Positions 1 to 64,000 of a DNA stretch of 64,000 nt are shown piece after piece. The stretch is taken from NCBI GenBank assembly GCA_041659065.1, contig JBAZYY010000002.1, positions 24,091 through 88,090 of the forward strand, read 5' to 3'. The first letter of the stretch is position 1; the number at the start of each line of letters is the position of its first letter. Source of the DNA: Parcubacteria group bacterium (GTDB taxonomy: Bacteria; Patescibacteriota; Minisyncoccia; Moranbacterales; UBA11712). Both the position numbers and the translations under genes were made by a program. The notes below the pieces were generated by a model. That model ran no database searches, was not told the origin of the DNA, and saw nothing but the letters and a program-made list of their open reading frames with translations.

Positions 1-1
1 A

Positions 2-121
2 TTGAATTCTTTCAAATGTATCTTTCAGCTATTTATGGAAATTACTGAAATTGGCCTTGCGGATGCAGGAACAGTCAAGGTCAATCCCAAAATACTAAAG
101 CTTTTCAAGGATAGCAAATGA
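2..121 (+). CDS. 3' end of an unidentified gene running in from upstream (partial)
   Basis: Open frame from the window edge (…EITEIGLADAGTVKVNPKILKLFKDSK*) ending at TGA 119-121; no recognisable family. Confidence 0.2.
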   Translation: MNSFKCIFQLFMEITEIGLADAGTVKVNPKILKLFKDSK

Positions 122-302
122 GACATAAGACTGTCTTATTCGCCAAAATGAGACATATGCTGTCTCGTGTCTCATTTGTCTCATTTTGTTTCAAGATTGC
201 GACCGAAGAGCCTCAAAACCGTCATTTTTCAAAACCATCGAAAACTCCTTGAAAAGTTCCGAAACACAAGGTTCTAGACCGATGACGCCCGCAATATTTT
301 AG

Positions 303-332
303 AGGCTTCCACAGAAGCCTCTTTTTTGCGCG
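303..332 (+). terminator. Rho-independent terminator
   Basis: Perfect hairpin AGAGGCTTC-CACA-GAAGCCTCT followed by T6. Confidence 0.5.
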
Positions 333-420
333 AAAAAAATTAAATTTCTCTGTTTGACTCAGGTGTGGATATTTGCTAATTTGGAAAGTCCCCAAAATAA
401 AGATGGGAGGTAAATGAGAT

Positions 421-699
421 ATGCCAGAGGTGATTGAGGATGGAATCCTCACGCATGCGTTGTTCCCCGATCTGCCCCCGGCAGGGCTAGTCGAAAAATG
501 CCCCAATTGCCTTGCTAAGCTCAAAACTCAGCTTAACGAAAAGGGTGTGAAAAAAGCAGTTTTTTTCGACAAAAGTCAAAACATCAAACTTCCGGCATGG
601 AAAATCGCCTGCCCGCAATGCGGGAGATTGGTAACTTTTGTCTGGGAGAAACCGCCCACGGAACTCTATGCCTTCTTCAATAATCACAAAGATAAGTGA
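421..699 (+). CDS. Hypothetical small zinc-ribbon protein
   Basis: 92-aa ORF with CPNC…(33 aa)…CPQC cysteine pairs; no family recognised. Confidence 0.4.
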   Translation: MPEVIEDGILTHALFPDLPPAGLVEKCPNCLAKLKTQLNEKGVKKAVFFDKSQNIKLPAWKIACPQCGRLVTFVWEKPPTELYAFFNNHKDK

Positions 700-979
700 G
701 TGCCGGGGGCCGCTCACTTTTTTCATATCAATATGCTCTATATTTATGCTATGAAGATCGGTATTAAATTCGGTCCCAACGAAGACATTGAGAGGCTGAT
801 TTGGAAGATTTTTCTCGGAATGTTTTTCCCAGCCGGCAGCAATATGCTAAAATATTAAGAGTATTCAAAGAGTATCCGGATATTTGGTATATCCCGGAGC
901 CGCAGATTGACAAGATGCTTGAAAACCATTTCGAGCTTAAAAAGTTATCGGAAAATTTATAAACATTAGCTTTATTATT

Positions 980-1426
980 ATGCGAGGACTTGAATTAAAA
1001 GTATTCAAAAATGAAAAGCCCCTAACGCCCGACCAAATCAGTCAGAATGAAAGAGTCCTTCAGATTGCCCTTCAAAAGATAATAGATATTCCCACGGAAG
1101 TAAGCGATTGGAAAATTGAAAATCGGGAAAATGATAATACGCTGAGAATGGTATTTTTTGGAGAAATATTAGCAAGCCTCGAGGTTATTTTTGAGCTATG
1201 GAATGATTTGTCACCGAAGCAGAAGAAAGATGTGCTATCCAGAAGAAACGTCATTTCGTTTGAAGCTGAGTGTATGTTCGATCGGCAAACTATTCAAAAA
1301 AACAAAAGAAGAAATTTTAAAGCTGAAATTGATAAGGCATTTAATGGCGCGCTCGAGCAGGATCAGATAAAAGAGAAATCAAAGTTAAGCTTAGTTCGAG
1401 TTAAAAACGTTAAACCACGCTCTTAA
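980..1426 (+). CDS. Hypothetical protein
   Basis: 148-aa ORF, no recognisable motifs. Confidence 0.4.
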   Translation: MRGLELKVFKNEKPLTPDQISQNERVLQIALQKIIDIPTEVSDWKIENRENDNTLRMVFFGEILASLEVIFELWNDLSPKQKKDVLSRRNVISFEAECMFDRQTIQKNKRRNFKAEIDKAFNGALEQDQIKEKSKLSLVRVKNVKPRS

Positions 1427-1542
1427 ATAATAAAAATAAAAACCATGCCCGCGAAAAAGAAAAAGGTTGTAAAAAAGAAAGCTGTCAAAAAAACTGCGAA
1501 GAAAAAAGGCTGTTGCTGCCGCTGCAGCAAATAAGCTCATCG

Positions 1543-1584
1543 AAAAAAACATCCTGAATTCCAGGATGTTTTCGTTATTTTTTC
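1543..1584. terminator. Bidirectional intrinsic terminator between convergent genes
   Basis: A-run, hairpin CATCCTG-AATTC-CAGGATG (1550-1568), then T-run; sits between the + strand 980..1426 gene/micro-ORF and the 3' end of the minus-strand hydrogenase operon. Confidence 0.5.
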
Positions 1585-3338
1585 CTATTCGTGTATTTGG
1601 TGTGAAGCAATTTTTCCGCCTTCTCGCTCCCCGGTTTTTCCAAAAATTCTTTATAAAGTTTCTTAATCACCGGATTATCATGGGATTTTCGAAGAGACAT
1701 CCCTTTATCCCGGGAAAGCACGCCCTTAATTCTTGCATTTCGGATTTCCTGATCTGCCGGCAATGGCTGGCCACCTCCGCCAATGCAGCCATTGGGACAT
1801 GCCATTACTTCCACGAAATGATATTCGCTCTTGCCCTGCTTGATTTCTTCCAAAATTTTCTTGGCATTTCTGATTTCATGCACGACAGCGACTTTGAGAT
1901 TCAGGCCGTCGATATCAATACCGGCGCATCGGATACCCGCTTCTCCGCGCACTATTTCGAAATCCAGCTTGGCCAGCTCCTGTCCTGTTATTCTCTCAAC
2001 CGCGGTCCGAAGCGCTGCTTCCATCACTCCTCCGCTTGCCGCGAACAAAACACCCGCTCCGGTTGAAATTCCAAGCGCCGGATCATATTTTTTTTCTTTG
2101 AGATAACTTGGTAAAATTTTTCTTTCGCGAACCAGACGCGCAAGTTCTCTGACCGTCAGCACAATATCCGTATCCTTCTGCCCGCTGGCATCCATTTCTT
2201 TCCTCTGCGCCTCATATTTTTTTGACGTACAAGGCATAATAGATAAATTTACGATATTTTCGGGATCGAATTTTTCTTTTTCCGCGTAATACGTCTTTAT
2301 GAGAGATGAGAGCATCTGTTGGGGAGACTTGCAGGTCGAAAGATTGGGAATAAATTCAGGATAATATTTTTCAATGTAGAGCACCCAGGAAGGGCAGCAA
2401 CTTGTGAACATTGGAAAAGGCCCGCCTTTTTTAATTCTTTCAATCAATTCGTTAGCCTCTTCCATTATCGTCAAATCCGCGCCCAACACCGTGTCAAATA
2501 CTTTGTCGCAACCCAGTTCCTTCAAGGTCGCAACCAGCTGTTTTTCCCAAAAGGTTCCCGGGTTTTGTCCGAATTCTTCGGAAAAAGTAAAGCGAGTCGA
2601 AGGGGCGGTTTGCGCGATAACCATTTTTTTCGGATCAGCCAGCGCCTGCTCAAGTTTTTCCGTGTCGTCTTTTTCTGTTATGGCCGCTGTCGGGCAAACC
2701 ATGGAACATTGACCGCAAAAAATGCAATCCAAAGGCTTCTCGTACGGCGTGCCGACATTAGATTTCGAACTCCGATGATTAAACCCATACGCTTCCACGG
2801 TCTGAATATCCCGGCAAACTTTTACGCACCGACGACACTCAATGCAATATTCGCTGTCTCGAGAGATACTTGGATTTTCTTCGTCTACGACGACGTGCGA
2901 CCAGTTATCCTTAATAAGATCAATTTCGTCGGGCAATGCAGGCTCCCCTCGCCTTGGGACAAACCGGAACTCGTCAATATTAAACTCCTTAGCCAAGCGC
3001 TGGAGCTCGCAATTCCCGTTTCTTTTGCACTTGGCGCATTTTCCCGCGTGGTCCGCCCAAAGAAGTTCGAGATTGATAGTTCTCGCTTTGTTTGTTTTTT
3101 CGCTTTCGGTTATAACCTCCAAACCCTCGCAAACTTTCGTAGTGCAAGACGAAACCAAACATTTTGCCTGATTGGTTTCCACCAGGCACATCCGGCATGC
3201 CCCTTCGGATGGCAGAAGATCCGGATGCGTGCAAAGAGTCGGCACGCGAATGCCATTTTTTTTGCAGACGGAAAGAATAGTTTCGTCCGGATTGCAATCG
3301 TATGATTTGTTATTTATCTTGATTTGCATAACGCTCAA
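1575..3338 (-). CDS. hydA: [FeFe]-hydrogenase catalytic subunit (HydA/HndD-like) with N-terminal 2Fe-2S and 4Fe-4S ferredoxin domains
   Basis: H-cluster signatures TSCCPSW, MPCTSKKYE, EVMACPNGCIGGGGQP; N-terminal Cys clusters resembling NuoG. Confidence 0.85.
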   Translation of the reverse strand: MSVMQIKINNKSYDCNPDETILSVCKKNGIRVPTLCTHPDLLPSEGACRMCLVETNQAKCLVSSCTTKVCEGLEVITESEKTNKARTINLELLWADHAGKCAKCKRNGNCELQRLAKEFNIDEFRFVPRRGEPALPDEIDLIKDNWSHVVVDEENPSISRDSEYCIECRRCVKVCRDIQTVEAYGFNHRSSKSNVGTPYEKPLDCIFCGQCSMVCPTAAITEKDDTEKLEQALADPKKMVIAQTAPSTRFTFSEEFGQNPGTFWEKQLVATLKELGCDKVFDTVLGADLTIMEEANELIERIKKGGPFPMFTSCCPSWVLYIEKYYPEFIPNLSTCKSPQQMLSSLIKTYYAEKEKFDPENIVNLSIMPCTSKKYEAQRKEMDASGQKDTDIVLTVRELARLVRERKILPSYLKEKKYDPALGISTGAGVLFAASGGVMEAALRTAVERITGQELAKLDFEIVRGEAGIRCAGIDIDGLNLKVAVVHEIRNAKKILEEIKQGKSEYHFVEVMACPNGCIGGGGQPLPADQEIRNARIKGVLSRDKGMSLRKSHDNPVIKKLYKEFLEKPGSEKAEKLLHTKYTNRKK

Positions 3339-4600
3339 GCAGCCTTAAATATTTTATCCCCAAATATTCGGATCGCGTCTTTCCACGCCGTTGCGGCGAA
3401 GTTTCCCAGCGGGCAGAAAGTCGTGTTTCCAAGTGTCCAGAGAATATCCTCGAGCCTTTCTTGATCATCTGGGAGCAAGTCGTTATTTCTTATCCTCTTC
3501 GCGATTTCATGCAAACGGAATGTCCCCTCCCGGCATGGAACGCATTTTCCGCAAGACTCCCGGTGAAAAAAACCACTCCAGGATACAAGAAAATCTTTGA
3601 GATCCATGCTTTTGTCCACAACTAAAATCGAACCGCATCCCAAAGGGTATTCAGCAGGGCCATAAACCAATAGTTGGTCCAAATTTCCGGCTGTCATAAG
3701 CCTTCCGGAAGCTCCGCCGATCTGCGCGAACCAAAATTCTTTCCCCTCCTCTAAGCCGCCGCCATAAATCGAATTATAAATCAATTCTTGAACTGATGTG
3801 CCTAGCGGAGCTTCAAATATACCTTTGCTTTTTACCGCTCCTTCCAGCAGGAACAATTTTGTTCCGGGCGAATTTTTCATTCCAATCCCGGAAAATATTT
3901 TCGCGCCTCTCGATATTATAAAAGGTATGTTTACCAATGTTTCGGTATTATTCACAACCGTAGGCTTCCCAAACAAGCCCGAATTTACAGGATAGGGCGG
4001 TTTTAATCTCGGCTCGCCTCTTTTTCCTTCAATTGTATTGATAAGCGCCGTTTCTTCACCGCAAATATACGCCCCTGACCCTCTAAATATCTCGATTTCA
4101 AAATCAAAAGAGCTTCCCATTATCCCTTTTCCCAAAAATTCTTTTTCAAGTGCCTGTTTAATCGCAACCGTGAGTATCTCGGCTGATTTTTCATAGTGCC
4201 CGTTGATATAGATGAAGCCCTTTTTAGCGCCAATTGCATATGCCCCGATAATCATGCCTTCAATGATCTGATGAGGGCTCTTCTCGGCAATTGTCCGGTC
4301 TTTATAAACCCCCGGCTCCGATTCATCCAAGTTGCAAATGAAATATTTATCTTGAGCTTTCGTTTTCGCCGCGGATTCCCATTTCAAGGCGGTCGGACAG
4401 CCCGCCCCTCCTCTTCCCTGAAGCCCGGATATTTTTATTTCCTTAACAACAGACTCCGGCGTCATTTCACGAATCACTTTTCGCAAAGCTTCGTACCCGC
4501 CCGACCTGGCATAGGTGTCTATGTGAAACGGATCAATCTTGTCCCAATTTTTTGTTAAAATCTGCATGAATCGTTTAGAGATAATCTTTAATAATATCAT
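3335..4600 (-). CDS. hydB: NADH-binding flavoprotein subunit of bifurcating hydrogenase (NuoF/HndC-like)
   Basis: GGAGCPT, FICNLDESEPG (NADH/FMN motifs), ESCGKCVPCREG 4Fe-4S; 4-nt ATGA overlap with hydA. Confidence 0.85.
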   Translation of the reverse strand: MILLKIISKRFMQILTKNWDKIDPFHIDTYARSGGYEALRKVIREMTPESVVKEIKISGLQGRGGAGCPTALKWESAAKTKAQDKYFICNLDESEPGVYKDRTIAEKSPHQIIEGMIIGAYAIGAKKGFIYINGHYEKSAEILTVAIKQALEKEFLGKGIMGSSFDFEIEIFRGSGAYICGEETALINTIEGKRGEPRLKPPYPVNSGLFGKPTVVNNTETLVNIPFIISRGAKIFSGIGMKNSPGTKLFLLEGAVKSKGIFEAPLGTSVQELIYNSIYGGGLEEGKEFWFAQIGGASGRLMTAGNLDQLLVYGPAEYPLGCGSILVVDKSMDLKDFLVSWSGFFHRESCGKCVPCREGTFRLHEIAKRIRNNDLLPDDQERLEDILWTLGNTTFCPLGNFAATAWKDAIRIFGDKIFKAA

Positions 4601-5015
4601 CTATATTCTCCGGATTTACTTTTTCAAAAATTTGATCGCCTATCATAACAATCGGACCGCGGTCGCAAAGACCCTTACAGCTCATCAGTTCAAGCTTATA
4701 CTTTGGGCTGCCGTCATTTTCCGCTTCCAGCTTAAGGAGCATTTCAATCTGCCTTGTGACTGCCTGTGACTTTTCCATCAAACACGGCCCGCCGGAACAT
4801 ACCTTGATAATGATTTTTCTATCTTTTTTAATTCTTATTTCATCAAAAAAACTGGCGAGACTGTAAATTCTCGCGAGCGGCCAGGAAAAATATTTGGCAA
4901 TTTCTTCGCAATCGTTTTCGCTTAGATAACCATTGTGCCTGTTGACATCTTTTACGGCACGCAAAACATTTTCCGGCACTGGTTCATACTGGATAAGAAT
5001 TTTTTGAATAGACAT
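4575..5015 (-). CDS. hydC: NuoE-like thioredoxin-fold 2Fe-2S subunit (HndA/HydC)
   Basis: CSGGPC…C…C motif (VCSGGPCLMEK…MSCKGLCDRGP) typical of NuoE/HoxE. Confidence 0.8.
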   Translation of the reverse strand: MSIQKILIQYEPVPENVLRAVKDVNRHNGYLSENDCEEIAKYFSWPLARIYSLASFFDEIRIKKDRKIIIKVCSGGPCLMEKSQAVTRQIEMLLKLEAENDGSPKYKLELMSCKGLCDRGPIVMIGDQIFEKVNPENIDDIIKDYL

Positions 5016-5039
5016 AGTGGTATTTTACCACAATTGCAA

Positions 5040-5180
5040 AAAATGATAAACTATCTATAGAGAATTAATTATCAATTTCTAATTTTCAATCAATTTTCAA
5101 TGACTCAATTTTCAATTTCATAATATTTCTGGATTGAAAATTGAAAATTCATTGTAAATTGATCATTGAAGATTGAAAAT
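5040..5180. repeat. AT-rich palindromic intergenic element (CAATTTTCAAT / ATTGAAAATTG heptamer arms), family D
   Basis: Arms of degenerate tandem repeats that are reverse complements of each other; related copy at 40500-40590. Confidence 0.6.
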
Positions 5181-5734
5181 TGCCAGAAAACATGCAAAAT
5201 TATCAAGAAAGACTAGTAGCGATAACTTTTCCAGTAGCGACATATAAGACCAAGGATATCGCCTGGACCATCAGCCTCATCATCGCTTCTGTAATTTTTC
5301 CCGCACTCCTGGCTCACAGTCCCCAGAATCAGTGGATTACCGGAACTATCGTGAACGCCATTATATTTATCGCAGTTTGGCGCGTCGGAATTGTGAATGC
5401 CATGCTTGTTGCCGCACTCCCGTCTTCAATCGCGCTTACGCGCGGACTTCTGCCAGCTCCAATGGCGATCATGATCCCTTATATTATTGCATCAAATATA
5501 GTTCTGATTCTGGCTTTTTATGCTATAAAAAAATACCCACTCATGGGAATTATCTCGGCATCGATATTGAAATTTTTATTTCTCTTCGCAATTACTTCCC
5601 TCTTGGTCAAACTAGCCTCGCCCCTCTTAGTGATGATGCAATGGCCGCAGCTCGTGACCGCTCTGGCCGGCGGCCTCATCGCAGTTGGAATTATAAAAAA
5701 CACCCACGTCCTCATTCCTAAAGTCGGACTTTAG
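5180..5734 (+). CDS. Hypothetical polytopic membrane protein
   Basis: About 5 hydrophobic helices; the last codons and the stop lie inside a REP palindrome. Confidence 0.4.
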   Translation: MPENMQNYQERLVAITFPVATYKTKDIAWTISLIIASVIFPALLAHSPQNQWITGTIVNAIIFIAVWRVGIVNAMLVAALPSSIALTRGLLPAPMAIMIPYIIASNIVLILAFYAIKKYPLMGIISASILKFLFLFAITSLLVKLASPLLVMMQWPQLVTALAGGLIAVGIIKNTHVLIPKVGL

Positions 5735-5736
5735 GA
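5716..5736. repeat. REP-like palindrome TCCTAAAGTCGGACTTTAGGA
   Basis: 8-bp inverted repeat CCTAAAGT/ACTTTAGG; one of at least 6 copies in the window. Confidence 0.65.
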
Positions 5737-5742
5737 AAAACT

Positions 5743-6408
5743 TTATTCGAAAACTATTTCTTCGTCTTGTTTTTTCATTTGAAAATCGGTAATATTTTCT
5801 GCAGCATATTCTTCTAATTCTTTGTAATTTCTAAAGTCTCCTCTGAATTCTTCATCTCTTACTAAATCATCTCTGCTTTTTCCAATGTGATGCAGAAAAC
5901 TGCACCAAGGATAGCTTTCCGCTGCACAAACTTTATGCACTTCGCTGTTGCAGCTCACGTACACTGAAAATCTCGAAAGGGACCCCTCGGATTTTATCTG
6001 CGAAGATTTGAACTTGCCCTGAAATAAGGCGCCATTTCGCTTATTCCTCTCATTGAAATATTTCGTATAACTTGTGCCTAGTTTTTGCAAAAATTTTTCA
6101 ATTCCTTTCTCAACTCTTTGTTTCAAGATCATATGGTAGTGATTTGACATGAGGCAATAACTGACAATATCCACGAGATATTCTCTTTTCCTAAAGTTCG
6201 ACTTTAGGAAGTCATCGAAATTGGCATTCTTGACACACTTCTTATAGTCGCGCCATTTTATCATTGCCCCATCCTCCTTATCATTCAAGAGATTCATCGA
6301 GATAAGAAACCGAGAAAAGTCTCCGTTATCCAAAAACACATCGCGCTTGTCCACGCCGCGATTATAAATATGATAATATTCATTTTCCACAAGAGGCGTT
6401 TTTCTCAT
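5743..6408 (-). CDS. IS200/IS605-family Y1 (HUH) transposase, REP-associated tyrosine transposase (RAYT)-like
   Basis: YHIYNRG N-terminus, HUH motif CLMSNHYHMIL, LFQGKF and C-terminal Tyr (VYVSCNS); flanked by REP palindromes. Confidence 0.8.
   Translation of the reverse strand: MRKTPLVENEYYHIYNRGVDKRDVFLDNGDFSRFLISMNLLNDKEDGAMIKWRDYKKCVKNANFDDFLKSNFRKREYLVDIVSYCLMSNHYHMILKQRVEKGIEKFLQKLGTSYTKYFNERNKRNGALFQGKFKSSQIKSEGSLSRFSVYVSCNSEVHKVCAAESYPWCSFLHHIGKSRDDLVRDEEFRGDFRNYKELEEYAAENITDFQMKKQDEEIVFE
6189..6209. repeat. REP-like palindrome inside the RAYT coding sequence
   Basis: TCCTAAAGTTCGACTTTAGGA; translates in frame as …FLKSNFRK… in the RAYT. Confidence 0.6.
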
Positions 6409-6423
6409 CGTATTTCATCTTTT

Positions 6424-6444
6424 TCCTAAAGTTCGACTTTAGGA
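6424..6444. repeat. REP-like palindrome
   Basis: TCCTAAAGTTCGACTTTAGGA immediately upstream of the RAYT start. Confidence 0.65.
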
Positions 6445-6500
6445 TAACAGATCTTACAAAAAGCCACAAAAAAACAAGCTTAACGCCTGTTTTTCGCAAT

Positions 6501-6547
6501 TCCTAAAGTCGAACTTTAGGAAGGGTTAAACTTTAGGAAGGGTTAAG
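6501..6547. repeat. REP-like palindrome plus an extra half-site
   Basis: TCCTAAAGTCGAACTTTAGGA followed by AAACTTTAGGAAGGGTTAAG. Confidence 0.6.
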
Positions 6548-6563
6548 AATGGTTATTTTTTTC

Positions 6564-6610
6564 CTACCAACATTGAATGTTGGTAGGGGTTATTGAATGT
6601 TGGTGAGGGT
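6564..6610. repeat. Second palindrome type (CTACCAACATTGAATGTTGGTAG plus a half copy)
   Basis: Inverted repeat CAACATT/AATGTTG; half repeat TATTGAATGTTGGTGAGGG follows. Confidence 0.5.
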
Positions 6611-6628
6611 TTATGGAAGAGATAACGG

Positions 6629-7339
6629 CTACTGGGAACAGACATACGCCTCGCCAACAGTCAATTCGCCTGTCAATGAAGAATAGCAACCACCACCCGG
6701 TGGACGGAAAGTGGAGACGGCGTCGGAGCGATAGCAAAGACCCCATGAACCAAGGTCATATATTTGTTTAAAACCGGAAGGACAATATCCCTGCGGCAAC
6801 CCGGCATTATTGCATATATTAGTAGTGCCTGGTGAGGTCTTGTCGCTAAAATTACAATAATAAGTAAAACTTGCGCCTCCTGTTGCCGTCGCCGCCACCG
6901 CCGCTTCGATCGCTCTTTGGGTTTCATTCCCTTCCCGGCCCACGGAGCGAACGGCTTGAATGTCAGCAAAGGTAGGGGCATCAGTAGTGGCATTGATTTC
7001 AGCTTGAGTCATGACCGTACCGTCTTCTTTGAGGAAGTAGACTTTGCAGTTTACTCCAATTCCAGAGGGACAGTTTATGCTGCCGTCTGCGTTGGGAGAC
7101 AGGCTGTTTTTGATATCGCCGTTGGTATTGGCGATTTTATTAAGAGCCCATTCCACTCCGGATTCGGCGTCATAGAAAGACGCTACCGAGCTTTTGCCTT
7201 TTTGGCTCATTTTCATCTCCATCACCGTGACGGAAGAAAGCGAGATGATAATGGTGAGAATGGCAAAAAGTAAGATGGTGGCCAGAAGAAGGGCGGAAGC
7301 TTTGTTTTTTTTGAACTTTTTGTTTTTGTTCATAATCAT
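6629..7339 (-). CDS. Membrane-anchored secreted protein with Cys-rich C-terminal domain (pilin-like topology, no canonical prepilin motif)
   Basis: N-terminal Lys-rich stretch plus one hydrophobic helix; 9 Cys in the last ~90 aa (YYCNF…YCPSG…GLCY…GGCY…YVCS), resembling the C-termini of the ORFs at 36934 and 38352. Confidence 0.5.
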   Translation of the reverse strand: MIMNKNKKFKKNKASALLLATILLFAILTIIISLSSVTVMEMKMSQKGKSSVASFYDAESGVEWALNKIANTNGDIKNSLSPNADGSINCPSGIGVNCKVYFLKEDGTVMTQAEINATTDAPTFADIQAVRSVGREGNETQRAIEAAVAATATGGASFTYYCNFSDKTSPGTTNICNNAGLPQGYCPSGFKQIYDLGSWGLCYRSDAVSTFRPPGGGCYSSLTGELTVGEAYVCSQ

Positions 7340-7510
7340 AAAGATTAATTTTTATTTATATTTATTCGCGATACAATTTAAAGTGTAAAGTGCAAAGTTG
7401 AAAATTACAATGAAAAACTGAAAATGAAATAATATCAAACATCTCTTTACTTTTTAATAATTTTTGTATTTTAGATTGTTATTTTGATTTTTGATATTTT
7501 AATTTTACAT

Positions 7511-7939
7511 TTAGCTTATCTCCAACTCTTCTTTGATTTTTTTAACAAGATCTTCCAGCTTCCACTTGGATTTAATAAAATAATAGGCTGGACCACTGGC
7601 GATAATTTCGTTCAGCGTCTTATCATCCGGATTTAGATTCGTGAGAATTATGATTGGAACATCTTTGCCCCACGGATCCTGCCGCAATTTTTCCATCATG
7701 GATTTCCCATCCATGACCGGCATGAACAAATCGAGAATGATAAGATCCGGCTTGGTCTTCAGCGCGATTTCAAGGCCTTCTTCTCCGTTCCTGGCTTCAA
7801 GAATAGAAAATCCCTCAAGCGTGAATTTGTCAGAGAGAACCCTTAACATTGGGAGTTCGTCCTCAATGATCAGTAATTTTTTGCCTGTTACTTGCTCCAT
7901 ACGTTTTTTATGCACTAAATGGAAGTTTTCAGACTTCAA
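7511..7939 (-). CDS. Response regulator, stand-alone receiver domain (CheY-like)
   Basis: LLIIEDE…D…LIILDLFMPVMDG…K receiver-domain Asp/Lys pattern. Confidence 0.8.
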   Translation of the reverse strand: MKSENFHLVHKKRMEQVTGKKLLIIEDELPMLRVLSDKFTLEGFSILEARNGEEGLEIALKTKPDLIILDLFMPVMDGKSMMEKLRQDPWGKDVPIIILTNLNPDDKTLNEIIASGPAYYFIKSKWKLEDLVKKIKEELEIS

Positions 7940-7940
7940 A

Positions 7941-9521
7941 TTAGTGGGATTTTATAGGTAAACTTACGAAAAAAGTTGAGCCTTTGTTTTCAATGGAATC
8001 AAACCAAATCTTGCCCCCGGATTGTTTTATTATGGCCCGAGCGATATAGAGACCCAGCCCCGTTCCGTCAGTATCCTTATTCCTAACATTATCAGCTCTG
8101 AATAGTTTTGTAAATATCTTGGCTTGCTGATGTTTCGGAATGCCATAGCCAGTGTCGGAGATTCCAATGACAATTTCCAGCCCTTTTTTTTGACTCTCAA
8201 CTGTCACGCTGCCTTTTTCCGGGGTATACTTTATGGCATTTGAAAGCAGATTTTGAAAAACAATCCGAATGTGCTCCACATCGGCAAAAATTGGAGGAAT
8301 ATCCGCGTCGTATTTTTTTACGATTTCGATCTGCTTGCTGCTGATGAGAGGGGCGAATTCATTTATCAAACTATCCAAAAGACCGCGCAAATCCAGCCTC
8401 GCCGGCTCGGCGACTAGTGTCCCCATGTCGATTCTCGAAGCATTCAGGAGATCGTCCACCAAATCTATCATTCTCCTGTTGCCGATATAAATTTCATCCA
8501 AATATTGTTTCTGTTTTGGATTTAGAAACCCCGCGTCGCCGCTGATAAGCATTTCAGCGTACCAGGAAACCGAGGTTAACGGAGTTCTTAGCTGATGAGA
8601 AGCTAGTGAAACAAATTCCGTTTTTGCCTTATCGATTTCTTTTATCCGAATAATGTCCCTTTCGGCTCTGGCTAAAATATCCAGCGAACTGAAGGTGGCA
8701 TAAATCAAATAGAGAAAAACGCCAGCAACGATAAAAAGGTGGACAATTGATTCGTAAATATAATCATACAGGCCACTTTTCCCGCCGAGCATGACCAGAA
8801 CTTCGATTACGATTAGCACCAGGAGCGCAAAGATCAAGCGCCTAGCCACCAAGGAACTTATCCCGTGGCTTACAAAAATCCTCATGTAGCCATAATCCGG
8901 CCGCAAAGACAATGTACTCATAAATATCAGCACAAAAGCTACTGCCGTATGAGCAGCCATTCCTTTATAGTGGGAAATGGTGTAAAGATTAGGAAGATTA
9001 TAGATGAATCCAAACAGAGACAACAGCGCCAGAAAGCCCGCTACCATTATAACTGCCTGCCCAAGCATCATGCTGCGCCTTGTGCGAAGATTGCATAAAA
9101 ATAATGAGATTCCAACCGCCAGAAAATTTATTGCGCTTTGAGGTGACATTCTGACAACCGCAGTTCCCATTTTTTGCGAGAAAAGGATACTGTCGATTCC
9201 GAAGTTGATTCCAGCTATATATTCTATTATTGTAGAAAAACTTACCGCGATCAAAAACAAAGAAAAAAACCAGACAACGTAATTCAACCTTGAGCCAACA
9301 TTTTTTTTGGAGAGAATAAAGATGGAAAAACCGGCGGCAACAAAAGAAACCGCTGAATTTGGCGCAATTACAGGAAGACTCGGAAAAACCCGCTTGAAAA
9401 TTTCGATATCCGTCCACCAACCGATTATCGCGAGTAAGCCAATGCAGAATATCAACAGGCTCAAATAAGCTGCTGACTGTCGAAGAACCCGTACGAGGCG
9501 TAAATTGATTTGACTCTTCAT
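7941..9521 (-). CDS. Sensor histidine kinase with multi-pass membrane N-terminus
   Basis: H-box SHQLRTPLTSV, N/G boxes (LLSNAIKYT, DTGYGIP, GTGLGLYIARAI); about 8 TM helices. Confidence 0.8.
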   Translation of the reverse strand: MKSQINLRLVRVLRQSAAYLSLLIFCIGLLAIIGWWTDIEIFKRVFPSLPVIAPNSAVSFVAAGFSIFILSKKNVGSRLNYVVWFFSLFLIAVSFSTIIEYIAGINFGIDSILFSQKMGTAVVRMSPQSAINFLAVGISLFLCNLRTRRSMMLGQAVIMVAGFLALLSLFGFIYNLPNLYTISHYKGMAAHTAVAFVLIFMSTLSLRPDYGYMRIFVSHGISSLVARRLIFALLVLIVIEVLVMLGGKSGLYDYIYESIVHLFIVAGVFLYLIYATFSSLDILARAERDIIRIKEIDKAKTEFVSLASHQLRTPLTSVSWYAEMLISGDAGFLNPKQKQYLDEIYIGNRRMIDLVDDLLNASRIDMGTLVAEPARLDLRGLLDSLINEFAPLISSKQIEIVKKYDADIPPIFADVEHIRIVFQNLLSNAIKYTPEKGSVTVESQKKGLEIVIGISDTGYGIPKHQQAKIFTKLFRADNVRNKDTDGTGLGLYIARAIIKQSGGKIWFDSIENKGSTFFVSLPIKSH

Positions 9522-9526
9522 TTTTT

Positions 9527-10387
9527 CTATTTGTTTTGCAGATTCCTAAATAGCTCTATCTTCTTTTCGACTACTTTTTGGACCGAATCACGAGCTTGAG
9601 CCAAAACTTTTCTAGGATCTATCACATCACATCTGTCTTTCGTAAACTGGCAAAGTACGGTATTAAAGGCAATTCTCAGATCGGTGTCAATATTGAAGCA
9701 AGCTATACCACGTTTGACTGCCTCCTCGACTTTGTGATTCACCCAATCACTGGCGCCATGGAGAACCAAGGGTGTTTCCGGGATTATTTTTCGAATAGTT
9801 TCGAGCCGTTTCCAGTCTGGCTCTGATCTCTCCCGAAAAAATCCGTGCGCATTCCCAATTGCGATTGCCAGGGTATCAACCCCCGTTTCCTCGACCAGCC
9901 ATTTGGCCTCCAGCGGATCCGTCATGAGCTTGTCCCAATCCGGATTTTGATCATATTCCCCCATGGATGGCACAACTCCAATTTCCGCCTGCACTGACAC
10001 TCCCTTCGGGTGTGCGTATTCAACCACGCGTTTGGTTGTTGCGATATTATCTTGAAGTGATTCCCTTGCCGCATCAATCATAACCGATTTTATGCCCAGC
10101 TCAATGGCTCTCACTATAGTATCAAGACTCCGACCATGATCTAAGTGTAACCCAATTGGGAGGGATCCTGATTCTTTATCGATAACCGCTTTTATAACTT
10201 CCACAATAACGGAATCGCCGGCGTAATCCAAAGTTTTTTCGGTGAATTGGACAACTACCGGCGTCTTGAGTTTTACCGCGGCCCGCACAATAGCTTGGGT
10301 CACTTCCATATCCGGCGTGTTAAAAGCACCCACGGCATATCCGTTTTCTTGGGCCTCAACTAAAATATCTTTGGTACTGGCAAGCAT
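9527..10387 (-). CDS. fba: Fructose-bisphosphate aldolase, class II
   Basis: GLHLDHG, MIDAS-like, GNAHG motifs of class II FBA. Confidence 0.85.
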   Translation of the reverse strand: MLASTKDILVEAQENGYAVGAFNTPDMEVTQAIVRAAVKLKTPVVVQFTEKTLDYAGDSVIVEVIKAVIDKESGSLPIGLHLDHGRSLDTIVRAIELGIKSVMIDAARESLQDNIATTKRVVEYAHPKGVSVQAEIGVVPSMGEYDQNPDWDKLMTDPLEAKWLVEETGVDTLAIAIGNAHGFFRERSEPDWKRLETIRKIIPETPLVLHGASDWVNHKVEEAVKRGIACFNIDTDLRIAFNTVLCQFTKDRCDVIDPRKVLAQARDSVQKVVEKKIELFRNLQNK

Positions 10388-10397
10388 AGACTACTAG

Positions 10398-10523
10398 AAT
10401 TTTGAATTTAGAATTGTGAATTAAGAATAGGGATATTACCTGCTAACCGAAAGAAATACAGGATGTAGATCATTTTGTGATTAATATTCTATATTCCATA
10501 TTCCCATTCTCAATTCTTTATTT
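10398..10523. repeat. AT-rich palindromic intergenic element, family A (GAATTGTGAATT … ATTCTATATTCCATATTCCCATTCTCAATTC)
   Basis: Imperfect ~125-bp palindrome; the 31-mer ATTCTATATTCCATATTCCCATTCTCAATTC is identical to the copy at 11860-11890. Confidence 0.6.
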
Positions 10524-10524
10524 A

Positions 10525-11307
10525 TTAGCTTTTTTCAATTATCTCCACTATTTTCACGAGCTCATGCGGCACCAGACTTTCTCGACCGACTAAACCCCCG
10601 TCCATTGCAGGATCAATGCAAACCTGATCCACAGACCGCATACTGATGCTTCCGCCGTATAAAATCCTCGCCTTCTCGGCAATTTTCATTGAATAGAGCT
10701 CAGCCAGAGTTTTTTTAATAATCAACTTGGCTTCCAATATCTCATCCGAAGACGGCACGCTATCCGAACCCACTGCCCAGATAGGCTCATAAACAATATC
10801 TACATATTCGATTTTCCCGGGACCTACCCCCGCCAATGACTCTTTTAATTGTTTTTTCACAACAACAGCGGTCTGATTTTTTTTCCTGTCTTCCAAGCTC
10901 TCTCCGATACAGAGAACGGCTCGCAGGCCGCATTTCAGAATCGCCTTCAGCTTGAGATTTATAATTTCCTCTGTTTCGCCGAAATATCTTCTGCGTTCGC
11001 TATGCCCGACCATTGAATATTTAGCTCCCATATTTTTCACCATACTGGCTGAAATTTCCCCCGTATACGCGCCTTGATATTCCCAAAATATATTCTGGGC
11101 ACCAAGTTCGATATTCTTTATTTTAAGGGCTAGAATTTTTTCAAAATAAATAACCGGAGGACAAATAACCAACTCTGTTTTCTCAAATTCCTTGCCCTTT
11201 AGCTCCTTTTTGAGTGTTTCTAAGTATCGGTCCATTTCAGCGGAACTGACCGGGTTCATTTTCATATTTCCAATCACGATTCTTTTATTCATACTTTTAT
11301 AATCCAA
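10525..11307 (-). CDS. tpiA: Triosephosphate isomerase
   Basis: GNMKMN, VGHSERR, CIGESLEDR, YEPIWAVGS, ILYGGS; true start probably the internal MNKRIVIGN. Confidence 0.9.
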   Translation of the reverse strand: MDYKSMNKRIVIGNMKMNPVSSAEMDRYLETLKKELKGKEFEKTELVICPPVIYFEKILALKIKNIELGAQNIFWEYQGAYTGEISASMVKNMGAKYSMVGHSERRRYFGETEEIINLKLKAILKCGLRAVLCIGESLEDRKKNQTAVVVKKQLKESLAGVGPGKIEYVDIVYEPIWAVGSDSVPSSDEILEAKLIIKKTLAELYSMKIAEKARILYGGSISMRSVDQVCIDPAMDGGLVGRESLVPHELVKIVEIIEKS

Positions 11308-11779
11308 CAGTTAAAACGGTTACAATTAGTCCTGCGATCACGCACCCTAGAATAATCAACGGAATTGATTTCTTAAGTTTTACATTGAACACAAACGCGG
11401 CAAGGGGCCCTGTCCACCCGCCCAGGAGCGGAATAGGAGTCGCCGTCAGGATAAAAACCGCGAAGGCGCCCCATTTTTCAAATTTTTTTTGCCCTCGTTT
11501 TCGAGTGTGCTCAAACAGCCAGTCGAAAAATTTTTTAAATGCACTGACGTTATCAGAGAGAAATTTTGCAATCGGATTAAGAATTAGAACTATCAAGATC
11601 ATCGGGACCAAATTTCCCAAAACCGACCAGAGATAAGCTGACCAAATCGGCAGATGATAGATTTTAATGGCTATCGGAATTGAAGCCCTCAATTCCGAAA
11701 TCGGGACCATGGCGATCAGAAATGTCGCAAGCTCGGGAGGGAAATTCTGAAACCAGGTGGAATAGTCAAAGTGAAACAT
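11297..11779 (-). CDS. COG2426-family small membrane protein (the so-called small multidrug export protein family)
   Basis: SELRASIP … PLLGGWTGP motifs, 4 TM helices. Confidence 0.5.
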   Translation of the reverse strand: MFHFDYSTWFQNFPPELATFLIAMVPISELRASIPIAIKIYHLPIWSAYLWSVLGNLVPMILIVLILNPIAKFLSDNVSAFKKFFDWLFEHTRKRGQKKFEKWGAFAVFILTATPIPLLGGWTGPLAAFVFNVKLKKSIPLIILGCVIAGLIVTVLTVGL

Positions 11780-11793
11780 CCTTAATAGAATCG

Positions 11794-11913
11794 GGAATTG
11801 TGAATTTGGAATTTGGAATGGGGATTAAGGACAAAGAATAAAGGTTTTTAGCATTCCCAGATTCTATATTCCATATTCCCATTCTCAATTCACAATTCTA
11901 AATTCAAAATTCT
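11794..11913. repeat. AT-rich palindromic intergenic element, family A
   Basis: GAATTGTGAATTTGGAATTTGGAATGGGG … CCCAGATTCTATATTCCATATTCCCATTCTCAATTCACAATTC. Confidence 0.6.
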
Positions 11914-11914
11914 T

Positions 11915-12970
11915 CTAAATATTTAATCTCAATGCTTCCGCGGCTCTTTCCGGCTCGATAGTCGATATTTCAATGCCAGTCGATAGCTCGAATCCGGCCC
12001 AAGTCGCGGTATGGGGCAAAATTTCAATATGCCAATGATAATGGGGGTAATCTTTCCCGTCACAGGGAGAAGTATGAATGTAAAAGTTATAAGGCGGATC
12101 AGTGAGTTCCTGAAAGATAGCCCTGATTGATTTTTGGAGCGCTTCCGCCAGATCTATTTTTTCTTCATTATTGATCCGTTCAAAATAGGGTTTGTGTTTT
12201 TTGGGCATTACCCAAACCTCGAAAGCAACCCGGGAAGAAAACGGGCAGAAGGCCAAAAAATTATCATTTTCAAAAATCAACCTTTTTTTATGCTGGAGTT
12301 CCCACTCCACCATTGTACAAAAAACACATTTGCGGTTCGCCTGCCAGTATTCCTCAGCGCCATCGAGTTCCACCTTGATGCCCGGGGAAACAACCGGAAT
12401 CGCCATAAGTTGGGAATGGGGATGCTCAATCGATGCCCCTGCTTCCCGGCCATGATTGTGAAATATCTCAACATAGTTAACGTTTCTTTTGTTCATAAGG
12501 CTGATGAATCGGTCCTGATACGCGTCAATCACTTCCGCCACTTCGAGCGGATCAAGCTGGGCAATCTGCCTCATGTGGTCCCGTGTGACGATAACCTCGT
12601 GATGGCCTACGCCATCCATCATGAAATACGGGCCTTCTTCGACATGCTTCGGCAACCGATGCCTTGAGAAAGCCGGAAATTTATTCGGAAATACGCGCAA
12701 ACTCCAATCCCCGTCTTTTTGGCGGTAGATCAAAACGTCGTCTTCCTGACCGGTTTCTTCCGGAAAACAGAAAGGACACTTATCAGAAAGTGCGGGATAG
12801 GGCTGGCGTTTAACCGCGAATTCCCCCGGCCTTTTCCCCCGACCCAGGGCAATGACGACCCAATCTCCCGTCACCAGGTCCTGGCGCAATTCCGATGTTT
12901 GGGTTTTATTTTTTCCGCCTGCATTGCCATGCAAAGCATTGCGGGCGGGTTCTTTCTTTTTTTCCACCAT
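11915..12970 (-). CDS. galT: Galactose-1-phosphate uridylyltransferase family protein (HIT-like)
   Basis: HPHSQLMAIP (HxHxQ active site), CPFC zinc motif, two half-domains. Confidence 0.7.
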   Translation of the reverse strand: MVEKKKEPARNALHGNAGGKNKTQTSELRQDLVTGDWVVIALGRGKRPGEFAVKRQPYPALSDKCPFCFPEETGQEDDVLIYRQKDGDWSLRVFPNKFPAFSRHRLPKHVEEGPYFMMDGVGHHEVIVTRDHMRQIAQLDPLEVAEVIDAYQDRFISLMNKRNVNYVEIFHNHGREAGASIEHPHSQLMAIPVVSPGIKVELDGAEEYWQANRKCVFCTMVEWELQHKKRLIFENDNFLAFCPFSSRVAFEVWVMPKKHKPYFERINNEEKIDLAEALQKSIRAIFQELTDPPYNFYIHTSPCDGKDYPHYHWHIEILPHTATWAGFELSTGIEISTIEPERAAEALRLNI

Positions 12971-12998
12971 TTCGTATGTCGTATAAAGTACCTCGTAT

Positions 12999-13388
12999 TT
13001 AGGGCATATTTTTGATTCTCTTTAGTCCGCTGATAATTTTTGCAGTCGTTACTGTTTGACTCGCAATTTTACCAAATTCATTTTTACTAATATAACCGAC
13101 ATCTTTAGAAATCAATAATTGATTTTGCAATTCAATAAGCGAGCTACTTGCTATGTAATAAAATTGACATTTTTCTTTGTTCCCATTGCGACCGAAGCCC
13201 TCGGCTATGTTTGAAGATACCGAAACAGATGCTCTCCTCATCTGATTCATTAATCCAAACATTTCTGTTTTCGGAAATTTATCCGTTACTTTATAAACCA
13301 TCAAAACCAACTTATGCGCTTCGCGCCATGCCCGCAGATCGGTAAATGACTTTATTTTATCGCCCTCCATACGAAATACGATATACAA
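12999..13388 (-). CDS. Four-helix-bundle protein (23S rRNA intervening-sequence protein family)
   Basis: FPKTEMFGLMNQMRRASVSVSSNIAEGFGR signature of the TIGR02436 family. Confidence 0.75.
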   Translation of the reverse strand: MYIVFRMEGDKIKSFTDLRAWREAHKLVLMVYKVTDKFPKTEMFGLMNQMRRASVSVSSNIAEGFGRNGNKEKCQFYYIASSSLIELQNQLLISKDVGYISKNEFGKIASQTVTTAKIISGLKRIKNMP

Positions 13389-13393
13389 AATAC

Positions 13394-14143
13394 TTAGTAC
13401 TTATACTGCCTTGTTATCATTCGCCACTTCACCTGAAACAGTTCCATTAGAGTTTTGATATATCCTTTGACGCCCACCAGGCTTTGCCCGGCATCAATCC
13501 AGATTACCGGCACTTGATCGATTTCGTAGCCCTTTTTCCTCGCCAGCATAAGCATCTCAAAATCCCCTCCCCAGCGGTCAACTTTCATTTGAGGCACGAT
13601 GTCCTTCACCGCCTTTTCCGAAACAACCTTAAATCCGCATTGGGTATCCTCAATTCCTCGAAGTCCCATCAGGCACTGGATCAGAATATTTCCCAGATCC
13701 CCGAGCATCTCTTTCCATTTCGGCTGATGTTTTTTTATTTGCGCTTCTTTAAGATCGCGAGATCCGATGATGATGTCCCGGCCTTTCTCCATGAACGGCC
13801 AAAAGCCTTCCATGTTTGTGATGGAGGTCGCGCCATCCGCGTCAGTAAGCAACCTGTACTCGCCGTGCGCCTTCATGAATCCCTCACGTACGGAATACCA
13901 TTTTCCACGATTTTTTTTGCGATCAATAACAATGCACTTTTTGACCAGATGCCCGAGCTCGCGTCCGACATCCGCCGTGTTATCTTTCGATCCATCGCTA
14001 ACGATAATAACCTCGTAGGATATATTTTTCTTCCCGAGATATCGGCCAATTTCTGACATATTATGCCGCATCTCTTTTCCTTTTCGCCCGCCTTCATTAT
14101 AGGCCGGGATAATGATTGACAGATAGGGTTTTGTATTTTGCAT
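13394..14143 (-). CDS. Family 2 glycosyltransferase (dolichyl-phosphate mannosyltransferase-like)
   Basis: LSIIIPAYNE, VSDGSKD, DADG motifs; start moved to the internal MQNTKPY (14143) because the longer ORF start at 14242 would run through the upstream palindromic element. Confidence 0.75.
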   Translation of the reverse strand: MQNTKPYLSIIIPAYNEGGRKGKEMRHNMSEIGRYLGKKNISYEVIIVSDGSKDNTADVGRELGHLVKKCIVIDRKKNRGKWYSVREGFMKAHGEYRLLTDADGATSITNMEGFWPFMEKGRDIIIGSRDLKEAQIKKHQPKWKEMLGDLGNILIQCLMGLRGIEDTQCGFKVVSEKAVKDIVPQMKVDRWGGDFEMLMLARKKGYEIDQVPVIWIDAGQSLVGVKGYIKTLMELFQVKWRMITRQYKY

Positions 14144-14268
14144 AGGATTCTGAATTGTGGATTTTGAATTGTAAATGGGAATGAGAAATAATGAATCTTG
14201 AATAAATTTTCTATATTCTTGATTCCAAGTTCCTATTCTCAATTCTGAATTCTAAATTCACAATTCTT
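14144..14268. repeat. AT-rich palindromic intergenic element, family A (diverged copy)
   Basis: GATTCTGAATTGTGGATTTTGAATTG … TTCTATATTCTTGATTCC…TTCTCAATTCTGAATTC. Confidence 0.5.
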
Positions 14269-14382
14269 TTAACATTTCTGTATTTAACTGCTTGTATTTT
14301 ACCATATATTAAAAAAATGCACCAAATCTTATGAGGGCATCAAACGCATGCTGCTTCGCCATATATTGTTCCATGTTTTATG

Positions 14383-14811
14383 TTATATGTTGCGTGATTT
14401 TCTATCCAACCAGCTCTGCAGTATTATCCTGGCCGCTTCCTGATCGTCATATCTCTTGATTCCTTTCATTCCTTTCTCGATGAGATTCTGATAAGCCTGC
14501 TTGGTGGTGAACATTTCATCCTCATAATCGACATTGATTTTCAATTTATCCGCCAGAAGATTCCCTAGTTTTTCGCCGGGGTAGATAACTTGTTTTTTAT
14601 TGATATGCGAAGCTACCCCGATTATCACTTTTGAAATATTTTCTCGCTCGATAATTTCAGTGATATTTTGAAGCATATTTTTATCATTAGCGAGGGTTTT
14701 TAACGCAAAAGCCATTCGGGTCTCAGAATCAGCTATAGCCAGGCCAACCTTAGACTCGCCATAATCTATCCCCAGAAATTTGCTTATTTTAGCCTCATTT
14801 AGTTCTGCCAT
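14383..14811 (-). CDS. ruvX: Holliday junction resolvase-like protein YqgF/RuvX
   Basis: FLGIDYGESKVGLAIAD N-terminus typical of YqgF. Confidence 0.8.
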   Translation of the reverse strand: MAELNEAKISKFLGIDYGESKVGLAIADSETRMAFALKTLANDKNMLQNITEIIERENISKVIIGVASHINKKQVIYPGEKLGNLLADKLKINVDYEDEMFTTKQAYQNLIEKGMKGIKRYDDQEAARIILQSWLDRKSRNI

Positions 14812-14966
14812 TGACTTTATGTTTTATTTATGCTATTATTCACAATCAGTACCTTAAAAAGGTATTCGTAGCGCATTTGTCGCTCCACGTAAGTATAACA
14901 TTTTACTTTTAGAGTGGTAAATTTAATTGGAGTGACAAAAAAACCATAGCAAGGAGACCAATAGTT

Positions 14967-15515
14967 ATGTTAAAGAATATCTTAAAAAGGGCAGGGCAGA
15001 ATATCCAACTGTTTACTTATCAGCTCTTCACCGAGCATGCGTTTAAGTGGGGATTTGGATTCATCCTCTATTCAGCTATTCTGGCCTTCACGGAAGTCTC
15101 AAGCTCAAGCTCAACCGCAAACCCCGAAATTACCATCGTCCTCATAGTTTTTTTCCTGTTCATCTTCGGCATCTTTTCTATGGTTATAGGTGCCGTGAGA
15201 GATGTCTCCGGGATGACCTACTGGTCATTTCTGAAAGAAATACGCCCAGAGATTGAATTGAAGGTAGAGCCACCGACGATTACGCCGGCAGATAGGGAAG
15301 CCGCTTTTTTAACTCTATCTCCTTTTCTTTTCCTATGGATTCTATGTGGGATGTTTGTTGGAGTCATACTGCATTTCATCTTCATCCCGACTCAGGCGTC
15401 TTGGACTCGAGCCTTGATAATCTATGTCGCCCTGGTTGATTTGTCCATACTAGCCATTTGGGCTGGTACGCAGCAACTTATGCGGTGGGTCAAAAACCTG
15501 CCGGAGGATGGCTGA
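14967..15515 (+). CDS. Hypothetical membrane protein
   Basis: AAGGAG RBS; 4 hydrophobic helices. Confidence 0.45.
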   Translation: MLKNILKRAGQNIQLFTYQLFTEHAFKWGFGFILYSAILAFTEVSSSSSTANPEITIVLIVFFLFIFGIFSMVIGAVRDVSGMTYWSFLKEIRPEIELKVEPPTITPADREAAFLTLSPFLFLWILCGMFVGVILHFIFIPTQASWTRALIIYVALVDLSILAIWAGTQQLMRWVKNLPEDG

Positions 15516-15765
15516 TATGAAATCTTTCTTTTTGCCGGCTTTCTTGGTCGGCACAACTCTGGCGCTGCTGAAATTAGCAGTTTATCGGGGAGACAGTCGA
15601 TTCCTCGACTGGGGACCGCGGATTCCTGAGATGTCTCCCATGTGGCCGCTTCTGGCGGCCGCAACTCTGGCCATCATCAGCTTCCTCGCCGTGTGGAAAT
15701 TCTCCCGACGGGAAGCCAAACTAAAAAACGCTGCAGCTGAACCCACAGCGGCAACATTGAGATAA
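15508..15765 (+). CDS. Hypothetical small membrane protein
   Basis: 8-nt overlap with the upstream ORF, 2 TM helices. Confidence 0.3.
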   Translation: MADMKSFFLPAFLVGTTLALLKLAVYRGDSRFLDWGPRIPEMSPMWPLLAAATLAIISFLAVWKFSRREAKLKNAAAEPTAATLR

Positions 15766-15840
15766 TACGCTGCCAAGCTGCAGACATTGGATAACTATGA
15801 TAAAACCGCCACCAAAGGGTGGTGAGGGGAGAAAATAATT

Positions 15841-16107
15841 ATGTTCTCGTGGATAATCGCTTTGTGGAATTGGAGCCCAATTGCGACAATAGCAATATAT
15901 TTTGTTGGCGGGTTGATCTTCGCAGCGATCTCTGCTCGGGATCAAAATAAAACTGCGCAGAATGACCCGTCTATTAAAGAATGCGACTTAGGGGAATTTG
16001 CCTTCAACATGGGGCTTTGGCTCCCCATAGTCTTTCTCCTAATTGGAATTCCATTGATGGAGAAAGCTAAAAAGATCGCAAGGCGCATTTTCCGTTGCAC
16101 CTCATAA
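15841..16107 (+). CDS. Hypothetical small membrane protein
   Basis: GGGGAG RBS, 2 TM helices. Confidence 0.35.
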   Translation: MFSWIIALWNWSPIATIAIYFVGGLIFAAISARDQNKTAQNDPSIKECDLGEFAFNMGLWLPIVFLLIGIPLMEKAKKIARRIFRCTS

Positions 16108-16189
16108 TCCCTGACAAGAGCCCGGCTCTCGTCAACGCACCCTCGGCCCTCGCCATTAACTTTGGTGGGGGCTGCTTTTTTATTAAAGC

Positions 16190-16300
16190 CCAAATTTCAA
16201 AGCTCAAATATCAAATAAAATCCAAAATCCCAATGTCAAATTTGGATTTTGATCTTTGGGCTTGGTTTGTCATTTGGATTTTGAAATTTGAATTTATAAT
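16190..16300. repeat. AT-rich palindromic intergenic element, family C (AAATCCAAAATCC / GGATTTTGGATTT arms)
   Basis: Shares segments (TTGGGCTTGGTTTGTCAT) in reverse orientation with the element at 18290-18440. Confidence 0.55.
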
Positions 16301-17064
16301 TTCGTGAGTATTTCGCATCCATCGCTCGTCACCACGACCGTATGTTCCCAGTGTCCGTTCAGTTTCCCATCGGCGGTTTTGTAAGTCCATCCATCGTCAG
16401 CAAGAACAATATCATATCCCCCTTCATTCACCATCGGCTCAAGCGCGAGCGTCATTCCCTCTTCAAGAATGATCTTCTTCATCCGCTTGTCGGCATAGTT
16501 AAAAACTTGCGGATCCTCATGAATGGAATGTCCGACTCCGTGCCCGACGAGATCTCTCACTACCGAAAAACCATTTTTCTCGGCGTGTTTTTGGACTGCT
16601 TTTCCATATTTAAAGAGCGTTTTTCCCGGCTTTATTTCAGCTATTCCGGCTCCAAGGCTCTCTTTCGTCACTCGCATCAATTTCTCGGCTGCTGGCGAAA
16701 TTTTTCCGACTCCCGCCATTACTGTCGCGTCGGTATGCATTTTTTTGTATTCAACCCCCAAGTCCAATTTCACGATATCCCCTTCGAAAAAAACTTTGTT
16801 TTCGACAGGCAGCCCATGCACAACTTCATTATTAATAGAAACGCAAACCGCCGCCGGATAGCCCTCGCCGTATCCACCCGGCTGATAATTCAGAAACGAA
16901 GGCTTGGAATCCATAGAAAAAACAAGCTCTCTTGCAAGCTTGTCAATCTCAATTGCTCTAACTCCGGGCAAAACACGCTCGGACAGTTTTTGAAGCACTT
17001 CAGCTAAAATCCGCCCGCTCCGGCGCATTATTTCAATTTCATCTTTTGACTTTATGGTAATCAT
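16294..17064 (-). CDS. map: Methionine aminopeptidase type I
   Basis: Metal-ligand pattern D…D…H…E…E in the pita-bread fold (VCVSINNEVVHG, DIVKLDLG, HGVGHSIHE, LALEPM). Confidence 0.9.
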   Translation of the reverse strand: MITIKSKDEIEIMRRSGRILAEVLQKLSERVLPGVRAIEIDKLARELVFSMDSKPSFLNYQPGGYGEGYPAAVCVSINNEVVHGLPVENKVFFEGDIVKLDLGVEYKKMHTDATVMAGVGKISPAAEKLMRVTKESLGAGIAEIKPGKTLFKYGKAVQKHAEKNGFSVVRDLVGHGVGHSIHEDPQVFNYADKRMKKIILEEGMTLALEPMVNEGGYDIVLADDGWTYKTADGKLNGHWEHTVVVTSDGCEILTKL

Positions 17065-17109
17065 ATTCTAGGATCTCTAAGGAGTGTTTATCTAGGTTAT
17101 AAGGAGGAA

Positions 17110-17565
17110 ATGCTGATGTCTCTCACATTGTTCATTTTTTGCACCTTTCTAGCGCTTACAGCTGATGGCATAGCCTCCTTTTTCAAAAAATGGGAGACAG
17201 GTACCACCGCTTTGCGCATCAAGGATCTGAACCGGGAAGCTAAATTTACTCTCTGGACCGTCACATTAACCTGCGATCCAATTCTGTCATTCTGTTTTAC
17301 AAACTTTCTGGGAAAATTCATGACCAGACAAGGGGCGATTGCATGGTTAGGCCTGGTGCTACCGACTTACATTCTCTATAGGCTGATCATGCTTTTGTCT
17401 GACAAATGCTGGCGCCAGCGCATCCCCCGAAGTGAGAAGAAAATACGAGATGCGAGAATGATTAGAAGGCACTACTCTATTGCGATCTTCTTCCTTTCGG
17501 CCGCAACGGCATGGCATTTGCAACCACTGGTATGTTTCTATCTTCCAGCTATCTTTAGCTACTAG
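17110..17565 (+). CDS. Hypothetical membrane protein
   Basis: AAGGAGG RBS 7 nt upstream; followed by a terminator hairpin. Confidence 0.45.
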   Translation: MLMSLTLFIFCTFLALTADGIASFFKKWETGTTALRIKDLNREAKFTLWTVTLTCDPILSFCFTNFLGKFMTRQGAIAWLGLVLPTYILYRLIMLLSDKCWRQRIPRSEKKIRDARMIRRHYSIAIFFLSAATAWHLQPLVCFYLPAIFSY

Positions 17566-17566
17566 T

Positions 17567-17606
17567 AGGGCTCTGGCGAACGACTTCGCTTGGGCCCTGC
17601 TTTTTA
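17567..17606 (+). terminator. Intrinsic terminator (two-tier hairpin plus T5)
   Basis: AGGGC…GCGAA-CGAC-TTCGC…GCCCT then GCTTTTT. Confidence 0.45.
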
Positions 17607-17608
17607 AT

Positions 17609-18265
17609 CTAGTCTCTTATGCGATTTTCTAGTAAATCCACTACTTCAGCAAAAACCTCTTCAACGCTCTGCTGTCCGTCAATTTCAATCAGTAAATTTT
17701 TGTTTTTATAATAACCAATTACTGGCGTAGTCTCCTCATGATAAACTTTCAGCCTTTTCTTCACGCCTTCCGGCGTATCGTCCGCGCGCTGAAAAATATC
17801 ACTTCCATCAATAGGGCATTTGTCTTTTTCGCTCTGAACATCGACTCCCATAATCAGCGGGTGACCGTTTTTGCATGTCCAGCGGCGGCAAATCCGTCTG
17901 ACTGATTCTTCTTCAGAAATATTTATCAAAATGACCGCGTCAATTTTTCGGCCCGTTTCCTGAAGAGCTGACTCCAGATAATCCATCTGTTCCTGATTTC
18001 GCGGCACACCATCGAAAACTATCCCTTGCTCTCTAGGAAGTTCATTTAGCTTCAGGTGCAGGACTTCTCGCATAATTCTGCTTGGAACCAGGGTCTTGGT
18101 GACATTCTGAATTTGCCATATCTCTTTTCCCAGGGGAGTATCGAGTTTCGCTACCACGCGCAGATATTTCCCCATATCAATGTGCTCCAGATTGTATTTT
18201 TTCGCAAGAAGTTCCGCTTGAGTGCCTTTGCCTGATCCCTGGGGACCTAAAACTATTATATTCAT
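17609..18265 (-). CDS. adk: Adenylate kinase
   Basis: P-loop GPQGSGKGTQA; Cys4 LID (CRRWTC…C). Confidence 0.9.
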   Translation of the reverse strand: MNIIVLGPQGSGKGTQAELLAKKYNLEHIDMGKYLRVVAKLDTPLGKEIWQIQNVTKTLVPSRIMREVLHLKLNELPREQGIVFDGVPRNQEQMDYLESALQETGRKIDAVILINISEEESVRRICRRWTCKNGHPLIMGVDVQSEKDKCPIDGSDIFQRADDTPEGVKKRLKVYHEETTPVIGYYKNKNLLIEIDGQQSVEEVFAEVVDLLENRIRD

Positions 18266-18289
18266 AAAACTTATCTGAGGCTATGCTTT

Positions 18290-18440
18290 TTATAATTATA
18301 CAGTTTTTATTTATAACTATATCTTTAAATCCAAATATCAAATCTCAAATGACAAACCAAGCTCAAAACTCAAAATGAAAAAATGAAATTGGGATTTTGG
18401 ATTTAATTTGAAATTTGGGCTTTGGATTTTGGATTTTCCG
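18290..18440. repeat. AT-rich palindromic intergenic element, family C
   Basis: CAAATATCAAATCTCAAATGACAAACCAAGCTCAAAA … TTTGGGCTTTGGATTTTGGATTTT. Confidence 0.55.
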
Positions 18441-19712
18441 CTAAAATCCTTCGTAATCTCGCATTATAAGCTGGGATTCAATTTGTTTCATTATTTCAAT
18501 CACCACGCTAACCACAATGAGAAGTCCCGTGCCCCCGATTGTGAGAGATTGGATGTGCGTCATTCCCTGAACAGCAAATGGCAAAACGGCTATGGCTCCC
18601 AGAAACAGCGCGCCGGAAAGAGTAATTCGATTAAGCGTGTGACTGAGATATTCCGCAGTAGCCTGTCCCGGCCGAATGCCCGGCACGAATCCACCCTGCT
18701 TTTGCAAATTTTCGGAAATATTTTTGGGGTCAAACGTGACCGCGGTGTAGAAATACGTGAAAAGGACAACCAATAAAAAATAGGCTGAACCGTAGAACCA
18801 TTGGTTCTTAAATATACTGTCCACAACGGTTGCGAAATGTGCCAGTGAGGGATTTGCCGCATTGCTTAGAAAATTCGCTATCATGCCGGGAAAAAGCATA
18901 ATAGACATGGCAAAAATTATCGGAATCACTCCGGCCTGGTTGACTCTCAGGGGCAAATGCGTCGACGTTCCGCCGTAAACCCGATTTCCCCGCACTCTCT
19001 TGGCATACGAGACTGGAATATTGCGCTGGCCCTCCGTCACAAAAACAACTGCGGCGATTACCAGAATCGCGAAAACAAGAAAACCGATGTATGTGAAAAG
19101 TTTAGTTGAATCCCAAACAACGAAAAGCTGAGATATGGAGGTCGGGAGACTGGCTACGATTCCGGCAAAGATTATTATTGATACGCCATTCCCGATATTT
19201 TTTTCCGTAATTAGTTCCCCCAGCCACATAAGAAAAACCGTCCCAGCTGTGGCTGTCACTATTATCGTCGCCATTTGAAGGCTAGTAAGATCCCCTAATA
19301 TATGCTGGGAGCGAAACAGGTTAATCATCGCGAAAGTTTGAAGGGCCGCGAGCGGTACAGTTATCCAACGTGTCCACATATTGAATTTCTGACGGCCGGC
19401 TTCGCCTTCTTCCTTATAGATCTGCTCCAAGCGAGGAACAATCATCGTAAGAAGTTGCATAATGATGGAGGCCGTAATATATGGACCGACTCCAAGCATC
19501 ACGACGGAAATGTTGCGAAGTCCGCCGCCGGAAAACATATTCAGCAGGCCAAAAAACTGATTATTTTCAAAAAAACTTCTCAGTTGATCTATGTTTACAC
19601 CGGGTACCGGAATGTTAGCCGCCACCCTAAATACAACTAAAATCCCCAGTACGAAGAGGATTTTATTTCGCAGTTCCTTTATCTTAAATATTTGGACTAA
19701 CTTTTCCCACAT
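18441..19712 (-). CDS. secY: Preprotein translocase subunit SecY
   Basis: 10-TM topology; conserved position after rplO. Confidence 0.9.
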   Translation of the reverse strand: MWEKLVQIFKIKELRNKILFVLGILVVFRVAANIPVPGVNIDQLRSFFENNQFFGLLNMFSGGGLRNISVVMLGVGPYITASIIMQLLTMIVPRLEQIYKEEGEAGRQKFNMWTRWITVPLAALQTFAMINLFRSQHILGDLTSLQMATIIVTATAGTVFLMWLGELITEKNIGNGVSIIIFAGIVASLPTSISQLFVVWDSTKLFTYIGFLVFAILVIAAVVFVTEGQRNIPVSYAKRVRGNRVYGGTSTHLPLRVNQAGVIPIIFAMSIMLFPGMIANFLSNAANPSLAHFATVVDSIFKNQWFYGSAYFLLVVLFTYFYTAVTFDPKNISENLQKQGGFVPGIRPGQATAEYLSHTLNRITLSGALFLGAIAVLPFAVQGMTHIQSLTIGGTGLLIVVSVVIEIMKQIESQLIMRDYEGF

Positions 19713-19801
19713 AGTTTTAGACTTTTGAATTTTGAATTACGAATTTGGAGAAAGAATATGAAATCTTGAATTTCGAATTCATCATTCTAAATTCCAAATT
19801 C
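19713..19801. repeat. AT-rich palindromic intergenic element (GAATTTTGAATT type)
   Basis: TTTTGAATTTTGAATTACGAATTTGG … GAATTTCGAATTCATCATTCTAAATTCCAAATTC. Confidence 0.5.
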
Positions 19802-20230
19802 TTAATTCTGCACCGCCCCCCCCGCTTTCTCTATTTTCTCTTTGGCGCTTTTCGATACCAAACATTTCTCAATAGTGAGATTCTTTTTGATCTCACCAGT
19901 TGCAAGAATTTTTACGCCTATCCTTATTTTACTAATTAATTTCTTGTCGCACAAAGTCTGAGGATTAACCACATCCGAAGCGCTAAAATATTTATCAAGT
20001 TTTTCCAGGGTGACAACTTGATTTTTAGGATAGTGAGATTTGAAACCCCTCAATTTTGGCAAGTGCTCAATCAAGGTTGAGCGACCACCTTCAAAGATCG
20101 GGTTGATGCTCACTCCGGATCGCGACTTCTGGCCTTTTACGCCCCTTCCGGAGTAAGTTCCTTTTTTTCCGCCACGGCCGATTCTTTTCCTTGATTTGGT
20201 CTTTTTAATTTTAAGTTCGTGAATTTGCAT
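19802..20230 (-). CDS. rplO: 50S ribosomal protein L15
   Basis: KRIGRGG…GRG N-terminus; spc operon position. Confidence 0.9.
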   Translation of the reverse strand: MQIHELKIKKTKSRKRIGRGGKKGTYSGRGVKGQKSRSGVSINPIFEGGRSTLIEHLPKLRGFKSHYPKNQVVTLEKLDKYFSASDVVNPQTLCDKKLISKIRIGVKILATGEIKKNLTIEKCLVSKSAKEKIEKAGGAVQN

Positions 20231-20242
20231 ATGAAAGGAAAA

Positions 20243-20740
20243 TTATATCTTAGCTATTTTTTCTTCAGCGCCTCGACTGCTCAAGGATTTTACTTCCCCG
20301 AGAGCTTTAAGGGTCGCTCTGGCGACACTTAGTTTGTTTGCCGATCCCATGGATTTCGAAACGATGTCGCGTATTCCGGCGAGTTCCACGACAGCCCGCA
20401 CCGCTCCACCAGCCACAATTCCTCGCCCTGGCTTCGCAGGTTTCAGCATGACCACCGCGCTGCCTTCCTTGGCCTTCACTTCGCAGGAAATTGTATTGTT
20501 ATGCCTCTTTATCTGAATCAAACTTTTCGTAGCGCCGTTATAGGACTTTCGGATAGCTTCGCTAACATCATTCCCTTTTGCCACCCCAACTCCGACTTTT
20601 CCATTGCGGTTTCCGATAATTAGAACCGCCCTAAAGCGAAAACGCCGGCCGCCTTTAACGACCCTGGTTACTCTCGCCAGATCCAATAATTTCTGATCAA
20701 ATTCCGGCTTTTCTCTTTTCCCAAATTTTTTCTTCGCCAT
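20243..20740 (-). CDS. rpsE: 30S ribosomal protein S5
   Basis: S5 signature (RVTRVVKGGRRFRFRA); directly upstream of rplO with no L30 gene between them. Confidence 0.9.
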   Translation of the reverse strand: MAKKKFGKREKPEFDQKLLDLARVTRVVKGGRRFRFRAVLIIGNRNGKVGVGVAKGNDVSEAIRKSYNGATKSLIQIKRHNNTISCEVKAKEGSAVVMLKPAKPGRGIVAGGAVRAVVELAGIRDIVSKSMGSANKLSVARATLKALGEVKSLSSRGAEEKIAKI

Positions 20741-20868
20741 AGTAATAAATCAAAATTCAAAAATCAAAATGCAAAATTGAGATACTCGCTTCGCTTGTTC
20801 ATTATTTAGATATTTTATCTTTCGCGAAGCGACACAATAATTTTTAACTTTTCACTTTGAACTTTTAA
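20741..20868. repeat. Intercistronic palindromic element of the r-protein operon (family B, core CGCTTCGC…GCGAAGCG)
   Basis: A-rich left arm (AAAATCAAAATGCAAAATTG), core inverted repeat, T-rich right arm (TTTTCACTTTGAACTTTT). Confidence 0.6.
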
Positions 20869-21210
20869 TTAAAGGATAAGTCCGCCTTTCCGGGCGCCAT
20901 CTGCGAGCGCCTTGACCGCTCCATGATATTTTCTTCCGCGCCTATCGAAAACTACCTCTTTTATTCCTTTAGCCAAAGCTATTTTAGCGATTTCCTCTCC
21001 TAAAACCCCGGCTATGACTTGAGCACCCTCAGCTTTCTTAATCTTTCGGCTATCCAAGGAAAGTAAGGTTTTATTGCTCGCATCATCAATTATTTGGGCA
21101 TAAATAATCCTGAGGCTTTTTGTCACAGCCAATCTTGGGCGAACATCGGTTCCTGCGACCTTAGCCCTTACCCTTTTTATTCTTCTTTTCCTTAAAATAT
21201 TCTTATTCAT
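20869..21210 (-). CDS. rplR: 50S ribosomal protein L18
   Basis: L18 family features; operon position. Confidence 0.85.
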   Translation of the reverse strand: MNKNILRKRRIKRVRAKVAGTDVRPRLAVTKSLRIIYAQIIDDASNKTLLSLDSRKIKKAEGAQVIAGVLGEEIAKIALAKGIKEVVFDRRGRKYHGAVKALADGARKGGLIL

Positions 21211-21232
21211 AAAATCTCCCTTTTATTTACGC

Positions 21233-21781
21233 TTATTTATCTGCGCCAACTGCTTTCTTTCCCGCTTTTTTTCTAACTATTTCTCCTACATAGCGAAAGC
21301 CTTTGCCTTTATACGGTTCTACTTTTTTAAGGGCGCGCACAACCGCTGCGAATTGCCCGACCTTTTGCTTGTCTATTCCGGAGACAGTTAAAATATTTTT
21401 TTCTATAGCCGCTTCCAGACCTTCCGGGATATCCATTTTGACCGGGTGTGAAAATCCGAGCGCCAGATCTATCGTTTTTCCCTGAATTGCCATTCGATAT
21501 CCTACCCCCTGGAGTTCCAGTTTCTTCTCAAACCCTTGAGTGACGCCGGTAATCATATTTGCAATCAGCATTCTGGTAAGTCCCCACAAAGCTCTTGATT
21601 GCTTATCAGTCCTTTTGCCTATGTTGACTTTAATCTCCTTATCCTCCTGGCCTACTGATACTTCACGGCGTGCTTCAAAATCCAGCGATCCTTTCGGCCC
21701 TTTAACGGTTATTTTTTGTCCGGCGATGGAGATTTCCACACCATCCGGAACTGCGATTGGTTTTTTCCCGATTCTACTCAT
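21233..21781 (-). CDS. rplF: 50S ribosomal protein L6
   Basis: SRIGKKPI…VEI…KGPKG L6 start. Confidence 0.9.
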   Translation of the reverse strand: MSRIGKKPIAVPDGVEISIAGQKITVKGPKGSLDFEARREVSVGQEDKEIKVNIGKRTDKQSRALWGLTRMLIANMITGVTQGFEKKLELQGVGYRMAIQGKTIDLALGFSHPVKMDIPEGLEAAIEKNILTVSGIDKQKVGQFAAVVRALKKVEPYKGKGFRYVGEIVRKKAGKKAVGADK

Positions 21782-21785
21782 ACTA

Positions 21786-22190
21786 TTACCAAATTTGACA
21801 AATTAATTCACCGCCGAGTCCTGATTTTCTGGCTTCATCGTCCGTCATGAGCCCTTTCGAAGTCGAGATTATTGAAAATCCATACCCGCTTTTTACCCGA
21901 GGGATCTTGTTTTTTTTGACATAAATCCGCTGTCCTTCGCGGCTTACTCGCTGCAGATCGTTAATAAACGGATTAGCAGTTCCGTTCGCTGAACTTGAAA
22001 ATTTCAAGACAATCTTGATGTTCCTGCGCTCACTGGATTCGTCAGTAGAAATATTTTGGATAAAACCCCTATTTCTCAAGATTTCGCCGATTTGCATCTT
22101 TAATTTGGAATGCGGAATAAGCACCTCCGGGTGGCCTGCCCTTGAAGCGTTTCTAACTCTTGTCAACATGTCGCTAATTGGATCCAACAT
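21786..22190 (-). CDS. rpsH: 30S ribosomal protein S8
   Basis: DPISDMLTRVRNA S8 start. Confidence 0.9.
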   Translation of the reverse strand: MLDPISDMLTRVRNASRAGHPEVLIPHSKLKMQIGEILRNRGFIQNISTDESSERRNIKIVLKFSSSANGTANPFINDLQRVSREGQRIYVKKNKIPRVKSGYGFSIISTSKGLMTDDEARKSGLGGELICQIW

Positions 22191-22326
22191 ATCTATTGTA
22201 ATTGAAAAATGTAAAATGAAAATTGAAAAGTTTTGGTGTCACTTCGCGACTTTTTTAAAAAATAGTTACGAGCGAAGCGAGTTCCTTAATTTTTACTTTT
22301 TCATTTTTAACTTTTAATTTTTATGA
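22191..22326. repeat. Intercistronic palindromic element (family B)
   Basis: AAAATGTAAAATGAAAATTG…CACTTCGCGAC…GAGCGAAGCGAG…TTTTTCATTTTTAACTTTT. Confidence 0.6.
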
Positions 22327-22512
22327 TCACCAGCTTGATTTTCTAACCCCCGGGATCTCACCCTGGCTGGCAAGTTCCCTGAAGCAAATTCGGCAAAGCT
22401 TGAAATCTCTCATATACGACCTTTTTCTTCCGCAACGCCAACAACGCCGAACTATTCGGCTTGAAAACTTTGGTTTTTTTCTGGCTCTTGCCTCAACTGA
22501 AGTCTTTGCCAT
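22327..22512 (-). CDS. rpsN: 30S ribosomal protein S14, type Z (zinc-binding)
   Basis: 61 aa; CWRCGR…CRIC Cys4. Confidence 0.9.
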
Positions 22513-22593
22513 TTCTAAATATTATTATGACTTATGAGTTGCGGATTGATCGAACTTCTAAATTCCATTAATCCGCAGCCCCTACTCCATATC

Positions 22594-23148
22594 TTACTTT
22601 TCCGAAAGTGCGAGAGGAAATCCCAACAGTCTATAGAGTTCCGTTCCTTCTTCTTTGGTCTTTCCGCTGTTTACGATATTGATTTGCAGACTGAAAATAT
22701 TTTTTACGTTTTCCGGCACAATCTCGGGAAAAACCGTATGTTCCTTAACGACTACGCAGATATTACCTTGATTATCAAAGCACTTTTCATCAATTCCTCG
22801 GAAGTCTCTCACCCTAGGAAGGGCGGAAAAAACCAGTCTTTCCATAAATTGCCACATTCTGATTCCTCTCAAAGTTACTGCCACTCCGACCTCTTGTCCC
22901 TGCCTGATCTTAAAACCGGCAATTGATTTTTTGGCTTTTGTTTGAACCGGCTTCTGCCCGGAAATTGTTCTCAGGTTTTCAACTATTTCATCAACCGCTT
23001 CTTTTTCCTTTAGAAATTTCCCAACTCCAATATTTATCGAGATTTTCGATATCCTGGGAATTGCCATAACATTCTTATAGCCGAACTTTTCTTTCAGCTT
23101 TGGCAAGACCTCTTTATCGTATTTTTCCATTAATATGCTTTTTTTCAT
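22594..23148 (-). CDS. rplE: 50S ribosomal protein L5
   Basis: L5 family N-terminus and length. Confidence 0.9.
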   Translation of the reverse strand: MKKSILMEKYDKEVLPKLKEKFGYKNVMAIPRISKISINIGVGKFLKEKEAVDEIVENLRTISGQKPVQTKAKKSIAGFKIRQGQEVGVAVTLRGIRMWQFMERLVFSALPRVRDFRGIDEKCFDNQGNICVVVKEHTVFPEIVPENVKNIFSLQINIVNSGKTKEEGTELYRLLGFPLALSEK

Positions 23149-23498
23149 AATTCTTTATTGCATTTTTTGCAAACTCTATGCTTCTTTTCTCCAATTAATT
23201 TATATCTGGTCCTTGACGGCTTGGAACATTTGGGGCACACCAGCATCACGTTTGAAGCATCAACCGGCGCTGGAACTGAAACACGTTGCCCCTTTTCCCC
23301 TTGCCTTCTCGGCTTCACATGCTTTTTGACAAGGTTCAGCCCTTCGATAAGGACTTTCCCTTCTTTTGGAATAACGCGCAGGACTTTTCCAGTCTTTCCT
23401 CGATCCTTTCCGCTCAATATTTTTACATTGTCTCCCTTTATTATTTTCACAACTTTAAAATATTTTTTAATAACCTGATCCGCGAAGCGGAACGCCAA
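23145..23498 (-). CDS. rplX: 50S ribosomal protein L24 with C-terminal Cys4 zinc-ribbon tail
   Basis: KOW motif KILSGKDRGKTGKV; C-terminal CPKC…CKKC. Confidence 0.85.
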   Translation of the reverse strand: MAFRFADQVIKKYFKVVKIIKGDNVKILSGKDRGKTGKVLRVIPKEGKVLIEGLNLVKKHVKPRRQGEKGQRVSVPAPVDASNVMLVCPKCSKPSRTRYKLIGEKKHRVCKKCNKEL

Positions 23499-23536
23499 AA
23501 CTTTTCATTTTTCACTTTAAACTCTTAACTTCTTTT

Positions 23537-23902
23537 CTACCAGACCTCCGGTGCCAACGATACTATTTTCATATAACCCTTCTCACGAATTTCTCGCGCA
23601 ATCGGTCCGAATATACGCGTTCCTTTGGGGTCTTTCCCTTCCAGAATCACCGCTGCGTTTTCATCAAATTTAATATATGAACCATCTTTGCGCCTCAAGG
23701 CTTTCTTTTGCCTCACAATGACAGCTTTTACCACCGCTTTCTTCTTTACCATTCCTCTGGGCTCTGCTTCCTTAACAGAAGCTACCACTACATCGCCAAT
23801 CTTTGCGTATCTCCTGCGCGTGCCGCCCAGCACCTTGAAACATTCTATGATTTTGGCACCAGAGTTATCGGCTACTTTTAATTTAGTTTCAGCTTGGATC
23901 AT
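23537..23902 (-). CDS. rplN: 50S ribosomal protein L14
   Basis: [18 protein letters not shown]14 start. Confidence 0.9.
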
Positions 23903-24027
23903 GAAATCAACTCAAAACTCAAATGTAAAATGTCAAATCTTTGGTGTTCGCTTCGCTCATTTATTTTTTTAAAATTAATCGCGAAGCGATACCCTACTTT
24001 TGAGCTTTGACTTTTGAATTTTAATAT
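23903..24027. repeat. Intercistronic palindromic element (family B), near-identical to 24913-25038
   Basis: AAAACTCAAATGTAAAATGTCAAATC…TTCGCTTCGCTCAT…ATCGCGAAGCGATACC…TTTTGAGCTTTGACTTTTGAATTTT. Confidence 0.65.
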
Positions 24028-24285
24028 TTACTCGTATATTACTTTCCACTTCTTATCCTTACTAATCGGTTTCGTTTCGGTAATCGCCACTTTGTCTCCA
24101 ACTTTAAAGGTATTCTCCGGATCGTGCGCCTTATACCGTTTCGTTGAAATATATCTTTTCAGGTATTTTGGATGCACCTTCATCTCACTGACGTCAACCA
24201 CTACGGTCTTATCCATCTTGTCGCTCGACACGATACCCTCGATAAGCCTTTTCTTCTTTGAATTGTTTTCTTTAATCTGTTTCAT
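24028..24285 (-). CDS. rpsQ: 30S ribosomal protein S17
   Basis: S17 OB-fold signature; operon position. Confidence 0.9.
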   Translation of the reverse strand: MKQIKENNSKKKRLIEGIVSSDKMDKTVVVDVSEMKVHPKYLKRYISTKRYKAHDPENTFKVGDKVAITETKPISKDKKWKVIYE

Positions 24286-24293
24286 AATAAATA

Positions 24294-24494
24294 TTATTTA
24301 TCCGGATTTCTTTGCTTCTCTCCGAGTATCGTTAAAATTTGCGCTACTTCCTTTTTCATCTTTCTGATATCGCGATGATTTTTTACTTGTTTAGCGGAAA
24401 TATCAAACCTCATCTTGGTCAACTTATTTCGAAGATCCAATAAATCTTTTTTGAGCTCATTATCACCCTTTGTCTTCAGTTCTTTCGTCTTCAT
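24294..24494 (-). CDS. rpmC: 50S ribosomal protein L29
   Basis: 66-aa helical protein; operon position. Confidence 0.85.
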   Translation of the reverse strand: MKTKELKTKGDNELKKDLLDLRNKLTKMRFDISAKQVKNHRDIRKMKKEVAQILTILGEKQRNPDK

Positions 24495-24504
24495 AATGTT
24501 ATCC

Positions 24505-24912
24505 TTATCTTTCTTCTACTTTAGTCTTGACACTTAATTTAGCCGCGGCCAGTTTTAAGGCCTGGCGCGCAATAGTCGGCGTTACTCCATCCATTTCAAA
24601 CATAATCCTTCCCGGCTTCACAACTGCCACAAAATGATCGACCGATCCCTTGCCTTTACCCATAGGAGTTTCATCTCCCTTTTTCGTCATAGGTTTATCG
24701 GGAAAAATTCTTATCCATATCTTTCCGCCCCGCTGGACATACCGAGTAATCGCGCGGCGCGCAGCTTCAATTTGCCTTGCGGAAATGAGACCGCATTCCA
24801 TAGCCTTCAATCCAAAGCTTCCAAAACTCAACTCGCCTCCTCTTTTGGAATTGCCGGTCAGCTTTCCGCCCCGCTGGTGCTTTCTGAATTTTACCTTTTT
24901 TGGCATCAACAT
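24505..24912 (-). CDS. rplP: 50S ribosomal protein L16
   Basis: [11 protein letters not shown]…GG L16 start. Confidence 0.9.
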
Positions 24913-25038
24913 AAAATCAACTTAAAACTCAAATGTAAAATGTAAAATCTTTTGAGTTCGCTTCGCTCATAAAAAATTTATTAAATAAATCGCGAAGCGA
25001 TACCTTACTTTTGAGCTTTGACTTTTGAATTTTTACAT
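24913..25038. repeat. Intercistronic palindromic element (family B), ~90% identical to 23903-24027
   Basis: AAAACTCAAATGTAAAATGTAAAATC…TTCGCTTCGCTCAT…ATCGCGAAGCGATACC…TTTTGAGCTTTGACTTTTGAATTTTT. Confidence 0.65.
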
Positions 25039-25680
25039 TTATTCGAATCTGTCTCCCCGATATATCCAAACCTTAACTCCAATTACTCCATGAGTAGTTT
25101 TGGCAATAACTTTTGAAAAATCTATATCCGCCCTGAGAGTGTGGAGAGGCAGGGTTCCTTTCGAAACCCACTCTGTCCTCGACATATCCGCCCCGCCCAA
25201 TCGTCCGGAAATTTCTATCTTAATACCTTTTATTCTCTTGCCCTCCATTGCTTGGTCTGTTACGCCCTTGAGTATCCGCCTGAACGGAACTCTTTTTTCA
25301 AGCTGTTCCGCTACGCTTCGCCCGACAACTTCAGCATTTTCTTCCATATTTTTTATCTCTTCAACCTCTACTTTGAGATCTATTTTTCTGCTAGGAAGAA
25401 ATTTTTGCCTGATTTCCCTCTTTATATCTTCCGCGCCGGATCCGCCTCGGCCGATAATTACACCCGGTCGGGCTGATTTTATTATCACGCGTATTTTCCC
25501 GGCAGACCTTTCGATTTCAACCTCGCCGATAGCCGCATTCTTAAGCTTTTCTTTGATATATTTTCTTAAATTGACATCCTCTCTCAGCTGATTAGCATAT
25601 TCTTTCTTGCTAAACCAGCGGGATTTCCATCCCTTAATAACTGCTATTCTGAAAGCTTGTGGATTAACTTTTTGTCCCAT
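25039..25680 (-). CDS. rpsC: 30S ribosomal protein S3
   Basis: MGQKVNP start, KH domain. Confidence 0.9.
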   Translation of the reverse strand: MGQKVNPQAFRIAVIKGWKSRWFSKKEYANQLREDVNLRKYIKEKLKNAAIGEVEIERSAGKIRVIIKSARPGVIIGRGGSGAEDIKREIRQKFLPSRKIDLKVEVEEIKNMEENAEVVGRSVAEQLEKRVPFRRILKGVTDQAMEGKRIKGIKIEISGRLGGADMSRTEWVSKGTLPLHTLRADIDFSKVIAKTTHGVIGVKVWIYRGDRFE

Positions 25681-25752
25681 TTATTTCTCTGAGAATTATG
25701 AATCAATTAATAATATACCAATATCATACGGAATCCTTAGCTCACAAAGACT

Positions 25753-26349
25753 TTACATACTCTTCCTTCTGAATACCTTTTTCAGAAATCCCTTCTGTTC
25801 TCCGGCTTTTTTCTTTTCGTCTAAAAATTCTTTTTCTTCTCGCTCTTTAACAATCTCCCCGCCAGCAACGCTTCGCGTAGCGATGCGGGCAGGTTTTCTC
25901 TCTTCCTTTGCCGCTTCTTTTTCGCTTTCTTTCTTTGTCGATTCTATCTTAACTTTATCTTCCGCTTTAATTTCCTTAATCTCTTGCTTCTTTACTTGTT
26001 TTCTATCTTTTCCCTCAACTCTTTCCGCCAAAATCATTTCTACACGACTCGTCCTTTTGAGAAGAAGACTCGCTCTGCCGTAGGCTCGGGGGAGCCATCT
26101 TTTGAGTCGCGCTCCCTCGTTTACGATAACCTCTTTGACATACAGGTTATCCTTATTCAATCCGAAATTATTTTCCGCGTTGGCTACCGCGCTTTTTAGG
26201 AGTTTTTCAAAACTCGATGCGGACCCCTTGATCAAATATTTCAATTGATCTTCGGCTTTTTTCACATCCAATCCCTTTAACATATCGGCTACTAACCGAA
26301 CTTTACGCGGAGACTTCCTATAATTATTTAACTTTGCTGATACTTGCAT
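25753..26349 (-). CDS. rplV: 50S ribosomal protein L22 with ~85-aa Lys/Glu-rich C-terminal extension
   Basis: L22 core aa 1-110; tail KEERKPARIATRSVAGGEIVKEREEKE…. Confidence 0.85.
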   Translation of the reverse strand: MQVSAKLNNYRKSPRKVRLVADMLKGLDVKKAEDQLKYLIKGSASSFEKLLKSAVANAENNFGLNKDNLYVKEVIVNEGARLKRWLPRAYGRASLLLKRTSRVEMILAERVEGKDRKQVKKQEIKEIKAEDKVKIESTKKESEKEAAKEERKPARIATRSVAGGEIVKEREEKEFLDEKKKAGEQKGFLKKVFRRKSM

Positions 26350-26376
26350 AATAGTTGACCGTGAGTTTCGTGGATT

Positions 26377-26700
26377 TTACTTTTTTCCTTCCTTATTGAC
26401 AGCTGAATCTTTCTGTTTTGCCGAACTCTCAAGCTCTTTCTGCATCTTTCCGCCGTGTCGCGTAAACTTTCGAGTTGGAGAAAATTCGCCCAGTTTGTGT
26501 CCAATCATCTCTTCCGTAATAAACACCGGCGTGAATTCTCTGCCGTTGTGGACTCCAAAGGTAAAACCGACCATTTCCGGAACAATCGTAGACGGGCGTG
26601 ACCAAGTCTTAATGATAGCTTTATCACCAGGCTTCTTATCGCCAATCTTTTTTAATAATTTTTCATCCACGAATGGACCTTTCTTTAAACTTCTTGCCAT
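26377..26700 (-). CDS. rpsS: 30S ribosomal protein S19
   Basis: [12 protein letters not shown] start. Confidence 0.9.
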
Positions 26701-27536
26701 TATTTTTTTCGTTTGATAATAAACTTGCTGCTGTATTTATGCTTCTTTCTCGTTTTCTTTCCAAGAGCCGGCTTGCCCCACGGTGTTTTCGGATGTTTCA
26801 ATCCAATCCCTTGCTTTCCTTCCCCTCCGCCATGCGGGTGATCAACCGGATTCATTACGGTCCCTCTGACTGTAGGTCTAATACCCATCCAGCGCGAACG
26901 ACCAGCTTTACCAATAATGACTGTGTTATGCTGGGCATTCCCCACCTGACCAATCGTAGCAAAACAACTGCCACTTATCAACCGAATTTCGCCAGAGGCC
27001 AATTTTACCTGTGCTTTTCCTGCATCCACGGCCATAAGCGTAACTGACGAACCTGCGCTTCTTGCCAATTGCGCCCCTTTACTCGGGAACATTTCCACAA
27101 GGCAAATTTGGGTTCCCACCGGAATATTCTGAACTTCCATTCGGTTGCCTATTTTTATGGCTGCTTTGTGATCATTTAAAAACAGTGAGCCCGCCTTCAT
27201 GCCCTCAGACGCGATTATATACCTCTTTTCTCCATCCTTAAAATTGAGAAGGGCGATGTTGGCACTGCGATTCGGATCCCGCTCGACTCTTTCTATCGTC
27301 GCCGGAATTCCAAACTTATCCATCTTAAAATCGATTATTCGATATTTTTTCTTGTGGCCGCCGCCCTTGTGACGAACGGAAATTTTACCTTTCGACCGGC
27401 CCCCACGGCTTTTGAGGCTGCTAGTCAGGCTCCTTTCTGGTCCAGAAAAACTTTCTTCCAGTTTGTTCACTGACATTTGCCTTCTCCCAGGTGTAGTTTT
27501 TCTGTATACTTTTATCGGCATCTGAATTTCATTCAA
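26700..27536 (-). CDS. rplB: 50S ribosomal protein L2
   Basis: L2 C-terminal signature (…[29 protein letters not shown]…). Confidence 0.9.
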
Positions 27537-27575
27537 AAATCAAATTATTGACGCGCAAAATGTTTGCAATTTATG

Positions 27576-28040
27576 TTATACCCCTTCGGCTAAAGCAATT
27601 GTTTCTCCCTGAGCCAGCTTTACAACCGCTTTTTTATAACCCTTTTTCCATCCGACCGTCTTTCCCTGAACTCTTTTTTTCCGGTGAATCTTGATCGTGT
27701 TCACCTCCAAAACGTTTACTCCGTAGTATCCTTCAATTGCCTGCTTTATCTGATGCTTATTGGCGTCAGGCTTCACTTTAAACACATACATATTTAGCTG
27801 GCCAAGTCCCGTGGACTTTTCGGATATAATCGGCTCCAGCAGAAATTTATAGCCCAAGTTTCCTTCTTTCTTGGCAACCTTTTTTTTAGGCGCGGCTTTC
27901 TTTTCCGGACTTTTAGCAGTTTCCTTGGGCGCGACTTCCTTCTTCATCTTTGGAGCTATCTCCTTCTTCTTGACCTCCTTGGATTCAGGCGCCGCCGGCT
28001 GCTGTTCCTTTTTTCCTAAAAATTTATTTATTATACTCAT
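27576..28040 (-). CDS. rplW: 50S ribosomal protein L23 with ~60-aa Lys/Pro-rich N-terminal extension
   Basis: L23 core from YKFLLEPIISEKS; N-terminal KKEIAPKMKKEVAPKETAKSPEKKAAPKKK. Confidence 0.85.
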   Translation of the reverse strand: MSIINKFLGKKEQQPAAPESKEVKKKEIAPKMKKEVAPKETAKSPEKKAAPKKKVAKKEGNLGYKFLLEPIISEKSTGLGQLNMYVFKVKPDANKHQIKQAIEGYYGVNVLEVNTIKIHRKKRVQGKTVGWKKGYKKAVVKLAQGETIALAEGV

Positions 28041-28074
28041 CTTTTCAAAATTTCCTAACTATATTATTTCAAAA

Positions 28075-28743
28075 TTACTTTTCTCCAGCCTCTTCTGCGG
28101 GTTTTCCAAGCTTTTCACTCAATTTTTTTTCGATGACCTTTATGCCTTCTTCACTTGCGACCAAATATTTATGGTTCAATATTTCAAAAACATTCAAATT
28201 TTCAACATCCTGGGAGCTTACGTGGGGAATATTCCTACTTGCCCTGCGTGATTCCCTCTCATTCTTTGAAAAACCAAACAGGATTGTTCCCTTCAATTTG
28301 AGCATTTCAATAGCCTGCTGAATAGCTTTGGTTTTAACATCGCTTAGTTTGAGAGTATCGATTATAACCAATTCTTTGTCAGAAACCTTCCCACTAAGCG
28401 CCACAGCCAGAGCCTTCCTGCCCATCTTTTTTGGAACATCTTTTTTAAAATTTCTTTCTTTGGTTGGCCCGAAAACGATACCGCCCTTTCTCCAAATCGG
28501 AGTCCTGACGGATCCTACTCGCGCCCGGCCAGTTCCCTTTTGCCGCCATGGTTTTTTGCCAGAACCCGCCCGTTCCGCCCGATCCTTTGTGTGCGCCAAT
28601 ACCTGGCGCTGATTCGAGAATTGAGATACGTAAACCTGGTGCAAAAGAATATCGTTTCTCTCCAGACCAAAAACCGTTTCGGACAGATCCACATCCTTAA
28701 TTTTTTCTCCTTTTAAATTTTTTACTGGTAATTTCAACATCAC
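28075..28743 (-). CDS. rplD: 50S ribosomal protein L4
   Basis: L4 family; operon position. Confidence 0.9.
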   Translation of the reverse strand: MMLKLPVKNLKGEKIKDVDLSETVFGLERNDILLHQVYVSQFSNQRQVLAHTKDRAERAGSGKKPWRQKGTGRARVGSVRTPIWRKGGIVFGPTKERNFKKDVPKKMGRKALAVALSGKVSDKELVIIDTLKLSDVKTKAIQQAIEMLKLKGTILFGFSKNERESRRASRNIPHVSSQDVENLNVFEILNHKYLVASEEGIKVIEKKLSEKLGKPAEEAGEK

Positions 28744-28765
28744 TTATATTTCTAATTTTGTCCTT

Positions 28766-29356
28766 TTAGCGGCTGATCTCCACGATTCTTCCTCTTACTC
28801 CCGGCACCGCTCCCCTTAAAAATAAAATATTATTTTCTTTGTCTATTTCAACAATTACGAGATTTTTTACTGATGACCTTGTTCCGCCCATCCGACCCGC
28901 CATTCTCTTTCCTTTTATTACGTGCTCCGGATATGTCGCTCCGATAGAACCTGGCGCCCGAAGATCATGCTTGTGCCCATGAGTTTTTGGCGAACCCTTG
29001 AATCCGTGCCTTTTTACGACTCCCTGAAAACCTTTCGCCTTGGAAATTCCCGAAATTTTAATTTTTTCTCCAATCTCAAACTGGTTGATATCAACAATAT
29101 CTCCAACTTTCAAATCTTTCGTCTCTACTTTAAATTCCTTGATTCGCAAAAAATTTTTTCCTGGCTTTTCGCTTTTCGCTTTTCGCTTTGCGCTTTTTAG
29201 CCCGATTTGAATTGCCGCATACCCGTCCTGGTTGGTATTTCTGATTTGAGTAACCACGTTTGGCAAACATTCAACGAGAGTCACGTTTAAAGCGCCCTTT
29301 TCTTCGTCATATATAGTGCTCATTCCAAGCTTTTTTCCGAGAATAAACTTTGCCAT
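28766..29356 (-). CDS. rplC: 50S ribosomal protein L3
   Basis: MAKFILGKKLGMS start. Confidence 0.9.
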   Translation of the reverse strand: MAKFILGKKLGMSTIYDEEKGALNVTLVECLPNVVTQIRNTNQDGYAAIQIGLKSAKRKAKSEKPGKNFLRIKEFKVETKDLKVGDIVDINQFEIGEKIKISGISKAKGFQGVVKRHGFKGSPKTHGHKHDLRAPGSIGATYPEHVIKGKRMAGRMGGTRSSVKNLVIVEIDKENNILFLRGAVPGVRGRIVEISR

Positions 29357-29504
29357 ATCTATCTTTCAAATAAAAAACTGGACTAAATCCAGTCAAAACT
29401 ATCGCGATTTTAGTTTATGACTAGTTCAGTATCCGCCTAAATTTTCGGAGAAGACTTGGGCGGACTTAAATTAGTTATCAGTTATAATTTTTATTGGCTC
29501 CGAA

Positions 29505-29843
29505 TTACATTTTTATCTCCACATCCACGCCAGCCGGAAGGTCAAGATTCGTCAGATTATCTATCGTTTTTGGAGTGGGGCTAAAAATATCGATCAGGCG
29601 CTTATGAATCCTCATTTCGTATTGGTCACGGCTGTCTTTATGAACAAATGTTGATTTGTTTACCGTGTATTTACGGATTTGAGTCGGTAAAGGAACCGGC
29701 CCTGCGATTTCCGCACCCGTCCTCTCGGCTGTTTCAACTATCTGCCTGGCTGAGCGATCAATTACCTTGTGATCGTAAGCTTTGATTTTTATCCTGATTC
29801 TTTGCTTGGCCTCTGCTTCTGCCGGTTTCTTAGCTGATGACAT
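29505..29843 (-). CDS. rpsJ: 30S ribosomal protein S10
   Basis: [16 protein letters not shown]10 motif. Confidence 0.9.
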
Positions 29844-29972
29844 TTAGCTTTAAACTCCCCACGCCGATCCTAACCACTGATTCCTACCAAGCTTGAAAGT
29901 TCGGAACATCTTCTTCTCATCTTGGAAAGAATTGGCCAAGATTGGTGTGGGGAGTGAATATTAAATAACTAG

Positions 29973-31166
29973 TTATTTGATAATTTTTGTTACTACGCCT
30001 GCTCCAACGGTTTTCCCACCCTCTCGAATGGCAAATCTCATTCCCTCTTCCATAGCGACTGGAGCCACTAGTTTGACACCGAGATTGACGGTATCGCCTG
30101 GCATGACCATCTCAGTTCCCTCTGGAAGGGTGACCTCGCCCGTCACATCAGTAGTCCTGATATAAAATTGCGGCTTGTAACCCTTAAAGAATGGAGTGTG
30201 TCTTCCGCCCTCGTCTTTATTCAAGATATATACTTCACAGTCAAATTCGGTGTGAGGAGTAATAGAACCTGGTTTTGCCAAAACCTGTCCCCTTTCCACT
30301 TCTTCTTTTTTGGTTCCGCGCAGCAAGACTCCCGCGTTATCGCCAGCCTGTCCCTTATCAAGAGTTTTATTGAACATTTCGATCCCGGTAACGGTTGTTT
30401 TTGCAGTAGGCTTAATTCCCACTATTTCCACTTCTTCATTAACATTGATAATTCCCCTTTCAATTCTTCCGGTAACCACTGTACCGCGTCCTTCGATTGA
30501 GAAAATGTCTTCAATCGGCATCAAATACGGTTTATCGATATCCCGCACCGGATCAGGAATTTTTTCATCAAGAGCCGCAATAAGATCAAGAATCGGCTTG
30601 GCTGCCTCATCGTCTTTACTTTTTGATTCAAGCGCTTTAAGGGCTGAACCGCGAATAATAGAAGCATTGTCGCCATCGAACTCATATTTGGTTAATAGCT
30701 CTCTTACCTCAGCTTCAACCAGATCGATCAGTTCTGGATCATCAACCATGTCAACCTTATTGAGGAATACAACTACGGCCGGCACTCCCACCTGGCGAGC
30801 AAGCAAAATGTGCTCTCTGGTTTGAGGCATAGGACCGTCAGTGGCACTGACAACCAAAATTGCGCCATCCATTTGCGCGGCACCCGTAATCATGTTTTTG
30901 ATGTAGTCGGCATGCCCTGGGCAGTCGACGTGAGCGTAGTGCCGCTTTTCTGATTCATATTCACAATGAGCAGTAGCAATGGTAATTCCACGTTCTCTTT
31001 CCTCAGGAGCTTTATCGATTTCGTCAACGCCTTTTTCTTTGGCTTGACCAAGAAAGCTCAAGACATGCAAAATAGCGGCCGTAAGGGTTGTCTTGCCATG
31101 ATCAACATGTCCTATTGTACCAACATTTACGTGTGGTTTGGTTCTTTCAAATACTGCTGCTGCCAT
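29973..31166 (-). CDS. tuf: Elongation factor Tu
   Basis: [23 protein letters not shown]-motifs. Confidence 0.95.
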
Positions 31167-31234
31167 ATTTTTTTATCGCGAATTGACATAAATCCAATTC
31201 GAATCCATGCCGATTCGTTATTATTAACTATTTA

Positions 31235-31444
31235 TTAAGTTTTAGCATTAAAATGTCTGCCTGCCCGAAATGCTTTATCATTTAAGCAAATAACACATTT
31301 ACCATAATGCATAAAGCCTATATTTGCAATGCTTTTTGCTGCATCGCATTTAAAGCAGGCGGGTGAAATTATTCTAAACAATTTTTTAAAACTTGGCAAG
31401 TCCCTCCTACACATACTCCACATCTTCCAGCTTCTCAATTTCAT
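31235..31444 (-). CDS. Possible small zinc-ribbon protein (69 aa)
   Basis: CFKC…(17 aa)…CVIC; overlaps the 3' end of the upstream small ORF; coding status uncertain in an AT-rich region. Confidence 0.3.
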   Translation of the reverse strand: MKLRSWKMWSMCRRDLPSFKKLFRIISPACFKCDAAKSIANIGFMHYGKCVICLNDKAFRAGRHFNAKT

Positions 31445-31676
31445 CCGTCAGCAATTCTTTGGAATTATCAGTCTGATTTTCACGCCAAGCGGCAATATCA
31501 GAATTTATTCTATCAACTAATTCTTCCTCTGTCAAAGATTTGACATTTGGATAATTTTCAAGGCTTTTCTTGTATTCTTCCCAGCCCATAACAATGTAGC
31601 GAGGTTTATCCTTTTCAATAAAAATATATTTGCCACCCGCTTTTTCCATTAGCTCTTTCAGCTCCTGGGAGATCAT
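31407..31676 (-). CDS. Small protein with Phd/YefM-antitoxin-like N-terminal pattern
   Basis: ISQELKELMEKAGGKYIFIEKDKPRYIVMGWEEYKKSLEN mirrors the helix-strand-strand-EEY pattern of YefM; acidic C-terminus; sits between fusA and tuf. Confidence 0.4.
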   Translation of the reverse strand: MISQELKELMEKAGGKYIFIEKDKPRYIVMGWEEYKKSLENYPNVKSLTEEELVDRINSDIAAWRENQTDNSKELLTDEIEKLEDVEYV

Positions 31677-31717
31677 AAGATTAAAATTCGATTTATAATT
31701 TAGGCCCGAATCGCTAA

Positions 31718-33805
31718 TTATTTCCTTTCTCCTGATTTTATTTCTTCAGCAACATTTCTCGGAACTTCTTCGTAGTGATCAAATTCCATACTATAGCTGG
31801 CTCTGCCTTGCGACATCGAACGCAGTTGCGTCGCATACCCAAACATCGAAGCAAGCGGAACAAGAGTTTTTATTTCCTTGACCCTCGCGTTTCCTTCTCC
31901 ACGATCCTCAATTTCCTGAATTTGACCGCGTTTTGAATTGATATCGCCTACTACATCTCCCATAAATTGTTCCGGAGTTGTAATGTCAACTTTCATAATT
32001 GGCTCCAAAAGTATCGGATTTGCCCTCTTTACGGCTTCCTGCACCGCCAAAGATCCGGCGATTTTAAATGCCGCTTCCGAGGAATCAACATCATGAAATG
32101 ATCCGTCGTAAACTATCGCTTTTACGTCAACCATCGGGTAACCCGCGATTACTCCGTTATCCAAAGCTTCTTTAACACCTTTTTGAATCGGTGGAATATA
32201 TTCTTGCGGAATAATTCCCCCTTTGATTTCGTTCGCGAATTCGAATCCTTTTCCAGCTTCAAGCGGCTCAACCCTGATCCAACAGTGCCCGTACTGGCCG
32301 CGTCCTCCGGATTGGCGGATATATTTTCCTTCGGCTTCCGCAGTCTTCTTGATTGTTTCCCGGTAAGCAACTTGGGGACGGCCCACATTGGCTTCAACCT
32401 TAAATTCCCTCTTCATTCTGTCAACAATAATATCGAGATGGAGCTCTCCCATTCCTTCAATAATTGTCTGGCCGGAATCCTCGTCCGTGTGAACCCGAAA
32501 AGTCGGATCTTCTTCACTAAGTTTTTTGAGGGCAATTCCCATTTTTTCTTGATCCGCCTTTGTTTTCGGTTCAATCGCAATCGAAATGACCGGTTCCGGA
32601 AAGGTTATCGATTCAAGTAAAACCGGACTGCTAGGATCACAAAGAGTATCGCCGGTTGTTGTGTATTTCATGCCCACTAACGCCCCGATTCCACCTGAGT
32701 ATATTTCCTCTATTTCCTCGCGATGATTCGCGTGCATGCGCAAAATTCGACCGATTCTTTCTTTTTCTTCCTTGGAAGCATTGAGTGCGTAAGAACCGGC
32801 TTTGACCGTTCCCGTGTATACCCTGAAAAATGTCAGCTGGCCGACAAATGGGTCTGTAGCTACCTTGAATGCCAAAGCGGCAAAGGGCGCCGAATCATCC
32901 GGCTTTATTTCCAATTCTTCGTTATTTTTCGGATTGATTGCCTTGACCGGAGGTACATCAGCAGGCGACGGCAGATAATCAACAACTGCGTCAAGAACAG
33001 GCTGAACCCCTTTGTTCCTTAAAGCCGTCCCGCAAAAAACCGGGAATAATCTCACTTCAATGGTCGCTTTTCTTAAGGCGGATTTTAGCTCCTCAACGGA
33101 TATTTCTTCTCCGCCCAAAAATTTTTCCGTAAGCGTATCATCCGTTTCGGCTATTTTTTCAATCATCTTCTCGCGCCATTCCTTCGCCTGATCCGCAAGT
33201 TCGGCCGGCACGTCCTTCTCAACGACTTTTTCCCCTTTATCACCCTCGAAATAAACCGCTTTCATTTTCATTAAGTCGACCACCCCCGAAAAATCTCCTC
33301 TTTGGCCAATTGGAATTTGAACCGCGATTGCATTCGGATTAAGCCGGTTAATGATACTGGAAAGGGAATAAAAAAAATCCGCGCCTTCCTTGTCTACTTT
33401 GTTGATAAAGCACAGTCGCGGGACATTATACTTATCCGCCTGTCTCCAGACCGTTTCAGATTGGGGCTCTACCCCTTCTTTTCCATCAAAGACAACCACG
33501 CCACCGTCAAGAACCCGGAGACTTCTTTCGACTTCGACCGTAAAATCAACATGACCGGGAGTGTCAATTATGTTTATTTGGCAATCCTGCCAATAGCAAG
33601 TCGTGGCAGCACTGGTGATTGTGATACCTCTTTCTTTTTCCTGCTCCATCCAGTCCATGGTTGCCTCACCTTCATGAACCTCTCCGATCTTATGAGAAAT
33701 TCCAGTGTAAAACAAAACACGCTCGGTAGTCGTGGTTTTACCGGCGTCGATGTGGGCAATGATGCCTATGTTTCTGTATTTTTCTATGGGATACTTTCTT
33801 GCCAT
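31718..33805 (-). CDS. fusA: Elongation factor G
   Basis: [21 protein letters not shown]; 695 aa. Confidence 0.95.
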
Positions 33806-33812
33806 ACTTTTT

Positions 33813-34280
33813 CTATGCGAAATGTGCGAACGCCTTATTGGCCTCCGCCATGCGATGGGTGTCTTCCCTTTTCTTCATGGCCGTGCCGCCTTTTTCTGCA
33901 GCTTCGATTAACTCTTGTGCCAGTTTTTCAGCCATTTTACTGCCTTTTTTGGCCCGGATAGCATCTCTTATCCAACGCATCGCCAGAGTCACTCTCCGAT
34001 CTCCTAAAACCTGAACCGGCACTTGATAGTTAGCTCCCCCGATACGCCGAGATTTGAGCTCGACTAGGGGTGAAACATTTTTGATTGCCTGTTCAAATAC
34101 GTTAAGGCCTCCTTTTTTAGTCTTTTCATGAATTATGTCAAAAGAATCGTAGATTACTTTTTGAGCGGTACTACGCTTTCCTCTTTCCATTAGCTGGCCA
34201 ATAAACCTTCCTACAGTCATGCTGTTGAACTTGGGATCTGGCCGCCATGATTTTCGATATACTCTTTTTCTTCGTGGCAC
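33813..34280 (-). CDS. rpsG: 30S ribosomal protein S7
   Basis: MPRRKRV…PDPKF S7 start. Confidence 0.9.
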
Positions 34281-34427
34281 GTTCGTTTCACTCGACTTAA
34301 AAATTAAAAGTGAAAAGTTTAAAATTAAGGTGCTCGCTACGCTCGAATATTATTATTTATAAAGTAACTATCGCGAAGCGACACCAAAATTTTTAATTTT
34401 TCATTTTTGACTTCTAACTTTCGAAAC
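34281..34427. repeat. Intercistronic palindromic element (family B)
   Basis: AAAATTAAAAGTGAAAAGTTTAAAATTAAGG…CGCTACGCTCG…ATCGCGAAGCGACACC…TTTTCATTTTTGACTTCTAACTTTCG. Confidence 0.6.
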
Positions 34428-34844
34428 CTAAGCCTGCTTAGGTTTCTTCGATCCATATTTCGATCGACCTCGTTTGCGATCATTAACGCCGGCGGAATCC
34501 AAAACACCCCTCACTACGTGATAACGGACACCCGGAAGATCCGGAACCCGTCCTCCGCGAATCATAACGATTGAGTGCTCTTGAAGATTATGCCCAATAC
34601 CCGGAATATAAGCCGTCACTTCCATGCCGTTAGTAAGACGAACTCTAGCGATTTTTCGAAGGGCGGAATTAGGCTTCTTTGGAGTGGTGGTGGAAACCTT
34701 CACGCAAACGCCACGTTTAAACGGACTATCGGTATTAATCGGCTTATTTTTGAGTGTATTAAAAATCCTCGTCATTGCTGGCGATTTAGGCTTTCTTTTT
34801 TGGACCTTGCGCGGCCGTTTTTTGAGCTGATTGATAGTTGGCAT
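34428..34844 (-). CDS. rpsL: 30S ribosomal protein S12
   Basis: MPTINQL…[11 protein letters not shown]12 signature. Confidence 0.95.
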
Positions 34845-35069
34845 GAGCGCTTCGCTGAATGCAAAATTTAAAATGCAAAACTTAAAATTTCGGTGTTCGC
34901 TTTGCTCACATATTCTGTTTTAATGCAAATAAAACTGCTAGTGAGCTAGCACCCGTAATATTAGATAAATATTAATAAAATGTCAACCCTCCTTTCGGGA
35001 TAGCTTATATTTTTAATTTCTCGATGTCGCAATGCTTGAAAATTGTGAATTGAAAATCAAAAATTTCCA

Positions 35070-35759
35070 TTATATCCCCAGTACGAGCCTGAAAAATGAA
35101 AGTTCAATAAACCGAATAATCGTAAATATCGGACCGGATAGAATTATAACCAAGGGTATTATGAAAATTAAGCCAAATTGTTCAAGATACAGCTTGCGTT
35201 CTTCGCTGATCGGTAGAATAGCGAATAGAAGTTTCGATCCATCCAGAGGCGGAATGGGCACCAAGTTGAAGAAAGCCAGTAGGATATTGACGTAGATTAT
35301 CATAATAAACAGGATCGCCACGCCGCTCAGGCCAGATCCGAGCAATCCCTGGCCCGTAAACAGATTATTGAGCAACTTGATACTATCCGAGATAGGCACT
35401 AAGCCACTTATGATAAAAATTTTCAAAAAAATACCAAAAACAATTGCTATCACGATATTAGAAATCGGGCCAGCCGCTCCGACTACCGCCGGACCATACT
35501 TCTGATTTTTAAGATTGTATGGGTTATAGGGAACTGGTTTTGCGGAGGCAAAAAAGAACGCTCCGCCGGAAAGCACCCAGAGAAGGACTGGCATCAAAAA
35601 AGACCCCCAGAGATCGAGATGCTTGATGGGGTTAAGCGTTAGTCGGCCCGCGTATTTAGCCGTTGGGTCTCCCAACCAAAAAGCCGCGAGACCGTGAGAC
35701 ACCTCATGGACAACAGCCGACATCACTAAAATTATCAAAAGCAGTACAAAATCAGGCAT
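35070..35759 (-). CDS. Site-2 protease (peptidase M50) family membrane metalloprotease
   Basis: HEVSH zinc motif in a TM helix, downstream NLVPIPPLDG motif. Confidence 0.75.
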   Translation of the reverse strand: MPDFVLLLIILVMSAVVHEVSHGLAAFWLGDPTAKYAGRLTLNPIKHLDLWGSFLMPVLLWVLSGGAFFFASAKPVPYNPYNLKNQKYGPAVVGAAGPISNIVIAIVFGIFLKIFIISGLVPISDSIKLLNNLFTGQGLLGSGLSGVAILFIMIIYVNILLAFFNLVPIPPLDGSKLLFAILPISEERKLYLEQFGLIFIIPLVIILSGPIFTIIRFIELSFFRLVLGI

Positions 35760-35934
35760 ATTATTGAGAAACAGTAAATTGATTTTTCCTTATTTAATAC
35801 GGATCTTGCCAGTATTTCTTTTTTATGTTAACTTGAACCAGTTAATTAAGCAACCTTTTCATGTAACACAAAACATGAAACATGAAACATGAGTTTATTC
35901 GACCTCGTGTTACGTGTTACATGTTACATGCCCT

Positions 35935-36108
35935 ATGTCACGAGTCTGCCAAATTTGCGGCCGCGGACCAAAATCCTCCCAAAGCCGCTCCCACTCCAAT
36001 ATCGCCACCAAAAGAACGATGGCCATCAATCTTCAAACCAAAAAAACCGGCGGAAAGAATCTGAAGATCTGTACCAAGTGCCTCAAGACCGCCGCCAAAG
36101 AAAAATAG
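35935..36108 (+). CDS. rpmB: 50S ribosomal protein L28
   Basis: MSRVCQICGRGPKS…RSHSNIATKRT…NLQ matches the L28 consensus; 57 aa (the track ORF starts 7 codons earlier). Confidence 0.8.
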   Translation: MSRVCQICGRGPKSSQSRSHSNIATKRTMAINLQTKKTGGKNLKICTKCLKTAAKEK

Positions 36109-36135
36109 CTCCGAAAGGAGCTATTTCTTGTTCTC
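36103..36135 (+). terminator. Intrinsic terminator after rpmB
   Basis: Hairpin ATAGCTCC-GAAA-GGAGCTAT (contains the stop codon) then TTCTTGTTCTCC. Confidence 0.5.
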
Positions 36136-36409
36136 CAATTTTTACTCCGACATTCAATATTGTGTCAGTTTAATTAATGAATAATCTGTTTTTTTATTCT
36201 TTGGTTCACAAAAAAAGATTAGTAACTAACTTTCCTCTCTTAAAATTTAGTGCTTAGTTTTAGCGAGGCTTTTTTATAATTCGGCAATTCACGGCAATTC
36301 ATTTTACCCACAGCCACCATATCTACCCAAAAAAATATTTGTCCATGAAAATGCCGCTGTGTTTCAATCTCAAATCAGAGATCAATTACATTTGATTTTC
36401 TGAAAATAT

Positions 36410-36943
36410 TTACTGTTGCTGTACGGCAATCACTGATGCTGTCATTTCGTCATTGCTGATTACTACCTTATCCGAGATAATCCTGGCTACATCATCCTTT
36501 TGAATCTCGGCAAGATTCTTGGTGGGAAATAGCGTCTTACTGTTGAAATTGACCTTGACATCCTTCATCTTTTTTTCAAAAGCGCTAAACGGCATCGCCT
36601 TGCCTGGTTCAAAACCAGCGGATTCTTTCGGCCGCGTAAAATCGGGAATTTCAACTTGCGCGACGATATAGCCGTCTCCGATTTCAGAAATCCTGCCCAT
36701 GAAATCATTGTCCAGTCCCTTATCTTGGTCTTCGGCGCGGATAGTGGCATTGTCCGGCCTCGTATTTGCGCCAGCCATCGGCTGGCTGGCTGCAATCGGC
36801 ACACTCAAAACTCTTGTTCGATTGAAAATGATTACCAAGAAGACGATGATAATTACGAATAAAAAACCATACGCAGCTATCACAATTTTTAATATTTTTT
36901 CGTTCATTTTATTTTTAATTAGCTTATGACTGTTTAGGTGCAA
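36410..36943 (-). CDS. Membrane-anchored exported protein, paralog of the C-terminal half of 37518..38333
   Basis: One N-terminal TM helix; ISEIGDGYIVAQVEIPDF compared with IKEIGNNYFVVEAQWIEPS in the upstream paralog. Confidence 0.5.
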   Translation of the reverse strand: MHLNSHKLIKNKMNEKILKIVIAAYGFLFVIIIVFLVIIFNRTRVLSVPIAASQPMAGANTRPDNATIRAEDQDKGLDNDFMGRISEIGDGYIVAQVEIPDFTRPKESAGFEPGKAMPFSAFEKKMKDVKVNFNSKTLFPTKNLAEIQKDDVARIISDKVVISNDEMTASVIAVQQQ

Positions 36944-37428
36944 AGCCCGGGGTTAATTTCAGGTGTTCTGGTACAATAATAAGATCCTGTTCCACCAGCA
37001 GAGCACACATAGTAGCACGTCGTACAAGAACTTGTATCGGGGTCTGAGGCCTCCTGCCCACAGCTCAATACGCGACCGCTAACATTGCACTGACAAAGAG
37101 GTTCTGCAATTGTCGTTGTCGTAGTCGTAGTCGTACTTCCACTTGGCCACTCTGTCTTGCACACTCCCCGGATACAAACTTGGTCGGCATTGATTGTTCC
37201 CGCTCCCTTGTTGCCGCCGGTTGTCGAACTGCCAATCAGCATCCCGCCGTTGATGTTCAAATTTCCCGCTTTCGTCTGCGCCGTCCCGCTCGTATTGATC
37301 GGCGCGCCGAGATTTCCTCCCGGAGGATCCGAAGCGGGTTCGGTCCAAGCCCGGACGAACTGAAGCGCTAAACCCAGAGCGATGCCAACCGCAGCGATTG
37401 AGAGCCAGTAGCTAATTCTATTTTTCAT
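36934..37428 (-). CDS. Secreted Cys-rich protein (Sec signal peptide with AxA site), paralog of 38352..38975
   Basis: Signal peptide …LQFVRA|WTEP; conserved mature N-terminus WTEPxxxPPGGNLGAPINT; poly-Thr; 10+ Cys. Confidence 0.55.
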   Translation of the reverse strand: MKNRISYWLSIAAVGIALGLALQFVRAWTEPASDPPGGNLGAPINTSGTAQTKAGNLNINGGMLIGSSTTGGNKGAGTINADQVCIRGVCKTEWPSGSTTTTTTTTIAEPLCQCNVSGRVLSCGQEASDPDTSSCTTCYYVCSAGGTGSYYCTRTPEINPGLCT

Positions 37429-37517
37429 TTATTTGTTTTATTAAAATTTTTATAGTTAGTTATATCTAAAAGTCACTATGCAATATTTGTCTGAATCTCT
37501 CCTAACTTTAAATCAAC

Positions 37518-38333
37518 TTAAAGGGGTCCCTCAATTTTTGTCGCCGTAAACTCCGCAAGAGAAAAGACGGGCGCATTGGAATACGCATCGATATTATCAC
37601 CAACCCTAAGGTCGTTTTTTCCACTTTTTGAGAAAACAGTTTTGCTATCGATAAGCACTTTGTATGTTTTTGATATTTTAGGAGCTGTTGCCGGATCAAC
37701 ATTTTGTGGATCGCCAGCTTTGGATGGCTCTATCCATTGTGCCTCAACAACAAAGTAATTGTTGCCAATTTCTTTTATGGCTCCGCCTATATATTTTACA
37801 CTATTCGAAAAGTCGGCGCTCGGAATAAAATTAGCATTTAATCCTGGATTAGGAATAACCCAAACTTTTTTCGCAGTCAGTTTTTCGTCTCTATAAATTA
37901 GGTTATCAGTAAAAACGTGAACATTGTCGCCAATTTTGATATTTTCCCATTTTAATGGAAATTCAGTATCAGCAGTAATCGCTATCGCAAGCTTCTTTTT
38001 TATTTTAGGAAAAGAGTCTGCTTGTTTGAGAGCAGCGTCTGACAAACCAGAAAGTTTGGGAAAATTTACCATATCAGCTTCAACTATCATTGAGCCTCGG
38101 TCTTTTGAGACAACTGATCCCTTCAGCTCTTTCGTGTTTTCCTTGATTGTCTTCTGAACGGCCTCTAATAAATACGGGTCATTAACGGCTGCTTGCTGAT
38201 TTTTACTACCAGCTTTGACCAAATTATCAACCTTGCCATTTAGATTCATTATCGTTTTTTGCTGATACGCGAATACCACTGCGATTAGAATAAGGGTGAC
38301 GACTATTAGACTGTATTTTGTTTTATTTTCCAT
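37518..38333 (-). CDS. Membrane-anchored exported protein
   Basis: N-terminal TM helix; C-terminal domain homologous to 36410..36943. Confidence 0.5.
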   Translation of the reverse strand: MENKTKYSLIVVTLILIAVVFAYQQKTIMNLNGKVDNLVKAGSKNQQAAVNDPYLLEAVQKTIKENTKELKGSVVSKDRGSMIVEADMVNFPKLSGLSDAALKQADSFPKIKKKLAIAITADTEFPLKWENIKIGDNVHVFTDNLIYRDEKLTAKKVWVIPNPGLNANFIPSADFSNSVKYIGGAIKEIGNNYFVVEAQWIEPSKAGDPQNVDPATAPKISKTYKVLIDSKTVFSKSGKNDLRVGDNIDAYSNAPVFSLAEFTATKIEGPL

Positions 38334-38351
38334 AAATAGATATTAAATTTA

Positions 38352-38975
38352 TTAGCTTGGCGTACAACCAATGAATCTTACGGTCGAGCTGCAATACCCC
38401 GTTGTCGTACTGGTGCAACCGACACACTCTGCAGGACCTTCGCACCAACTGCCATGCCACCATCCTGGGGGACAAGACACTGTGGTATAACAACAAGGGT
38501 CATAATAGGAAAGAACGGTATAGGTCACTACCTCTGTTGCTGGATCAATATTGTCAAATAAGTGCGAACCGCTGGTTACGCCTGAGCAGGATTCGGCTGA
38601 AGTTTCGGTATATTTTAAATATGACTTCCAGCCTAAAGGACAAGAAGCTCCTGGAAATTTACACAATGTTATGCCGCCCACCATCGTAGGTACACCACCC
38701 GCAAGGGTGCATGCAGGAAAATTCACAAGATCGCCAAGGCACTTCTTGTCTCCTGTACCCTTTGTATCAACGCAGATATCTGCTTTATTTGAAGCTGTTC
38801 CAACTTTTGTTTGTATACCTGCTCCTGTATTGATCGGAGCGCCAAGGTTGCCGCCCGGAGGAGCTTCAGTTGGTTCGGTCCAGGCTCGCGCAAATTGGAG
38901 CAGAAGACCGAGTGCAATTCCAATAATGGCAACTTTCAGCCAGAAAAACTGCTTCTTTTGTTTTTTTTGTTTCAT
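38352..38975 (-). CDS. Secreted Cys-rich protein, paralog of 36934..37428
   Basis: …LQFARA|WTEPTEAPPGGNLGAPINTG; 16 Cys including the CC pair in YYDPCCYTT. Confidence 0.55.
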   Translation of the reverse strand: MKQKKQKKQFFWLKVAIIGIALGLLLQFARAWTEPTEAPPGGNLGAPINTGAGIQTKVGTASNKADICVDTKGTGDKKCLGDLVNFPACTLAGGVPTMVGGITLCKFPGASCPLGWKSYLKYTETSAESCSGVTSGSHLFDNIDPATEVVTYTVLSYYDPCCYTTVSCPPGWWHGSWCEGPAECVGCTSTTTGYCSSTVRFIGCTPS

Positions 38976-39028
38976 AGGTAGTAATTTAAATTATATATTT
39001 TCTCTGAAATAGCTCTCACAGCCCTTAT

Positions 39029-40339
39029 CTATTGAGTTGGATTAGTTTCCACCCACCCCGGAGCTTTGACATAGACCTTGGTTGAGCAAGAATCGTCTCC
39101 CGCGACAGCATCTGAGGTTGCCGAACCATAGTTTGATGAACTGTCCGCCGTCACTTTGCATTGCGTTCCGTCTTTGGATACGTCGGTAATATTTGTTGAT
39201 CCCCCTACTTTTTTTATGCATGTTTCAAGAGCACAACCAGCCTCTCCGGTCACAGACACGTCGTAGCTCGCAGTGCTCCCAGACCTAACCTCAAAGCTAT
39301 CCGGACAGCTGACCTCACAGTCCAAGGTTTTGATAAGATTTACGTTTGCCGTGGCCGCGCCACAATCACCCGTAACATTCACAGGCACGGTGTCATTAGA
39401 GGAGAAGTCGATCCCCTTCACATAGACTGTGCATTCGCCCCCGCTAATCGCACAAGAAGTACTATCCGCGGCTCCCGAACAGGTTGAGTTAGAAGAGATG
39501 TCTATTTTAGCTGAACCATTGTCGCTGAAATTAACAACCTGTCCATCTGTTGAATCCTCCGTTGTTACAACTAGTGGGCGGCAATTTTGGATATGATCCA
39601 ATGTCGGCCCAGAAGCGCTATGAATCGCACAGACATTTTCAATCTTTGCCTGACCAAAATCAATCCAACCTAGCTCACCAGCTATAGCACTGTTGGTTCC
39701 TGACCAACCATATCCAGACAGAGTGTTATCATTATTAATGGTGATTCCATAAGGAGTTCCGTTCGCATTTCCTTCAAGACTTATCCATCCTTGCCACCCC
39801 CCTGAATTTGGCGTAGCTTTCTCAAATTCTTTTTTTATTTCTAAAAATCTCGCCCAGCCTTTTATCCGATTGCCAGTTCGCCATGCTTTGCAAGGGTTAC
39901 TCGGGCACCCACCTAGTTCTGAAGAATTAAAACTTATATACCCCAAACCTGGACTCCAAGCGTAACCAGACAACTCACCTCCGCTCGTTGGACTAGGAAT
40001 GTTAACCCTATAGAGTTTTACTGCCCCCGAAGTTGGACATCCTGCAGGCGCTCCTTCTGAAGATCCTTCATATGTTCCATTTTCGTTAACATCACAATTT
40101 TTGCTATTCATGCTCACCCAGTATACACCAGTTTCGTTGCCATTTATACTGCCGTCACTCGATTCCTCAGTTCCTCCCCACAGCCAGCCAGTTATAATGC
40201 CCGCTGCTTGGACTTTAACAATACTGGCCACAGCAGCAATGGAAAAAACCAGAATCAGTGAAAGCATAATCCTGCGGCTGCGCGATATGATGGCTTTTTT
40301 CATTTTTCTTTTTTTATATTTTATGCGAGAGAAGACCAA
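39029..40339 (-). CDS. Large secreted protein with aromatic GW/GWIS repeats and Cys-rich C-terminal region
   Basis: Signal peptide; repeats GWLWGG, GYAWSPGLGYISFNS, GWQGWISLEG, GYGWSG…LGWIDFG; Ser/Thr/Cys-rich tail. Confidence 0.5.
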   Translation of the reverse strand: MVFSRIKYKKRKMKKAIISRSRRIMLSLILVFSIAAVASIVKVQAAGIITGWLWGGTEESSDGSINGNETGVYWVSMNSKNCDVNENGTYEGSSEGAPAGCPTSGAVKLYRVNIPSPTSGGELSGYAWSPGLGYISFNSSELGGCPSNPCKAWRTGNRIKGWARFLEIKKEFEKATPNSGGWQGWISLEGNANGTPYGITINNDNTLSGYGWSGTNSAIAGELGWIDFGQAKIENVCAIHSASGPTLDHIQNCRPLVVTTEDSTDGQVVNFSDNGSAKIDISSNSTCSGAADSTSCAISGGECTVYVKGIDFSSNDTVPVNVTGDCGAATANVNLIKTLDCEVSCPDSFEVRSGSTASYDVSVTGEAGCALETCIKKVGGSTNITDVSKDGTQCKVTADSSSNYGSATSDAVAGDDSCSTKVYVKAPGWVETNPTQ

Positions 40340-40499
40340 TAATTTATTTGATTATAGCATAATTTTGATATTGCGACAAAATACCTTCTTATCCACAGGC
40401 AGTATTCATGCCGCATATAAAACGGTTTGAATAAAATGCACAGCTATTTCAAAAAGTAGAAAAATAAGATACAATGTTAATGATAATTTTCGATGTCCA

Positions 40500-40590
40500 A
40501 TTCACAATTTTCAATCAATGATCAATTTTTAAAATTTTTAAACATTGAAAATTTATTGTAAATTGAAAATTAGTAATTGAAAATTTGAGA
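40500..40590. repeat. AT-rich palindromic intergenic element (family D, CAATTTTCAAT / ATTGAAAATTG)
   Basis: Same heptamer arms as 5040-5180. Confidence 0.55.
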
Positions 40591-41099
40591 TGAAAATTGC
40601 CATGAAAAAAATACTTCTATCAATCATTTTAAGCTTGTTTGCGGCTGTACCGATGGCTCATGCCATCTGTCCCGTCTGCACCGTAGCTGTGGGAGCGGGG
40701 CTGGGACTGGCTGAATATCTTGGAATTGATGATTCCATCTCGGGACTATGGATCGGAGCGCTGATCGTCTCAATGTCGCTTTGGACCATAAATTGGTTAA
40801 GCCAGAGAGAAATAAAATTTAAAGGCAGAAAAATCCTTATTTTTATTGCCTATTATCTGATTGTGGTCGGACCGCTTTTTTGGAGAGGTATCATCGGCCA
40901 TCCCTTTAATAAGCTCTGCGGGATTGATAAATTATTATTTGGAATTATACTCGGCAGCGTCCTTTTCGCAGCCGGAGCCATCTTCCATGTTTACGTGAGA
41001 GAACGAAACGGAAGCAAATCATATTTTAAGGGGCAGAAAATAGTTTTCGCCATCACGCCACTCATAGTCGCAAGCGTAATTTTATATTTTACTTGCTAA
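40590..41099 (+). CDS. Hypothetical membrane protein
   Basis: 4-5 TM helices; N-terminal CPVC. Confidence 0.45.
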   Translation: MKIAMKKILLSIILSLFAAVPMAHAICPVCTVAVGAGLGLAEYLGIDDSISGLWIGALIVSMSLWTINWLSQREIKFKGRKILIFIAYYLIVVGPLFWRGIIGHPFNKLCGIDKLLFGIILGSVLFAAGAIFHVYVRERNGSKSYFKGQKIVFAITPLIVASVILYFTC

Positions 41100-41100
41100 T

Positions 41101-41144
41101 TCCTAAAGTCCGGCTTTAGGAGCGCCTAAAGCCGGACTTTAGGA
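41101..41144. repeat. Pair of REP-like palindromes (BIME-like)
   Basis: TCCTAAAGTCCGGCTTTAGGA then GCGCCTAAAGCCGGACTTTAGGA; same CCTAAAG…CTTTAGG arms as the REPs around the RAYT. Confidence 0.6.
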
Positions 41145-41153
41145 AAAAATTTC

Positions 41154-41756
41154 ATGCCTGATCAAAACAAGCTCCAAAAAATCAACGAACTCATTGAGAA
41201 AGTGGATGAGATGAAAAAGCAAGACAAGATGGATCTCTCATCCGACCAGGATCTCTCGATCGCTATCATGAACCTCGTTTCGATCGAAGAACATTTCTTT
41301 TTCACGGGCGCCAAAACCGGAAAGCCGGAATACTATGGCCTCTTGCAGGAAGTTCGCAAGATGCGCGGTGACCTGCTCCGCAAAATTATCAAGGAATACG
41401 AAGGAGAAGTATGGTGCATCTCAAAACATCTTCTTGCTGCTTCAATGCGTCTGATGGAAGTTGGAACCAAGCAGCAAGGCATGGGAAACAAAAAAGAAGC
41501 GCAGGAACTGTTTGAAAAATCATACGACCTTTATTCCCTTTTCTGGGGACTTAATATGAAATTGATCAATACGAACGACATTAAAAAGATTGACGAAACA
41601 TCCATCAATGTCCACGATCAGGGAAAAGTGTCTTCCCAAAATATTTCGAGTTCTGCCGAAAAAACTGATAATAGCAGTTCAAAAAATGTGAGCAAAAGCT
41701 TCATGGGAAAACTCGGCGAACTCGTCCGAAAAGCCGTGGACTGCTGCCTCGAGTAA
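41154..41756 (+). CDS. Hypothetical protein
   Basis: 200-aa ORF; no motif recognised. Confidence 0.4.
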   Translation: MPDQNKLQKINELIEKVDEMKKQDKMDLSSDQDLSIAIMNLVSIEEHFFFTGAKTGKPEYYGLLQEVRKMRGDLLRKIIKEYEGEVWCISKHLLAASMRLMEVGTKQQGMGNKKEAQELFEKSYDLYSLFWGLNMKLINTNDIKKIDETSINVHDQGKVSSQNISSSAEKTDNSSSKNVSKSFMGKLGELVRKAVDCCLE

Positions 41757-41834
41757 AAGGATGAATTTGAGGAAAAGAAAAAAGACTTAGCGTAAACCTC
41801 TTGGAATACGTTATCCTGAGAAGCGAACCCTAAT

Positions 41835-41866
41835 AAAACGCCTTTTGAAGGCGTTTTATCTTATTA
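41835..41866 (+). terminator. Intrinsic terminator
   Basis: AAAACGCC-TTTTGAA-GGCGTTTT then ATCTTATT. Confidence 0.55.
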
Positions 41867-41894
41867 ATTATTATTTATAAAAATATTTTACGAA

Positions 41895-42314
41895 TTACAT
41901 ATTTTTTCGGACATAATTGCAATTCCCGTCTTTGTTTATATTCCTCCAGACTCTATTTCCCTGTTGCGCTCCCCCGCCTGTCTGATTGGAATTTACTTGT
42001 CTTAAACCCAGATCTTCTCGGATCTTATTTGCTTCGTCATATTTTCCTTCCAGCATCAGCCTATGCATTTCAGAAAATCGGCCAAAATTATTTTCGTTTA
42101 TTAACTGAGCTGCCCTTCCCTGCCCGCTCATCAATTTCTTCCAAGCATTATAATCATTATTCTCGAAGGCCTTCTGCGTTGCTTCATATCTTTGGGCTGA
42201 AAAGTTCGGTGTACGCTGTTTCAGATCGCCCTGATACGCATAAGCGGCGTACGCGACGCCTGAGGCGGTAATTAGAGCTATCACGCCCACAGGAAACACT
42301 ATCTTTTTTTTCAT
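41895..42314 (-). CDS. Hypothetical secreted protein
   Basis: Signal peptide MKKKIVFPVGVIALITASGVAYA. Confidence 0.45.
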   Translation of the reverse strand: MKKKIVFPVGVIALITASGVAYAAYAYQGDLKQRTPNFSAQRYEATQKAFENNDYNAWKKLMSGQGRAAQLINENNFGRFSEMHRLMLEGKYDEANKIREDLGLRQVNSNQTGGGAQQGNRVWRNINKDGNCNYVRKNM

Positions 42315-42606
42315 AGAATTATCCTAAAAATAATTTTAATGAGATATTCAGTTTTAAGTTTAAGCAAAGCGGCCAGCTCCACTTTTTTATTACGGAGTTC
42401 CAAATTCCAAACTTTCATCTCTCAAAACGTAAGGTCATGCAGGTAAGTTTTCGCTTAAAAGTTAAAAAATTCTAAAAATTTACACACCAAGCTGCCGCAA
42501 CTTAAAAAGGCCTTAACGCAGGATTCGCAAAAGCTTATTAGAAAGAAAACCGCTATTTAACAATAAAATAGCGGCGCTGCCAGGCTTAAACTGCGATTTG
42601 ACCCAA

Positions 42607-43353
42607 TTAATCATCACTGTCCCATCTCATTTTTGCTTTTTGCATCAAACCTTTATTTTGCCAAGGCCGGATTTCCCTCGCCCAGAAAACATTCTCTTGT
42701 TCTTTTTCACCGATTACTTTTATCTCTTCTCCGGGCACTATTCTGATCGGTTCGTATTCAAGCGTGTCATCGTCTTCCCGCACCTGCCACAGGACTCCGT
42801 GGAAATCTTTTAATTCGAACACTTTGGGGTCAACAATTTTAATTATTTTTCCCCCCAGTAAACCATTTCCCGGCTGGTCCCAGATATCCGTGCGGTTATG
42901 GCAGCAGGTGAGGCTTTCATAAATTGGAATACTCGAAGCCACAACATCCTCCACTTCCTGGCCCGCGCCCAAAGTATTCAGAAAAGTCCCTAAAATTATA
43001 CTCCCAATAACGCTTAGGCCGAGAATCACATACGCTTCATGGCGATATCCCTCTTTAGTGTGCTTAAAGTTGTAATACGCCACGCTGATGAACAGAATCA
43101 GTAAAATTATCCAGATATACGGAATAGAGATTAAAATGTGTCCGGCCAGACTTCGATGCAGATATTGGTACAAGTCCCAATCATTTTCGAATAAAATATG
43201 GAGCGAGACGCAAAAAGCAACCGCGCCAATTATGAGCGAAATCAGGAACAGCAGCCAGACAAAATAGTCCTTGAGTAGAAATCTCCAGCGCGGCTTTGGA
43301 GCTATTTTTTCTTCCTTGATTTTTTCAAGCACTTTTTTCCCAAGTTCACTCAT
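42607..43353 (-). CDS. Membrane protein, putative anti-sigma factor (by position)
   Basis: Cytoplasmic N-terminus, 4 TM helices; directly downstream of the ECF sigma gene. Confidence 0.35.
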   Translation of the reverse strand: MSELGKKVLEKIKEEKIAPKPRWRFLLKDYFVWLLFLISLIIGAVAFCVSLHILFENDWDLYQYLHRSLAGHILISIPYIWIILLILFISVAYYNFKHTKEGYRHEAYVILGLSVIGSIILGTFLNTLGAGQEVEDVVASSIPIYESLTCCHNRTDIWDQPGNGLLGGKIIKIVDPKVFELKDFHGVLWQVREDDDTLEYEPIRIVPGEEIKVIGEKEQENVFWAREIRPWQNKGLMQKAKMRWDSDD

Positions 43354-43361
43354 ATATTTAG

Positions 43362-43946
43362 TTAGTAAGTTAAGTCTTTGCCAGCGCCAATTTTCTTAAA
43401 TTGCTTTTTCGCGCGATTAATCAAAGTGGCCACGGTGCCCAGAGGCTTGTGCAATATATCCGAGATTTCCTTATAATCCTTCCCTTCGAGAAACTTAAGC
43501 ACCAGGACTTCCCTGTATTTATCGTCCAGTTTATCCAATATTTCTCTCACCTCTTCTCCGGTAAACTTTCTTTCGGTGTCGCTGGCCAAATCTTCATCAG
43601 TCGAAATGAACTTTAGAAAGTCTTCATCGGCCTCGAATTTTAGTACTTTAGGCCGAGCTGATGTCTTTCGCCAGTGGCTGATAACCTGGTTATGGGCAAT
43701 GCGATAAACCCAGGAAGAGAACTTTAGGCTTTGGTCGAAATCGTTAAGATTGCGATAGACTTTAACAAAAATATCCTGCAGAAGATCTTCCGCGTCTTCG
43801 CGAGTCACGGCCGAAATGCGCATGATATAGCGCATTAGTTTTTCTTCATAACGGTCGACAAGGCACGCAAAAAAATCCTGATTCTTGAGAGCTAGGGCGA
43901 CCAATTCTTCATCAGTTTTATCGGGACAACTGTTTTTGTCGAGCAT
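43362..43946 (-). CDS. ECF-type RNA polymerase sigma factor (sigma-70 family)
   Basis: Region 2 (DIFVKVYRNL…WVYRIAHNQVISHWRK) and region 4 HTH (YKEISDILHKPLGTVATLINRAKKQ). Confidence 0.8.
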   Translation of the reverse strand: MLDKNSCPDKTDEELVALALKNQDFFACLVDRYEEKLMRYIMRISAVTREDAEDLLQDIFVKVYRNLNDFDQSLKFSSWVYRIAHNQVISHWRKTSARPKVLKFEADEDFLKFISTDEDLASDTERKFTGEEVREILDKLDDKYREVLVLKFLEGKDYKEISDILHKPLGTVATLINRAKKQFKKIGAGKDLTY

Positions 43947-43958
43947 TAATTAGTAGTT

Positions 43959-44537
43959 TTATTGATGAGCAGGCGGCCTTACACTGCCGTAGCTTGCTAC
44001 TGCCTGCTCCTTTTGAGCTATTTTGCTGTAAGCATCGCGAAACACTTTACCAAACCATGCGGATAATTTTGCCGGATCGAGCTTTTCTAATCCTTGAGTG
44101 TCCTTACTTCTCCTTGTAAACGCGGCAACCGCAACTTCCCTTAGATCCTCGAGTTTTCCTGCCTTTCCTACCTGATTAAACTTATCAAATCCTTCTTTTA
44201 GTGATCCTCTGAGATGCTCCAGACTTTTAGGATCCTCCCGTACCTGCGAAGATATTGCCTTAAAATCAAGAATTTGAAGCGCAGCGTCAAAAGAAATCGT
44301 CAATGAAGCTGATTCAGCTGCCTTTATCCTCTCTGGTGTTATAGCCTCGCCTTCTTTGACAGGTTTAAGTTCAGCGATAGCATCACTGGGGAATTTCCCC
44401 GGGTCGATAAACTCCGCCAGATTCCGCTCTTTCCTATAGCTAGCATTCCGAACAATTCCACGGCCTAATCCCGCTTCTTTTTCATATTGAGCCTTAAGCA
44501 ATTCAGCTGAATTTTCTGGTTCTTGCGTATACTCCAT
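43959..44537 (-). CDS. Hypothetical protein
   Basis: 192 aa; no motif recognised. Confidence 0.4.
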   Translation of the reverse strand: MEYTQEPENSAELLKAQYEKEAGLGRGIVRNASYRKERNLAEFIDPGKFPSDAIAELKPVKEGEAITPERIKAAESASLTISFDAALQILDFKAISSQVREDPKSLEHLRGSLKEGFDKFNQVGKAGKLEDLREVAVAAFTRRSKDTQGLEKLDPAKLSAWFGKVFRDAYSKIAQKEQAVASYGSVRPPAHQ

Positions 44538-44612
44538 AAAGACGAAGATTAAATTATTCTTTACTCACGGATTCGTATGCTAGCATAAAATTCTTAATTT
44601 GCAAAGCCTCCA

Positions 44613-46679
44613 TTACAATCCCAGTTCCCCTTCTCTCTCCCAATTGTTTTCGTTCAATACGATCATTTGATTGTCCCCAATGGCATAAAGAAAATCATCC
44701 ATATAGATAGCCCTTTTAGCTTGAATTTCCGCTACTGTTTTTTCCAGCTTCAGATTATCACCCGCATAGGAGAATATATACCCGCCTTTTGACCCCGGCA
44801 GGAAAAAGATTTGATGCTTGGAATCCAGTAGAAATGCGTGATGGGTTTGCGCCACTTCCGAATAATATTCATCCAAATTATATTTTGAAATTTCCCGCGG
44901 ATTTTGCGGCGAGCTCACGTCAAAAAGGCTGATTTTGACTTGATTATTCTCTTCGCCGATTCCCAGAACTTTGTCTTTCGTTATCGGATGCAAATATGAC
45001 GAATAGCCCGGTATTTTCAGCTCTCCTGCTTTTTTCGGCTCCAGGGGATTTGAAAGATCCAGCACATAAAATGGATCCGTTTGTTTGAATGTTACCAGAT
45101 ACCCTTTGTCTTCGACGAATCTTGCGGCGTAAATTTTCTCCTGCTCTCCAAGATCCGTGATTGAGCTCACGGTCCGGAGTTCCTTATCGAGGATATAGAC
45201 ATCATTCGCGCTGTCACGCGCGCCACCGAAGCCAAACCCCCACCAGCCCGAACCAACCGTAGTGGCAATTCGCAAATAATTTTGATACTCATCCAGAGAA
45301 AATTGATTAAGCGGTTTTCCAGGAACGGCGCCGCTTGCAGTGACGCTGAGGTCTGAAACTGAAATTTTTACAATCCCTGTCCGTTCCAGATCCCTTTTAT
45401 GCTCTTTGAAATAATTTTCCATGCGGTTTCGCATTTCATTTTCCAGTTTCATGCGGTCGTCGGAACTCAGGAAATTCTGGTACTTTTGCAGTATATCCCC
45501 GTACTCCGTCATTTTCGCGTTAGCGCCTATATCATAACCTTCGAGTTTTCTTATCTTTTCCGTCACCGAGTCGGGAACGAGATCGCTATTTTTTCCAAAA
45601 AAACCAATTGTGAATTTGATAAAGTCCCCCGGATAATAATAAGTGGCATAGATAGAATCCGGCGACATGTAGATGACCGAGTCGCTGGACGAACCGACAA
45701 AGGTTGCTGTTTCCTTAGTGTCTCCAGTTGAAATATCCATTTTTGTCACTGTGTAGGTTGTATCTGACGATATGGGCGCCACTGGATGGTTGATTTCCTG
45801 ACAGCTGATGGAAAAGTTTTTCCCATTCACTAAATATGGTTCGAATGGGCAGGGATGGTCGGAATTAATGGTACTTTTTGTCACCAGGAAGATCCTGTCC
45901 CCATAGAGGCGCGCTGCCTCTACTTGGGTATTGTTTTTTAGTTCAATGCTCCACTTTTCTTTTGGGTCCTTTGGGTCGGAGACATCATAGCCCGTTATCT
46001 TACCTTGGCTGCCGCCGAAGTAATTGCCATCTGGCAGCACAACCAAAATATTATTTTTCAAGAGCATGTTTCCGCTTTGACGGATTTTGCTATCGATTGC
46101 CAGATCGGTTGGCGGATATGCTTTAATAGCTTTTATACCCCCGGTCTGGCCAAGCGGCCATAGTTCCTTCGACTCATCGGATCTTCCCGCAGTATCATCA
46201 AGGGGCATGACAGTTGGCTGGGCAACTGAAAAATAGATATCCTTCCCGTCTGTCTTAACAACATCCGGCTCATCAATTCCCGCAACTTGCACATTTGTTT
46301 CCGAAACCCTCTCGGGTCCGCTGCCGAGGCCTGCCGTAGTTGGGGGTATCGCAGCTTTTGAGCTGTCGGCACTTTGTTCCATCACGTTTGCCATTCCACT
46401 TCTCATTCCTCCTCCAAGCATCTGAGCGCCTCCGGAAAAACTCGATATTTCTTTACTTTTTTCCAGATATTTCTTGAAATCCGCCTCTGAACTGAAATGC
46501 TTTATGGTATTCAAATCCGTTGGGGCTTGATATATCTCTCCGGATTCCGTCTGGCTGGATTGGCTATTCGAGTTATCGAGATACCGAGAATTATTAAATC
46601 CAATGATAACAAGTGCGGCAATCAAGCTGACCGCCAAAATCACCGCCAGAGCGTAGCTAAGTTTTATTTCTTTTGACAT
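44613..46679 (-). CDS. Large membrane-anchored extracytoplasmic protein (beta-propeller-like repeats likely)
   Basis: N-terminal TM anchor; 688 aa rich in Gly/Tyr/Asp repeat segments; no enzymatic motif identified. Confidence 0.4.
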   Translation of the reverse strand: MSKEIKLSYALAVILAVSLIAALVIIGFNNSRYLDNSNSQSSQTESGEIYQAPTDLNTIKHFSSEADFKKYLEKSKEISSFSGGAQMLGGGMRSGMANVMEQSADSSKAAIPPTTAGLGSGPERVSETNVQVAGIDEPDVVKTDGKDIYFSVAQPTVMPLDDTAGRSDESKELWPLGQTGGIKAIKAYPPTDLAIDSKIRQSGNMLLKNNILVVLPDGNYFGGSQGKITGYDVSDPKDPKEKWSIELKNNTQVEAARLYGDRIFLVTKSTINSDHPCPFEPYLVNGKNFSISCQEINHPVAPISSDTTYTVTKMDISTGDTKETATFVGSSSDSVIYMSPDSIYATYYYPGDFIKFTIGFFGKNSDLVPDSVTEKIRKLEGYDIGANAKMTEYGDILQKYQNFLSSDDRMKLENEMRNRMENYFKEHKRDLERTGIVKISVSDLSVTASGAVPGKPLNQFSLDEYQNYLRIATTVGSGWWGFGFGGARDSANDVYILDKELRTVSSITDLGEQEKIYAARFVEDKGYLVTFKQTDPFYVLDLSNPLEPKKAGELKIPGYSSYLHPITKDKVLGIGEENNQVKISLFDVSSPQNPREISKYNLDEYYSEVAQTHHAFLLDSKHQIFFLPGSKGGYIFSYAGDNLKLEKTVAEIQAKRAIYMDDFLYAIGDNQMIVLNENNWEREGELGL

Positions 46680-46720
46680 ATTTGCATTTTAATTTATAAG
46701 AAAGATTAATTTACGGAAAA

Positions 46721-46993
46721 CTATCTTCCTTCCCAAAATTTTTCCGCTTCCTTTTCCATTGCGGAAAGTCGGGTATAATAATCAGGGAATTCATTGAGAT
46801 GGGCAAGGGCTATCTTCCCGGTCATGAGAGGATCATCACTCGTAACATTAGTTTCCACGTTTCGGCTGCCGTGTTCGAGTTCTATATTCAGTCCCGCCTT
46901 AAATTGTTCCGCATCAAATCGGGACCAGTCAACTCCCAATTGCTCTCCGATTTCTTTGGCTTGTTCCGCGGTAAAAATTTTTTTATCCGACAT
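46721..46993 (-). CDS. Hypothetical small protein
   Basis: 90 aa, acidic, ELEHG motif. Confidence 0.4.
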   Translation of the reverse strand: MSDKKIFTAEQAKEIGEQLGVDWSRFDAEQFKAGLNIELEHGSRNVETNVTSDDPLMTGKIALAHLNEFPDYYTRLSAMEKEAEKFWEGR

Positions 46994-47090
46994 ATAATCC
47001 TATCAGTCTTTTGAATGAATAAAAATAAACCCGATTCCTTGGGTTTATTATAGCATAAATATGATTAATTTTTGAAATAAAAACAAAACA

Positions 47091-47783
47091 CTAATCGCAA
47101 ACATAAAGGCAGGGATTGATCCAGCCAGAAAGTTCCGATTGTTTCTGGACATAACCTCGGATATCGACTGCAGAACCTTTGTGAATACTCAGGTGCAAGT
47201 GTTTGCGCTCACCATTGGTCTCCGTAGAAAAAGCTTTCCCTAAAAACCCGACTTGCTCTCCTTTCGAAAGCGAGTCTCCAGTCTTTCCCGAAATGCTGGC
47301 TAGCTTTAGATGCCCATAAACAACTGTAATCGGCTGGTTATCAAGCTCGCAGCTCTCAACCAACACTCCTCCATAACCACTCGCGTACTTCTTGAGTGCG
47401 ATTTTGCCGTCACAAATAGCTTGAACCGGAACGTCGGCGGTCAGCTCCTCAGGGAATATCTCAAAATCGGAACCGGTGTGGTATCCAGTGAATTTTTCGG
47501 GCTGAACTGGTGAAGTTTTGGGAGTAATGTATAATCCAAAAGTTTTTTTAGTCACTCTTTCGCCAGGCCTGTCGAGCGGGGGCTCGAATATTTTTACCGG
47601 TTCTGGCGCTGCTTGGCTTGTTTCTTGCACGGCAGACTGGTTTTGAACCTTTTCGATAATCTGCGGAAGATTGGTTTGCACTACCATAGTCTTCTTAGCG
47701 GTATTTATGGAATAGATATTATAAATAACAACTCCGGCAAATATGGCTATGGTTGCGGCTAAAATGATTATTGGTTTTTTCAT
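47091..47783 (-). CDS. M23 family peptidase (LytM-like)
   Basis: HTGSDF…D and HLHLSIH zinc motifs; N-terminal TM anchor. Confidence 0.8.
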   Translation of the reverse strand: MKKPIIILAATIAIFAGVVIYNIYSINTAKKTMVVQTNLPQIIEKVQNQSAVQETSQAAPEPVKIFEPPLDRPGERVTKKTFGLYITPKTSPVQPEKFTGYHTGSDFEIFPEELTADVPVQAICDGKIALKKYASGYGGVLVESCELDNQPITVVYGHLKLASISGKTGDSLSKGEQVGFLGKAFSTETNGERKHLHLSIHKGSAVDIRGYVQKQSELSGWINPCLYVCD

Positions 47784-47837
47784 ATTTCCTAAAAAAGTTT
47801 ATACTCAAAAAAATATTGTGCTGAAATTATACATCAC

Positions 47838-47875
47838 AAAAGGAAAAGCTCATAAGCTCCAAGGAGCTTATGAGC
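47838..47875 (-). terminator. Intrinsic terminator (minus strand)
   Basis: Perfect 11-bp stem GCTCATAAGCT-CCAAGG-AGCTTATGAGC followed, on the minus strand, by TTTTCCTTTT. Confidence 0.5.
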
Positions 47876-47922
47876 AAAAAGAATAGAGCAAGAACCGCGG
47901 CCTGGCTGCATCCGGACTTTGC

Positions 47923-48126
47923 TTAACAGCTACCCTTCGGCGCAAGACATGAGGTAATTGAGAGATGGAGCGGGTTTGGATCGACCTGGAATACCATAAA
48001 ATTCTCATCATCTCTTACGACTATTATCTTTTTCTCTTCTTGTAATCTTCTCGCTGTTTTATCGAAGTTCGCGATATCTTCAGGTTTTGCGCCTTTAGTG
48101 GTTTCAATTCTAATCATCTCACTCAT
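47923..48126 (-). CDS. Hypothetical small protein
   Basis: 67-aa ORF. Confidence 0.3.
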   Translation of the reverse strand: MSEMIRIETTKGAKPEDIANFDKTARRLQEEKKIIVVRDDENFMVFQVDPNPLHLSITSCLAPKGSC

Positions 48127-48380
48127 CCTTTTTTCGATTTATTTATTTGTGGTTAATGTTTTAACCAAACTAAGATTATTTCCCCCTATAATCTTTCTTA
48201 TTATTACGAGAGGCAGCTTTGAATATTTTCAGAAATATATTTATTTTTATTAATGTTTTATATAAACCAACAGCATTTGCCGTCTTTTTCCATATAACGG
48301 ATATACATGCAAAAGTTTCATCGTGAAGATGAAACTTTATCATAAATATCCGATTTAATTGTCTTTCCAAAACTTTGAGC

Positions 48381-48794
48381 TTAAAACGGCTCCGGGTATA
48401 ATTTCCCCAGAGTTGTTTTTTGGAAATTTTCTTCTCCGGTCGGCCAAACATACATCGGCAGCTTCAAGTTTTTTCCGCCTAGCTGATACAGTGCGTTCAG
48501 GCACACTCCGCATGTGCCTCCGATTTTTTTGAGATCCCGAAAAGTTCCCTGATATGAAACGAGAATGGCTTCAATTTTTTTCTCCCCTTCCGAAAGAGCC
48601 TTGAGAAGCGCTACTCTTTCTGCGCAATAATCCATCGGACACCCATCGAAACTGCATCCACCGTATACTTTGCCGGATCCGCCCAGGATCGCCGCTCCAA
48701 AGGCTGATTTAGCGGGCTTAACATTAGAAAACTTCATTGCCTTTTCCGCCGTCTCGAACATTTCCCAAATTTTTTCCTTGGTAATATTTTTCAT
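48381..48794 (-). CDS. cdd: Cytidine deaminase
   Basis: CAERVAL and TCGVC zinc-binding motifs align with homotetrameric CDD (CAERTA…PCGAC). Confidence 0.75.
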   Translation of the reverse strand: MKNITKEKIWEMFETAEKAMKFSNVKPAKSAFGAAILGGSGKVYGGCSFDGCPMDYCAERVALLKALSEGEKKIEAILVSYQGTFRDLKKIGGTCGVCLNALYQLGGKNLKLPMYVWPTGEENFQKTTLGKLYPEPF

Positions 48795-48803
48795 AAAATC
48801 ACT

Positions 48804-49283
48804 CTAAAACTGCGGCCTATTTCTAAAAAGCGACCCTGAGCCCTGCGGGCTTTTTTTTGATCCACCGCCCCCTGGCGAGCTTGCGCTAATACCTCTCGCA
48901 CCGTTTCTGTTGAGATCAGCTCTCCTGTCTTTTAGTCGATAAGCCGCTCTTGGACGAATTGCGCTTGGTTGCCCAGCGTTCGGTTCGTCCGAGGAAAATG
49001 ATCGACTGCTGACAAAATAGCCGGATTTCTTAGCCTCATCCATAATCTGCCTGACATCGCTGTTAGCAAAATATTTGTTTTCCCTCAACCCTCTTTGCAC
49101 CCGAGACATGGCCTCGCCCTCGTCTCCGCCTGATTTTTCAATAGCGCTTTGAAATATCTTCAAAAGCTCATTCTTCTTATTGCCCCTATCTACAATTTCC
49201 CCAACTTTTTCGTCACCAATAAACTTGCGGAAACCCGCACTTTTTTTGTGGCTAAAATCCCTTAAATAAATTTTTCGAGCCAT
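48804..49283 (-). CDS. Hypothetical protein with Gly/Ser/Arg-rich C-terminus
   Basis: 159-aa ORF. Confidence 0.4.
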   Translation of the reverse strand: MARKIYLRDFSHKKSAGFRKFIGDEKVGEIVDRGNKKNELLKIFQSAIEKSGGDEGEAMSRVQRGLRENKYFANSDVRQIMDEAKKSGYFVSSRSFSSDEPNAGQPSAIRPRAAYRLKDRRADLNRNGARGISASSPGGGGSKKSPQGSGSLFRNRPQF

Positions 49284-49313
49284 ATTTTATTCGGTTAATT
49301 TTTTCCATTATTT

Positions 49314-49383
49314 CGGAGTGGGGAGAATCGAACTCCCGATACAAGACCCCCAGCCTTGCGTACTACCACTATACTACACTCCG
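49314..49383 (-). tRNA. tRNA-Pro (anticodon GGG)
   Basis: 70-nt cloverleaf folded by hand: acceptor CGGAGTG/CACTCCG, D-arm GTAT…GTAC, anticodon loop CTGGGGG (U33, G37), T-arm GGGAG-TTCGATT-CTCCC; no encoded CCA. Confidence 0.85.
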
Positions 49384-49511
49384 ATCTTTTTCTTTAAATA
49401 ATTTTCTAGCTTGCCTTTCAAAGCCTCTCTTCTATAGCCACTTTTAAGAAATGTTTCCGCCACTAAAACATCTTTTTTCTCCCCACATGCTTCGAAAAAC
49501 ACCAGTTTGAA

Positions 49512-49796
49512 TTATTTTTGCGCGCTTTTCAGCGAATCTTCCAGTCTAACATTTTCTTTGGCAAGATCGTCATTCGCCCGCATTAAATCGTCCTGCGCAT
49601 CTTTCATTTTCTCCATTTCAGATTCCATGCTCTTTACCGCATCGGCAAGCCCGCCTAATTTTCTTCTTAAACCATCTAAATTGCCGCTTACGTTTTCTAT
49701 CTCCCTGCTCTTAAGCTCGTAGTTTATCGTATCCAGCTGTTTTTTAATACTTTCTGAATCTCTTGCCGCATCGTTAATTTGGTCGTAAAGCGCCAT
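49512..49796 (-). CDS. Hypothetical coiled-coil protein
   Basis: 94 aa, heptad-like charged pattern. Confidence 0.4.
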   Translation of the reverse strand: MALYDQINDAARDSESIKKQLDTINYELKSREIENVSGNLDGLRRKLGGLADAVKSMESEMEKMKDAQDDLMRANDDLAKENVRLEDSLKSAQK

Positions 49797-50024
49797 GTTT
49801 TTGTCTAAATTATTAATTTAAAACTAACAAAAATTTAGCACAAAAAATAAAAAAGGGGAAGTATCTTTTAAGATGTTGCCCCGATGATATTTTATCGACG
49901 AAATTTTTAAAAACAAACTAATGGCTTATCTCTAAAAATGGAATTGGGGAGCTCCTCGTAATTAAGTAAGCTCCCCTTTCGAATTTCGAGAACGCATCGA
50001 AAATAATCAACTATTTATCCCATT

Positions 50025-50198
50025 TCAGTTGTCTGCGAACAGCCCTCCATAAAACACGAAATCATGTATTCGCAGTTTTTTAATAGCCGCGGCTGACCCC
50101 TTTCTTTCTATCAGCTTTTTAACCCGCTTAATTCTCGCATAACCTGCTGGCCGCTTATTGCCTTTGCCATCCTCCCCAGAAACTTTTCCCTCGACCAT
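50025..50198 (-). CDS. Small basic protein (57 aa), unannotated by the ORF track
   Basis: ATG at 50198 preceded by AAGGAGGT RBS (7-nt spacer); MVEGKVSGEDGKGNKRPAGYARIKRVKKLIERKGSAAAIKKLRIHDFVFYGGLFADN. Confidence 0.45.
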   Translation of the reverse strand: MVEGKVSGEDGKGNKRPAGYARIKRVKKLIERKGSAAAIKKLRIHDFVFYGGLFADN

Positions 50199-50305
50199 AA
50201 GCCCTACCTCCTTGAGGTTAATACCATCCGCTGATGGTAAAAAATATCCACCGGGGGTTTCCCGCTGGGTTTAGTATTTTATCTTCTGATTTGGGTTGAT
50301 TTTTT

Positions 50306-50398
50306 CTAAAACACTTTACTCAGCGAAAAACCGAAGTTTTGAATAAACTTCTTCTTGAGAATTACCGTATAAATATTTTTCGCTGAATTTCGATTCAT
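50306..50398 (-). CDS. Candidate 30-aa peptide, paralog of 50512..50622
   Basis: MNRNSAKNIYTVILKKKFIQNFGFSLSKVF; shares the GFSLS(K/R)VF C-terminus with the upstream peptide. Confidence 0.2.
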   Translation of the reverse strand: MNRNSAKNIYTVILKKKFIQNFGFSLSKVF

Positions 50399-50454
50399 GT
50401 TAATTTAACTTTATCTCATCTTCGAAAATACGTCAAATAAATTTCGCTCTTTCT

Positions 50455-50485
50455 TTGAAAAAAAGAGCCGGGTTTTTCGCCCGGC
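50455..50485 (-). terminator. Intrinsic terminator (minus strand) between the two candidate peptide genes
   Basis: GCCGGG-TTTTTCG-CCCGGC stem with the U-run on the minus strand (plus-strand A-run 50457-50464). Confidence 0.45.
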
Positions 50486-50511
50486 GGAGTGTTTTACGTG
50501 CTATAAGAAAT

Positions 50512-50622
50512 TTAGTTTGTAATCTTATGAAATACTCTGCTCAGTGAAAAACCAGTACTCACTAGCAGTAGCATGAGAACCAACATTGTCTGGGTCATAA
50601 TATTCGCCAAGTAGATTTTCAT
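50512..50622 (-). CDS. Candidate 36-aa hydrophobic peptide
   Basis: MKIYLANIMTQTMLVLMLLLVSTGFSLSRVFHKITN; followed by a terminator hairpin. Confidence 0.25.
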   Translation of the reverse strand: MKIYLANIMTQTMLVLMLLLVSTGFSLSRVFHKITN

Positions 50623-50738
50623 AACAACCTTTATTTTATTAAAATGGCTTACTGCAGTCAAGCCGCTTATCCACAATTATCTATTGCTTTTTTGTCTTTT
50701 CTATTACCTCGTTATAATCAATATTTATCAGAAATTTA

Positions 50739-51728
50739 CTACCATACTTTGTAGGATGGAAGTATTCGCATTTCTTCACTCGTAAAACGATCTTCATTAT
50801 AAAATACTGAGGCAGCAGCCCCTAGAAGCGGAGCGTCCTCTCCCAATATAGAAACTTTAATCTTGGGCTGACGCAAAAATTTGTCAACATTTTTTAGCGC
50901 TGGCTTCAATATTAATTGTTTATTATTCAAAACGACTGATCCACCTAAAACAATTAATTCCGGGTCATAAGCTGCGATAACGTTTGAAATTCCCCTGCCG
51001 TTGATTTTACCCAGATCTTCAATAAACCAAAGGCAGATTTTATCGCCTGATTTTGCCTCTTCAAAAATATCTTTTGCCGAATTTAGCTTTCGGAAATCCA
51101 AATTTTTTCCTTTTGTCCAAGCTTTAAAAAATTTTGGAATATTTCTTCCAGAAGCATATGCTTCCCAATGACCTCGTCCCTTTTTGCATGTGCAGGTTAG
51201 GTTATATTGAGTATCGACAGTTATATGCCCAACTTCTGCTGCATTACCATCTTTCCCTAAAAGCAATCTGCCATCCATAAAAACTCCTCCACCGACACCT
51301 GTAGACATAGTGATGTAAACTACATTGGAAATTTTTTTCCCCTCTCCAAAAAATTTTTCCGCCAGCACTCCCACGTTGCAATCATTATATAAAACCACCG
51401 GGAAAGAAAAAACTTTCTTGAGCGGATCGACAATCGGGATACAATTAAAATATAGATTCGGCGGGTTAATACTACCGCCTCTTTTAAAATCAATTGGTCC
51501 CGCTATACTTACCCCTAATCCCAGTATATTGGCTTTTGATTGATCCTTAAGTAGAAGATTAGTCTCTCTGGTAATCTGCTTGGAAATTGCAAAATTATTT
51601 CCTTGGCGGACAGTTTTAGTTAATATTTTTTTTATAATCCTACCTTTATCATCCACGATAGCAGTTCGAAAATTTGTCGCGCCAATATCCACCGCGATTG
51701 CAAGATTTTTTTGGTTTCTTTTTTTCAT
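50739..51728 (-). CDS. ROK-family sugar kinase (glucokinase-like)
   Basis: AIAVDIGATNFR, GVGGGV, zinc motif H…CTCKKGRGHWEAYASG. Confidence 0.8.
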   Translation of the reverse strand: MKKRNQKNLAIAVDIGATNFRTAIVDDKGRIIKKILTKTVRQGNNFAISKQITRETNLLLKDQSKANILGLGVSIAGPIDFKRGGSINPPNLYFNCIPIVDPLKKVFSFPVVLYNDCNVGVLAEKFFGEGKKISNVVYITMSTGVGGGVFMDGRLLLGKDGNAAEVGHITVDTQYNLTCTCKKGRGHWEAYASGRNIPKFFKAWTKGKNLDFRKLNSAKDIFEEAKSGDKICLWFIEDLGKINGRGISNVIAAYDPELIVLGGSVVLNNKQLILKPALKNVDKFLRQPKIKVSILGEDAPLLGAAASVFYNEDRFTSEEMRILPSYKVW

Positions 51729-51854
51729 AAATAATTCAGGCTCTTATAACTAATATTTTAGCACAAAAAAGAAAAACTTTGGTTTGATGATTATGCGTTT
51801 TACTTCGCCATTTTAACAGCTTGAAATTTTACGTCAAACAGCTATCATAAATGC

Positions 51855-52961
51855 ATGCTCAGACTAATTTACGCAAACACATTGGACAGCGATGCTCATT
51901 ACGCGGTCAAAACCGCTAATATTTCTTCTTTTTTTTATCTCGAGAAAAATAAACAAAAGTTGGCATTTCTGGACAGAAGAGAATTCGGCTTGATTCCAAA
52001 GGGAACCGGCGTGAAATCCATATTGGTGGAAAAATTTCTGGCATCAGCAAAAAAATTAAAGTTTCAAACGAGCGGCCGCAATAAACTCGCTTATGTGATT
52101 TTCAAAGAATACAGGCTCTTTGGAAAAAAAGTAGAGGTACCAGCTCACTTTCCGCTGGATATGGCGGATTTTTTGAGAAAAAACGGCGCGAAGTTAGTGC
52201 CAACCTATCCATTTTTCCCCGAAAGAGCCATTAAGTCCAAGCCAGAAATTGGATTCATCAAGGAAAGCCTGAAGCACACTCGAGGCGCTTTCGGAATTAT
52301 CGAAAAGATTCTCGCAAATTCCAAAATTAAGGGAAGTAGAATTTATTATGAGAATAAAATGCTCACTAGCGAATATCTAAAACAGGAAGCGGAAAAGGCG
52401 CTTATTGAAAAAGGAATGTTTGATCTTCTTGGCATGATTATTTCAACCGGAGAGCAGACTACCACTCCCCACCATGACGGCACTGGCCCGATTTTACCCC
52501 ATCGCCCGATCGTCTGTGATATTTTCCCGCGCCACCGAAAATCCGGGTACTATGCCGACATGACCCGAACCTATGTCAAAGGCAAACCCGACTCAAAACT
52601 TGAAAAAATGCACGTCGCGGTTTTTAAAGCCCAACGAGCGGCCACTAGTAAAATCCGCGCAGGAATTTCAGCCGCTGAAGTTTATCAAGCTGCGGCTGAT
52701 TCAATATTAAGATCTGGCTTCGATGTTGGCGAAACAGGCTTTTTACATGGGCTGGGGCACGGAGTCGGCCTTGATATCCACGAAGCGCCCAGTCTAAAAG
52801 CAACTTCCAAAGATATTTTAGAAGCTGGAAATATTATTACGGTTGAGCCAGGGTTATATTATCCCGAAATTGGGGGTATACGTATCGAAGATATGGTTTT
52901 AGTGACAAAAAAGAGCTGCCAAAACCTTACAAATTATCCAAAAAAGCTAGTCATCCCTTAA
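51855..52961 (+). CDS. M24 family Xaa-Pro aminopeptidase-like metallopeptidase
   Basis: Pita-bread C-terminal domain with H…D…D…HGLGHGVGLDIHE…E…E ligands. Confidence 0.8.
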   Translation: MLRLIYANTLDSDAHYAVKTANISSFFYLEKNKQKLAFLDRREFGLIPKGTGVKSILVEKFLASAKKLKFQTSGRNKLAYVIFKEYRLFGKKVEVPAHFPLDMADFLRKNGAKLVPTYPFFPERAIKSKPEIGFIKESLKHTRGAFGIIEKILANSKIKGSRIYYENKMLTSEYLKQEAEKALIEKGMFDLLGMIISTGEQTTTPHHDGTGPILPHRPIVCDIFPRHRKSGYYADMTRTYVKGKPDSKLEKMHVAVFKAQRAATSKIRAGISAAEVYQAAADSILRSGFDVGETGFLHGLGHGVGLDIHEAPSLKATSKDILEAGNIITVEPGLYYPEIGGIRIEDMVLVTKKSCQNLTNYPKKLVIP

Positions 52962-52992
52962 ACTTGGAACCCTGGGTTCCAAGTCAATAACT

Positions 52993-53667
52993 TTATGTCT
53001 TCTGGTCTTTTCTTGCAACCAGCATAATCATTTCATAATTTTCGTCTTCCTTATCGTCATATTTTAAAGGAAATTCTTTTTGCTCTATTGTAAATTCATT
53101 TGCTTCTAAAAGCTTGCAAAGCTTTTTGTTATTTTCAACTCCCTTTTTAGAAAGTAAACTTCTAGTAGATTCAAATGTTCTTCCTGGCTCATTTAAAATT
53201 ATGAATCTTCCGCCTGGTTTTAAGAACCTCGCAAATGCGCCCAACACTTCCTTGCAATCAACGTAATTTAATATTTCCGAAAATATCATAGTATCCACCC
53301 GTTCTCTATCCTTCTCGACACGCGGATCTATATTTAAGAAACTGCATATTTTCATAACTGCTTTTTTGAATCTAAAAGAAGATTCTTCTTTAGCTTTTTC
53401 AATATCAGCTCTTATATGTTGACGCCACTCGTTTCTCGTTTCATTACCAAATAAATCAATAGTTATAATTTTTTTATCTTTTTGTAAATATTCCGCCATT
53501 GGAAAGCTGCCGCTTCCAACATCTATGACGATTTCTCCTATTTTTCCCTCCTGTTCAAGCCCACGCAGAAAAGGAATAAAATGCTGCTTTCGTAATTTTT
53601 CCTGATATCCAACTCCCCAAGCTTTTTGCCAAAATTTTATTTTTTCACCTTTTTCCATAAAAGACAT
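52993..53667 (-). CDS. Class I SAM-dependent methyltransferase
   Basis: Motif I IDVGSGSG-like (VIDVGSGSFP), motif post-II LKPGGRFIIL. Confidence 0.7.
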   Translation of the reverse strand: MSFMEKGEKIKFWQKAWGVGYQEKLRKQHFIPFLRGLEQEGKIGEIVIDVGSGSFPMAEYLQKDKKIITIDLFGNETRNEWRQHIRADIEKAKEESSFRFKKAVMKICSFLNIDPRVEKDRERVDTMIFSEILNYVDCKEVLGAFARFLKPGGRFIILNEPGRTFESTRSLLSKKGVENNKKLCKLLEANEFTIEQKEFPLKYDDKEDENYEMIMLVARKDQKT

Positions 53668-53712
53668 AATTTTGTGAATACCCTACTCTCAGTTAATTAT
53701 AAAATATTTATA

Positions 53713-54246
53713 CTATATTTGGGCGGTTTTTTGTTGGCTGAATTTTTGCACTAAAAATGGAAAGGACTCATAGATGCCAAAGAAAATTCCAGTATAAGCC
53801 AGATCTCCGATAAAACTGTTTCGAAAAAAAGGAAGAGCCAAAGTAAAACAGGATAGCAATCCTGGTAAGGTATGCGGGTACCAATTAAAAAAAGTCCAGA
53901 CCGCAAAATTCGTAATAACAAAAAAAATTACGGAAGACAGGATTGAAGCCAGCGCTATATTAAGCCACCGCTTTCGTTTCTTTAGCCGCCAACCGATGCC
54001 AAACGCAAGTGCGATGCTCAAATAGACCGAGACCATGACTTGCCAGTTGTAAAAGCCGATAAAATAATCACTCACAAGCATCGCCCCTAGCGGTAAAACT
54101 AGTCCCCAGCGTTTCCTGAGATAGCATCCCGAAAAAATACTCATTGCAACAACTGGGGTGAAATTGAAAGGATGCTTAACGAGCCTTGAAGCAGCGGCAA
54201 GCAAAATTATCGCCCCCGCGAAAATGATTTTACCTTTTTTTGACAT
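53713..54246 (-). CDS. Small polytopic membrane protein (possible ECF-type S-component-like transporter; function unknown)
   Basis: 177 aa, 5-6 TM helices, Trp/Phe-rich; lies immediately downstream of the MtrA/ThyA-like gene. Confidence 0.35.
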   Translation of the reverse strand: MSKKGKIIFAGAIILLAAASRLVKHPFNFTPVVAMSIFSGCYLRKRWGLVLPLGAMLVSDYFIGFYNWQVMVSVYLSIALAFGIGWRLKKRKRWLNIALASILSSVIFFVITNFAVWTFFNWYPHTLPGLLSCFTLALPFFRNSFIGDLAYTGIFFGIYESFPFLVQKFSQQKTAQI

Positions 54247-54256
54247 ATGCTTATTT

Positions 54257-55681
54257 TTATTTCGGGAGTTTTAAGGGTTCGTCCTGGATATAATCCAAAT
54301 CCAGTTTTATCGCCGTTTCCGCTTTCTGCAGCTCTGCGCCCAGATCGAGCGCGTGAGCAATAAGTGAAATTCCCAAATTCTGATCGATTTTTTTGGCGAT
54401 CTCAATAGACGCTTTTCTCGCCAGACCATCTTGCTTTATCGTTTCAAGAAGCGACCCCTCCGGACTGAAATGGGAAACGATAATCTCCTTATTTTTTCTA
54501 TTGATTTCGATTTTAAAATATCCTCGCGGATCTTCTTCGAATTGGTATCCCTTATCTTGAGCCGCGGTAATTTTCTGTGCTTCATCCCAATTGAAGTCGT
54601 AAACATGCGCGCTCGCCGAAATTATCGTAAGCGGCCCCATCAACAGTTTCGTTTCGTCGCAGATATTTTTTTGCAGCCTTCTGAGGCCGAAAGCGTTAAG
54701 CGGCCAACCACCAAAAAGGTCATGGGATCTCACATACGCGTTCAAGTGAAGCTTTTCCTGATTATAAAGCGCTTGGATTAGCACAATACAGGGCCGATGC
54801 TCCGCGTCATGATCAATCGTGGGATCAAACAACGTTCCCACGGCTTCGCGGGTATTCCTGTCTTTTTTGAGTTTGGCAATGATTTTTTTGAGTTGGTTCA
54901 CCTTAAAATGAGCCTGAAGCCGGTTGCCATACGTATAGTGCAGTCCTGGATTTTTTTCTTTACCGACTATTTGCGGCAGATATTCTTCAATTTTTTCCCG
55001 ACTAAACCCCAGCCAGTCCGGCACAAAAAAATTTTCGGGATCCTCATCAGTGACTACCGCCGCGAGGTTCGCAATTTCCTTTATCTTCATCGCGTCAGTT
55101 TCTTTGACATCGCCGAACCGCAAAACAGTTTTTAGCAGTTTAAGCCAAGTATCCGCAATGGTTTTTCCCCGCACCTTGAAAACCGAGCTATCGGTGGGGA
55201 AATGGCATTCAAGCCCCCCGGAACCCATTGCTTCCGGCTCCGGAAAATTTTCCGCCTCTCCATATGATCCCAGGCTCAAATCAAGCTTCCCGATTTCCAC
55301 TTCTATTTTTTTGCCATCTTCTTCGCCAACCAGATTGATTAGCTTTACGTTTTCAATCAAGTTTCCGACAGATTCAGTCTTAATTTCTTTTTGAAGACTT
55401 GCGCTTTTTCCCGTTTTCCACAATTTCATGAGTTCCGCTCCGGACCCCGAACGGTCCTGTCCACAAACGACAATGTAACGAATATTCTTATTCGCCAGAA
55501 GGTTTCGCACGAGATAGTTTATCCCATTTTTCGTATAGAGCTGGCCCGCTACCGAATATCCTTTCTTATCAATATTTTTCGTGATCTGGTCGCAAATCGT
55601 CCATAGCGTAACGATCCCCACCGGCGCTTTGGGATCTCCAAGTTTTAGCAAGTCTTTATAATAAGTGAGATTTTTAGACAT
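54257..55681 (-). CDS. Three-part protein: MtrA-like N-domain + thymidylate-synthase-like fold + DUF4346-like C-domain
   Basis: N-terminus PVGIVTLWT…NKNIRYIVVCGQD parallels MtrA (CVAVLTLGS…NPNIRFLILCGSE); centre aligns along ThyA (…REAVGTLFDP, RPCIVLIQALY with Cys, YVRSHDLFGGWPLN, SAHVYDFNW). Confidence 0.6.
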   Translation of the reverse strand: MSKNLTYYKDLLKLGDPKAPVGIVTLWTICDQITKNIDKKGYSVAGQLYTKNGINYLVRNLLANKNIRYIVVCGQDRSGSGAELMKLWKTGKSASLQKEIKTESVGNLIENVKLINLVGEEDGKKIEVEIGKLDLSLGSYGEAENFPEPEAMGSGGLECHFPTDSSVFKVRGKTIADTWLKLLKTVLRFGDVKETDAMKIKEIANLAAVVTDEDPENFFVPDWLGFSREKIEEYLPQIVGKEKNPGLHYTYGNRLQAHFKVNQLKKIIAKLKKDRNTREAVGTLFDPTIDHDAEHRPCIVLIQALYNQEKLHLNAYVRSHDLFGGWPLNAFGLRRLQKNICDETKLLMGPLTIISASAHVYDFNWDEAQKITAAQDKGYQFEEDPRGYFKIEINRKNKEIIVSHFSPEGSLLETIKQDGLARKASIEIAKKIDQNLGISLIAHALDLGAELQKAETAIKLDLDYIQDEPLKLPK

Positions 55682-55685
55682 CGCT

Positions 55686-56186
55686 TTAGTATAACACTTT
55701 ATACTTTAGCATTACCGAGTCATCGTTAATTTTTTCGACATTCAAAAGTTTTAGATTTACGTCAAAATCTCCGCCGAGGATTCCCAGCCCATCCCCGAAA
55801 ATTTTCGGTTCGATCGTAAGATAGATTTCATCCACTAGTTTATTTTTCAAAAATTGGGTGTTGAGAAATGATCCCCCGCCTAAAATCGCCGACTTATAGC
55901 CCATTCCTTCCAGTTCTTCCAAGACTTTTTGCGGTTCACCCGAAACCCATTTCACGTTTTCAATTTCAGGCGGATTTTTTTCAAGCGTAAAAACAACATT
56001 GAGCCGGTCAGGTAATGGCTTTGGGAATGTGAAAAAGGTCTTGTCGCCCATTATCACAACCCCATGCTCTTTTGAGATTTTCGCGAACATTTTTTTGTCT
56101 TCTTTTGACGTCCAATCCGGAAAATGATCGCTGGATTTCGCGATCTTGCCATCAGCCGTCACCGCCATCATGAGAATTATTTTCAT
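55686..56186 (-). CDS. folA: Dihydrofolate reductase family protein (DHFR/RibD_C-like)
   Basis: MKIILMMAVTADGKIA…VIMGDKTF…LPDR…GGGSF pattern of the DHFR-like fold. Confidence 0.7.
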   Translation of the reverse strand: MKIILMMAVTADGKIAKSSDHFPDWTSKEDKKMFAKISKEHGVVIMGDKTFFTFPKPLPDRLNVVFTLEKNPPEIENVKWVSGEPQKVLEELEGMGYKSAILGGGSFLNTQFLKNKLVDEIYLTIEPKIFGDGLGILGGDFDVNLKLLNVEKINDDSVMLKYKVLY

Positions 56187-56257
56187 AATCTTTCAAAAAA
56201 AATAAATTCGCGAAGCGACACCCCCACTTTTCACTTTAAACTTTACACTTTTAACTT
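56187..56257. repeat. Half-copy of the family B palindromic element between folA and thyA
   Basis: AAATTCGCGAAGCGACACCCCCACTTTTCACTTTAAACTTTACACTTTTAACTTTTACG. Confidence 0.5.
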
Positions 56258-57262
56258 TTACGAGCCTCCCACATTCACGATTTCCGCTTTGATTGCCGGG
56301 TGTGGATCATAGCCTTCCAGAGAAAAATCTTCATAAACGAAGTCATCGATATCCTTTTTATCTGGATTTAATTTCAATGTCGGAAATGGTTTTGGCTCTC
56401 GCGATAGCTGTTCCTTTACTTGTTCAAAATGATTCGAGTAAACATGCACGTCTCCGAAAAAGTGAACAAATTCGCCGGCGGGGATCCCCACAACTTGCGA
56501 GACCATTTGAAGAAGCAGCGCGTAGCTCGCGATATTAAACGGCACGCCAAGAAACAAATCGGCGCTCCTCTGGTACATGCCAAGATTCAGCTTATCGTTA
56601 ACAACCGCGAATTGAAAAGTCGTATGGCAAAACGGCGGCACTTCGTTTCGGTTTTCGGGTGATGCCATGGCGTAAATGAAATCCGGATTCCAAGCTGAAA
56701 CAACATATGATTTTCGATAAGGCTTGTCTTTGAGTCCGTTTATGCAATACCCCAGCTGATCAATGAGATGCCCGTCGCTTCCCGGCCATTTACGCCACAT
56801 CCGGCCGTAAATCGTCACGAGATCCCCCCATTTTTTCACAAATTCACTATCCGCCGATTCGGATTTTAGTTTGGCGATAAAATCTTTTTGTTCCAGATCT
56901 TTCTCCGGATAATTCTCAAGACAATATTTGTGATATTTTTTCCAAGCCCACTCATCCCAAATATGGACATCCCGGTCAACTAAATATTTAATGTTTGAGT
57001 CCCCAGTCAAAAACCAAAGAAGTTCTTCGAATATTCCCCGATAAAAAACTTTCTTCGTCGTAAGCAGCGGAAAGCCCTGCGCAAGATCAAAACGAATAAC
57101 CCGTCCAAAAACGGATCGGATAAAAGGCAGCTCCTCACCTTTTTTCCTGTATTGCGCCTGAACCTCCGGCGTCAGAAAAAGCGGCTTGTCCGCGCCGTTA
57201 TCAAGAATATCTTGGATTAAATTTAGATATTGATATTCGGGATGTTTTTGATTTTTTTCCAT
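56258..57262 (-). CDS. thyA: Thymidylate synthase (ThyA, long form)
   Basis: RFDLAQGFPLLTTKK, ELLWFLTG, PPFCHTTFQF (catalytic Cys), YQRSADLFLGVPFNIASYALL, GDVHVYSNH. Confidence 0.9.
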   Translation of the reverse strand: MEKNQKHPEYQYLNLIQDILDNGADKPLFLTPEVQAQYRKKGEELPFIRSVFGRVIRFDLAQGFPLLTTKKVFYRGIFEELLWFLTGDSNIKYLVDRDVHIWDEWAWKKYHKYCLENYPEKDLEQKDFIAKLKSESADSEFVKKWGDLVTIYGRMWRKWPGSDGHLIDQLGYCINGLKDKPYRKSYVVSAWNPDFIYAMASPENRNEVPPFCHTTFQFAVVNDKLNLGMYQRSADLFLGVPFNIASYALLLQMVSQVVGIPAGEFVHFFGDVHVYSNHFEQVKEQLSREPKPFPTLKLNPDKKDIDDFVYEDFSLEGYDPHPAIKAEIVNVGGS

Positions 57263-57301
57263 TATTCTTTTGACTAAAGCTTAGCTTTAGTCAGGATTTT
57301 A

Positions 57302-57910
57302 TTATTCTAAAATTCCGTCCAGATTTACGTCGTAAAGGATGCTTTCCTGAATCAAGCGATAGTTTAGAATCTCATCTTCCGAAAACCAATGCTTGATTTC
57401 CATCTCGGCTTCTTCAACGGATCCGGAAGCATGCAAAAGATTTCGCACCGCCCGGTCATCCACATCCGCCATACTGTAGGAATCAACCGTAAGATCCCCC
57501 CGAATAGTTCCAACATCGGATGTTAACGGCTCCGTTCCTCCCATCACTTTTCGAACGATTCCAACCGCCTGGTTTCCCTGCCAAATCATTCCAATTACCG
57601 GTCCGGCCGTTAGATATTTTTCTAAGCGGTCTAGAACTTGGTTTCCAATCGCCATCGGGTCCCTAGTCGGCGGCTCAAGCCCTTTTTTATCGTAAGCTTC
57701 GATAGATTTCACTCCCACGTTCTCAAGCCATTTTGGATCCAGGGTATAATGCTCCCTGACTTTTCCCGCGCTGGGAATAAACATTTTTAGTCCCACTAGC
57801 TTCAGTCCAGTCCGCTCAAATCTTTTAATAATTTCCCCGATCAAAGACCTTTGCACGCCATCCGGCTTGATGATTACGAATGTTCGCTCCTTGCTTGCGT
57901 CACTTTTCAT
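57302..57910 (-). CDS. ndk: Nucleoside diphosphate kinase (long form with insertions)
   Basis: ERTFVIIKPDGVQR, active-site His in NLLHASGS; 202 aa where ~140-150 is typical. Confidence 0.8.
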   Translation of the reverse strand: MKSDASKERTFVIIKPDGVQRSLIGEIIKRFERTGLKLVGLKMFIPSAGKVREHYTLDPKWLENVGVKSIEAYDKKGLEPPTRDPMAIGNQVLDRLEKYLTAGPVIGMIWQGNQAVGIVRKVMGGTEPLTSDVGTIRGDLTVDSYSMADVDDRAVRNLLHASGSVEEAEMEIKHWFSEDEILNYRLIQESILYDVNLDGILE

Positions 57911-58005
57911 GCTTTTGAATATTAATTTTAAGTTATTTTAAGATAAAATAAGCCATTTAGCTTATCTTGAGCAAGTAAATTTTAGCAAATAAGAAACTTT
58001 TGGGC

Positions 58006-58034
58006 AAGAAAAAACCCGAATCCGTAGATTCGGG
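58006..58034 (-). terminator. Intrinsic terminator (minus strand)
   Basis: CCCGAATC-CGTA-GATTCGGG stem, with TTTTTT on the minus strand. Confidence 0.5.
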
Positions 58035-58123
58035 CCCGGGCTGTGAGAAACCCGCTTGGGAAATAGTTCTTTTCGTCCTTCATAGGCATCCTCCTTTCCG
58101 GGCTTGGCCCGGATGTGGAACGG

Positions 58124-58594
58124 CTATCTTTTCTGCTTCTCCACTTCGGAAAGCCTCCAGGTTTGACCATCGCCGTAAAAGGCTAGAGCCTCGAGCCAGA
58201 GCCCACTCGCATCATGGTGCAATACAGCCAATACTTCACAGCCTTTTTCGGTATAGATTGATTGCTGGGCATAGACTTTAATAAATGGATCGCCCGAAAC
58301 ATGAAGGCGGGAGTCATAGAAATCATACGGGAGAAGTTGTCCATGTTTATTCATGTCAAGGATGAGACCGGTGGGTTCTGCGAAGCCTTTTACCATGACT
58401 ATTAAACCGTCACTAAAGCCTTCACTATGCAATGCGAGCTGCTTAACTGTAACGTGGTGGGCAGAAAGTTCCGTCCAATTTATGCGTTTCTGAATCGAAG
58501 ATGCAACCCAGATAGCAACGATGAGGCCGAAGACAATACCTGCTCTCCCCACCCAAAGAAGTCTCTCGCTCTGCTGTAGCTGTAATTCCTTCAT
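58124..58594 (-). CDS. Hypothetical membrane-anchored protein
   Basis: One TM helix after an N-terminal cytoplasmic segment. Confidence 0.4.
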   Translation of the reverse strand: MKELQLQQSERLLWVGRAGIVFGLIVAIWVASSIQKRINWTELSAHHVTVKQLALHSEGFSDGLIVMVKGFAEPTGLILDMNKHGQLLPYDFYDSRLHVSGDPFIKVYAQQSIYTEKGCEVLAVLHHDASGLWLEALAFYGDGQTWRLSEVEKQKR

Positions 58595-58843
58595 TCTCGC
58601 TTCCCCCTTGATGTGATTGAGCTAATTTTCAAAAAATTGTAAAATCTGCCGCAGTTGCGACATTGTGTTATTTTATCATAAAATAAGCTTTATGTCAATC
58701 ATGATCCAGTCATTTAATACACTTCCATTTTTTATCTTTATTTAAAGCAAAAATAACCCCCGAAAAAAGGAGGAAAATATGCGAAAACCGGAGCGGTACA
58801 AGCGCTTCCCTTTTTGTTCCTACGCTAGTAGTTTACTGATGTT

Positions 58844-59398
58844 TTACTTACCAACAAGGTACGCGGTGACATAAGCTTCAATAAAAGCTGCTAAAAGCAG
58901 GAGCGGAAGAATAATTTTGAAGTATTTTTTGACCGAATATCTAAATGCTTCCTTGAATGGCTCCCCGTAACGAATCTTCCGGTAGAACTTCACGCCGAGC
59001 CACAGACCGTAACCCGAAGCCATGAGCACCGCCGGAATTTCAAAGATCCCATGCGGGAGAAGGCTTAAGACCACTCTCAAAAATCCCTCACGCGGACCGA
59101 AGACCGCGAGCACCAGCCCGATCAGATTGGCATTCGTGAAAACAAAAAAAATCGGAATGATCCCGAAAAAAAATCCTGTAAGCAATACGAATAGCGCCTT
59201 AAGCGAATTATTAAGAAAAATGAAAGCAAAAAGCTGGAAAGTATTCAAATTTTTGGCAAAGCTAAAGCTGGAAAACAGCTGATTCACTGAGTCCCGGCTG
59301 GCCACCGGATCTTGCATTGCCATCAAATACCCACTCACTGCCGAAAGGATGAAAATGACCCAGATAATGAAAATATAATTCCCTGCTCTCTTCTTCAT
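58844..59398 (-). CDS. SpoIIM/DUF95-family membrane protein
   Basis: LLPHGIFEIPAVLMASG signature of the stage II sporulation protein M family. Confidence 0.55.
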   Translation of the reverse strand: MKKRAGNYIFIIWVIFILSAVSGYLMAMQDPVASRDSVNQLFSSFSFAKNLNTFQLFAFIFLNNSLKALFVLLTGFFFGIIPIFFVFTNANLIGLVLAVFGPREGFLRVVLSLLPHGIFEIPAVLMASGYGLWLGVKFYRKIRYGEPFKEAFRYSVKKYFKIILPLLLLAAFIEAYVTAYLVGK

Positions 59399-59544
59399 AT
59401 GGGCATTTAGATAAATTCTAGTTTGCTAAAAAATAACAACATAGTAATTAAATTACAATCTTCATTTTGTAATTACTACCACGCTACCAAGGATGGTAGC
59501 AATTACATTTTTTTTGTTTTAAGCTTACTGGGAGGTTTGATATG

Positions 59545-60549
59545 CTATTTAACTTTCGTCTGGCCGTTGGTTTGAAGCGCAATAGGAATGTCGCGAAAGT
59601 CCAGGGAGTGATCTTTTGGATTCACCGTTACCTCCACAGTCAGCCCTTCTTTCGTTTCTTTCTGAAAATACTGGTCAAATATGAAGTTGCCCAGCGAATA
59701 ATATATCTTTTTGCCTTTATAAATTTCCGAATCCTGCACCACGTGCGGATGGGTTCCGATGATAAAATCCGCGCCGGCATCTATAAATTGATACGCCAGA
59801 TTTCGAATGTTATTACCCGGATCCCCCACCTTATATTCTGTTCCCCAGTGGGGACAAATAATGACGATGTTGGATTGAGTCTTAGCCGCCTTGATATTTT
59901 CTAGCGCCGTTTCAATAGAATCCGGAATGGAATAATTATAGCTGACAAAAGAGATCTTTATTCCATTTATGTTTTTGGAGACTAAAGCCCCAATTGGGGC
60001 TTTAGTCTCCAAATCGCCGAAATATTGCACTCCAGCTTCGTCCAGATATTTTTTTGTCTGTTGTACCCCTGCTTCTCCTTGATTAAGAATATGGTTATTG
60101 CCGAGATTTACGAGCTTGATATTATTTTTCGTCAGGACACCTGCCACGCTGGGAGCAAAAGTAAAGTTAAAGTTTTTACTCTCCCCCAGTTTAGTATTAA
60201 TGCTTACCGAATTTTTATCCGTTATCGGCCCTTCCAGATTTCCAATCACTAAATCTTCGCTCGCGAGCAAATCTTTTACTTGGCCGAACATATAATCATA
60301 GTCCCCTCCGCGCTTATCCGCAGTCTCTCGAATATACCGGTCAAACATCATGTCTCCGACAAAGAGCAGTTTCATGGACTTTCTATCTTCGACGGATGTT
60401 TCTGGATATTTCGATATTTCTTTTCCCAAATTATTAGCATTATCATTAATAACGCCTATTTTTCCGCAACCGGAAAAAAATATAATGATGGCAACCAAAA
60501 AAATTATTTTTACATTTTTCATTGTCATTTTGAGCTTTGAACTTTGCAC
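59545..60549 (-). CDS. CapA/PgsA-family metallophosphoesterase (poly-gamma-glutamate capsule synthesis protein-like)
   Basis: LLFVGDMMFDR, GNLEGPIT, NLGNNHILN, CPHWGTEY, GTHPHVVQ. Confidence 0.8.
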   Translation of the reverse strand: MQSSKLKMTMKNVKIIFLVAIIIFFSGCGKIGVINDNANNLGKEISKYPETSVEDRKSMKLLFVGDMMFDRYIRETADKRGGDYDYMFGQVKDLLASEDLVIGNLEGPITDKNSVSINTKLGESKNFNFTFAPSVAGVLTKNNIKLVNLGNNHILNQGEAGVQQTKKYLDEAGVQYFGDLETKAPIGALVSKNINGIKISFVSYNYSIPDSIETALENIKAAKTQSNIVIICPHWGTEYKVGDPGNNIRNLAYQFIDAGADFIIGTHPHVVQDSEIYKGKKIYYSLGNFIFDQYFQKETKEGLTVEVTVNPKDHSLDFRDIPIALQTNGQTKVK

Positions 60550-61427
60550 TTTTCAGCCAGAGGCTGATCCGCCTTTGGCGGAGAATTTTCGGCTTCGCAA
60601 ATGAATTCTATGTCCCCGCTCTCGTCCGTCCTGAGAATCCGAATATTTTTCTCCCTGAGAGCCTCCAAAACTGCTTCTGTCGGGTGCCCGTAGGAATTAT
60701 TCGCACCGACCGAGATGATTGCTTCTTTGGGACTGGCCGCGTTAAGGAATTCCTCAGACGAGGAATATTTCGATCCGTGATGGGCAATCTTCAAGAAATC
60801 GATATCGACATTTTCTCCCCTCTCGAGAATTTCTCTTTCGGCGGGAGATTCGATATCACCTGTAAAAAGAAAACTGCTCCCTCCATAATCCAGCCGGCTG
60901 ACTATGGATTTATTATTTGCGTCCCCGGACGAGGAATCGACTTTGCTCTGAGGATATATTATTTTTAGACTTGCATCGGAAAATTTTATTTCATCGCCGC
61001 TTGTCGCATCCAATTTTCCAACTTTGTTAAAATCTAGCACTTCTTGCCATTCTTTGAAAATCGCCGTATCTTTTTCCGCTGCTGTTTCCAAGACTTTTCC
61101 GATCTTATAATTCCTCGCCACGTCAATAAGACCTCCAATATGATCCCTATCTGGATGTGTGACAATTACGATTTCTATTTCACGGTCAAAATAGGGCAGA
61201 TATTCTCCAAGTTCCGCGAGCTCCACTTTTCCACTGGACCCACCGTCAATGAGAATTTGCTTGACTCCCTTTTGGATGAGAATTGAATCGCCCTGTCCGA
61301 CATTCAGGAAGATTACCTGAAGCGGACGGGATAAACTATAGATTTGGTATACGTAAAACAAGCATACTACGGCTAAAGCCGCTACTGCCATATACTTTAT
61401 TTTATATCTCGTATTTGACCACGGCAT
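60525..61427 (-). CDS. ComEC/Rec2-type metallo-beta-lactamase domain protein (C-terminal part of ComEC)
   Basis: TM anchor; THPDRDHIGG and KIAHHGSKYSS MBL motifs. Confidence 0.7.
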   Translation of the reverse strand: MPWSNTRYKIKYMAVAALAVVCLFYVYQIYSLSRPLQVIFLNVGQGDSILIQKGVKQILIDGGSSGKVELAELGEYLPYFDREIEIVIVTHPDRDHIGGLIDVARNYKIGKVLETAAEKDTAIFKEWQEVLDFNKVGKLDATSGDEIKFSDASLKIIYPQSKVDSSSGDANNKSIVSRLDYGGSSFLFTGDIESPAEREILERGENVDIDFLKIAHHGSKYSSSEEFLNAASPKEAIISVGANNSYGHPTEAVLEALREKNIRILRTDESGDIEFICEAENSPPKADQPLAEKCKVQSSK

Positions 61428-61469
61428 TGGAATTGTTTATTTTGTCTATAAGTTTAATTTCTAACCGAC

Positions 61470-62939
61470 TTAGGCTCCCGCCGGCATCAGACGATCCCGG
61501 CTTTTTTTATTATGGATAAAAACTACTATCAGCAGAACAGCATAATAAACAAACATTAATTTCCAGCCAAAATTTTTGACTTCGACCGATGCCCAAGGCA
61601 AATTCGCCATCCACCCAACCGCGAATAATTCCGCTTTGAGTAAAATATAGGGTACGAATCCGACGAGCCTCCCAAGTGGCAATAATATAAAACCCGCTAT
61701 CCCCGCCGCGAACCCTATTCCCATTATAGCTGGAATCGCCGGCAAAATAACAAAATTGGCGAATGGCGAGACCAAAGAAAGTTTTTCAAAGGAGTTTAAA
61801 ATTATAGGCAAGACGAAAATTGTCGCGGCCATAGTAAGTATAACGGTTTCTCGAATAAGTTTCGGAGCTCTCCCTCCTCGCCAAAAAAAATTTTCTAAAA
61901 TAGGAGAGAGCTGCACAATTCCAATTGTTGCGAGGAAAGAAAGTTGGAATCCAGCGTCGTAACGAAGAAGGAGTGGATTAATTGCGAGCATCGCGCCAGC
62001 CGCAAGCATTATCGCGTTCGTGGAATTGGCCAGTCTCCCCTCTTTCATCGCCCAGATGACGAGACTTCCCATGATCCCCGCCCGCACCGCCGACGCTGGC
62101 GCGCCAGTCATTAAAACAAACAAAACTATCCCGATCAGCGCAAAAGAAAAAACCTGTTGGCGCCAAAGCCCCAAAAATATGCCAAGCCACATTAAAAACG
62201 CAGCAACAATCGTAACATTATATCCCGAAACCGCAACTGTGTGCGTAGTCCCCGTCCGTTGAAAAGCATCGCTTAAATTTTGGGTCATTCTTTTGCTTCC
62301 GCCAAGAAGCAAGCCTTTGAGATACGCCCCCTCGGGATCAGGAAAAATTTGAGAGAGTTTTTTTTCGAATTTATTTTTTATCGTCAGGACGGCTGCATAA
62401 AACATGCTTCCTTTATTCCTGGCAACTACGGATATTTGCGTTTTATTGCAAACTCGATAAATCCCATCCTTCGCCAGATACATTTGGTAATCGAAGGCAG
62501 AATCTTCGAAATTTTTGGGTTCTTGCAAGATGCAACTCACTTTAAGCTCATCGCCGTAATTATATGCCGGGTATATATCTGCATTTATGAGTATCCTGTT
62601 CTTATCAATATCTTTGACAATAATTTTTTGATATTTTTCGTCTATTTCCGGCTCTTTGGCAACCTTAACTAATAGCTCGGTTGGACCAAGTTTGCTGCCG
62701 GCTAAATTGCTTCTTGCGCCATCAAGGGAAATATTCGCCCGCCAGGCTCCTAAGGCAAAAATTAAAACAGCCGCGCTCGCGACTGCCATTTTTCTGTCTT
62801 TACAATTAATGACAAGGATCGCAATTCCCGAAGCAATAATAATCAAAATTAAATATTCTTCTATTCGCAAAAATGATGCTATAAAAACACCGAACAAGAA
62901 CGCCAGAGATAGGATAAAAAAAACCTTAGCCTTAGTCAT
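61470..62939 (-). CDS. comEC: ComEC/Rec2 competence channel, N-terminal membrane portion (DUF4131 + competence domain)
   Basis: About 10 TM helices; order and orientation match the MBL part immediately downstream. Confidence 0.65.
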   Translation of the reverse strand: MTKAKVFFILSLAFLFGVFIASFLRIEEYLILIIIASGIAILVINCKDRKMAVASAAVLIFALGAWRANISLDGARSNLAGSKLGPTELLVKVAKEPEIDEKYQKIIVKDIDKNRILINADIYPAYNYGDELKVSCILQEPKNFEDSAFDYQMYLAKDGIYRVCNKTQISVVARNKGSMFYAAVLTIKNKFEKKLSQIFPDPEGAYLKGLLLGGSKRMTQNLSDAFQRTGTTHTVAVSGYNVTIVAAFLMWLGIFLGLWRQQVFSFALIGIVLFVLMTGAPASAVRAGIMGSLVIWAMKEGRLANSTNAIMLAAGAMLAINPLLLRYDAGFQLSFLATIGIVQLSPILENFFWRGGRAPKLIRETVILTMAATIFVLPIILNSFEKLSLVSPFANFVILPAIPAIMGIGFAAGIAGFILLPLGRLVGFVPYILLKAELFAVGWMANLPWASVEVKNFGWKLMFVYYAVLLIVVFIHNKKSRDRLMPAGA

Positions 62940-63051
62940 GCAATCATTATATCAGAAAAAACGGGCTGAAACCCGCTTTTTTATTCCCATCCATGTTCCT
63001 ATTTCGGACTTTAGAAAAGCATAATCCTGAAAGATAAGACTTCGGGCTTAG

Positions 63052-63270
63052 CTAACTTATTTCAATTAGCTTTGTCCGAGCAGATTTTCCGCCGATAATA
63101 TTCACGGAGCTTTTTGAAACGCTAAAATAATCCGCCAATAAATTTACGACGGCACCATTTGCTTTTCCTTTTTCCGGCGCGGCCGTGACTTTGATTTTAT
63201 ATTCGGCGTCGGAAATCTTCACGACTTCGTTTTTGCCCGCCCGCGGCGTCACCTTCGCGTATATTCGCAT
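63052..63270 (-). CDS. YggU/DUF167 family protein
   Basis: KVTPRAGKN…GKANGAVVNLLADYFSVSKSSVNIIGGKSARTK consensus of COG1872. Confidence 0.7.
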   Translation of the reverse strand: MRIYAKVTPRAGKNEVVKISDAEYKIKVTAAPEKGKANGAVVNLLADYFSVSKSSVNIIGGKSARTKLIEIS

Positions 63271-63847
63271 CGCATTGGGGAATATTAATTACTTGCCTCG
63301 CTGTTCTCCCTTTTATCCGAAAGTAGACATTCAGCGCCAAAATTAGAATCAATAGAACATTAAAATAAATGAAAATATTCCTGACCAAATCATTTTTCAT
63401 GTCTGTTCCCAGCGACAGGGCATGAACGATAGAAAAGCCATACAAAACCAGATTGAGGGTATGCGCAATTCTCCAGGACTTTCGAGATATATATTTTCGA
63501 GCATAGGATGTCAGGACAAGAATCAGGATGAGATAGAAGGATATGGTCCCCAGCGCGACGAGAGTTGTTTCATAGCTTGAATGAAAAGGAACAAAGACAT
63601 CCAGCCAGCTGAAAGTCAACAAATTATCGAAAATAAGCGCGACGCCGTGAATGAGGGCAAATATGAGCGCCTGTACAGAGAGCCAGCAATGAATATTCAG
63701 GGCGCAAATTTTAGCCGAAAACCTCCGGAAAATTGGAATACGCCCGATTGATCCAAAAAGAATCGAAATATACAGAAGAAAGAAACCAACCAGGGCGCTT
63801 GCGCGCGTAATGTACCACGCCCAGGAAACAACGTCTGCGTTATCCAT
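63197..63847 (-). CDS. Polytopic membrane protein with conserved His residues (ferric-reductase-like/MsrQ-like?)
   Basis: 6 TM helices; His in TM helices (IHCW, IHGV, HTLNLVLYGFSIVHAL); 74-nt overlap with the downstream gene. Confidence 0.35.
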   Translation of the reverse strand: MDNADVVSWAWYITRASALVGFFLLYISILFGSIGRIPIFRRFSAKICALNIHCWLSVQALIFALIHGVALIFDNLLTFSWLDVFVPFHSSYETTLVALGTISFYLILILVLTSYARKYISRKSWRIAHTLNLVLYGFSIVHALSLGTDMKNDLVRNIFIYFNVLLILILALNVYFRIKGRTARQVINIPQCDANIREGDAAGGQKRSREDFRRRI

Positions 63848-64000
63848 AAGAAAATATTTTCAATTATTTTCATTCACCATTCTAACACAACGGATGATTT
63901 TTTGCTTACTTTTAGCCGGTTGGCCCATGAGTAGGGATATATTTCTTCGCTTCAGAAGTCACAAAAACATTTCCCAGATAATCCAGGAAAACTGCGGCAA

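What the first reader, a model, noticed from the sequence alone, without database searches (positions are those of the whole stretch)
5040..19801. Most intergenic regions are built from AT-rich heptamer-repeat palindromes belonging to several families
- Intergenic spaces around hydC/5180, fba-tpiA, COG2426-galT, the GT2 5' end, map, adk-secY and secY-rplO consist of 90-150-bp imperfect palindromes. Their arms are degenerate tandem heptamers (GAATTGT/GAATTTG; CAATTTT; AAATCCA).
- Family A copies at 10486-10515 and 11860-11890 share an identical 31-mer.
- Family C copies at 16190-16300 and 18290-18440 share segments in opposite orientation.
- Family D recurs at 40500-40590.
- Identical sub-segments argue for duplication or mobility rather than independent origin.
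- They may serve as bidirectional terminators or promoter-insulating elements.
- The palindrome at 14144-14268 also implies that the GT2 gene starts at the internal Met (14143).
Basis: seen in the sequence. Interest (0 to 1): 0.55.

Follow-up and report, generated by a model that had tools for sequence, protein, structure and literature searches.

The report
Heptamer-repeat hairpin elements between genes
Many gene spacers in this tiny candidate-phyla-radiation bacterial genome are filled by hairpin-forming repeats whose arms are strings of 7-base units; they are real, recently multiplied and turn over fast, they resemble cyanobacterial STRR and REP/MITE elements, and any single copy looks dispensable.

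Summary
Tandem arrays in this window occur almost only at period 7: 19 strict arrays, none at periods 2-5 or 8-13. They lie almost only between genes. 14 of 15 elements fold better than dinucleotide shuffles (z -2.2 to -6.3).

The window comes from a Patescibacteria/CPR genome (Moranbacteria-like). E has A-rich heptamers, a GGTRTCGCTTCGCGA core, an AU loop, the inverted core, then U-rich heptamers.

A close relative (SecY 86% identical) has 4-19-nt spacers at four of those junctions. Another (84%) carries unrelated heptamer palindromes at nearly every junction. The E core is absent from 160 other loci. Across 138 CPR loci, period-7 arrays dominate (162, against 3-31 at other periods) and neighbouring arrays are preferentially inverted.

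Best reading: lineage-specific, self-multiplying STRR-like palindromes. Slippage grows the arms, duplication spreads the elements, and they are tolerated as intercistronic hairpins. An obligatory terminator or insulator role is unlikely. The phenomenon appears undescribed for CPR in the literature I could search.

The parts
5073..5182 (.). Family D copy 1. The arms are (AATTTTC)n then (GAAAATT)n. It lies in the divergent region between the 2Fe-2S ferredoxin-like gene (4575-5015, -) and ORF 5180-5734 (+).
   Evidence: Period-7 arrays. Hairpin z -3.99. 81-84% identical to 40500-40620.
7372..7502 (.). Decayed element. A-rich heptamers (TAAAGTG) come first, then T-rich heptamers (ATTTTGA). The arms are no longer complementary.
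   Evidence: Arrays. Fold z +1.06. Shares a 14-mer with copy E1.
10394..10516 (.). Family A copy 1 (GAATTNN arms) in the tpiA|fba spacer.
   Evidence: z -2.44. The 31-mer at 10486-10516 is identical to 11861-11891.
11787..11913 (.). Family A copy 2 in the galT|PF06695 spacer. The hairpin is made of 5-bp GAATT/AATTC helices separated by 2x2 internal loops every 7 nt.
   Evidence: z -3.17 and the structure.
14152..14266 (.). Family A copy 3. It sits directly upstream of the true GT2 start (Met at 14143).
   Evidence: z -4.56. 85% identical to copy A2 over 54 nt. Start codon evidence.
16191..16290 (.). Family C copy 1 (CAAATNT/AAATCCA arms) at a convergent gene end. It follows a canonical terminator at 16144-16174.
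   Evidence: z -3.27.
18327..18429 (.). Family C copy 2 in the secY|adk spacer, inverted relative to C1. It is followed by a TGTATAAT promoter-like site for adk.
   Evidence: 84% identical to C1 over 108 nt on the opposite strand. z -3.22. Upstream sequence of adk.
19715..19810 (.). Family A-like copy 4 in the rplO|secY spacer. Its 5' arm overlaps the rplO stop codon.
   Evidence: z -4.17.
20752..20865 (.). Family E copy 1 in rplR|rpsE.
   Evidence: TCGCGAAGCGA core. Alignment A1. z -2.54. The relative L083 has a 19-nt spacer here.
22200..22319 (.). Family E copy 2 in rpsN|rpsH. Its core is flipped relative to the other copies.
   Evidence: z -2.62. L083 has a 16-nt spacer here.
23499..23536 (.). 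Heptamer array without a partner arm or core in rplN|rplX (sense strand AAAGTGAAAAATGAAAAGTT).
23909..24013 (.). Family E copy 3 in rpsQ|rplN.
   Evidence: 87.5-89% identical to copy E4 over 121-136 nt. z -6.30.
24913..25025 (.). Family E copy 4 in rpsC|rplP.
   Evidence: z -3.20. L083 has a 17-nt spacer here.
34285..34427 (.). Family E copy 5 in rpsL|rpsG.
   Evidence: z -4.25.
34845..34930 (-). Family E half copy. It has the 3' core and U-rich heptamers only, and forms the leader of rpsL, downstream of a TTGACA-17-TAATAT promoter-like site.
35864..35940 (.). A separate heptamer palindrome: (AAACATG)n then (TGTTACA/CGTGTTA)n.
   Evidence: z -2.33.
40501..40606 (.). Family D copy 2. It lies in the divergent region upstream of ORF 40590-41099 (+).
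   Evidence: z -2.17.
56187..56261 (-). Family E half copy. On the sense strand it reads A-rich heptamers, GGGGGTGTCGCTTCGCGA, then AUUUAUUUUUUUUG, which looks like a terminator.

Best explanation
These are lineage-specific families of dispersed palindromic repeats. Their arms are degenerate tandem heptanucleotide arrays, of the same general kind as cyanobacterial STRR hairpins. Some families also have a unique central core; family E has a REPIN-like inverted doublet of the small palindrome TCGCTTCGCGA.

Two processes shape them.
1. Inferred: replication slippage with a strong preference for 7-nt (and 14-nt) steps grows and diversifies the arms. Hairpin-templated correction would keep the two arms mirrored.
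2. Shown: whole elements are copied to new intergenic sites within the genome. The enzyme is unknown.

They are gained and lost quickly, so no individual copy is an ancestral regulator.

Once transcribed, each forms a long imperfect hairpin. In most copies the base of the hairpin lies within about 15 nt of the upstream stop codon and within 0-21 nt of the downstream start codon. A 90-150-nt insert therefore folds out of the way and leaves the stop and start codons close together.

Inferred effect: read-through intercistronic hairpins. They may stabilise mRNA, pause or attenuate transcription, or couple translation of neighbouring genes. They are tolerated rather than required.
For: REALITY AND PERIOD 7..

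HAIRPINS. 14 of 15 elements fold better than dinucleotide shuffles (z -2.17 to -6.30).

FAMILIES WITH UNIQUE SHARED SEGMENTS.
- 31-mer shared by A1 and A2.
- C1/C2 84% identical over 108 nt in inverted orientation.
- E3/E4 87.5-89% identical over 121-136 nt.
- TCGCGAAGCGA occurs 7 times against 1.4 expected.
- The E core is absent from 160 other loci, about 2.2 Mb of CPR and other DNA around secY.

GAIN AND LOSS.
- CPR r-protein spacers have medians of 4-28 nt at most junctions.
- The closest relative, L083 (SecY 86%), has 17, 16, 19 and 4 nt where the window has 126, 136, 128 and 81 nt. The flanking codons still align.
- L091 (SecY 84%) has different heptamer palindromes at nine junctions.
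- In L084 the secY|adk gap is 4 nt.

CLADE-WIDE PROCESS.
- 162 period-7 arrays in 52 of 138 CPR loci, against 3-31 arrays at other periods.
- Neighbouring arrays are inverted in 37 of 80 pairs and direct in 10 of 80. Random pairs give about 5% and 6%.
- Unit sequences are very diverse within each genome. Sharing is 18% within loci and 10.7% between loci. This fits a mutational process rather than one binding site.

SLIPPAGE-TYPE SUBSTRUCTURE. TRF finds 14-nt higher-order units in several arrays.

NO STRAND PREFERENCE.
- Sense and antisense folding energies do not differ consistently.
- E2 and C2 are flipped relative to their family.

GEOMETRY. Hairpin bases abut the stop and start codons.

PRECEDENT.
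- 7-bp STRR hairpins lie between hupS and hupL in cyanobacteria. Transcript stability and translational coupling were proposed for them (PMC2670836).
- Heptanucleotides are the commonest long simple repeats in bacteria, attributed to polymerase slippage (Mrazek 2007, as summarised in PMC4679880).
Against: - No transposase, target-site duplication or excision intermediate was found. The boundaries are fuzzy because the arms are themselves repeats.
- No copy-number or presence/absence polymorphism was seen. The only other contigs of this organism are 100% identical.
- Why the step is 7 nt is not explained here.
- Some signs of constraint hint at function. The polarity is biased toward A-rich arm then T-rich arm in tandem junctions (21 against 8). 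Both D copies, of the opposite polarity, sit in divergent promoter regions. The GC core of family E is better conserved than its arms. Elements fit exactly between stop and start codons.
- There are no transcript data.
Confidence: 0.6

Rival explanations
1. The elements are bidirectional intrinsic terminators or insulators that cut the genome into small transcription units.
For: - Most copies read A-rich arm, stem, U-rich arm on either strand.
- Family E has a GC-rich inner stem followed by U-rich heptamers.
- The half copy at 56187-56257 reads GUGUCGCUUCGCGA-AUUUAUUUUUUUU.
- The scan flags ATCGCTTCGCGAT plus a T-rich tail at 25001-24989 and 23990-23978.
- C2 lies between the secY stop and a TGTATAAT site upstream of adk.
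- C1 is at a convergent gene end.
Against: - Five E copies lie inside the ribosomal-protein gene string and reach to 0-11 nt from the next ATG. Only E2 has a 9/12 promoter match in its 3' arm.
- Relatives have 4-19-nt spacers at four of those junctions.
- Both D copies are in divergent promoter regions.
- Stems are AU-rich with a 2x2 loop every 7 nt. E loops are 25-35 nt.
- Canonical terminators exist elsewhere: 16144-16174, 29394-29376, and upstream of gene 61470-62939.
- Eight type II (T-rich then A-rich) palindromes occur in tandem junctions of other CPR loci.
Confidence: 0.2
2. The heptad arrays are binding platforms for a protein. On DNA this would resemble the omega repressor of pSM19035 or ToxT/H-NS at ctx heptads. 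On RNA it would resemble S1 or cold-shock proteins next to start codons. Either way the arrays would regulate transcription or translation.
For: - Units are contiguous 7-nt repeats in direct and inverted arrays.
- 3' arms end 0-21 nt from start codons.
- Shine-Dalgarno sequences are rare in this genome.
- D arrays lie in divergent promoter regions.
- MacGregor 2015 proposed S1, Csp or CsrA binding for TAACTGA repeats upstream of start codons, including in r-protein operons (PMC4679880).
- From my own knowledge, not tested here: omega dimers bind contiguous heptads, and a cold-shock domain covers about 7 nt.
Against: - At least six unrelated heptads occur in one 64-kb window, and there are dozens across relatives.
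- Presence at a given junction is not conserved.
- No candidate protein was identified.
Confidence: 0.1
3. The elements are conserved cis-regulatory RNAs of the ribosomal-protein operons, that is, autoregulatory leaders.
For: They lie at r-protein junctions, including rpsL|rpsG, and fold significantly.
Against: - There are no Rfam matches even at E = 0.1.
- The same family occurs at five different junctions and also outside the operon.
- They are absent from orthologous junctions in close relatives.
Confidence: 0.03
4. The pattern is a chance product of AT-rich, low-complexity spacer composition.
For: The spacers are 17-31% GC. One locus, 7340-7510, shows no significant hairpin.
Against: - The signal is exclusive to period 7: 400 bp against 1.5 bp in shuffles.
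- 14 of 15 hairpins beat shuffles.
- Long shared unique segments exist.
Confidence: 0.01

Closest known systems
Cyanobacterial STRR (short tandemly repeated repetitive) heptamer sequences, including the hupS-hupL intergenic hairpins
   Same: - Both have tandem 7-nt units, lie between genes and occur in many copies.
- Both are able to form hairpins inside operons.
- Function is unknown in both. Transcript stability, translational coupling and termination have been proposed for STRR (PMC2670836).
   Different: - The host phylum differs: CPR here, and the genome lacks the cyanobacterial HIP1 octamer GCGATCGC.
- The unit sequences are different and much more diverse.
- Here the arrays are systematically paired as inverted arms around a family-specific centre.
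- Here they occupy ribosomal-protein junctions.
REP / REPIN elements mobilised by RAYT transposases (Bertels & Rainey 2011, PMC3116915)
   Same: - Both are over-represented extragenic palindromes.
- Both form inverted doublets that fold into hairpins, and singlets also occur.
- Both multiply within a genome and are lineage specific.
- The centre of family E is such a doublet.
   Different: - REPINs have no heptamer-array arms.
- The only RAYT-like gene in the window (5743-6408) is flanked by a different palindrome, CTAAAG-N5-CTTTAG.
- No cognate transposase is known for families A, C, D or E.
MITEs (miniature inverted-repeat transposable elements)
   Same: - Both are 90-150 bp long with inverted ends and no coding capacity.
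- Both form multi-copy families.
- Both show filled and empty sites between relatives.
   Different: - No target-site duplication or parent transposon was found.
- The ends are fast-evolving tandem repeats, not conserved terminal inverted repeats.
TAACTGA heptamer direct repeats of Beggiatoaceae, Cyanobacteria and Bacteroidetes (MacGregor 2015, PMC4679880)
   Same: - Both are heptamer arrays directly upstream of start codons, including inside r-protein operons.
- Both occur in genomes or regions poor in Shine-Dalgarno sites.
   Different: - There a single heptamer dominates and the repeats are almost all direct. That paper reports only one indirect repeat set in the BOGUAY genome.
- Here there are many heptamers, arranged as inverted pairs.
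Bidirectional intrinsic terminators
   Same: Both have an A-rich tract, a stem-loop and a U-rich tract that read alike on both strands. The family E core is GC-rich.
   Different: - The arms here are very long and AU-rich with periodic internal loops, and the loops are large.
- The placement inside essential operons differs.
- This genome also has ordinary terminators.
Selfish hairpin repeats of organelle genomes (sponge mitochondrial RHEs, PMC2800124; Volvox palindromic repeats, PMC2670323; titles and abstracts only, seen)
   Same: Both are short hairpin-forming repeats that invade the intergenic DNA of small genomes.
   Different: They are unrelated in sequence, and no 7-nt periodicity is reported in those abstracts.

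Membership tests
STRR (cyanobacterial heptamer repeats) | Tandem repeats with a 7-nt unit | tested here: met
   19 strict arrays at period 7 and none at periods 2-5 or 8-13. TRF agrees.
STRR (cyanobacterial heptamer repeats) | Dispersed, multi-copy, intergenic location, sometimes forming hairpins within operons | tested here: met
   17 of 44 intergenic regions carry an array. Hairpin z -2.2 to -6.3. Copies lie at r-protein junctions.
STRR (cyanobacterial heptamer repeats) | Host is a filamentous cyanobacterium and the units are the defined STRR sequences (from my own knowledge: CCCCAGT, TTGGTCA, CAACAGT) | tested here: not met
   SecY places the window in Patescibacteria. There are no HIP1 sites. 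The units here are GAATTNN, AAAAGTN, AATTTTC, AAATCCA and others.
REP/REPIN | A short palindromic unit over-represented in extragenic space | tested here: met
   For family E only: TCGCGAAGCGA occurs 7 times against 1.37 expected, and no shuffle reached 7.
REP/REPIN | Inverted doublets that form a hairpin together with their spacer | tested here: met
   Five E copies have the core, a 25-35-nt AU spacer and the inverted core. Two copies are half elements (singlets).
REP/REPIN | A cognate RAYT gene flanked by the same REP | tested here: not met
   The RAYT-like gene at 5743-6408 (Pfam Y1_Tnp; NCBIfam REP_Tyr_transpos at 35.7 bits, below the cut-off of 80) is flanked by CTAAAG-N5-CTTTAG palindromes, not by A, C, D or E sequences. 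Only 64 kb of the genome was seen.
MITE | Terminal inverted repeats on a short non-coding element | tested here: met
   The inverted arms are 20-55 nt. However, they are degenerate tandem arrays.
MITE | Target-site duplication flanking the element | tested here: inconclusive
   Filled sites in the window and empty sites in L083 were compared. No duplication is recognisable, and the whole spacer differs.
MITE | A parent autonomous transposon with matching ends | not testable with these tools
   None was found in the 64-kb window. The rest of the genome could not be fetched.
Intrinsic (bidirectional) terminator | A GC-rich stem with a short loop, directly followed by a U-tract | tested here: inconclusive
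   Only the family E cores come close. Their loops are 25-35 nt. Families A, C and D have AU-rich stems with periodic internal loops.
Intrinsic (bidirectional) terminator | Located at the ends of transcription units | tested here: not met
   Five E copies and A4 lie inside the str/S10/spc gene string. Two D copies lie in divergent promoter regions. C1 and C2 do fit.
Heptad operator arrays (omega-repressor type) | Contiguous 7-bp units in direct and inverted orientation | tested here: met
Heptad operator arrays (omega-repressor type) | One conserved heptad sequence, recognised by one repressor, at promoters | tested here: not met
   There are at least six different heptads in the window and high diversity per genome. 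Most copies lie between co-directional genes.
Ribosomal-protein leader RNAs | Conserved structure at the same operon position across relatives | tested here: not met
   No Rfam match. Junction occupancy varies between genomes.

The most novel reading that the evidence does not exclude
Heptad-repeat hairpins could be a clade-wide gene-punctuation system of Parcubacteria-type CPR bacteria. They would be modular intercistronic elements read by a factor with a 7-nt footprint, such as a cold-shock-domain protein, S1, RNase III or a ribbon-helix-helix protein. In Shine-Dalgarno-poor, regulator-poor genomes they would set mRNA processing, attenuation and translational coupling. Their rapid turnover would then reflect continual re-tuning rather than selfish spread.
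Probability: 0.12. Interest if true: 0.75.

Novelty: new variant of a known kind. Interest (0 to 1): 0.45.

Why it matters
CPR/Patescibacteria genomes are about 1 Mb and are thought to be streamlined. Here, however, 90-150-nt repeats have recently been inserted at up to nine junctions of the most conserved operon a bacterium has. Close relatives differ completely in which junctions are filled.

- **Mutational process.** The data point to a strong process of 7-nt slippage combined with palindrome growth and duplication, active across a whole radiation.
- **Markers.** The elements give fast-evolving markers for strain typing in metagenomes.
- **Annotation.** They mislead gene callers. Examples here are the false GT2 start and spurious ORFs at 16095-16307, 24014-24367 and 35889-36173.
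- **An open question made testable.** What heptamer (STRR-type) repeats do has been asked since 1990. This offers a system with natural filled and empty alleles in essential operons.

Tried and rejected
- **Cyanobacterial origin** (first guess, from the STRR resemblance). Rejected: no HIP1 sites, and SecY places the window in CPR.
- **Strand asymmetry** as evidence for an RNA-level function. Sense and antisense folding energies show no consistent difference.
- **A fixed orientation of the family E core.** I first thought there was one, but E2 is flipped.
- **A strict polarity rule** (A-rich then T-rich in tandem or convergent spacers, T-rich then A-rich in divergent ones). It holds in the window. 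Across CPR loci it is only a bias, 21 against 8.
- **A terminator-plus-promoter cassette giving leaderless mRNAs.**
  - Only E2 has a promoter match.
  - A -10-like hexamer 6 nt before the ATG occurs in 10 of 80 genes, against 1-10 (typically about 4) at other upstream offsets.
  - That is suggestive but not significant after allowing for the many positions tested.
- **Strain polymorphism.** Exact-protein look-ups returned only contigs 100% identical to the window, or nothing.
- **Extending beyond the window.** The long source contig was not returned.
- **Known RNA families.** Rfam found none except one tRNA.
- **Target-site duplications.** None was recognisable.
- **Segmental duplication as the cause of D1/D2 similarity.** Rejected: the downstream proteins are unrelated.

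Full report
**1. What the window is**

SecY (18441-19712, minus strand) is at most 74% identical to species representatives. Those are all Patescibacteria/CPR MAGs (Moranbacteria, Parcubacteria, Yanofskybacteria). It is 84-86% identical to three metagenome contigs. The cyanobacterial HIP1 octamer is absent.

Genes from about 16 to 35 kb, all on the minus strand, run in this order: rpsL-rpsG-fusA-tuf-rpsJ-...-rplO-secY-adk-(inserted ORF)-map.

**2.

- **Period 7 only.** Tandem periodicity occurs almost only at 7 nt. There are 19 strict arrays at period 7, eight at period 14, two at period 6 and none at any other period from 2 to 15.
- **Against shuffles.** Intergenic DNA holds 400 bp of such arrays, against 1.5 +/- 6.6 bp in dinucleotide shuffles.
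- **Share of spacers.** Eight of 11 spacers of at least 50 nt in the flagged span carry a period-7 array, and 17 of 44 in the whole window. Periods 5, 6, 8 and 9 give 0-3.
- **Hairpins.** Fourteen of 15 elements fold better than shuffles (z -2.17 to -6.30). The arrays at 7365-7510 do not.
- **Structure.** The hairpins are unusual. In family A they are 5-bp GAATT/AATTC helices separated by 2x2 internal loops every 7 nt. The core of each unit pairs, but the variable positions do not.
The 31-mer, the inverted C copies, the second D copy and the GT2 start are all correct to within a base.

**3.

A fifth and larger family fills ribosomal-protein junctions. On the sense strand it reads: (AAAAGTN)n, GGTRTCGCTTCGCGA, about 25-35 nt of AU, GAGCGAAGCGARCACC, then (NATTTTN)n.

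- Full copies lie at rplR|rpsE, rpsN|rpsH, rpsQ|rplN, rpsC|rplP and rpsL|rpsG.
- Half copies lie upstream of rpsL and at 56187-56257.
- A bare array lies at rplN|rplX.
- E3 and E4 are 87.5-89% identical over the whole spacer.
- The core is itself a mini-palindrome, present as an inverted doublet. This is the REPIN architecture (PMC3116915).
- E2 is flipped, so there is no fixed orientation.

**4. Comparative evidence**

In 58 CPR loci the r-protein spacers have medians of 4-28 nt at most junctions. Period-7 arrays turn up sporadically, at different junctions in different genomes.

| Relative | SecY identity | What its junctions look like |
|---|---|---|
| L083 | 86% | 17, 16, 19 and 4 nt where the window has 126, 136, 128 and 81 nt; flanking codons still align, so these are empty sites |
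| L091 | 84% | Unrelated heptamer palindromes (ACGAA-type and others) at nine junctions |
| L084 | 85% | 4 nt between secY and adk |

The E core occurs in none of 160 other loci. Copies are therefore young, lineage specific and individually dispensable.

The architecture, however, is general.

- 138 CPR loci hold 162 period-7 arrays in 52 loci, against 3-31 arrays at other periods.
- Neighbouring arrays are inverted in 37 of 80 cases and direct in 10 of 80. Random pairs give about 5% and 6%.
- Units are very diverse within each genome.
- Among 22 non-CPR SecY loci, only one (L066) has such arrays.

**5. Mechanism**

*Shown.* These are dispersed families with unique shared segments. Relatives show filled and empty sites. 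The period-7 inverted-array architecture is found across the clade.

*Inferred.*
- Arms grow by replication slippage in 7- and 14-nt steps. TRF finds 14-nt higher-order units. Mrazek 2007, as summarised in PMC4679880, found heptanucleotides to be the commonest long simple repeats and suggested a polymerase footprint.
- The two arms stay mirrored through hairpin-templated (quasipalindrome) correction. This step rests on my own knowledge and was not tested.
- Whole elements are then copied to other spacers by an unknown route.

*Geometry.* The hairpin base lies 1-15 nt after the stop codon; in A4 it overlaps the rplO stop codon. It lies 0-11 nt before the next ATG in all five E copies and in A2 and A3. 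The distances are 21 nt in A4, 30 nt in A1 and 61 nt in C2. I infer that the insert folds away and leaves stop and start codons juxtaposed. This would explain why such inserts are tolerated in essential operons, and it would permit translational coupling or mRNA stabilisation. The same ideas were proposed for cyanobacterial hupS-hupL STRR hairpins (PMC2670836).

**6. Why not terminators or insulators**

- E copies leave no room for promoters, and only E2 shows a 9/12 promoter match.
- Relatives have only 4-19-nt spacers at four of the E-filled junctions.
- D copies sit in divergent promoter regions.
- Ordinary GC-stem/U-tract terminators exist in the genome.

Weak attenuation cannot be excluded, for three reasons. 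Polarity is biased toward A-rich arm then U-rich arm, 21 against 8 across CPR tandem junctions. C2 precedes an adk promoter-like site. The 56-kb half copy looks like a small terminator.

**7. Why not one binding protein**

There are too many different heptads per genome. A structure- or length-reading factor is not excluded, and that is the novel case.

**8. Literature**

Full-text searches found cyanobacterial STRR, TAACTGA repeats, REPINs and organelle hairpin repeats. They found nothing on heptamer palindromes in CPR.

**9. Verdict**

- Mobility or duplication is supported.
- The terminator/insulator function is not supported as an obligatory role.
- I file this as a new variant of known kinds: STRR-like arms on REPIN/MITE-like palindromes, in a phylum where such elements were, as far as I could find, undescribed.
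- Interest is moderate.

Noticed in passing
window 5718-6628, 41100-41145, 57274-57290: There is a RAYT-like Y1 transposase gene at 5743-6408 (minus strand). It hits Pfam Y1_Tnp, and its best NCBIfam hit is 'REP-associated tyrosine transposase', below cut-off. It is flanked by perfect palindromes TTCCTAAAGTTCGACTTTAGGA. CTAAAG-N5-CTTTAG occurs 7 times against 0.04 expected, including a REPIN-like doublet at 41103-41142. This is a second repeat system, unrelated to the heptamers.
   Followed up: partly
window 6512-6618: Tandem 17-mers (AACTTTAGGAAGGGTTA, about 2 copies) and 20-mers (about 2.3 copies) lie next to the RAYT-like gene. The spacer 6409-6628 folds very strongly (z -7.5).
   Followed up: no
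window 16095-16307(+), 24014-24367(+), 35889-36173(+), 14144-14242(-): Long ORFs, or ORF extensions, run through heptamer elements or, in the case of 24014-24367, antisense through rpsQ and rpmC. They are almost certainly spurious and would mislead automatic gene callers.
   Followed up: partly
window 17065-17608: In close relatives adk and map overlap or abut (gaps of -14 to -2 nt). Here 544 nt separate them, holding an opposite-strand ORF (17110-17565, 151 aa). It has no Pfam or NCBIfam match but has a strong AGGAG ribosome-binding site. This looks like a lineage-specific gene insertion.
   Followed up: no
whole window (gene starts): Shine-Dalgarno-like motifs precede only about 17 of 85 genes. 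A -10-like hexamer ends exactly 6 nt before the ATG in 10 of 80 genes, against 1-10 (typically about 4) at other upstream offsets. Examples are the genes at 61470-62939, 54257-55681, 51855-52961, 4575-5015 and 22327-22512. This hints at frequent leaderless mRNAs, but it is not significant after correcting for multiple positions.
   Followed up: partly
window 49797-50738: A 940-nt stretch has no ORF longer than 57 aa and no Rfam match at E <= 0.1. It lies upstream of the ORF at 49512-49796 and near tRNA-Pro (49312-49384). Its content is unexplained.
   Followed up: partly
window 31167-31717: The fusA-tuf spacer is 550 nt and holds only two short overlapping ORFs (69 and 89 aa). There is no Rfam match. 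A strong promoter-like site, TTGACA-17-TAGAAT, lies at 31535-31507 on the minus strand.
   Followed up: no
window 29159-29198: A clean heptamer array, (GCTTTTC) x about 5 at 92% matches, lies inside the rplC coding region. That is unusual for a unit length that is not a multiple of 3.
   Followed up: no
window 22513-22593, 29844-29972, 14812-14966, 47784-47922, 48127-48380: Several other spacers fold far better than shuffles (z -4.0 to -5.4) but show no heptamer periodicity. They include an 81-nt hairpin at rplE|rpsN that is absent from L083, where the gap is 4 nt.
   Followed up: no
L091 1-6400; L018; L066: L091 (SecY 84%) has heptamer palindromes at nine consecutive r-protein-to-adk junctions. 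L018 (Yanofskybacteria) has 515 bp of strict arrays in 21 kb. L066, labelled a Clostridia MAG, is the only non-CPR SecY locus with such arrays (GCTCCGA, AATTGAG units). Period-8 arrays also occur in 19 CPR loci.
   Followed up: partly
window 12999-13388: A gene for a '23S rRNA intervening sequence protein' (PF05635, bAvd-like four-helix bundle) sits between the galT-like and GT2 genes, not inside an rRNA gene.
   Followed up: no

What the first reader, a model, noticed from the sequence alone, without database searches (positions are those of the whole stretch)
5716..6612. Intact RAYT-type IS200-like transposase embedded in a cluster of REP palindromes, with a distant REP doublet
- The ORF at 5743..6408 has the Y1 HUH-transposase hallmarks (YHIYNRG, NHYHMIL, a C-terminal catalytic Tyr region) but no IS ends.
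- Instead it is flanked by four copies of the 21-nt palindrome TCCTAAAGT(N4-5)ACTTTAGGA and a second palindrome type (CAACATTGAATGTTGG).
- A convergent REP pair of the same type lies at 41101-41144 between two unrelated genes.
- This is the classic REP/RAYT (BIME-like) arrangement.
- If the host is a CPR-type bacterium, it is a compact example of REP domestication in a reduced genome.
Basis: partly seen in the sequence, partly recalled or inferred. Interest (0 to 1): 0.55.

Follow-up and report, generated by a model that had tools for sequence, protein, structure and literature searches.

The report
RAYT gene carrying its own palindrome
A small bacterium of the Patescibacteria (Candidatus Moranbacteria) carries a single-copy DNA-cutting enzyme gene of the REP-associated (RAYT) kind. 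The gene is bracketed by copies of one short DNA hairpin and also contains a copy in its own coding sequence, a layout shared by a large, undescribed family of such genes across this bacterial group.

Summary
ORF 5743..6408 (- strand, 221 aa) is an intact Y1 HUH protein. It matches Pfam PF01797, and its predicted fold is closest to E. coli TnpAREP bound to a REP hairpin.

The palindrome is TCCTAAAGT-N3-ACTTTAGGA, not N4-5. Of the four local copies, two lie upstream, one lies 6 nt after the stop codon, and one is inside the ORF (codons 67-74, FLKSNFRK). The element at 41100-41145 is an inverted doublet with a 21-bp stem.

In 85 homologues, mostly from Patescibacteria genomes, perfect palindromes cluster just before the ATG, at codon ~57-69, around the stop, and in a subfamily at codon ~150. 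Within a locus the copies share one sequence; between lineages the sequence differs.

The same hairpin occurs as singlets and doublets outside genes in related genomes, at sites that are empty in the window.

The hairpin-to-hairpin unit behaves as a discrete module. Homology between species often stops at the outer hairpins. In the one pair tested in detail, the gene diverged far less at synonymous sites than its syntenic neighbours. "Domestication" is therefore doubtful.

In-frame REPs inside RAYT genes are already known for subclass 2.4 (Quentin et al. 2018), but at another position. Verdict: a REPtron-like system, a new variant of a known kind.

The parts
5743..6408 (-). Intact RAYT-like Y1 HUH endonuclease/transposase gene, 221 aa. 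HuH motif is N89-H90-Y91-H92; the candidate catalytic Tyr is Y150 in Y150-VSC-N154-S-EV-H158.
   Evidence: - ORF listing and Pfam PF01797 match.
- The motif residues are invariant in 23 homologues.
- AF2 model has pLDDT 88.
- Best PDB fold match is 4er8_A, TnpAREP with a REP hairpin, E 9e-6.
- It is the only copy in the window.
6188..6210 (.). Intragenic copy of the cognate palindrome (TTCCTAAAGT-TCG-ACTTTAGGAA), read as codons 67-74 (FLKSNFRK).
   Evidence: - Sequence and position.
- The homologous ORF site holds a locus-specific perfect palindrome in 45 of 85 homologues, and in 39 of these it matches a flank.
- Palindrome centres fall in all three codon phases and the encoded peptides are unrelated.
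- DNA fold is -7.6 kcal/mol, z = -4.1.
6423..6445 (.). Proximal upstream copy, ending 14 nt before the ATG (nearly perfect: outermost pair is A/A). It probably lies in the 5' untranslated region (inferred).
   Evidence: - Sequence and position.
- 57 of 84 homologues have a palindrome of at least 8 bp within 60 nt upstream of the ATG.
5715..5737 (.). Downstream copy (loop CGG), beginning 6 nt after the RAYT stop codon. It also encodes the last six codons and the stop of the convergent ORF 5180..5734.
   Evidence: - Sequence and position.
- 62 of 84 homologues have a palindrome around the stop codon.
- The same arrangement is seen in the 90% relative L203.
6500..6545 (.). Outer upstream copy (6500-6522) followed by a tandem repeat of [right arm + GGGTTA] (6512-6545, AACTTTAGGAAGGGTTA x2). 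This is the left limit of the unit conserved among orthologues.
   Evidence: - Sequence and repeat structure.
- Homology among the window, L203, L204 and L116 begins at TTAACC + hairpin.
- GGTTA lies exactly 2 nt from the foot in 18 of 156 sites.
6469..6495 (-). Terminator-like stem-loop followed by a T run, between the outer and the proximal upstream hairpins. It would block read-through from the upstream pilin-like gene (function inferred). A -10-like TAAGAT lies at 6456..6451 (seen by eye).
   Evidence: - Terminator-like site found by the scan.
- The stem is kept in L203, L204 and L116 with changed bases (alignment A3).
41100..41145 (.). Inverted doublet of the same REP (REPIN-like): perfect 21-bp stem, 4-nt loop, in a 54-nt intergenic spacer.
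   Evidence: - Sequence, position and fold.
- Doublets of the same design sit at other intergenic sites in the syntenic relatives L160 and L186.
6563..6611 (.). Palindrome of a second family (CCTACCAACATT-G-AATGTTGGTAGG) with its right arm + GGTT repeated in tandem. It is adjacent to the unit, not part of it.
   Evidence: - Sequence and fold.
- Ten further copies occur in fetched loci of related genomes.
- No matching RAYT paralogue is present in the window.

Best explanation
The locus is a REPtron-like unit of about 0.8 kb (5715-6522). It consists of a single-copy Y1 HUH single-strand DNA endonuclease/transposase of the RAYT (TnpAREP-like) kind together with its own cognate 21-23-nt perfect palindrome.

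Shown:
- The enzyme has the HuH and Tyr motifs and a TnpAREP-like fold.
- The same palindrome sits at the outer left border, 14 nt before the ATG, inside the ORF (codons 67-74) and 6 nt after the stop.
- The palindrome is also dispersed as an inverted doublet in this window, and as extragenic singlets and doublets in related genomes at non-orthologous sites.
- The layout (upstream / intragenic / downstream, same sequence within a locus, different between lineages) is shared by a large Patescibacteria-wide family.

Inferred:
- The protein binds the hairpin when it is extruded from single-stranded DNA. It cuts and rejoins at the hairpin foot through Tyr150 and the HuH-bound metal.
- This copies or exchanges hairpins, giving REP/REPIN spread and homogenisation of all copies, including loop flips.
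- The enzyme acts preferentially near its own gene, so copies accumulate around it and survive inside it only in tolerant surface segments.
- The whole hairpin-bounded unit is itself exchanged between genomes over evolutionary time. It is therefore closer to the IS200-like ancestor than a fully domesticated RAYT.
For: Protein:
- PF01797 at 33 bits against a cut-off of 23.
- Y12 H13 N16 R17 G18, N89 H90 H92, Q130 G131, Y150 N154 H158 are invariant in 23 homologues.
- AF2 pLDDT is 88. The best PDB fold match is 4er8_A, TnpAREP with a REP hairpin (E 9.4e-6), followed by IS608 TnpA.

Hairpins in the window:
- Positions and sequences.

Family-wide layout:
- In 84 genes, palindromes of at least 8 bp pile up at -60..-1 (57), +150..+210 (52), +420..+480 (22) and around the stop (62). 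Other 30-nt bins hold 0-3.
- In 85 genes the upstream copy matches the downstream copy in 48. The intragenic copy matches a flank in 39 of 45. All three match in 26.
- Palindrome centres fall in all three codon phases and the encoded peptides are unrelated.
- The close relative L204 carries the flank variant ...GGAG in its intragenic copy through a K->R change.

Dispersal:
- 106 of 119 metagenome stretches with the palindrome lack the gene, and many are inverted doublets.
- 14% of sites lie inside long open frames, against 71% of random positions.
- Doublets are present in the syntenic contigs L160 and L186 where the window has none.

Copy number:
- There is one copy in the window.
- Paralogues in one genome are 40-58% identical, each with its own hairpin.

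Unit behaviour:
- Homology is limited to hairpin-to-hairpin in L077/L079, L019/L035, L140/L197, L106/L140 and L175/L189.
- The unit limits are shared by the window, L203, L204 and L116.
- Window against L203: third-position identity is 0.77 in the gene and 0.42-0.46 in four syntenic neighbours.
Against: - No biochemical evidence; cleavage sites and strand preference are unknown.
- The canonical REP foot GT[AG]G is absent.
- NCBIfam REP_Tyr_transpos scores 35.7 bits, below its cut-off of 80. A PDB sequence-profile search finds nothing.
- Only one dispersed cognate element lies in 64 kb, so abundance in this genome is low or unknown.
- About half of the family lacks the intragenic copy, so it is not essential.
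- The synonymous-site contrast rests on one pair. In a second syntenic pair (L006/L175) the gene (87% nt) is only slightly above its flanks (75% and 84%).
- No relatives were found on known phages, plasmids or viral contigs that could act as vectors.
Confidence: 0.75

Rival explanations
1. It is simply an autonomous IS200/IS605-type insertion sequence. The outer hairpins are its subterminal left and right ends, the whole 0.75-0.8 kb element transposes as a single-stranded circle, and the dispersed singlets and doublets are its miniature derivatives.
For: - The hairpin-to-hairpin unit is found in non-homologous contexts in at least 5 species pairs.
- Orthologues share the same unit limits.
- Its size is close to IS200.
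- A conserved terminator-like stem-loop follows the left hairpin, and the proximal hairpin lies next to the start codon. This resembles the IS200 left end as I recall it; I did not check that in the literature here.
- The gene has lower synonymous divergence than its neighbours.
Against: - There is one copy in the window, and the 90% relative always appears in one context across 24 contigs.
- Paralogues within a genome are only 40-58% identical, each with a different hairpin. That is the RAYT pattern, not the near-identical copies of an active IS.
- The motifs are NHYH and Y-x3-N-S, not DH[VI]H and Y-x3-Q of subclass 1.1, and the protein is 221 aa rather than about 150 (Quentin et al. 2018).
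- The best fold match is TnpAREP.
- No tnpB is present.
- No relatives were found on plasmids, phages or viral contigs.
Confidence: 0.2
2. It is a fully domesticated, vertically inherited RAYT. The gene no longer moves, and only the REPs are copied for a host benefit.
For: - The gene is single copy.
- It occupies the same chromosomal slot, with the same neighbours on both sides, in the 90% relative.
- The syntenic pair L006/L175 shows gene and flank identities in the same range.
- Most RAYT groups are mainly vertically inherited (Bertels et al. 2017).
Against: - Window against L203: 75% identical codons at conserved residues in the gene, against 43-51% in four neighbours.
- The unit lies in different downstream contexts in L204 and L116.
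- Homology is limited to the unit in several pairs.
- Decayed fragments occur in relatives (L100, L146).
Confidence: 0.15
3. The palindromes are ordinary regulatory hairpins (terminators, mRNA stabilisers, RBS-occluding stems) with no substrate relationship to the protein.
For: - Copy 5715-5737 scores as terminator-like on the + strand.
- The 3' arm of the proximal copy carries the only AGGA near the start (seen by eye).
- Many hairpins sit between genes.
Against: - The same 21-mer recurs at four places in 0.8 kb, including inside the ORF.
- It co-varies with the gene lineage across 85 loci.
- It is dispersed with presence/absence differences between syntenic genomes.
- The stems are strict Watson-Crick palindromes on both strands, with freely flipped loops. 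That fits a DNA-level element better than an RNA structure.
Confidence: 0.05

Closest known systems
E. coli REPtron: TnpAREP (RayT/YafM, PDB 4ER8) flanked by REP/BIME sequences
   Same: - Y1 HuH fold; this is the best PDB fold match.
- Single-copy gene bracketed by its cognate hairpins.
- The same hairpins are dispersed outside genes, partly as inverted pairs.
   Different: - About 9% sequence identity in the fold alignment, and no sequence-profile hit to PDB.
- No GT[AG]G foot.
- Short perfect palindromes instead of bulged imperfect REPs.
- Low copy number.
- A cognate copy inside the ORF.
- 221 aa, with an extra helical segment before the HuH strand and a C-terminal helix.
TnpAREP subclass 2.4 (Bertels group 4; cyanobacteria, Bacteroidetes) with REPs inserted in frame in the tnpAREP gene (Quentin, Siguier, Chandler, Fichant 2018, PMC6006769)
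   Same: Cognate REPs flank the gene and also lie inside it without breaking the reading frame, in a peripheral variable region.
   Different: [quoted passage not shown] Here the main site is N-terminal of HuH (codon 57-69), and a second site in a subfamily follows the Y motif (codon ~145-157).
- Motifs here are NHYH / FQ / YVxCN[SP], against NH[IFV]H / WQ / YIxNNP.
- No 'double foot' GT[AG]G...C[TC]AC.
- The host group (Patescibacteria) is not covered in that study.
REPIN-RAYT systems of Pseudomonas fluorescens SBW25 (Bertels & Rainey 2011, PMC3116915)
   Same: - Inverted REP doublets form a long hairpin in which the two arms compensate each other (window 41100-41145).
- Each RAYT paralogue has its own REP family.
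   Different: Those systems have hundreds of REPINs per genome and largely vertical inheritance. Here copies are sparse and there are signs that the gene unit is exchanged.
IS200 / IS608 (IS200/IS605 family, TnpAY1 subclass 1.1)
   Same: - A 0.7-0.8 kb unit with one Y1 gene between two similar hairpins.
- A terminator-like stem-loop near the left end.
- A discrete unit found in different contexts.
   Different: - Different motif class (Y-x3-Q in IS200).
- Multi-copy near-identical elements are not seen here.
- The IS hairpins are imperfect and subterminal, with guide and cleavage tetranucleotides.
- No intragenic copy is known for them.
Rickettsia palindromic elements inserted in frame in protein-coding genes (from my own knowledge: Ogata et al. 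2000; not checked here)
   Same: Palindromic repeats are tolerated in frame inside ORFs. In this window that applies to the RAYT gene and to the CapA-like gene at 59974-60013.
   Different: RPEs are 100-150 bp long and have no known cognate transposase.

Membership tests
RAYT / TnpAREP (REPtron) | Y1 HuH fold with an HuH motif and a catalytic Tyr | tested here: met
   - PF01797 above its cut-off.
- N89-H90-Y91-H92 and Y150 are invariant.
- Fold match to 4er8_A and IS608 TnpA.
RAYT / TnpAREP (REPtron) | Class 2 Tyr motif Y-x3-N-P (Quentin et al. 2018) | tested here: inconclusive
   Y150-VSC-N154-S: Y and N are invariant, but P is replaced by S in most members (P in P0043) (for the definition).
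RAYT / TnpAREP (REPtron) | Gene flanked on both sides by copies of one cognate palindrome | tested here: met
   - Window copies at 5715-5737, 6423-6445 and 6500-6522.
- The upstream copy matches the downstream copy in 48 of 85 homologues.
RAYT / TnpAREP (REPtron) | The same palindrome dispersed in extragenic space, partly as inverted pairs | tested here: met
   - Doublet at 41100-41145.
- 106 of 119 metagenome stretches lack the gene, and many are doublets.
- 14% of sites against 71% of random positions lie inside long open frames.
- The genome-wide count for this organism was not obtainable.
RAYT / TnpAREP (REPtron) | Conserved 5' GT[AG]G at the foot of the hairpin (canonical REP) | tested here: not met
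   - Flanks of all window copies and of about 100 related copies lack it.
- A GGTTA tag 2 nt from the foot occurs in 18 of 156 sites instead.
- Published subclasses 2.6 and 3 also lack GT[AG]G.
RAYT / TnpAREP (REPtron) | Low copy number; paralogues are divergent and each has its own REP family | tested here: met
   - One copy in the window.
- Three paralogues at 54-90% identity to the query in Moranbacteria RIFOXYB1_FULL_43_19.
- L002/L016 and L001/L003 carry different hairpins.
RAYT / TnpAREP (REPtron) | NCBIfam NF047646 REP_Tyr_transpos equivalog cut-off | tested here: not met
   35.7 bits against a cut-off of 80.
RAYT / TnpAREP (REPtron) | Predominantly vertical inheritance (Bertels et al. 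2017) | tested here: inconclusive
   - Same slot in the 90% relative, but much lower synonymous divergence than the neighbours.
- Homology limited to the unit in 5 pairs.
- One syntenic pair looks vertical.
RAYT / TnpAREP (REPtron) | Sequence-specific cleavage of the cognate REP hairpin | not testable with these tools
   Needs purified protein and single-stranded oligonucleotides.
IS200/IS605 TnpA (TnpAY1 subclass 1.1) | Motifs DH[VI]H and Y-x3-Q, with a core-only protein of about 150 aa | tested here: not met
   NHYH, Y-x3-N, 221 aa (definitions).
IS200/IS605 TnpA (TnpAY1 subclass 1.1) | Several near-identical copies per genome | tested here: not met
   - A single copy in 64 kb.
- The 90% relative appears in one context only.
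- The whole genome is not available.
IS200/IS605 TnpA (TnpAY1 subclass 1.1) | Discrete element delimited by hairpins at both ends | tested here: met
TnpAREP subclass 2.4 | REP inserted in frame within the tnpAREP gene | tested here: met
TnpAREP subclass 2.4 | [quoted passage not shown] | tested here: not met
   - The site is at codons 67-74, before HuH (89-92).
- The second family site lies after the Y motif.
- The motifs differ.

The most novel reading that the evidence does not exclude
The intragenic hairpin is not a tolerated hitch-hiker but a selected cis-element of a self-contained replicator: the gene encodes, within its own reading frame, the substrate of its product. It could serve as an operator for autoregulation on single-stranded DNA or mRNA, as a protected master copy that keeps enzyme and REP family matched, or as an internal element end. 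A decayed gene fragment in L146 begins exactly at the internal hairpin. Under this reading the enzyme continuously overwrites all copies, which would explain why hairpins at three or four fixed positions stay identical within a locus while diverging between lineages.
Probability: 0.25. Interest if true: 0.75.

Novelty: new variant of a known kind. Interest (0 to 1): 0.5.

Why it matters
REP/RAYT systems have been studied almost only in Proteobacteria and cyanobacteria. This locus belongs to a large family: 1,034 clusters at 50% identity with E <= 1e-30. The family is typical of the reduced genomes of Patescibacteria. I found no description of REP/RAYT systems for that group in the paper library searched.

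The layout is simple: one short perfect palindrome at fixed positions before, inside and after a 0.66-kb gene, with dozens of natural sequence variants. That gives a ready-made covariation set for working out how a Y1 enzyme recognises its hairpin.

The family appears to sit between an insertion sequence and a domesticated RAYT, which bears on how REP systems arise.

Perfect palindromes also persist at orthologous sites while changing sequence, including inside host ORFs. This suggests an active homogenising process that could be tested.

Tried and rejected
- The idea that the intragenic copy is a recent insertion peculiar to this gene is rejected. FLKxxFRK aligns with homologues, and the site is palindromic in half of the family.
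- The idea that the conserved thing is a peptide motif is rejected. Palindrome centres occur in all three codon phases and the peptides are unrelated.
- A PDB sequence-profile search gave no hit.
- The Rfam gathering scan of the window found only tRNA-Pro.
- GGTTA is not a universal foot for the whole family: 1 of 156 copies in other hairpin families carries it.
- The ORF shows no clear mosaic break at the internal hairpin. The 5' part is only mildly more diverged than the 3' part.
- Target-site definition from filled against empty orthologous sites failed because the intergenic sequence is too diverged.
- Searches of phages, plasmids and viral contigs for vectors found only remote relatives or none.
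- The pair L047/L049 (98% identical) is uninformative: the whole 4-kb contig is 97.6% identical.
- Assignment to a published TnpAY1 subclass was not possible. The motifs resemble the NH[YF]H/FQ variant of subclass 2.1, but that subclass is described as lacking REPs.
Full report
**1. The observation**

The region was read directly and its ORFs listed. ORF 5743..6408 lies on the - strand and encodes 221 aa, with YYHIYNRG near the N-terminus and SNHYHMIL at residues 88-95.

The repeated palindrome is TCCTAAAGT-N3-ACTTTAGGA (9+3+9). The 9-nt arm occurs 11 times in the 64-kb window against 0.53 expected, and no shuffle reaches 11.

Full copies lie at 5715-5737, 6188-6210, 6423-6445 and 6500-6522. 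In gene orientation:
- two copies are upstream, ending 91 and 14 nt before the ATG;
- one begins 6 nt after the stop codon;
- one is inside the ORF, read as codons 67-74 (FLKSNFRK).

The downstream copy also provides the last six codons and the stop of the convergent ORF 5180..5734.

The second palindrome is 6563-6587, with a 12-bp stem.

The distant element at 41100-41145 consists of two imperfect REPs in inverted orientation. Together they make a perfect 21-bp stem with a 4-nt loop (-25.1 kcal/mol as DNA, z = -9.6). It sits in a 54-nt spacer between two co-directional ORFs.

**2. The protein**

- It passes Pfam Y1_Tnp (PF01797: 33 bits, cut-off 23).
- It scores 35.7 bits on NCBIfam REP_Tyr_transpos, below the cut-off of 80.
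- The best database relative is 90% identical and comes from Candidatus Moranbacteria. Many relatives are named 'REP element-mobilizing transposase RayT' by JGI.
- In 23 aligned homologues (48-90% identity), N89, H90, H92, Q130, G131, Y150, N154 and H158 are invariant. This gives NHYH, FQG and Y-x3-N-[SP] motifs. The last is close to the class 2 signature Y-x3-NP of Quentin et al. 2018 and unlike the Y-x3-Q of IS200.
- A sequence profile finds nothing in PDB.
- The AF2 model (pLDDT 88) matches best the E. coli TnpAREP-REP hairpin complex 4er8_A (E 9.4e-6, TM 0.61 on the target). IS608, ISDra2 and IS200 transposases follow.
- A profile search of 1.84 billion representatives gives 1,034 clusters at E <= 1e-30 and 12,353 at E <= 1e-10. 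Many hits split at query residue ~70-77, which is the intragenic hairpin site.

**3. The layout is a family trait**

Eighty loci were fetched from GTDB genomes, almost all Patescibacteria, with 32-56% identity to the window protein.

The DNA homologous to residues 64-78 is a perfect palindrome in many of them, with a different sequence in each lineage. Examples are TTTCCTAATCTC-C-GAGATTAGGAAA, TTGGAGGTT-C-AACCTCCAA, CGTAGGTGTC-G-GACACCTACG and TCGGGTGT-CCA-ACACCCGA. Some are 36-50-nt doublets in frame.

The same locus-specific palindrome recurs 7-40 nt before the ATG and 1-16 nt after, or overlapping, the stop. A subfamily has a second intragenic copy at codon ~145-157, just after the Tyr motif.

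Counts:
- In 84 genes, palindromes of at least 8 bp fall at -60..-1 (57), +150..+210 (52), +420..+480 (22) and around the stop (62). Other 30-nt bins of the ORF hold 0-3.
- In 85 genes, the upstream copy matches the downstream copy in 48. The intragenic copy matches a flank in 39 of the 45 that have one. All three match in 26. A second intragenic copy matches in 20.
- Palindrome centres fall in all three codon phases, and the encoded peptides are unrelated: FLKSNFRK, LGSRAPK, DVGVGHLR, SGVQHPK.

What is conserved is therefore the nucleic-acid palindrome, not a peptide.

Loop orientation flips between copies without a fixed rule, and the stems are strict Watson-Crick pairs on both strands. This fits a DNA-level element.

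In the 81% relative L204, the flank variant CTCC...GGAG is mirrored in the intragenic copy by a K->R replacement.

**4. Dispersal**

With 16 specified bases, some of these are chance hits.
- Only 13 stretches carry a homologue of the gene.
- Many hold two copies 23-24 nt apart with inverted loops.
- Sites with family-typical loops lie inside long open frames in 14% of cases, against 71% for random positions.

Contigs L160 and L186 are syntenic with window 29-47 kb at 67-77% nt identity. They carry doublets at two sites where the window has none (near 43360 and 33808). L186 has a window-like doublet at yet another site.

The window's own doublet site is occupied in L160 and L186 by long perfect palindromes of other sequences.

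**5. Is the gene unit itself mobile?**

The orthologues in L203 (90%), L204 (81%) and L116 (83%) share with the window a unit that starts at TTAACC + outer hairpin. It continues through a conserved terminator-like stem-loop (window 6495..6469), the proximal hairpin and the ORF. It ends at the downstream hairpin.

- L203 has the same neighbours on both sides: a PilX-like gene on one side, and a membrane protein, NuoE-like and NuoF-like genes on the other.
- L204 shares only the upstream neighbour.
- L116 has another downstream neighbour.

Between the window and L203, the gene is 88% identical in nucleotides, with third-position identity 0.77 and 75% identical codons at conserved residues. Four syntenic neighbours show 0.42-0.46 and 43-51%. 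In a second syntenic pair (L006/L175) the contrast is small: 87% against 75% and 84%.

In five further species pairs, homology is confined to the hairpin-to-hairpin unit of 0.70-0.75 kb.

Decayed remnants exist:
- L100 keeps only codons 1-45, next to a type-2 palindrome.
- L146 has a fragment that begins exactly at the internal hairpin.

Against a plain IS:
- There is one copy in the window.
- The 90% relative appears in one context in 24 contigs.
- Paralogues in a genome are 40-58% identical, each with its own hairpin.
- No relatives were found on plasmids, phages or viral contigs beyond about 32% identity.

**6. Most likely mechanism (inferred from the known chemistry of TnpAREP and IS608 TnpA)**

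The enzyme recognises the hairpin extruded from single-stranded DNA. It cuts near the foot with Tyr150 and rejoins. This copies or swaps hairpins, and it preferentially does so close to its own gene. Copies in the ORF survive only in tolerant segments. The AF2 model places residues 64-71 in a short helix and the residues up to 78 in a loop, before the strand that leads to HuH. Continued exchange would keep all copies of a locus identical and allow loop flips.

The upstream stem-loop and T run would insulate the gene from read-through. The proximal hairpin may affect translation: its 3' arm carries the only AGGA near the start (seen by eye; untested).

**7. Comparison with what is known**

Quentin et al. 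2018 describe REPtron-like arrangements in five TnpAY1 subclasses. [quoted passage not shown] Intragenic REPs are therefore not new in principle.

The present family differs in:
- host group;
- protein motifs;
- lack of the GT[AG]G foot;
- perfect short palindromes;
- position of the intragenic sites;
- module-like behaviour of the unit.

That paper does not mention candidate phyla. Three full-text searches found no work on REP/RAYT in Patescibacteria. Bertels et al. 2017 find RAYT groups mostly vertical with few duplicates, groups 1 and 4 with low-abundance flanking 16-mers, and an IS-like group 6. The present family resembles the low-abundance end of that range.

**8. Verdict**

This is a genuine REP/RAYT-type system, and a new variant of a known kind. 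The reading as 'classic' and 'domesticated' is only partly right. Interest is moderate (0.5). It would be higher if the intragenic hairpin proves to be a functional cis-element.

Noticed in passing
window 6563-6611: Second palindrome family (CCTACCAACATT-G-AATGTTGGTAGG) with its right arm + GGTT repeated in tandem. Ten more copies occur in fetched loci of related genomes (L104, L118, L120 x2, L132, L146, L173, L188, L002, L016). No matching RAYT paralogue is in the window, so its cognate gene, if any, lies elsewhere in the genome.
   Followed up: partly
window 59974-60013 (inside ORF 59545..60549, - strand): A 40-nt perfect palindrome (20-bp stem, no loop) lies in frame in a 334-aa gene that by eye looks like a CapA-type metallophosphatase (not checked against a family library), encoding ...LETKAPIGALVSK.... 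The orthologous site in L104 and L095 holds different palindromes (TTGGAAACT-TA-GTTTCCAA; a TGGAGATCGAATCTCCA doublet). The site keeps a palindrome while its sequence changes.
   Followed up: partly
window 41100-41145 versus L160:4330-4395 and L186:6130-6195: The same intergenic slot holds a long perfect hairpin in three related genomes, but with unrelated stems: TCCTAAAGTCCGGCTTTAGG..., TTCCTAATGTTTAACTTAAGGAA... and CCTAGACATCGAATGTCTACG....
   Followed up: partly
window 6512-6545; also L104:7836, L114:1846, L123:1125, L121:25, L171:1750, L204:5957: Recurrent tandem duplication of [proximal arm + 5-8-nt spacer] next to a full hairpin, at 23 of 163 distinct sites. It may be a footprint of strand transfer or slippage; it remains unexplained.
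   Followed up: partly
window 6523-6529 and related loci: GGTTA lies exactly 2 nt from the hairpin foot in 18 of 156 sites of this REP family (about 0.3 expected), and also next to the type-2 palindrome. It is absent from other hairpin families of the protein family (1 of 156). It may be a lineage-specific counterpart of the GTAG foot.
   Followed up: partly
window 52962-52984, 57271-57293, 34423-34446, 47848-47875, 11674-11698: Further perfect palindromes with 10-13-bp stems. The window has 20 with stems of at least 9 bp, against 0-5 in shuffles. ACTTGGAACCC-T-GGGTTCCAAGT resembles the ACTTGG...CCAAGT hairpins of other RAYT homologues. None recurs in the fetched loci.
   Followed up: partly
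L100:2019-2270 and L146:1750-1900: Decayed relatives. L100 keeps only codons 1-45 of the gene plus its upstream hairpins, abutting a type-2-like palindrome. L146 has a stop-ridden fragment (residues 66-106) that starts exactly at the internal hairpin, preceded by TAACC, and ends at another palindrome.
   Followed up: partly
L116:900-1100: Downstream of the orthologous unit lies a fragment reading ...IHANPVRKNYVAQADYWYWSSANP..., the Tyr-motif region of a different class 2 Y1 protein (seen by eye in alignment A3).
   Followed up: no
window 6416-6418 (- strand): An out-of-frame ATG lies 10 nt upstream of the conserved start, 6 nt after the AGGAA of the proximal hairpin's 3' arm. It is conserved in L203. 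It may be a short leader reading frame.
   Followed up: no
window 1-64000: GC skew is negative throughout on the + strand. The only RNA gene found is tRNA-Pro(GGG) at 49312-49384.
   Followed up: no

Follow-up and report, generated by a model that had tools for sequence, protein, structure and literature searches.

A repeat family in ribosomal-protein operons

The 64-kb window (i.e., the whole stretch of DNA that was analysed) comes from the genome of an uncultured Moranbacteria-like bacterium (CPR) and contains one family of palindromic repeats, comprising five full and three half copies, which occupy spacers of the str, S10, and spc operons as well as the spacer between thyA and a DHFR-like gene (Table 1). 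The repeat is ~125 bases long, forms a hairpin with 7-base units in its arms, and sits between ribosomal-protein genes. All flanking genes (rpsE, rplR, rpsH, type-Z rpsN, rplX, rplN, rpsQ, rplP, rpsC, rpsL, rpsG, thyA, and the DHFR-like gene) lie on the minus strand, and their identities agree with a previous sequence-only reading, which had placed related palindromic elements in these spacers.

Table 1. Positions of repeat copies, related elements, and a neighboring promoter in the window (CM, covariance model)
Feature	Position	Strand	Spacer (nt)	Remarks
Full copy, rplR-rpsE spacer	20741..20868	-	128	dG -27.9, z -2.5; CM 126.5 bits, minus strand
Full copy, rpsN-rpsH spacer	22191..22326	-	136	z -2.6; CM 116.9 bits; 3' core degenerate (GCGAAGTG)
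Half copy, rplN-rplX spacer	23451..23536	-	86	family D1, 62%; CM E 0.12
Full copy, rpsQ-rplN spacer	23903..24027	-	125	core + strand 23949-23988; dG -34.4, z -6.3; 130.5 bits
Full copy, rpsC-rplP spacer	24913..25038	-	126	core + strand 24959-24999; z -3.2; 123.6 bits
Full copy, rpsL-rpsG spacer	34281..34427	-	147	mismatch in 3' core (GCGTAGCG); dG -36.7, z -4.3; 131.8 bits
3' half copy, rpsL 5' leader	34845..34944	-		family D2; CM 34856-34944, E 0.043
str operon promoter, consensus sigma-70-type TTGACA-17-TAATAT	34958..34986	-		10/12 matches
5' half copy, thyA/DHFR-like gene (thyA-folA) spacer	56187..56257	-	71	family D1, 72%; CM E 0.078
GAATTNN/NNAATTC arms, upstream of aldolase gene	10388..10524	-		sister family
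GAATTNN arms	11780..11914	-		sister family; lag-7 0.60; z -3.2
GAATTNN arms	14142..14277	-		sister family; families D10, D11, D15
GAATTNN arms, rplO-secY spacer	19713..19801	-		sister family; lag-7 0.62; z -3.4
CCAAATN arms, downstream of map at convergent junction	16182..16307	-		sister family
CCAAATN arms, secY-adk spacer	18300..18440	-		sister family
TTGAAAA/TTTTCAA arms, divergent junction	5016..5179	.		sister family D20; 92% over 40 nt to L008
TTGAAAA/TTTTCAA arms, divergent junction	40480..40589	.		sister family D20; 92% over 51 nt to L008
Degenerate heptad hairpin with core-like GTATCGCGAAT	7340..7510	-		lag-7 0.54
Heptad hairpin, CATGAAA/TGTTACA arms	35854..35946	.		

Each full copy covers the entire spacer and, in mRNA sense, runs from the stop codon through four to six degenerate A-rich heptads, GG(T/A)T-TCGCTTCGCGA, an AT-rich loop of ~25-30 nt, GAGCGAAGCGA-ACACC, and four to six U-rich heptads to the start codon. 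The GC-rich inverted core consists of TCGCTTCGCGA and GAGCGAAGCGA on either side of the loop, and GG(T/A)T-TCGCTTCGCGA is a mini-palindrome in its own right (4-5 bp). In the rplR-rpsE copy, the core between the two arms reads CGCTTCGC...GCGAAGCG (+ strand 20787-20831). The combination CGCTTCGC-N-GCGAAGCG occurs three times (0 expected) and GCGAAGCG 14 times (2.7 expected), while two further full copies carry one-base core variants (GCGAAGTG and GCGTAGCG). The shared core proposed previously is recurrent, but the exact 8-mer is present in only three of the five full copies; likewise, the arms do have a heptad period, but their units are degenerate (AAAAGTN, AAAATGN, or CAAAGNN) rather than the single heptamer AAAATGN. 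The rplN-rplX copy represents the 5' half in mRNA sense (A-rich heptad arm and mini-palindrome CCGCTTCGCGG), the thyA-spacer copy has A-rich heptads and GTGTCGCTTCGCGA followed by a U run, and the rpsL-leader copy, downstream of a promoter, has GAGCAAAGCGAACACC and U-rich heptads and terminates at the ATG. This promoter belongs to the context of the half copy and lies outside the repeat.

The census was based on a covariance model built from family copies and run on the window. The full copies scored 117-132 bits on the mRNA strand versus 77-103 bits on the opposite strand, the partial copies gave weak matches (E 0.04-0.12), and no additional copies were found in the 64 kb. Both half copies reported previously (rplX-rplN and folA/thyA) were recovered, and the rpsQ-rplN and rpsC-rplP copies, described as ~90% identical, share 87.5% identity over 136 nt (89-92% in sub-blocks). 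All ten copies (eight in the window and two in a second Moranbacteria genome, L001) are in mRNA-sense orientation (p 0.002), and the family is found at 7 of 30 ribosomal-protein junctions versus 1 of 55 junctions elsewhere (Fisher p 0.0024).

Periodicity and folding

Lag-7 autocorrelation of 0.46-0.54 in this family versus 0.25 in coding DNA indicates that the heptamer period is real. Within each heptad, a 5-nt core is conserved and two positions are free to vary, the latter not being complementary between the arms. Identical heptads stand next to each other, and the inequality of the arms produces a 14-nt bulge in the rpsQ-rplN copy. Complementarity between the arms is 0.5-0.7 at the best register versus 0.4-0.65 at 7- or 14-nt shifts, and there is no unique pairing register. 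RNA folding, previously suggested as a check, is better than that of dinucleotide shuffles (z -2.5 to -6.3), but sense RNA has no folding advantage over antisense RNA (better in 15 of 35 elements; Wilcoxon p 0.52). No compensatory change was found in the core helix, which contains several mismatches, and less than 3% of the ensemble adopts the best structure. Based on the register, folding, and core comparisons, the symmetry is motif-level and not RNA-specific. Hairpin ends leave 0-15 unpaired nt on each side of the spacer. Terminator-like matches are at chance level; together with the equal folding of antisense RNA and the uncompensated core, this lends no specific support to the RNase III-type processing or attenuation suggested previously. 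Ordinary terminators with a GC stem and U run are present elsewhere in the genome, and most genes of this genome have no Shine-Dalgarno sequence.

Sister families and distribution in Moranbacteria

Hairpins with 7-nt periodic arms occur at about 20 loci in the window and at many in related Moranbacteria, and were absent from the outgroups compared. They form at least four families with a common design and different heptads, and roughly one in four intergenic junctions, in this genome as in related ones, carries one of them; the sister families are also clustered by region. The family described previously is real but shares its architecture with several others, and heptad-armed palindromes are a clade-wide class that the sequence-only reading had missed, as it had the lack of a unique register between the arms and the strong conservation of some orthologous copies. 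In the element at 11780..11914, which is 89% identical over 38 nt to L001:12774-12811, 2x2 internal loops interrupt helices of 5 bp. The hairpin at 7340..7510 is possibly a relative, in decay, of the family in ribosomal-protein spacers.

The sites of the family, eight in the window and two in L001, include non-orthologous junctions. The rpsQ-rplN copy is orthologous to L001:9192-9302, with 80% identity versus 39% at third codon positions, and the L001 copy between rpsQ and rplN shares 95-97% identity over 30-37 nt with the arms of the rpsN-rpsH copy. Across 120 nt, the element downstream of map and its ortholog in L008 are 90% identical, with flanking genes 65-73% identical. Some orthologous copies are thus 80-90% identical though synonymous sites are near saturation; the conservation concerns sequence, beyond structure alone, and cross-genome comparison gave matches for the elements and none for 11 control intergenic regions. 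A host function under purifying selection would explain such conservation no less well than a selfish repeat does.

Presence/absence variation among relatives, the comparison proposed previously, is evident at several of the same junctions. In a relative with 71% identical L5, the spacers of rpsQ-rplN, rplN-rplX, rplR-rpsE, and secY-adk are 38, 19, 45, and 60 nt (125, 86, 128, and 175 nt here), and in a relative with 86% identical L5 the secY-adk spacer is 48 nt (175 nt here). The same orthologous junction carries different hairpin families in different genomes, and rpsC-rplP, rpsQ-rplN, rpsN-rpsH, and rplO-secY keep hairpins in several Moranbacteria even where the sequence family differs. The short spacers represent gain and loss and the differing families turnover, both of which argue for a spreading repeat, as do the regional clustering, the uniform orientation, and the half copies, which are decay products. 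The proposed dispersed nature of the family is borne out by its non-orthologous junctions here and in L001, its half copies, and the short spacers of relatives.

Neither target-site duplications nor unique terminal inverted repeats were seen. REP/RAYT systems provide relevant enzymology in this lineage: a Y1 transposase is encoded at 5743-6408, paralogs occur in relatives, and the RAYT-like genes are syntenic. We checked four different genes at five loci (the window copy, its ortholog, and three paralogs, two from the L001 genome and one from a related contig); the flanks of all five carry other palindromes (CCTAAAG..CTTTAGG, CCAACAT..ATGTTGG, and TTAGACG..CGTCTAA), linking no transposase to the family. 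Because of these other palindromes, REPIN membership of the family is not established.

Comparison with known repeats

Correia/NEMIS elements in Neisseria and ERIC/IRU elements in enterobacteria are transcribed MITEs, i.e., imperfect palindromes of ~100-150 bp within operons that are co-transcribed into hairpins, and some of them are cut by RNase III or alter mRNA stability. The repeats described here resemble them in palindrome size, intergenic operon sites, and (predicted) co-transcribed hairpins. However, Correia/ERIC-type elements are bounded by defined terminal inverted repeats (and Correia by a TA target duplication), whereas here no such repeats or duplication were seen and the periodic arms have no unique register. 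Integron attC sites (such as the Vibrio cholerae repeats) are also imperfect palindromes (~60-140 bp) located between co-oriented genes in one orientation, and are active as folded single strands. Although oriented palindromes between co-oriented genes are common to both, the flanks here are conserved core ribosomal-protein genes in standard order, not cassettes, and neither an integrase nor R''/R' (GTTRRRY) core sites were seen. The STRR repeats of cyanobacteria are dispersed heptanucleotide tandem repeats.

REPINs are inverted REP doublets: two inverted short-palindrome motifs with a spacer between them, which fold as ssDNA or mRNA into a hairpin of ~100 nt (PMC3116915). According to this and other published work, they are extragenic and often within operons, their singlets (comparable to half copies) are decay products, and their families persist long-term by vertical descent. 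The presence and synteny of RAYT-like genes in this lineage is a further similarity. However, the core palindrome here measures only 4-5 bp around a 3-nt loop, REPINs have nothing like the long degenerate-heptad arms, the RAYT-like genes examined adjoin other palindromes, and the copies are strictly oriented. TAACTGA repeats of Beggiatoaceae, Cyanobacteria, and Bacteroidetes (PMC4679880) share the 7-nt unit and intergenic location; their arrays often end a few nt before start codons without Shine-Dalgarno sequences, also in ribosomal-protein operons, and particular heptamers are common to several genomes with no known spreading mechanism. They are, however, direct arrays of one identical heptamer with only one inverted case reported (PMC4679880), whereas the arrays described here consist of degenerate units and occur as inverted pairs, with a GC-rich core in one family and several families of heptads side by side.

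Origin and possible function

That the copies are assembly artefacts, as the earlier reading had allowed, is hardly conceivable, and no evidence speaks for it: the separately produced Logan assembly of SRR18595301 shows 100% identity over 6,414 nt, a stretch that contains four copies (its read overlap with the window source is not established), and related genomes from other studies show the same family and design, both of which contradict this reading. Simple-sequence repeats that arose by independent slippage in each spacer, with neither spread nor function, also appear very improbable. According to MacGregor 2015 (PMC4679880), which cites Mrazek 2007, heptanucleotides are the top class of long simple repeats in most surveyed genomes, with polymerase slippage as a proposed cause, and the identical neighboring heptads and unequal arms agree with this. 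However, this origin is contradicted by the GC-rich core and arm sequences common to many loci in two genomes and by cross-genome matches that control regions lack; moreover, the inverted-array design is repeated at about 15 loci.

The 7-nt period, which stays the same in heptads of unrelated sequence and is specific to this clade, could instead reflect a binding partner. Heptads might be one-unit binding sites for a single-strand-binding OB-fold protein (cold-shock-domain or S1-like) or a DNA-binding protein controlling translation or structure at the junction, the hairpin being a by-product of two-way arrays. CspB binds one heptamer per protein, and S1 or Csp has been proposed to bind TAACTGA heptamers just upstream of start codons, including those in ribosomal-protein operons (PMC4679880); the conserved 5-nt cores with non-complementary free positions and the U-rich heptads reaching start codons without Shine-Dalgarno sequences would fit. 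We nevertheless consider this unlikely, given that a single small genome contains at least four or five heptad motifs, that the scanned window proteins include neither a cold-shock or S1-like protein nor another candidate, and that there is no obvious role for A-rich arms after stop codons. A somewhat better, though still doubtful, candidate is a selected intercistronic RNA element, serving as a site of processing by RNase III or other enzymes, a barrier to 3'-5' exonucleases through which operon segments would differ in stability, or a translation-coupling device that puts stop and start codons next to each other. Hairpins spanning whole spacers, uniform orientation, the folding z scores, orthologous copies kept well above neutral sites, the four junctions that retain hairpins despite family change, and long spacers in highly expressed operons, which are unexpected in small genomes, all speak for selection. 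Against it stand the equal folding of antisense RNA, the uncompensated core mismatches, the unfixed arm register and dispersed ensemble, conservation of sequence and not structure alone, relatives without elements at the same junctions, half copies for which a hairpin is impossible, and ordinary terminators elsewhere in the genome.

The explanation to which we give about even confidence is that the copies are a long-lived, locally spreading, REPIN/MITE-like non-coding interspersed repeat. Its arms would grow through slippage of heptads, and as a co-transcribed hairpin it would be tolerated. Copies would spread chiefly into nearby spacers by gene conversion or a copy-paste process; the intermediates would probably be single-stranded hairpins, which would account for the strict orientation. 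Slippage of 7-nt units may then lengthen or shorten the arms, which would explain their differing heptad numbers and the absence of a unique register; the identical neighboring heptads, the unequal arms, and the published abundance of heptanucleotide repeats speak for it, while a putative trans-acting machinery recognising core and heptads would keep the family consensus constant long-term. Copies within operons would be co-transcribed, and the RNA should form a long imperfect AU-rich hairpin, with only about 0-15 nt left unpaired on either side, between it and the stop codon upstream or the start codon downstream; as stop and start would be brought close and most genes have no Shine-Dalgarno sequence, insertion would be tolerable. 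In its behavior, the repeat resembles palindromic repeats that are known to spread by themselves, yet it is unusually well conserved.

Heptad-armed repeats between ribosomal-protein cistrons

The L5 protein of the window is listed at NCBI under "MAG: Parcubacteria group bacterium" (contig of 105 kb), and its nearest species representatives are Candidatus Moranbacteria (L5 identity 63-68%). Nearly all genes of the window lie on the minus strand, with a GC content of ~42% and a GC skew that is negative throughout, and the str, S10 and spc ribosomal-protein operons occupy 19.8-34.9 kb in the usual gene order. Unusually long spacers had been reported between cistrons of these operons in the sequence-only reading, and measurement gave 71-147 nt at the named junctions (see table), together with an extra family piece in the rpsL leader. 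Recognisable Shine-Dalgarno sequences (within 20 nt of the start codon) are confined to a few window genes, such as rplR (AAGGGAG) and rpmC. Most of the genes lack one, and so do most of those for ribosomal proteins, independently of whether an element precedes the gene.

In mRNA sense, the A-rich arm of a full copy begins 0-10 nt past the stop codon and comprises 4-6 degenerate heptads (AAAAGTN, AAAATGN and CAAAGNN). It is followed by GG(T/A)T-TCGCTTCGCGA, an AT-rich loop of ~25-30 nt and GAGCGAAGCGA-ACACC, and the U-rich arm, again of 4-6 heptads, closes the copy 0-12 nt upstream of the start codon. TCGCTTCGCGA is self-complementary (TCGC/GCGA) and, in the predicted hairpin, pairs with its near-inverse GAGCGAAGCGA, 22-30 nt away, as a helix of 8-9 bp. 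The 5' core, a mini-palindrome TCGC-TTC-GCGA, is the best conserved part of the family and is retained by the 5' half copies. Three exact occurrences of the core CGCTTCGC-N-GCGAAGCG lie in the window (none expected), and two further full copies have one-base variants of it. The earlier statement that all spacers share one build thus holds for the core-and-arm plan and not for the exact core, and the arm described as AAAATGN is indeed made of heptads, but of degenerate ones.

A covariance model built from the copies scored the five full copies of the window at 117-132 bits (mRNA strand), recovered three partial copies weakly and revealed no additional family copy there; the eight copies in 64 kb include seven inside 15 kb. 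The two closest copies, previously estimated to be ~90% identical, share 87.5% identity over 136 nt. A separate assembly record is identical to the window over 6.4 kb, including four copies, so the repeats are not assembly artefacts, and the heptad-armed repeat is a real feature. The elements inflate spacers and can mislead gene callers, with spurious ORFs running across them (such as 16095-16307 and 24014-24367). Small peptides were considered and rejected, as ORFs over the elements are not position-conserved between genomes.

Locations of spacers, sister families and palindromes (window positions unless a locus is named)
Feature	Location	Strand	Length (nt)
Spacer	rplR/rpsE		128
Spacer	rpsN/rpsH		136
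Spacer	rplN/rplX		86
Spacer	rpsQ/rplN		125
Spacer	rpsC/rplP		126
Spacer	rpsL/rpsG		147
Spacer	thyA/DHFR-like gene		71
GAATTNN family	10388, 11780, 14142, 19713		
CCAAATN family	16182, 18300		
TTGAAAA family	5016, 40480		
Other heptad units	7340, 35854		
CCTAAAGTnnGACTTTAGG palindromes	5717-5735, 6190-6208, 6425-6443, 6502-6520, 41102-41143		
RAYT-flanking palindromes in relatives	L546:3988-4010, 4702-4724; L548:4676-4700; L549:2265-2285, 2936-2958; L550:3885-3910, 4672-4694		
GAATT-type array, viral contig	L186:~4405-4500	-	
GAATT-type array, viral contig	L211:~12600-12720	-	
GAATT-type array, viral contig	L213:~1600-1700	-	
GAATT-type array, viral contig	L218:4420-4540	+	

Heptad periodicity and sister families

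Lag-7 autocorrelation was 0.46-0.62 in the family and other spacers compared with 0.25 in coding DNA. Scanning for periodicity identified 35 lag-7 segments (5.5 per 10 kb, with no other lag from 4 to 12 exceeding 1.2 per 10 kb), which together make up ~15 paired hairpins and 5 single arms and include sister families of the same inverted design with other 7-nt units. Four related Moranbacteria loci (L001, L002, L004 and L008) contain 4.7-11.2 such segments per 10 kb, and the ribosomal-protein operons of a fifth, L007, carry CGAAT-type hairpins at ~14 junctions, while none were detected in the Magasanikbacteria, Gracilibacteria and Spirochaete loci. Where a metallo-beta-lactamase-fold gene meets a PGA_cap gene, a single heptad arm (60518-60564; GAAAAGTGCAAAGTTCAAAGCTCAAAATG in mRNA sense) overlaps the longest-ORF start of the latter, suggesting that this start has been placed too far upstream.

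Short inverted GAATT-type heptad arrays with the potential to form hairpins were also observed in IMG/VR viral contigs of 55-60% GC, so the design is not confined to Moranbacteria. Scans of the viral contigs with the core pattern gave 13 high-GC matches, at chance level, and those with a shared 20-mer gave 9 raw, unvetted matches. Four tandem GAATTNN units matched more than 120 times; a permuted heptad and a 6-nt period each also matched at least 120 times, so these counts are uninformative and the frequency of such arrays cannot be judged from them.

Conservation and turnover among relatives

All ten copies (eight in the window and two in L001, the second genome with the family) are in mRNA sense (p 0.002), an orientation for which the directions of transcription and replication are inseparable as causes since almost all genes are co-oriented here. 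In a relative with a 71% identical L5, the rpsQ-rplN, rplN-rplX, rplR-rpsE and secY-adk spacers measure 38, 19, 45 and 60 nt, and in one with an 86% identical L5 the secY-adk spacer is 48 nt versus 175 nt in the window. Comparison with relatives, which had been proposed as a check, thus indicates presence/absence polymorphism at orthologous sites, as judged from spacer sizes. Different families also occupy one junction in different genomes: rplO-secY carries GAATT in the window and TTTTCAA in L008, and the junction beside a 2Fe-2S gene carries TTGAAAA in the window and GAATT in a relative's locus (L550). The family is present at 7 of 30 ribosomal-protein junctions versus 1 of 55 others (p 0.0024), and the sister families are also regionally clustered; this clustering suggests that the repeats spread locally and argues against a role tied to the ribosome.

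Three of the related loci (L001, L002 and L008) gave matches to window elements, whereas 11 ordinary intergenic regions gave none. The element downstream of map shares 90% identity over 120 nt with its ortholog in L008, compared with 65-73% for the flanking genes, and the rpsQ-rplN copy and its L001 counterpart share 80% identity, compared with 39-55% at third codon positions of the flanking genes. This conservation is of sequence, beyond mere structure, and it means that something conserved maintains the consensus; this could be a repeat-copying machinery, as in REPIN-RAYT systems, or a host function. The family was absent from 58 kb of further loci of L001's genome and relatives and from seven other Moranbacteria loci, and among the matches listed in an S3 metagenome scan, relatives had at most 59% identity, with no close orthologous DNA.

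Predicted folding and RNA-level selection

Folding predictions agree with the long transcribed hairpins expected by the sequence-only reading, giving imperfect stems of 35-52 pairs (dG -21.6 to -36.7 kcal/mol; z -2.5 to -6.3 versus shuffles). The best predicted structure accounts for less than 3% of the ensemble, implying that many registers compete. Complementarity between arms is 0.5-0.7 in the best register and 0.4-0.65 when shifted by 7 or 14 nt, and this nearly register-free pairing indicates that the arms are inverted motif arrays and not a unique inverted duplication. The two variable positions of each heptad are not complementary between arms, and the predicted fold of the GAATT family consists of 5-bp helices with 2x2 loops between them.

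RNA-level selection for the stem was sought by comparing sense with antisense folding and by looking for compensatory changes, and was not found: the sense strand folded better in 15 of 35 elements (mean difference +0.8 kcal/mol, Wilcoxon p 0.52), no G-U signature was seen, and there were zero compensatory changes, with a consensus fold retaining only the 8-bp core, in which several copies have mismatches. The layout is not that of an intrinsic terminator, as the loop enclosed by the core stem measures 22-30 nt and ~9 nt separate the stem from the U-rich arm; terminator-like matches were at chance level (21 versus 17 expected) and flagged only a weak 5-bp mini-hairpin. Internal promoters (no good sigma-70 match on the gene strand inside elements) and a split Shine-Dalgarno sequence joined by the hairpin (none seen upstream of hairpins, in a window where most genes have none) were also rejected. 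In Rfam searches, one tRNA alone reached the gathering score in the whole window, and three matches at E<=1 in 19500-35300 are at chance level. RNase III processing or attenuation at the hairpins has thus received no specific support.

RAYT-like transposases and REP-like palindromes

The ORF at 5743-6408 (-) encodes a Y1 (IS200-like) transposase (PF01797, E 7.5e-8), whose sole NCBIfam match is the REP-associated tyrosine transposase (RAYT) family (E 7e-9, below cut-off). Homologues of this protein number more than 2,000. Perfect palindromes CCTAAAGTnnGACTTTAGG (CCTAAAG..CTTTAGG) flank the gene, and six of them occur in the window versus 0.01 expected, one inside the coding sequence itself and two as a doublet between two plus-strand genes. 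A second palindrome type, CCTACCAACATTCAATGTTGGTAGG, was noted at ~6560-6590. The syntenic ortholog in L001's genome is 90% identical, exceeding several ribosomal proteins in conservation, and is likewise flanked by CCTAAAG..CTTTAGG. At least two further paralogs are present in that genome, and Moranbacteria have several per genome (at least three in RIFOXYB1_FULL_43_19). Each examined paralog has its own flanking palindrome (CTCCCAACATCGGATGTTGGGAG, CTACCAACATTCAATGTTGGTAG or TTTAGACGTCCGACGTCTAAA), the flanks of three paralogs in relatives being of the CCAACAT..ATGTTGG type or TTAGACG..CGTCTAA. Since each RAYT-like gene examined has its own palindrome, the lineage has classical REP/RAYT systems. 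The paralogs often adjoin a PilX_N-like gene.

Comparison with known elements

In its behaviour the element comes closest to REPINs and to transcribed MITEs of the Correia/ERIC type. As in REPINs, two inverted short palindromic motifs with a spacer form a predicted hairpin; however, a REPIN requires a cognate RAYT flanked by the same REP, and neither the CGCTTCGC core nor heptad arrays flank any examined RAYT-like gene (that of the window, its ortholog and the three paralogs). The proposed MITE-like nature is consistent with the polymorphism in spacer sizes but does not extend to defined TIRs, as the heptad arrays at the ends pair nearly as well when shifted by 7 or 14 nt, nor to target-site duplications, as the flanks of the five full copies, read by eye, show no direct repeat. 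Apart from the RAYT-like protein, no transposase turned up among those window proteins that were scanned. The long imperfect predicted RNA stem resembles Correia-like transcribed hairpins.

With dispersed heptamer repeats the family has in common the unit length and the position near start codons. Set against simple tandem repeats of the STRR/TAACTGA type, in which one heptamer is repeated head to tail, its 7-nt period is strong, but its units are degenerate and its arrays are short (4-6 units) and arranged in inverted pairs. TAACTGA repeats lie just 5' of start codons lacking Shine-Dalgarno sequences, including inside ribosomal-protein operons (PMC4679880). TIGR arrays, which are known in CPR bacteria and comprise 36-nt units, each built from two alternating repeats (8-12 nt) and 9-nt spacers, beside a Nop-domain gene (PMC12045711), were rejected on the basis of the 7-nt period and because no Nop-domain protein occurs among the window proteins scanned. 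The element differs from REPINs, MITEs and heptamer repeats in its GC-rich doublet core, register-free heptad arms, several coexisting families and occurrence in CPR genomes, and literature searches returned no account of such elements in CPR bacteria.

Other features of the window

In the tuf-rpsJ spacer (29844-29972), the motif AATATTCACyCCCACACCAAT, which precedes a strong GC-rich hairpin (dG -48), is kept in L001, L003 and L005 (93-96% over ~30 nt), has no Rfam match and may be an S10-operon promoter or leader. The rpsJ-rplC spacer (29357-29504) contains a hairpin ACTAGTTnAAGTCC...GGATACTnAACTAG, kept in L001 and L003-L007, with another hairpin and then a U run behind it, and is possibly a ribosomal-protein leader or attenuator outside Rfam coverage. 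The best sigma-70 match of the region is a promoter-like site in the fusA/tuf interval (31535-31507 (-); TTGACA-17-TAGAAT with TG), within two overlapping short ORFs (69 and 89 aa; span 31235-31717) without family match.

Nine consecutive ORFs of 139-436 aa at 36410-43353 have no Pfam match and are followed by an ECF-type sigma factor gene (43362-43946); two of them (36934-37428 and 38352-38975) are probably paralogs, as they have in common a 97-nt segment at 73% identity. Just downstream of the DHFR-like gene and canonical thyA, 54257-55681 (-) encodes a 474-aa protein with MtrA-like, thymidylate-synthase-like and pterin-binding (DUF4346) domains. Between galT and a glycosyltransferase gene, 12999-13388 (-) is a free-standing gene for a 23S rRNA intervening-sequence protein (PF05635, with a weak bAvd-like match), with a heptad array (13364-13407) at its start.

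Origin and possible roles of the repeats

Gain and loss, turnover, clustering, half copies and motif-level symmetry all fit a spreading and decaying repeat population, and we infer that the family is mobile. REPIN-RAYT systems are described as persisting vertically (PMC3116915). The arms may change in length by slippage of 7-nt units, which fits the adjacent identical heptads and unequal arm lengths. There is a mutational precedent for the 7-nt unit: MacGregor 2015, citing Mrazek 2007, gives heptanucleotides as the commonest long simple-repeat class in most surveyed genomes, with polymerase slippage as the proposed cause (PMC4679880).

Purifying selection on some copies leaves room for a functional role. 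By analogy with the TAACTGA repeats near start codons, for which S1 or cold-shock proteins have been proposed as binders (PMC4679880), the heptad arrays might be binding arrays for an S1/cold-shock-type protein, and we keep this alternative alive alongside a mobile repeat. A bolder version, which we regard as unlikely, is a 7-nt code specific to the Moranbacteria lineage, in which selected inverted heptad arrays would be tracks for a single-strand-binding protein or processing enzyme that sets how each cistron is translated or how stable it is. Each heptad would then be read by one OB-fold or cold-shock-type domain, the partner would open or cut the hairpin in mRNAs largely without Shine-Dalgarno sequences, and the heptad families would be separate regulatory classes and not selfish repeats.

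In the small and tightly packed genomes of CPR/Patescibacteria, one would not expect abundant repeats of 90-175 nt within operons for ribosomal proteins, which are essential and highly expressed. Were the repeats long-lived replicators within the genome, they would extend the REPIN-type lifestyle to CPR bacteria with a new design (slipping-heptad arms and several coexisting families), and would also provide markers for population genetics at strain level in metagenomes. Were they instead selected, they would point to a so far unknown level of post-transcriptional regulation in a lineage that makes little use of Shine-Dalgarno sequences, and would bear on the recurrence of heptamer repeats close to start codons in distantly related bacteria.
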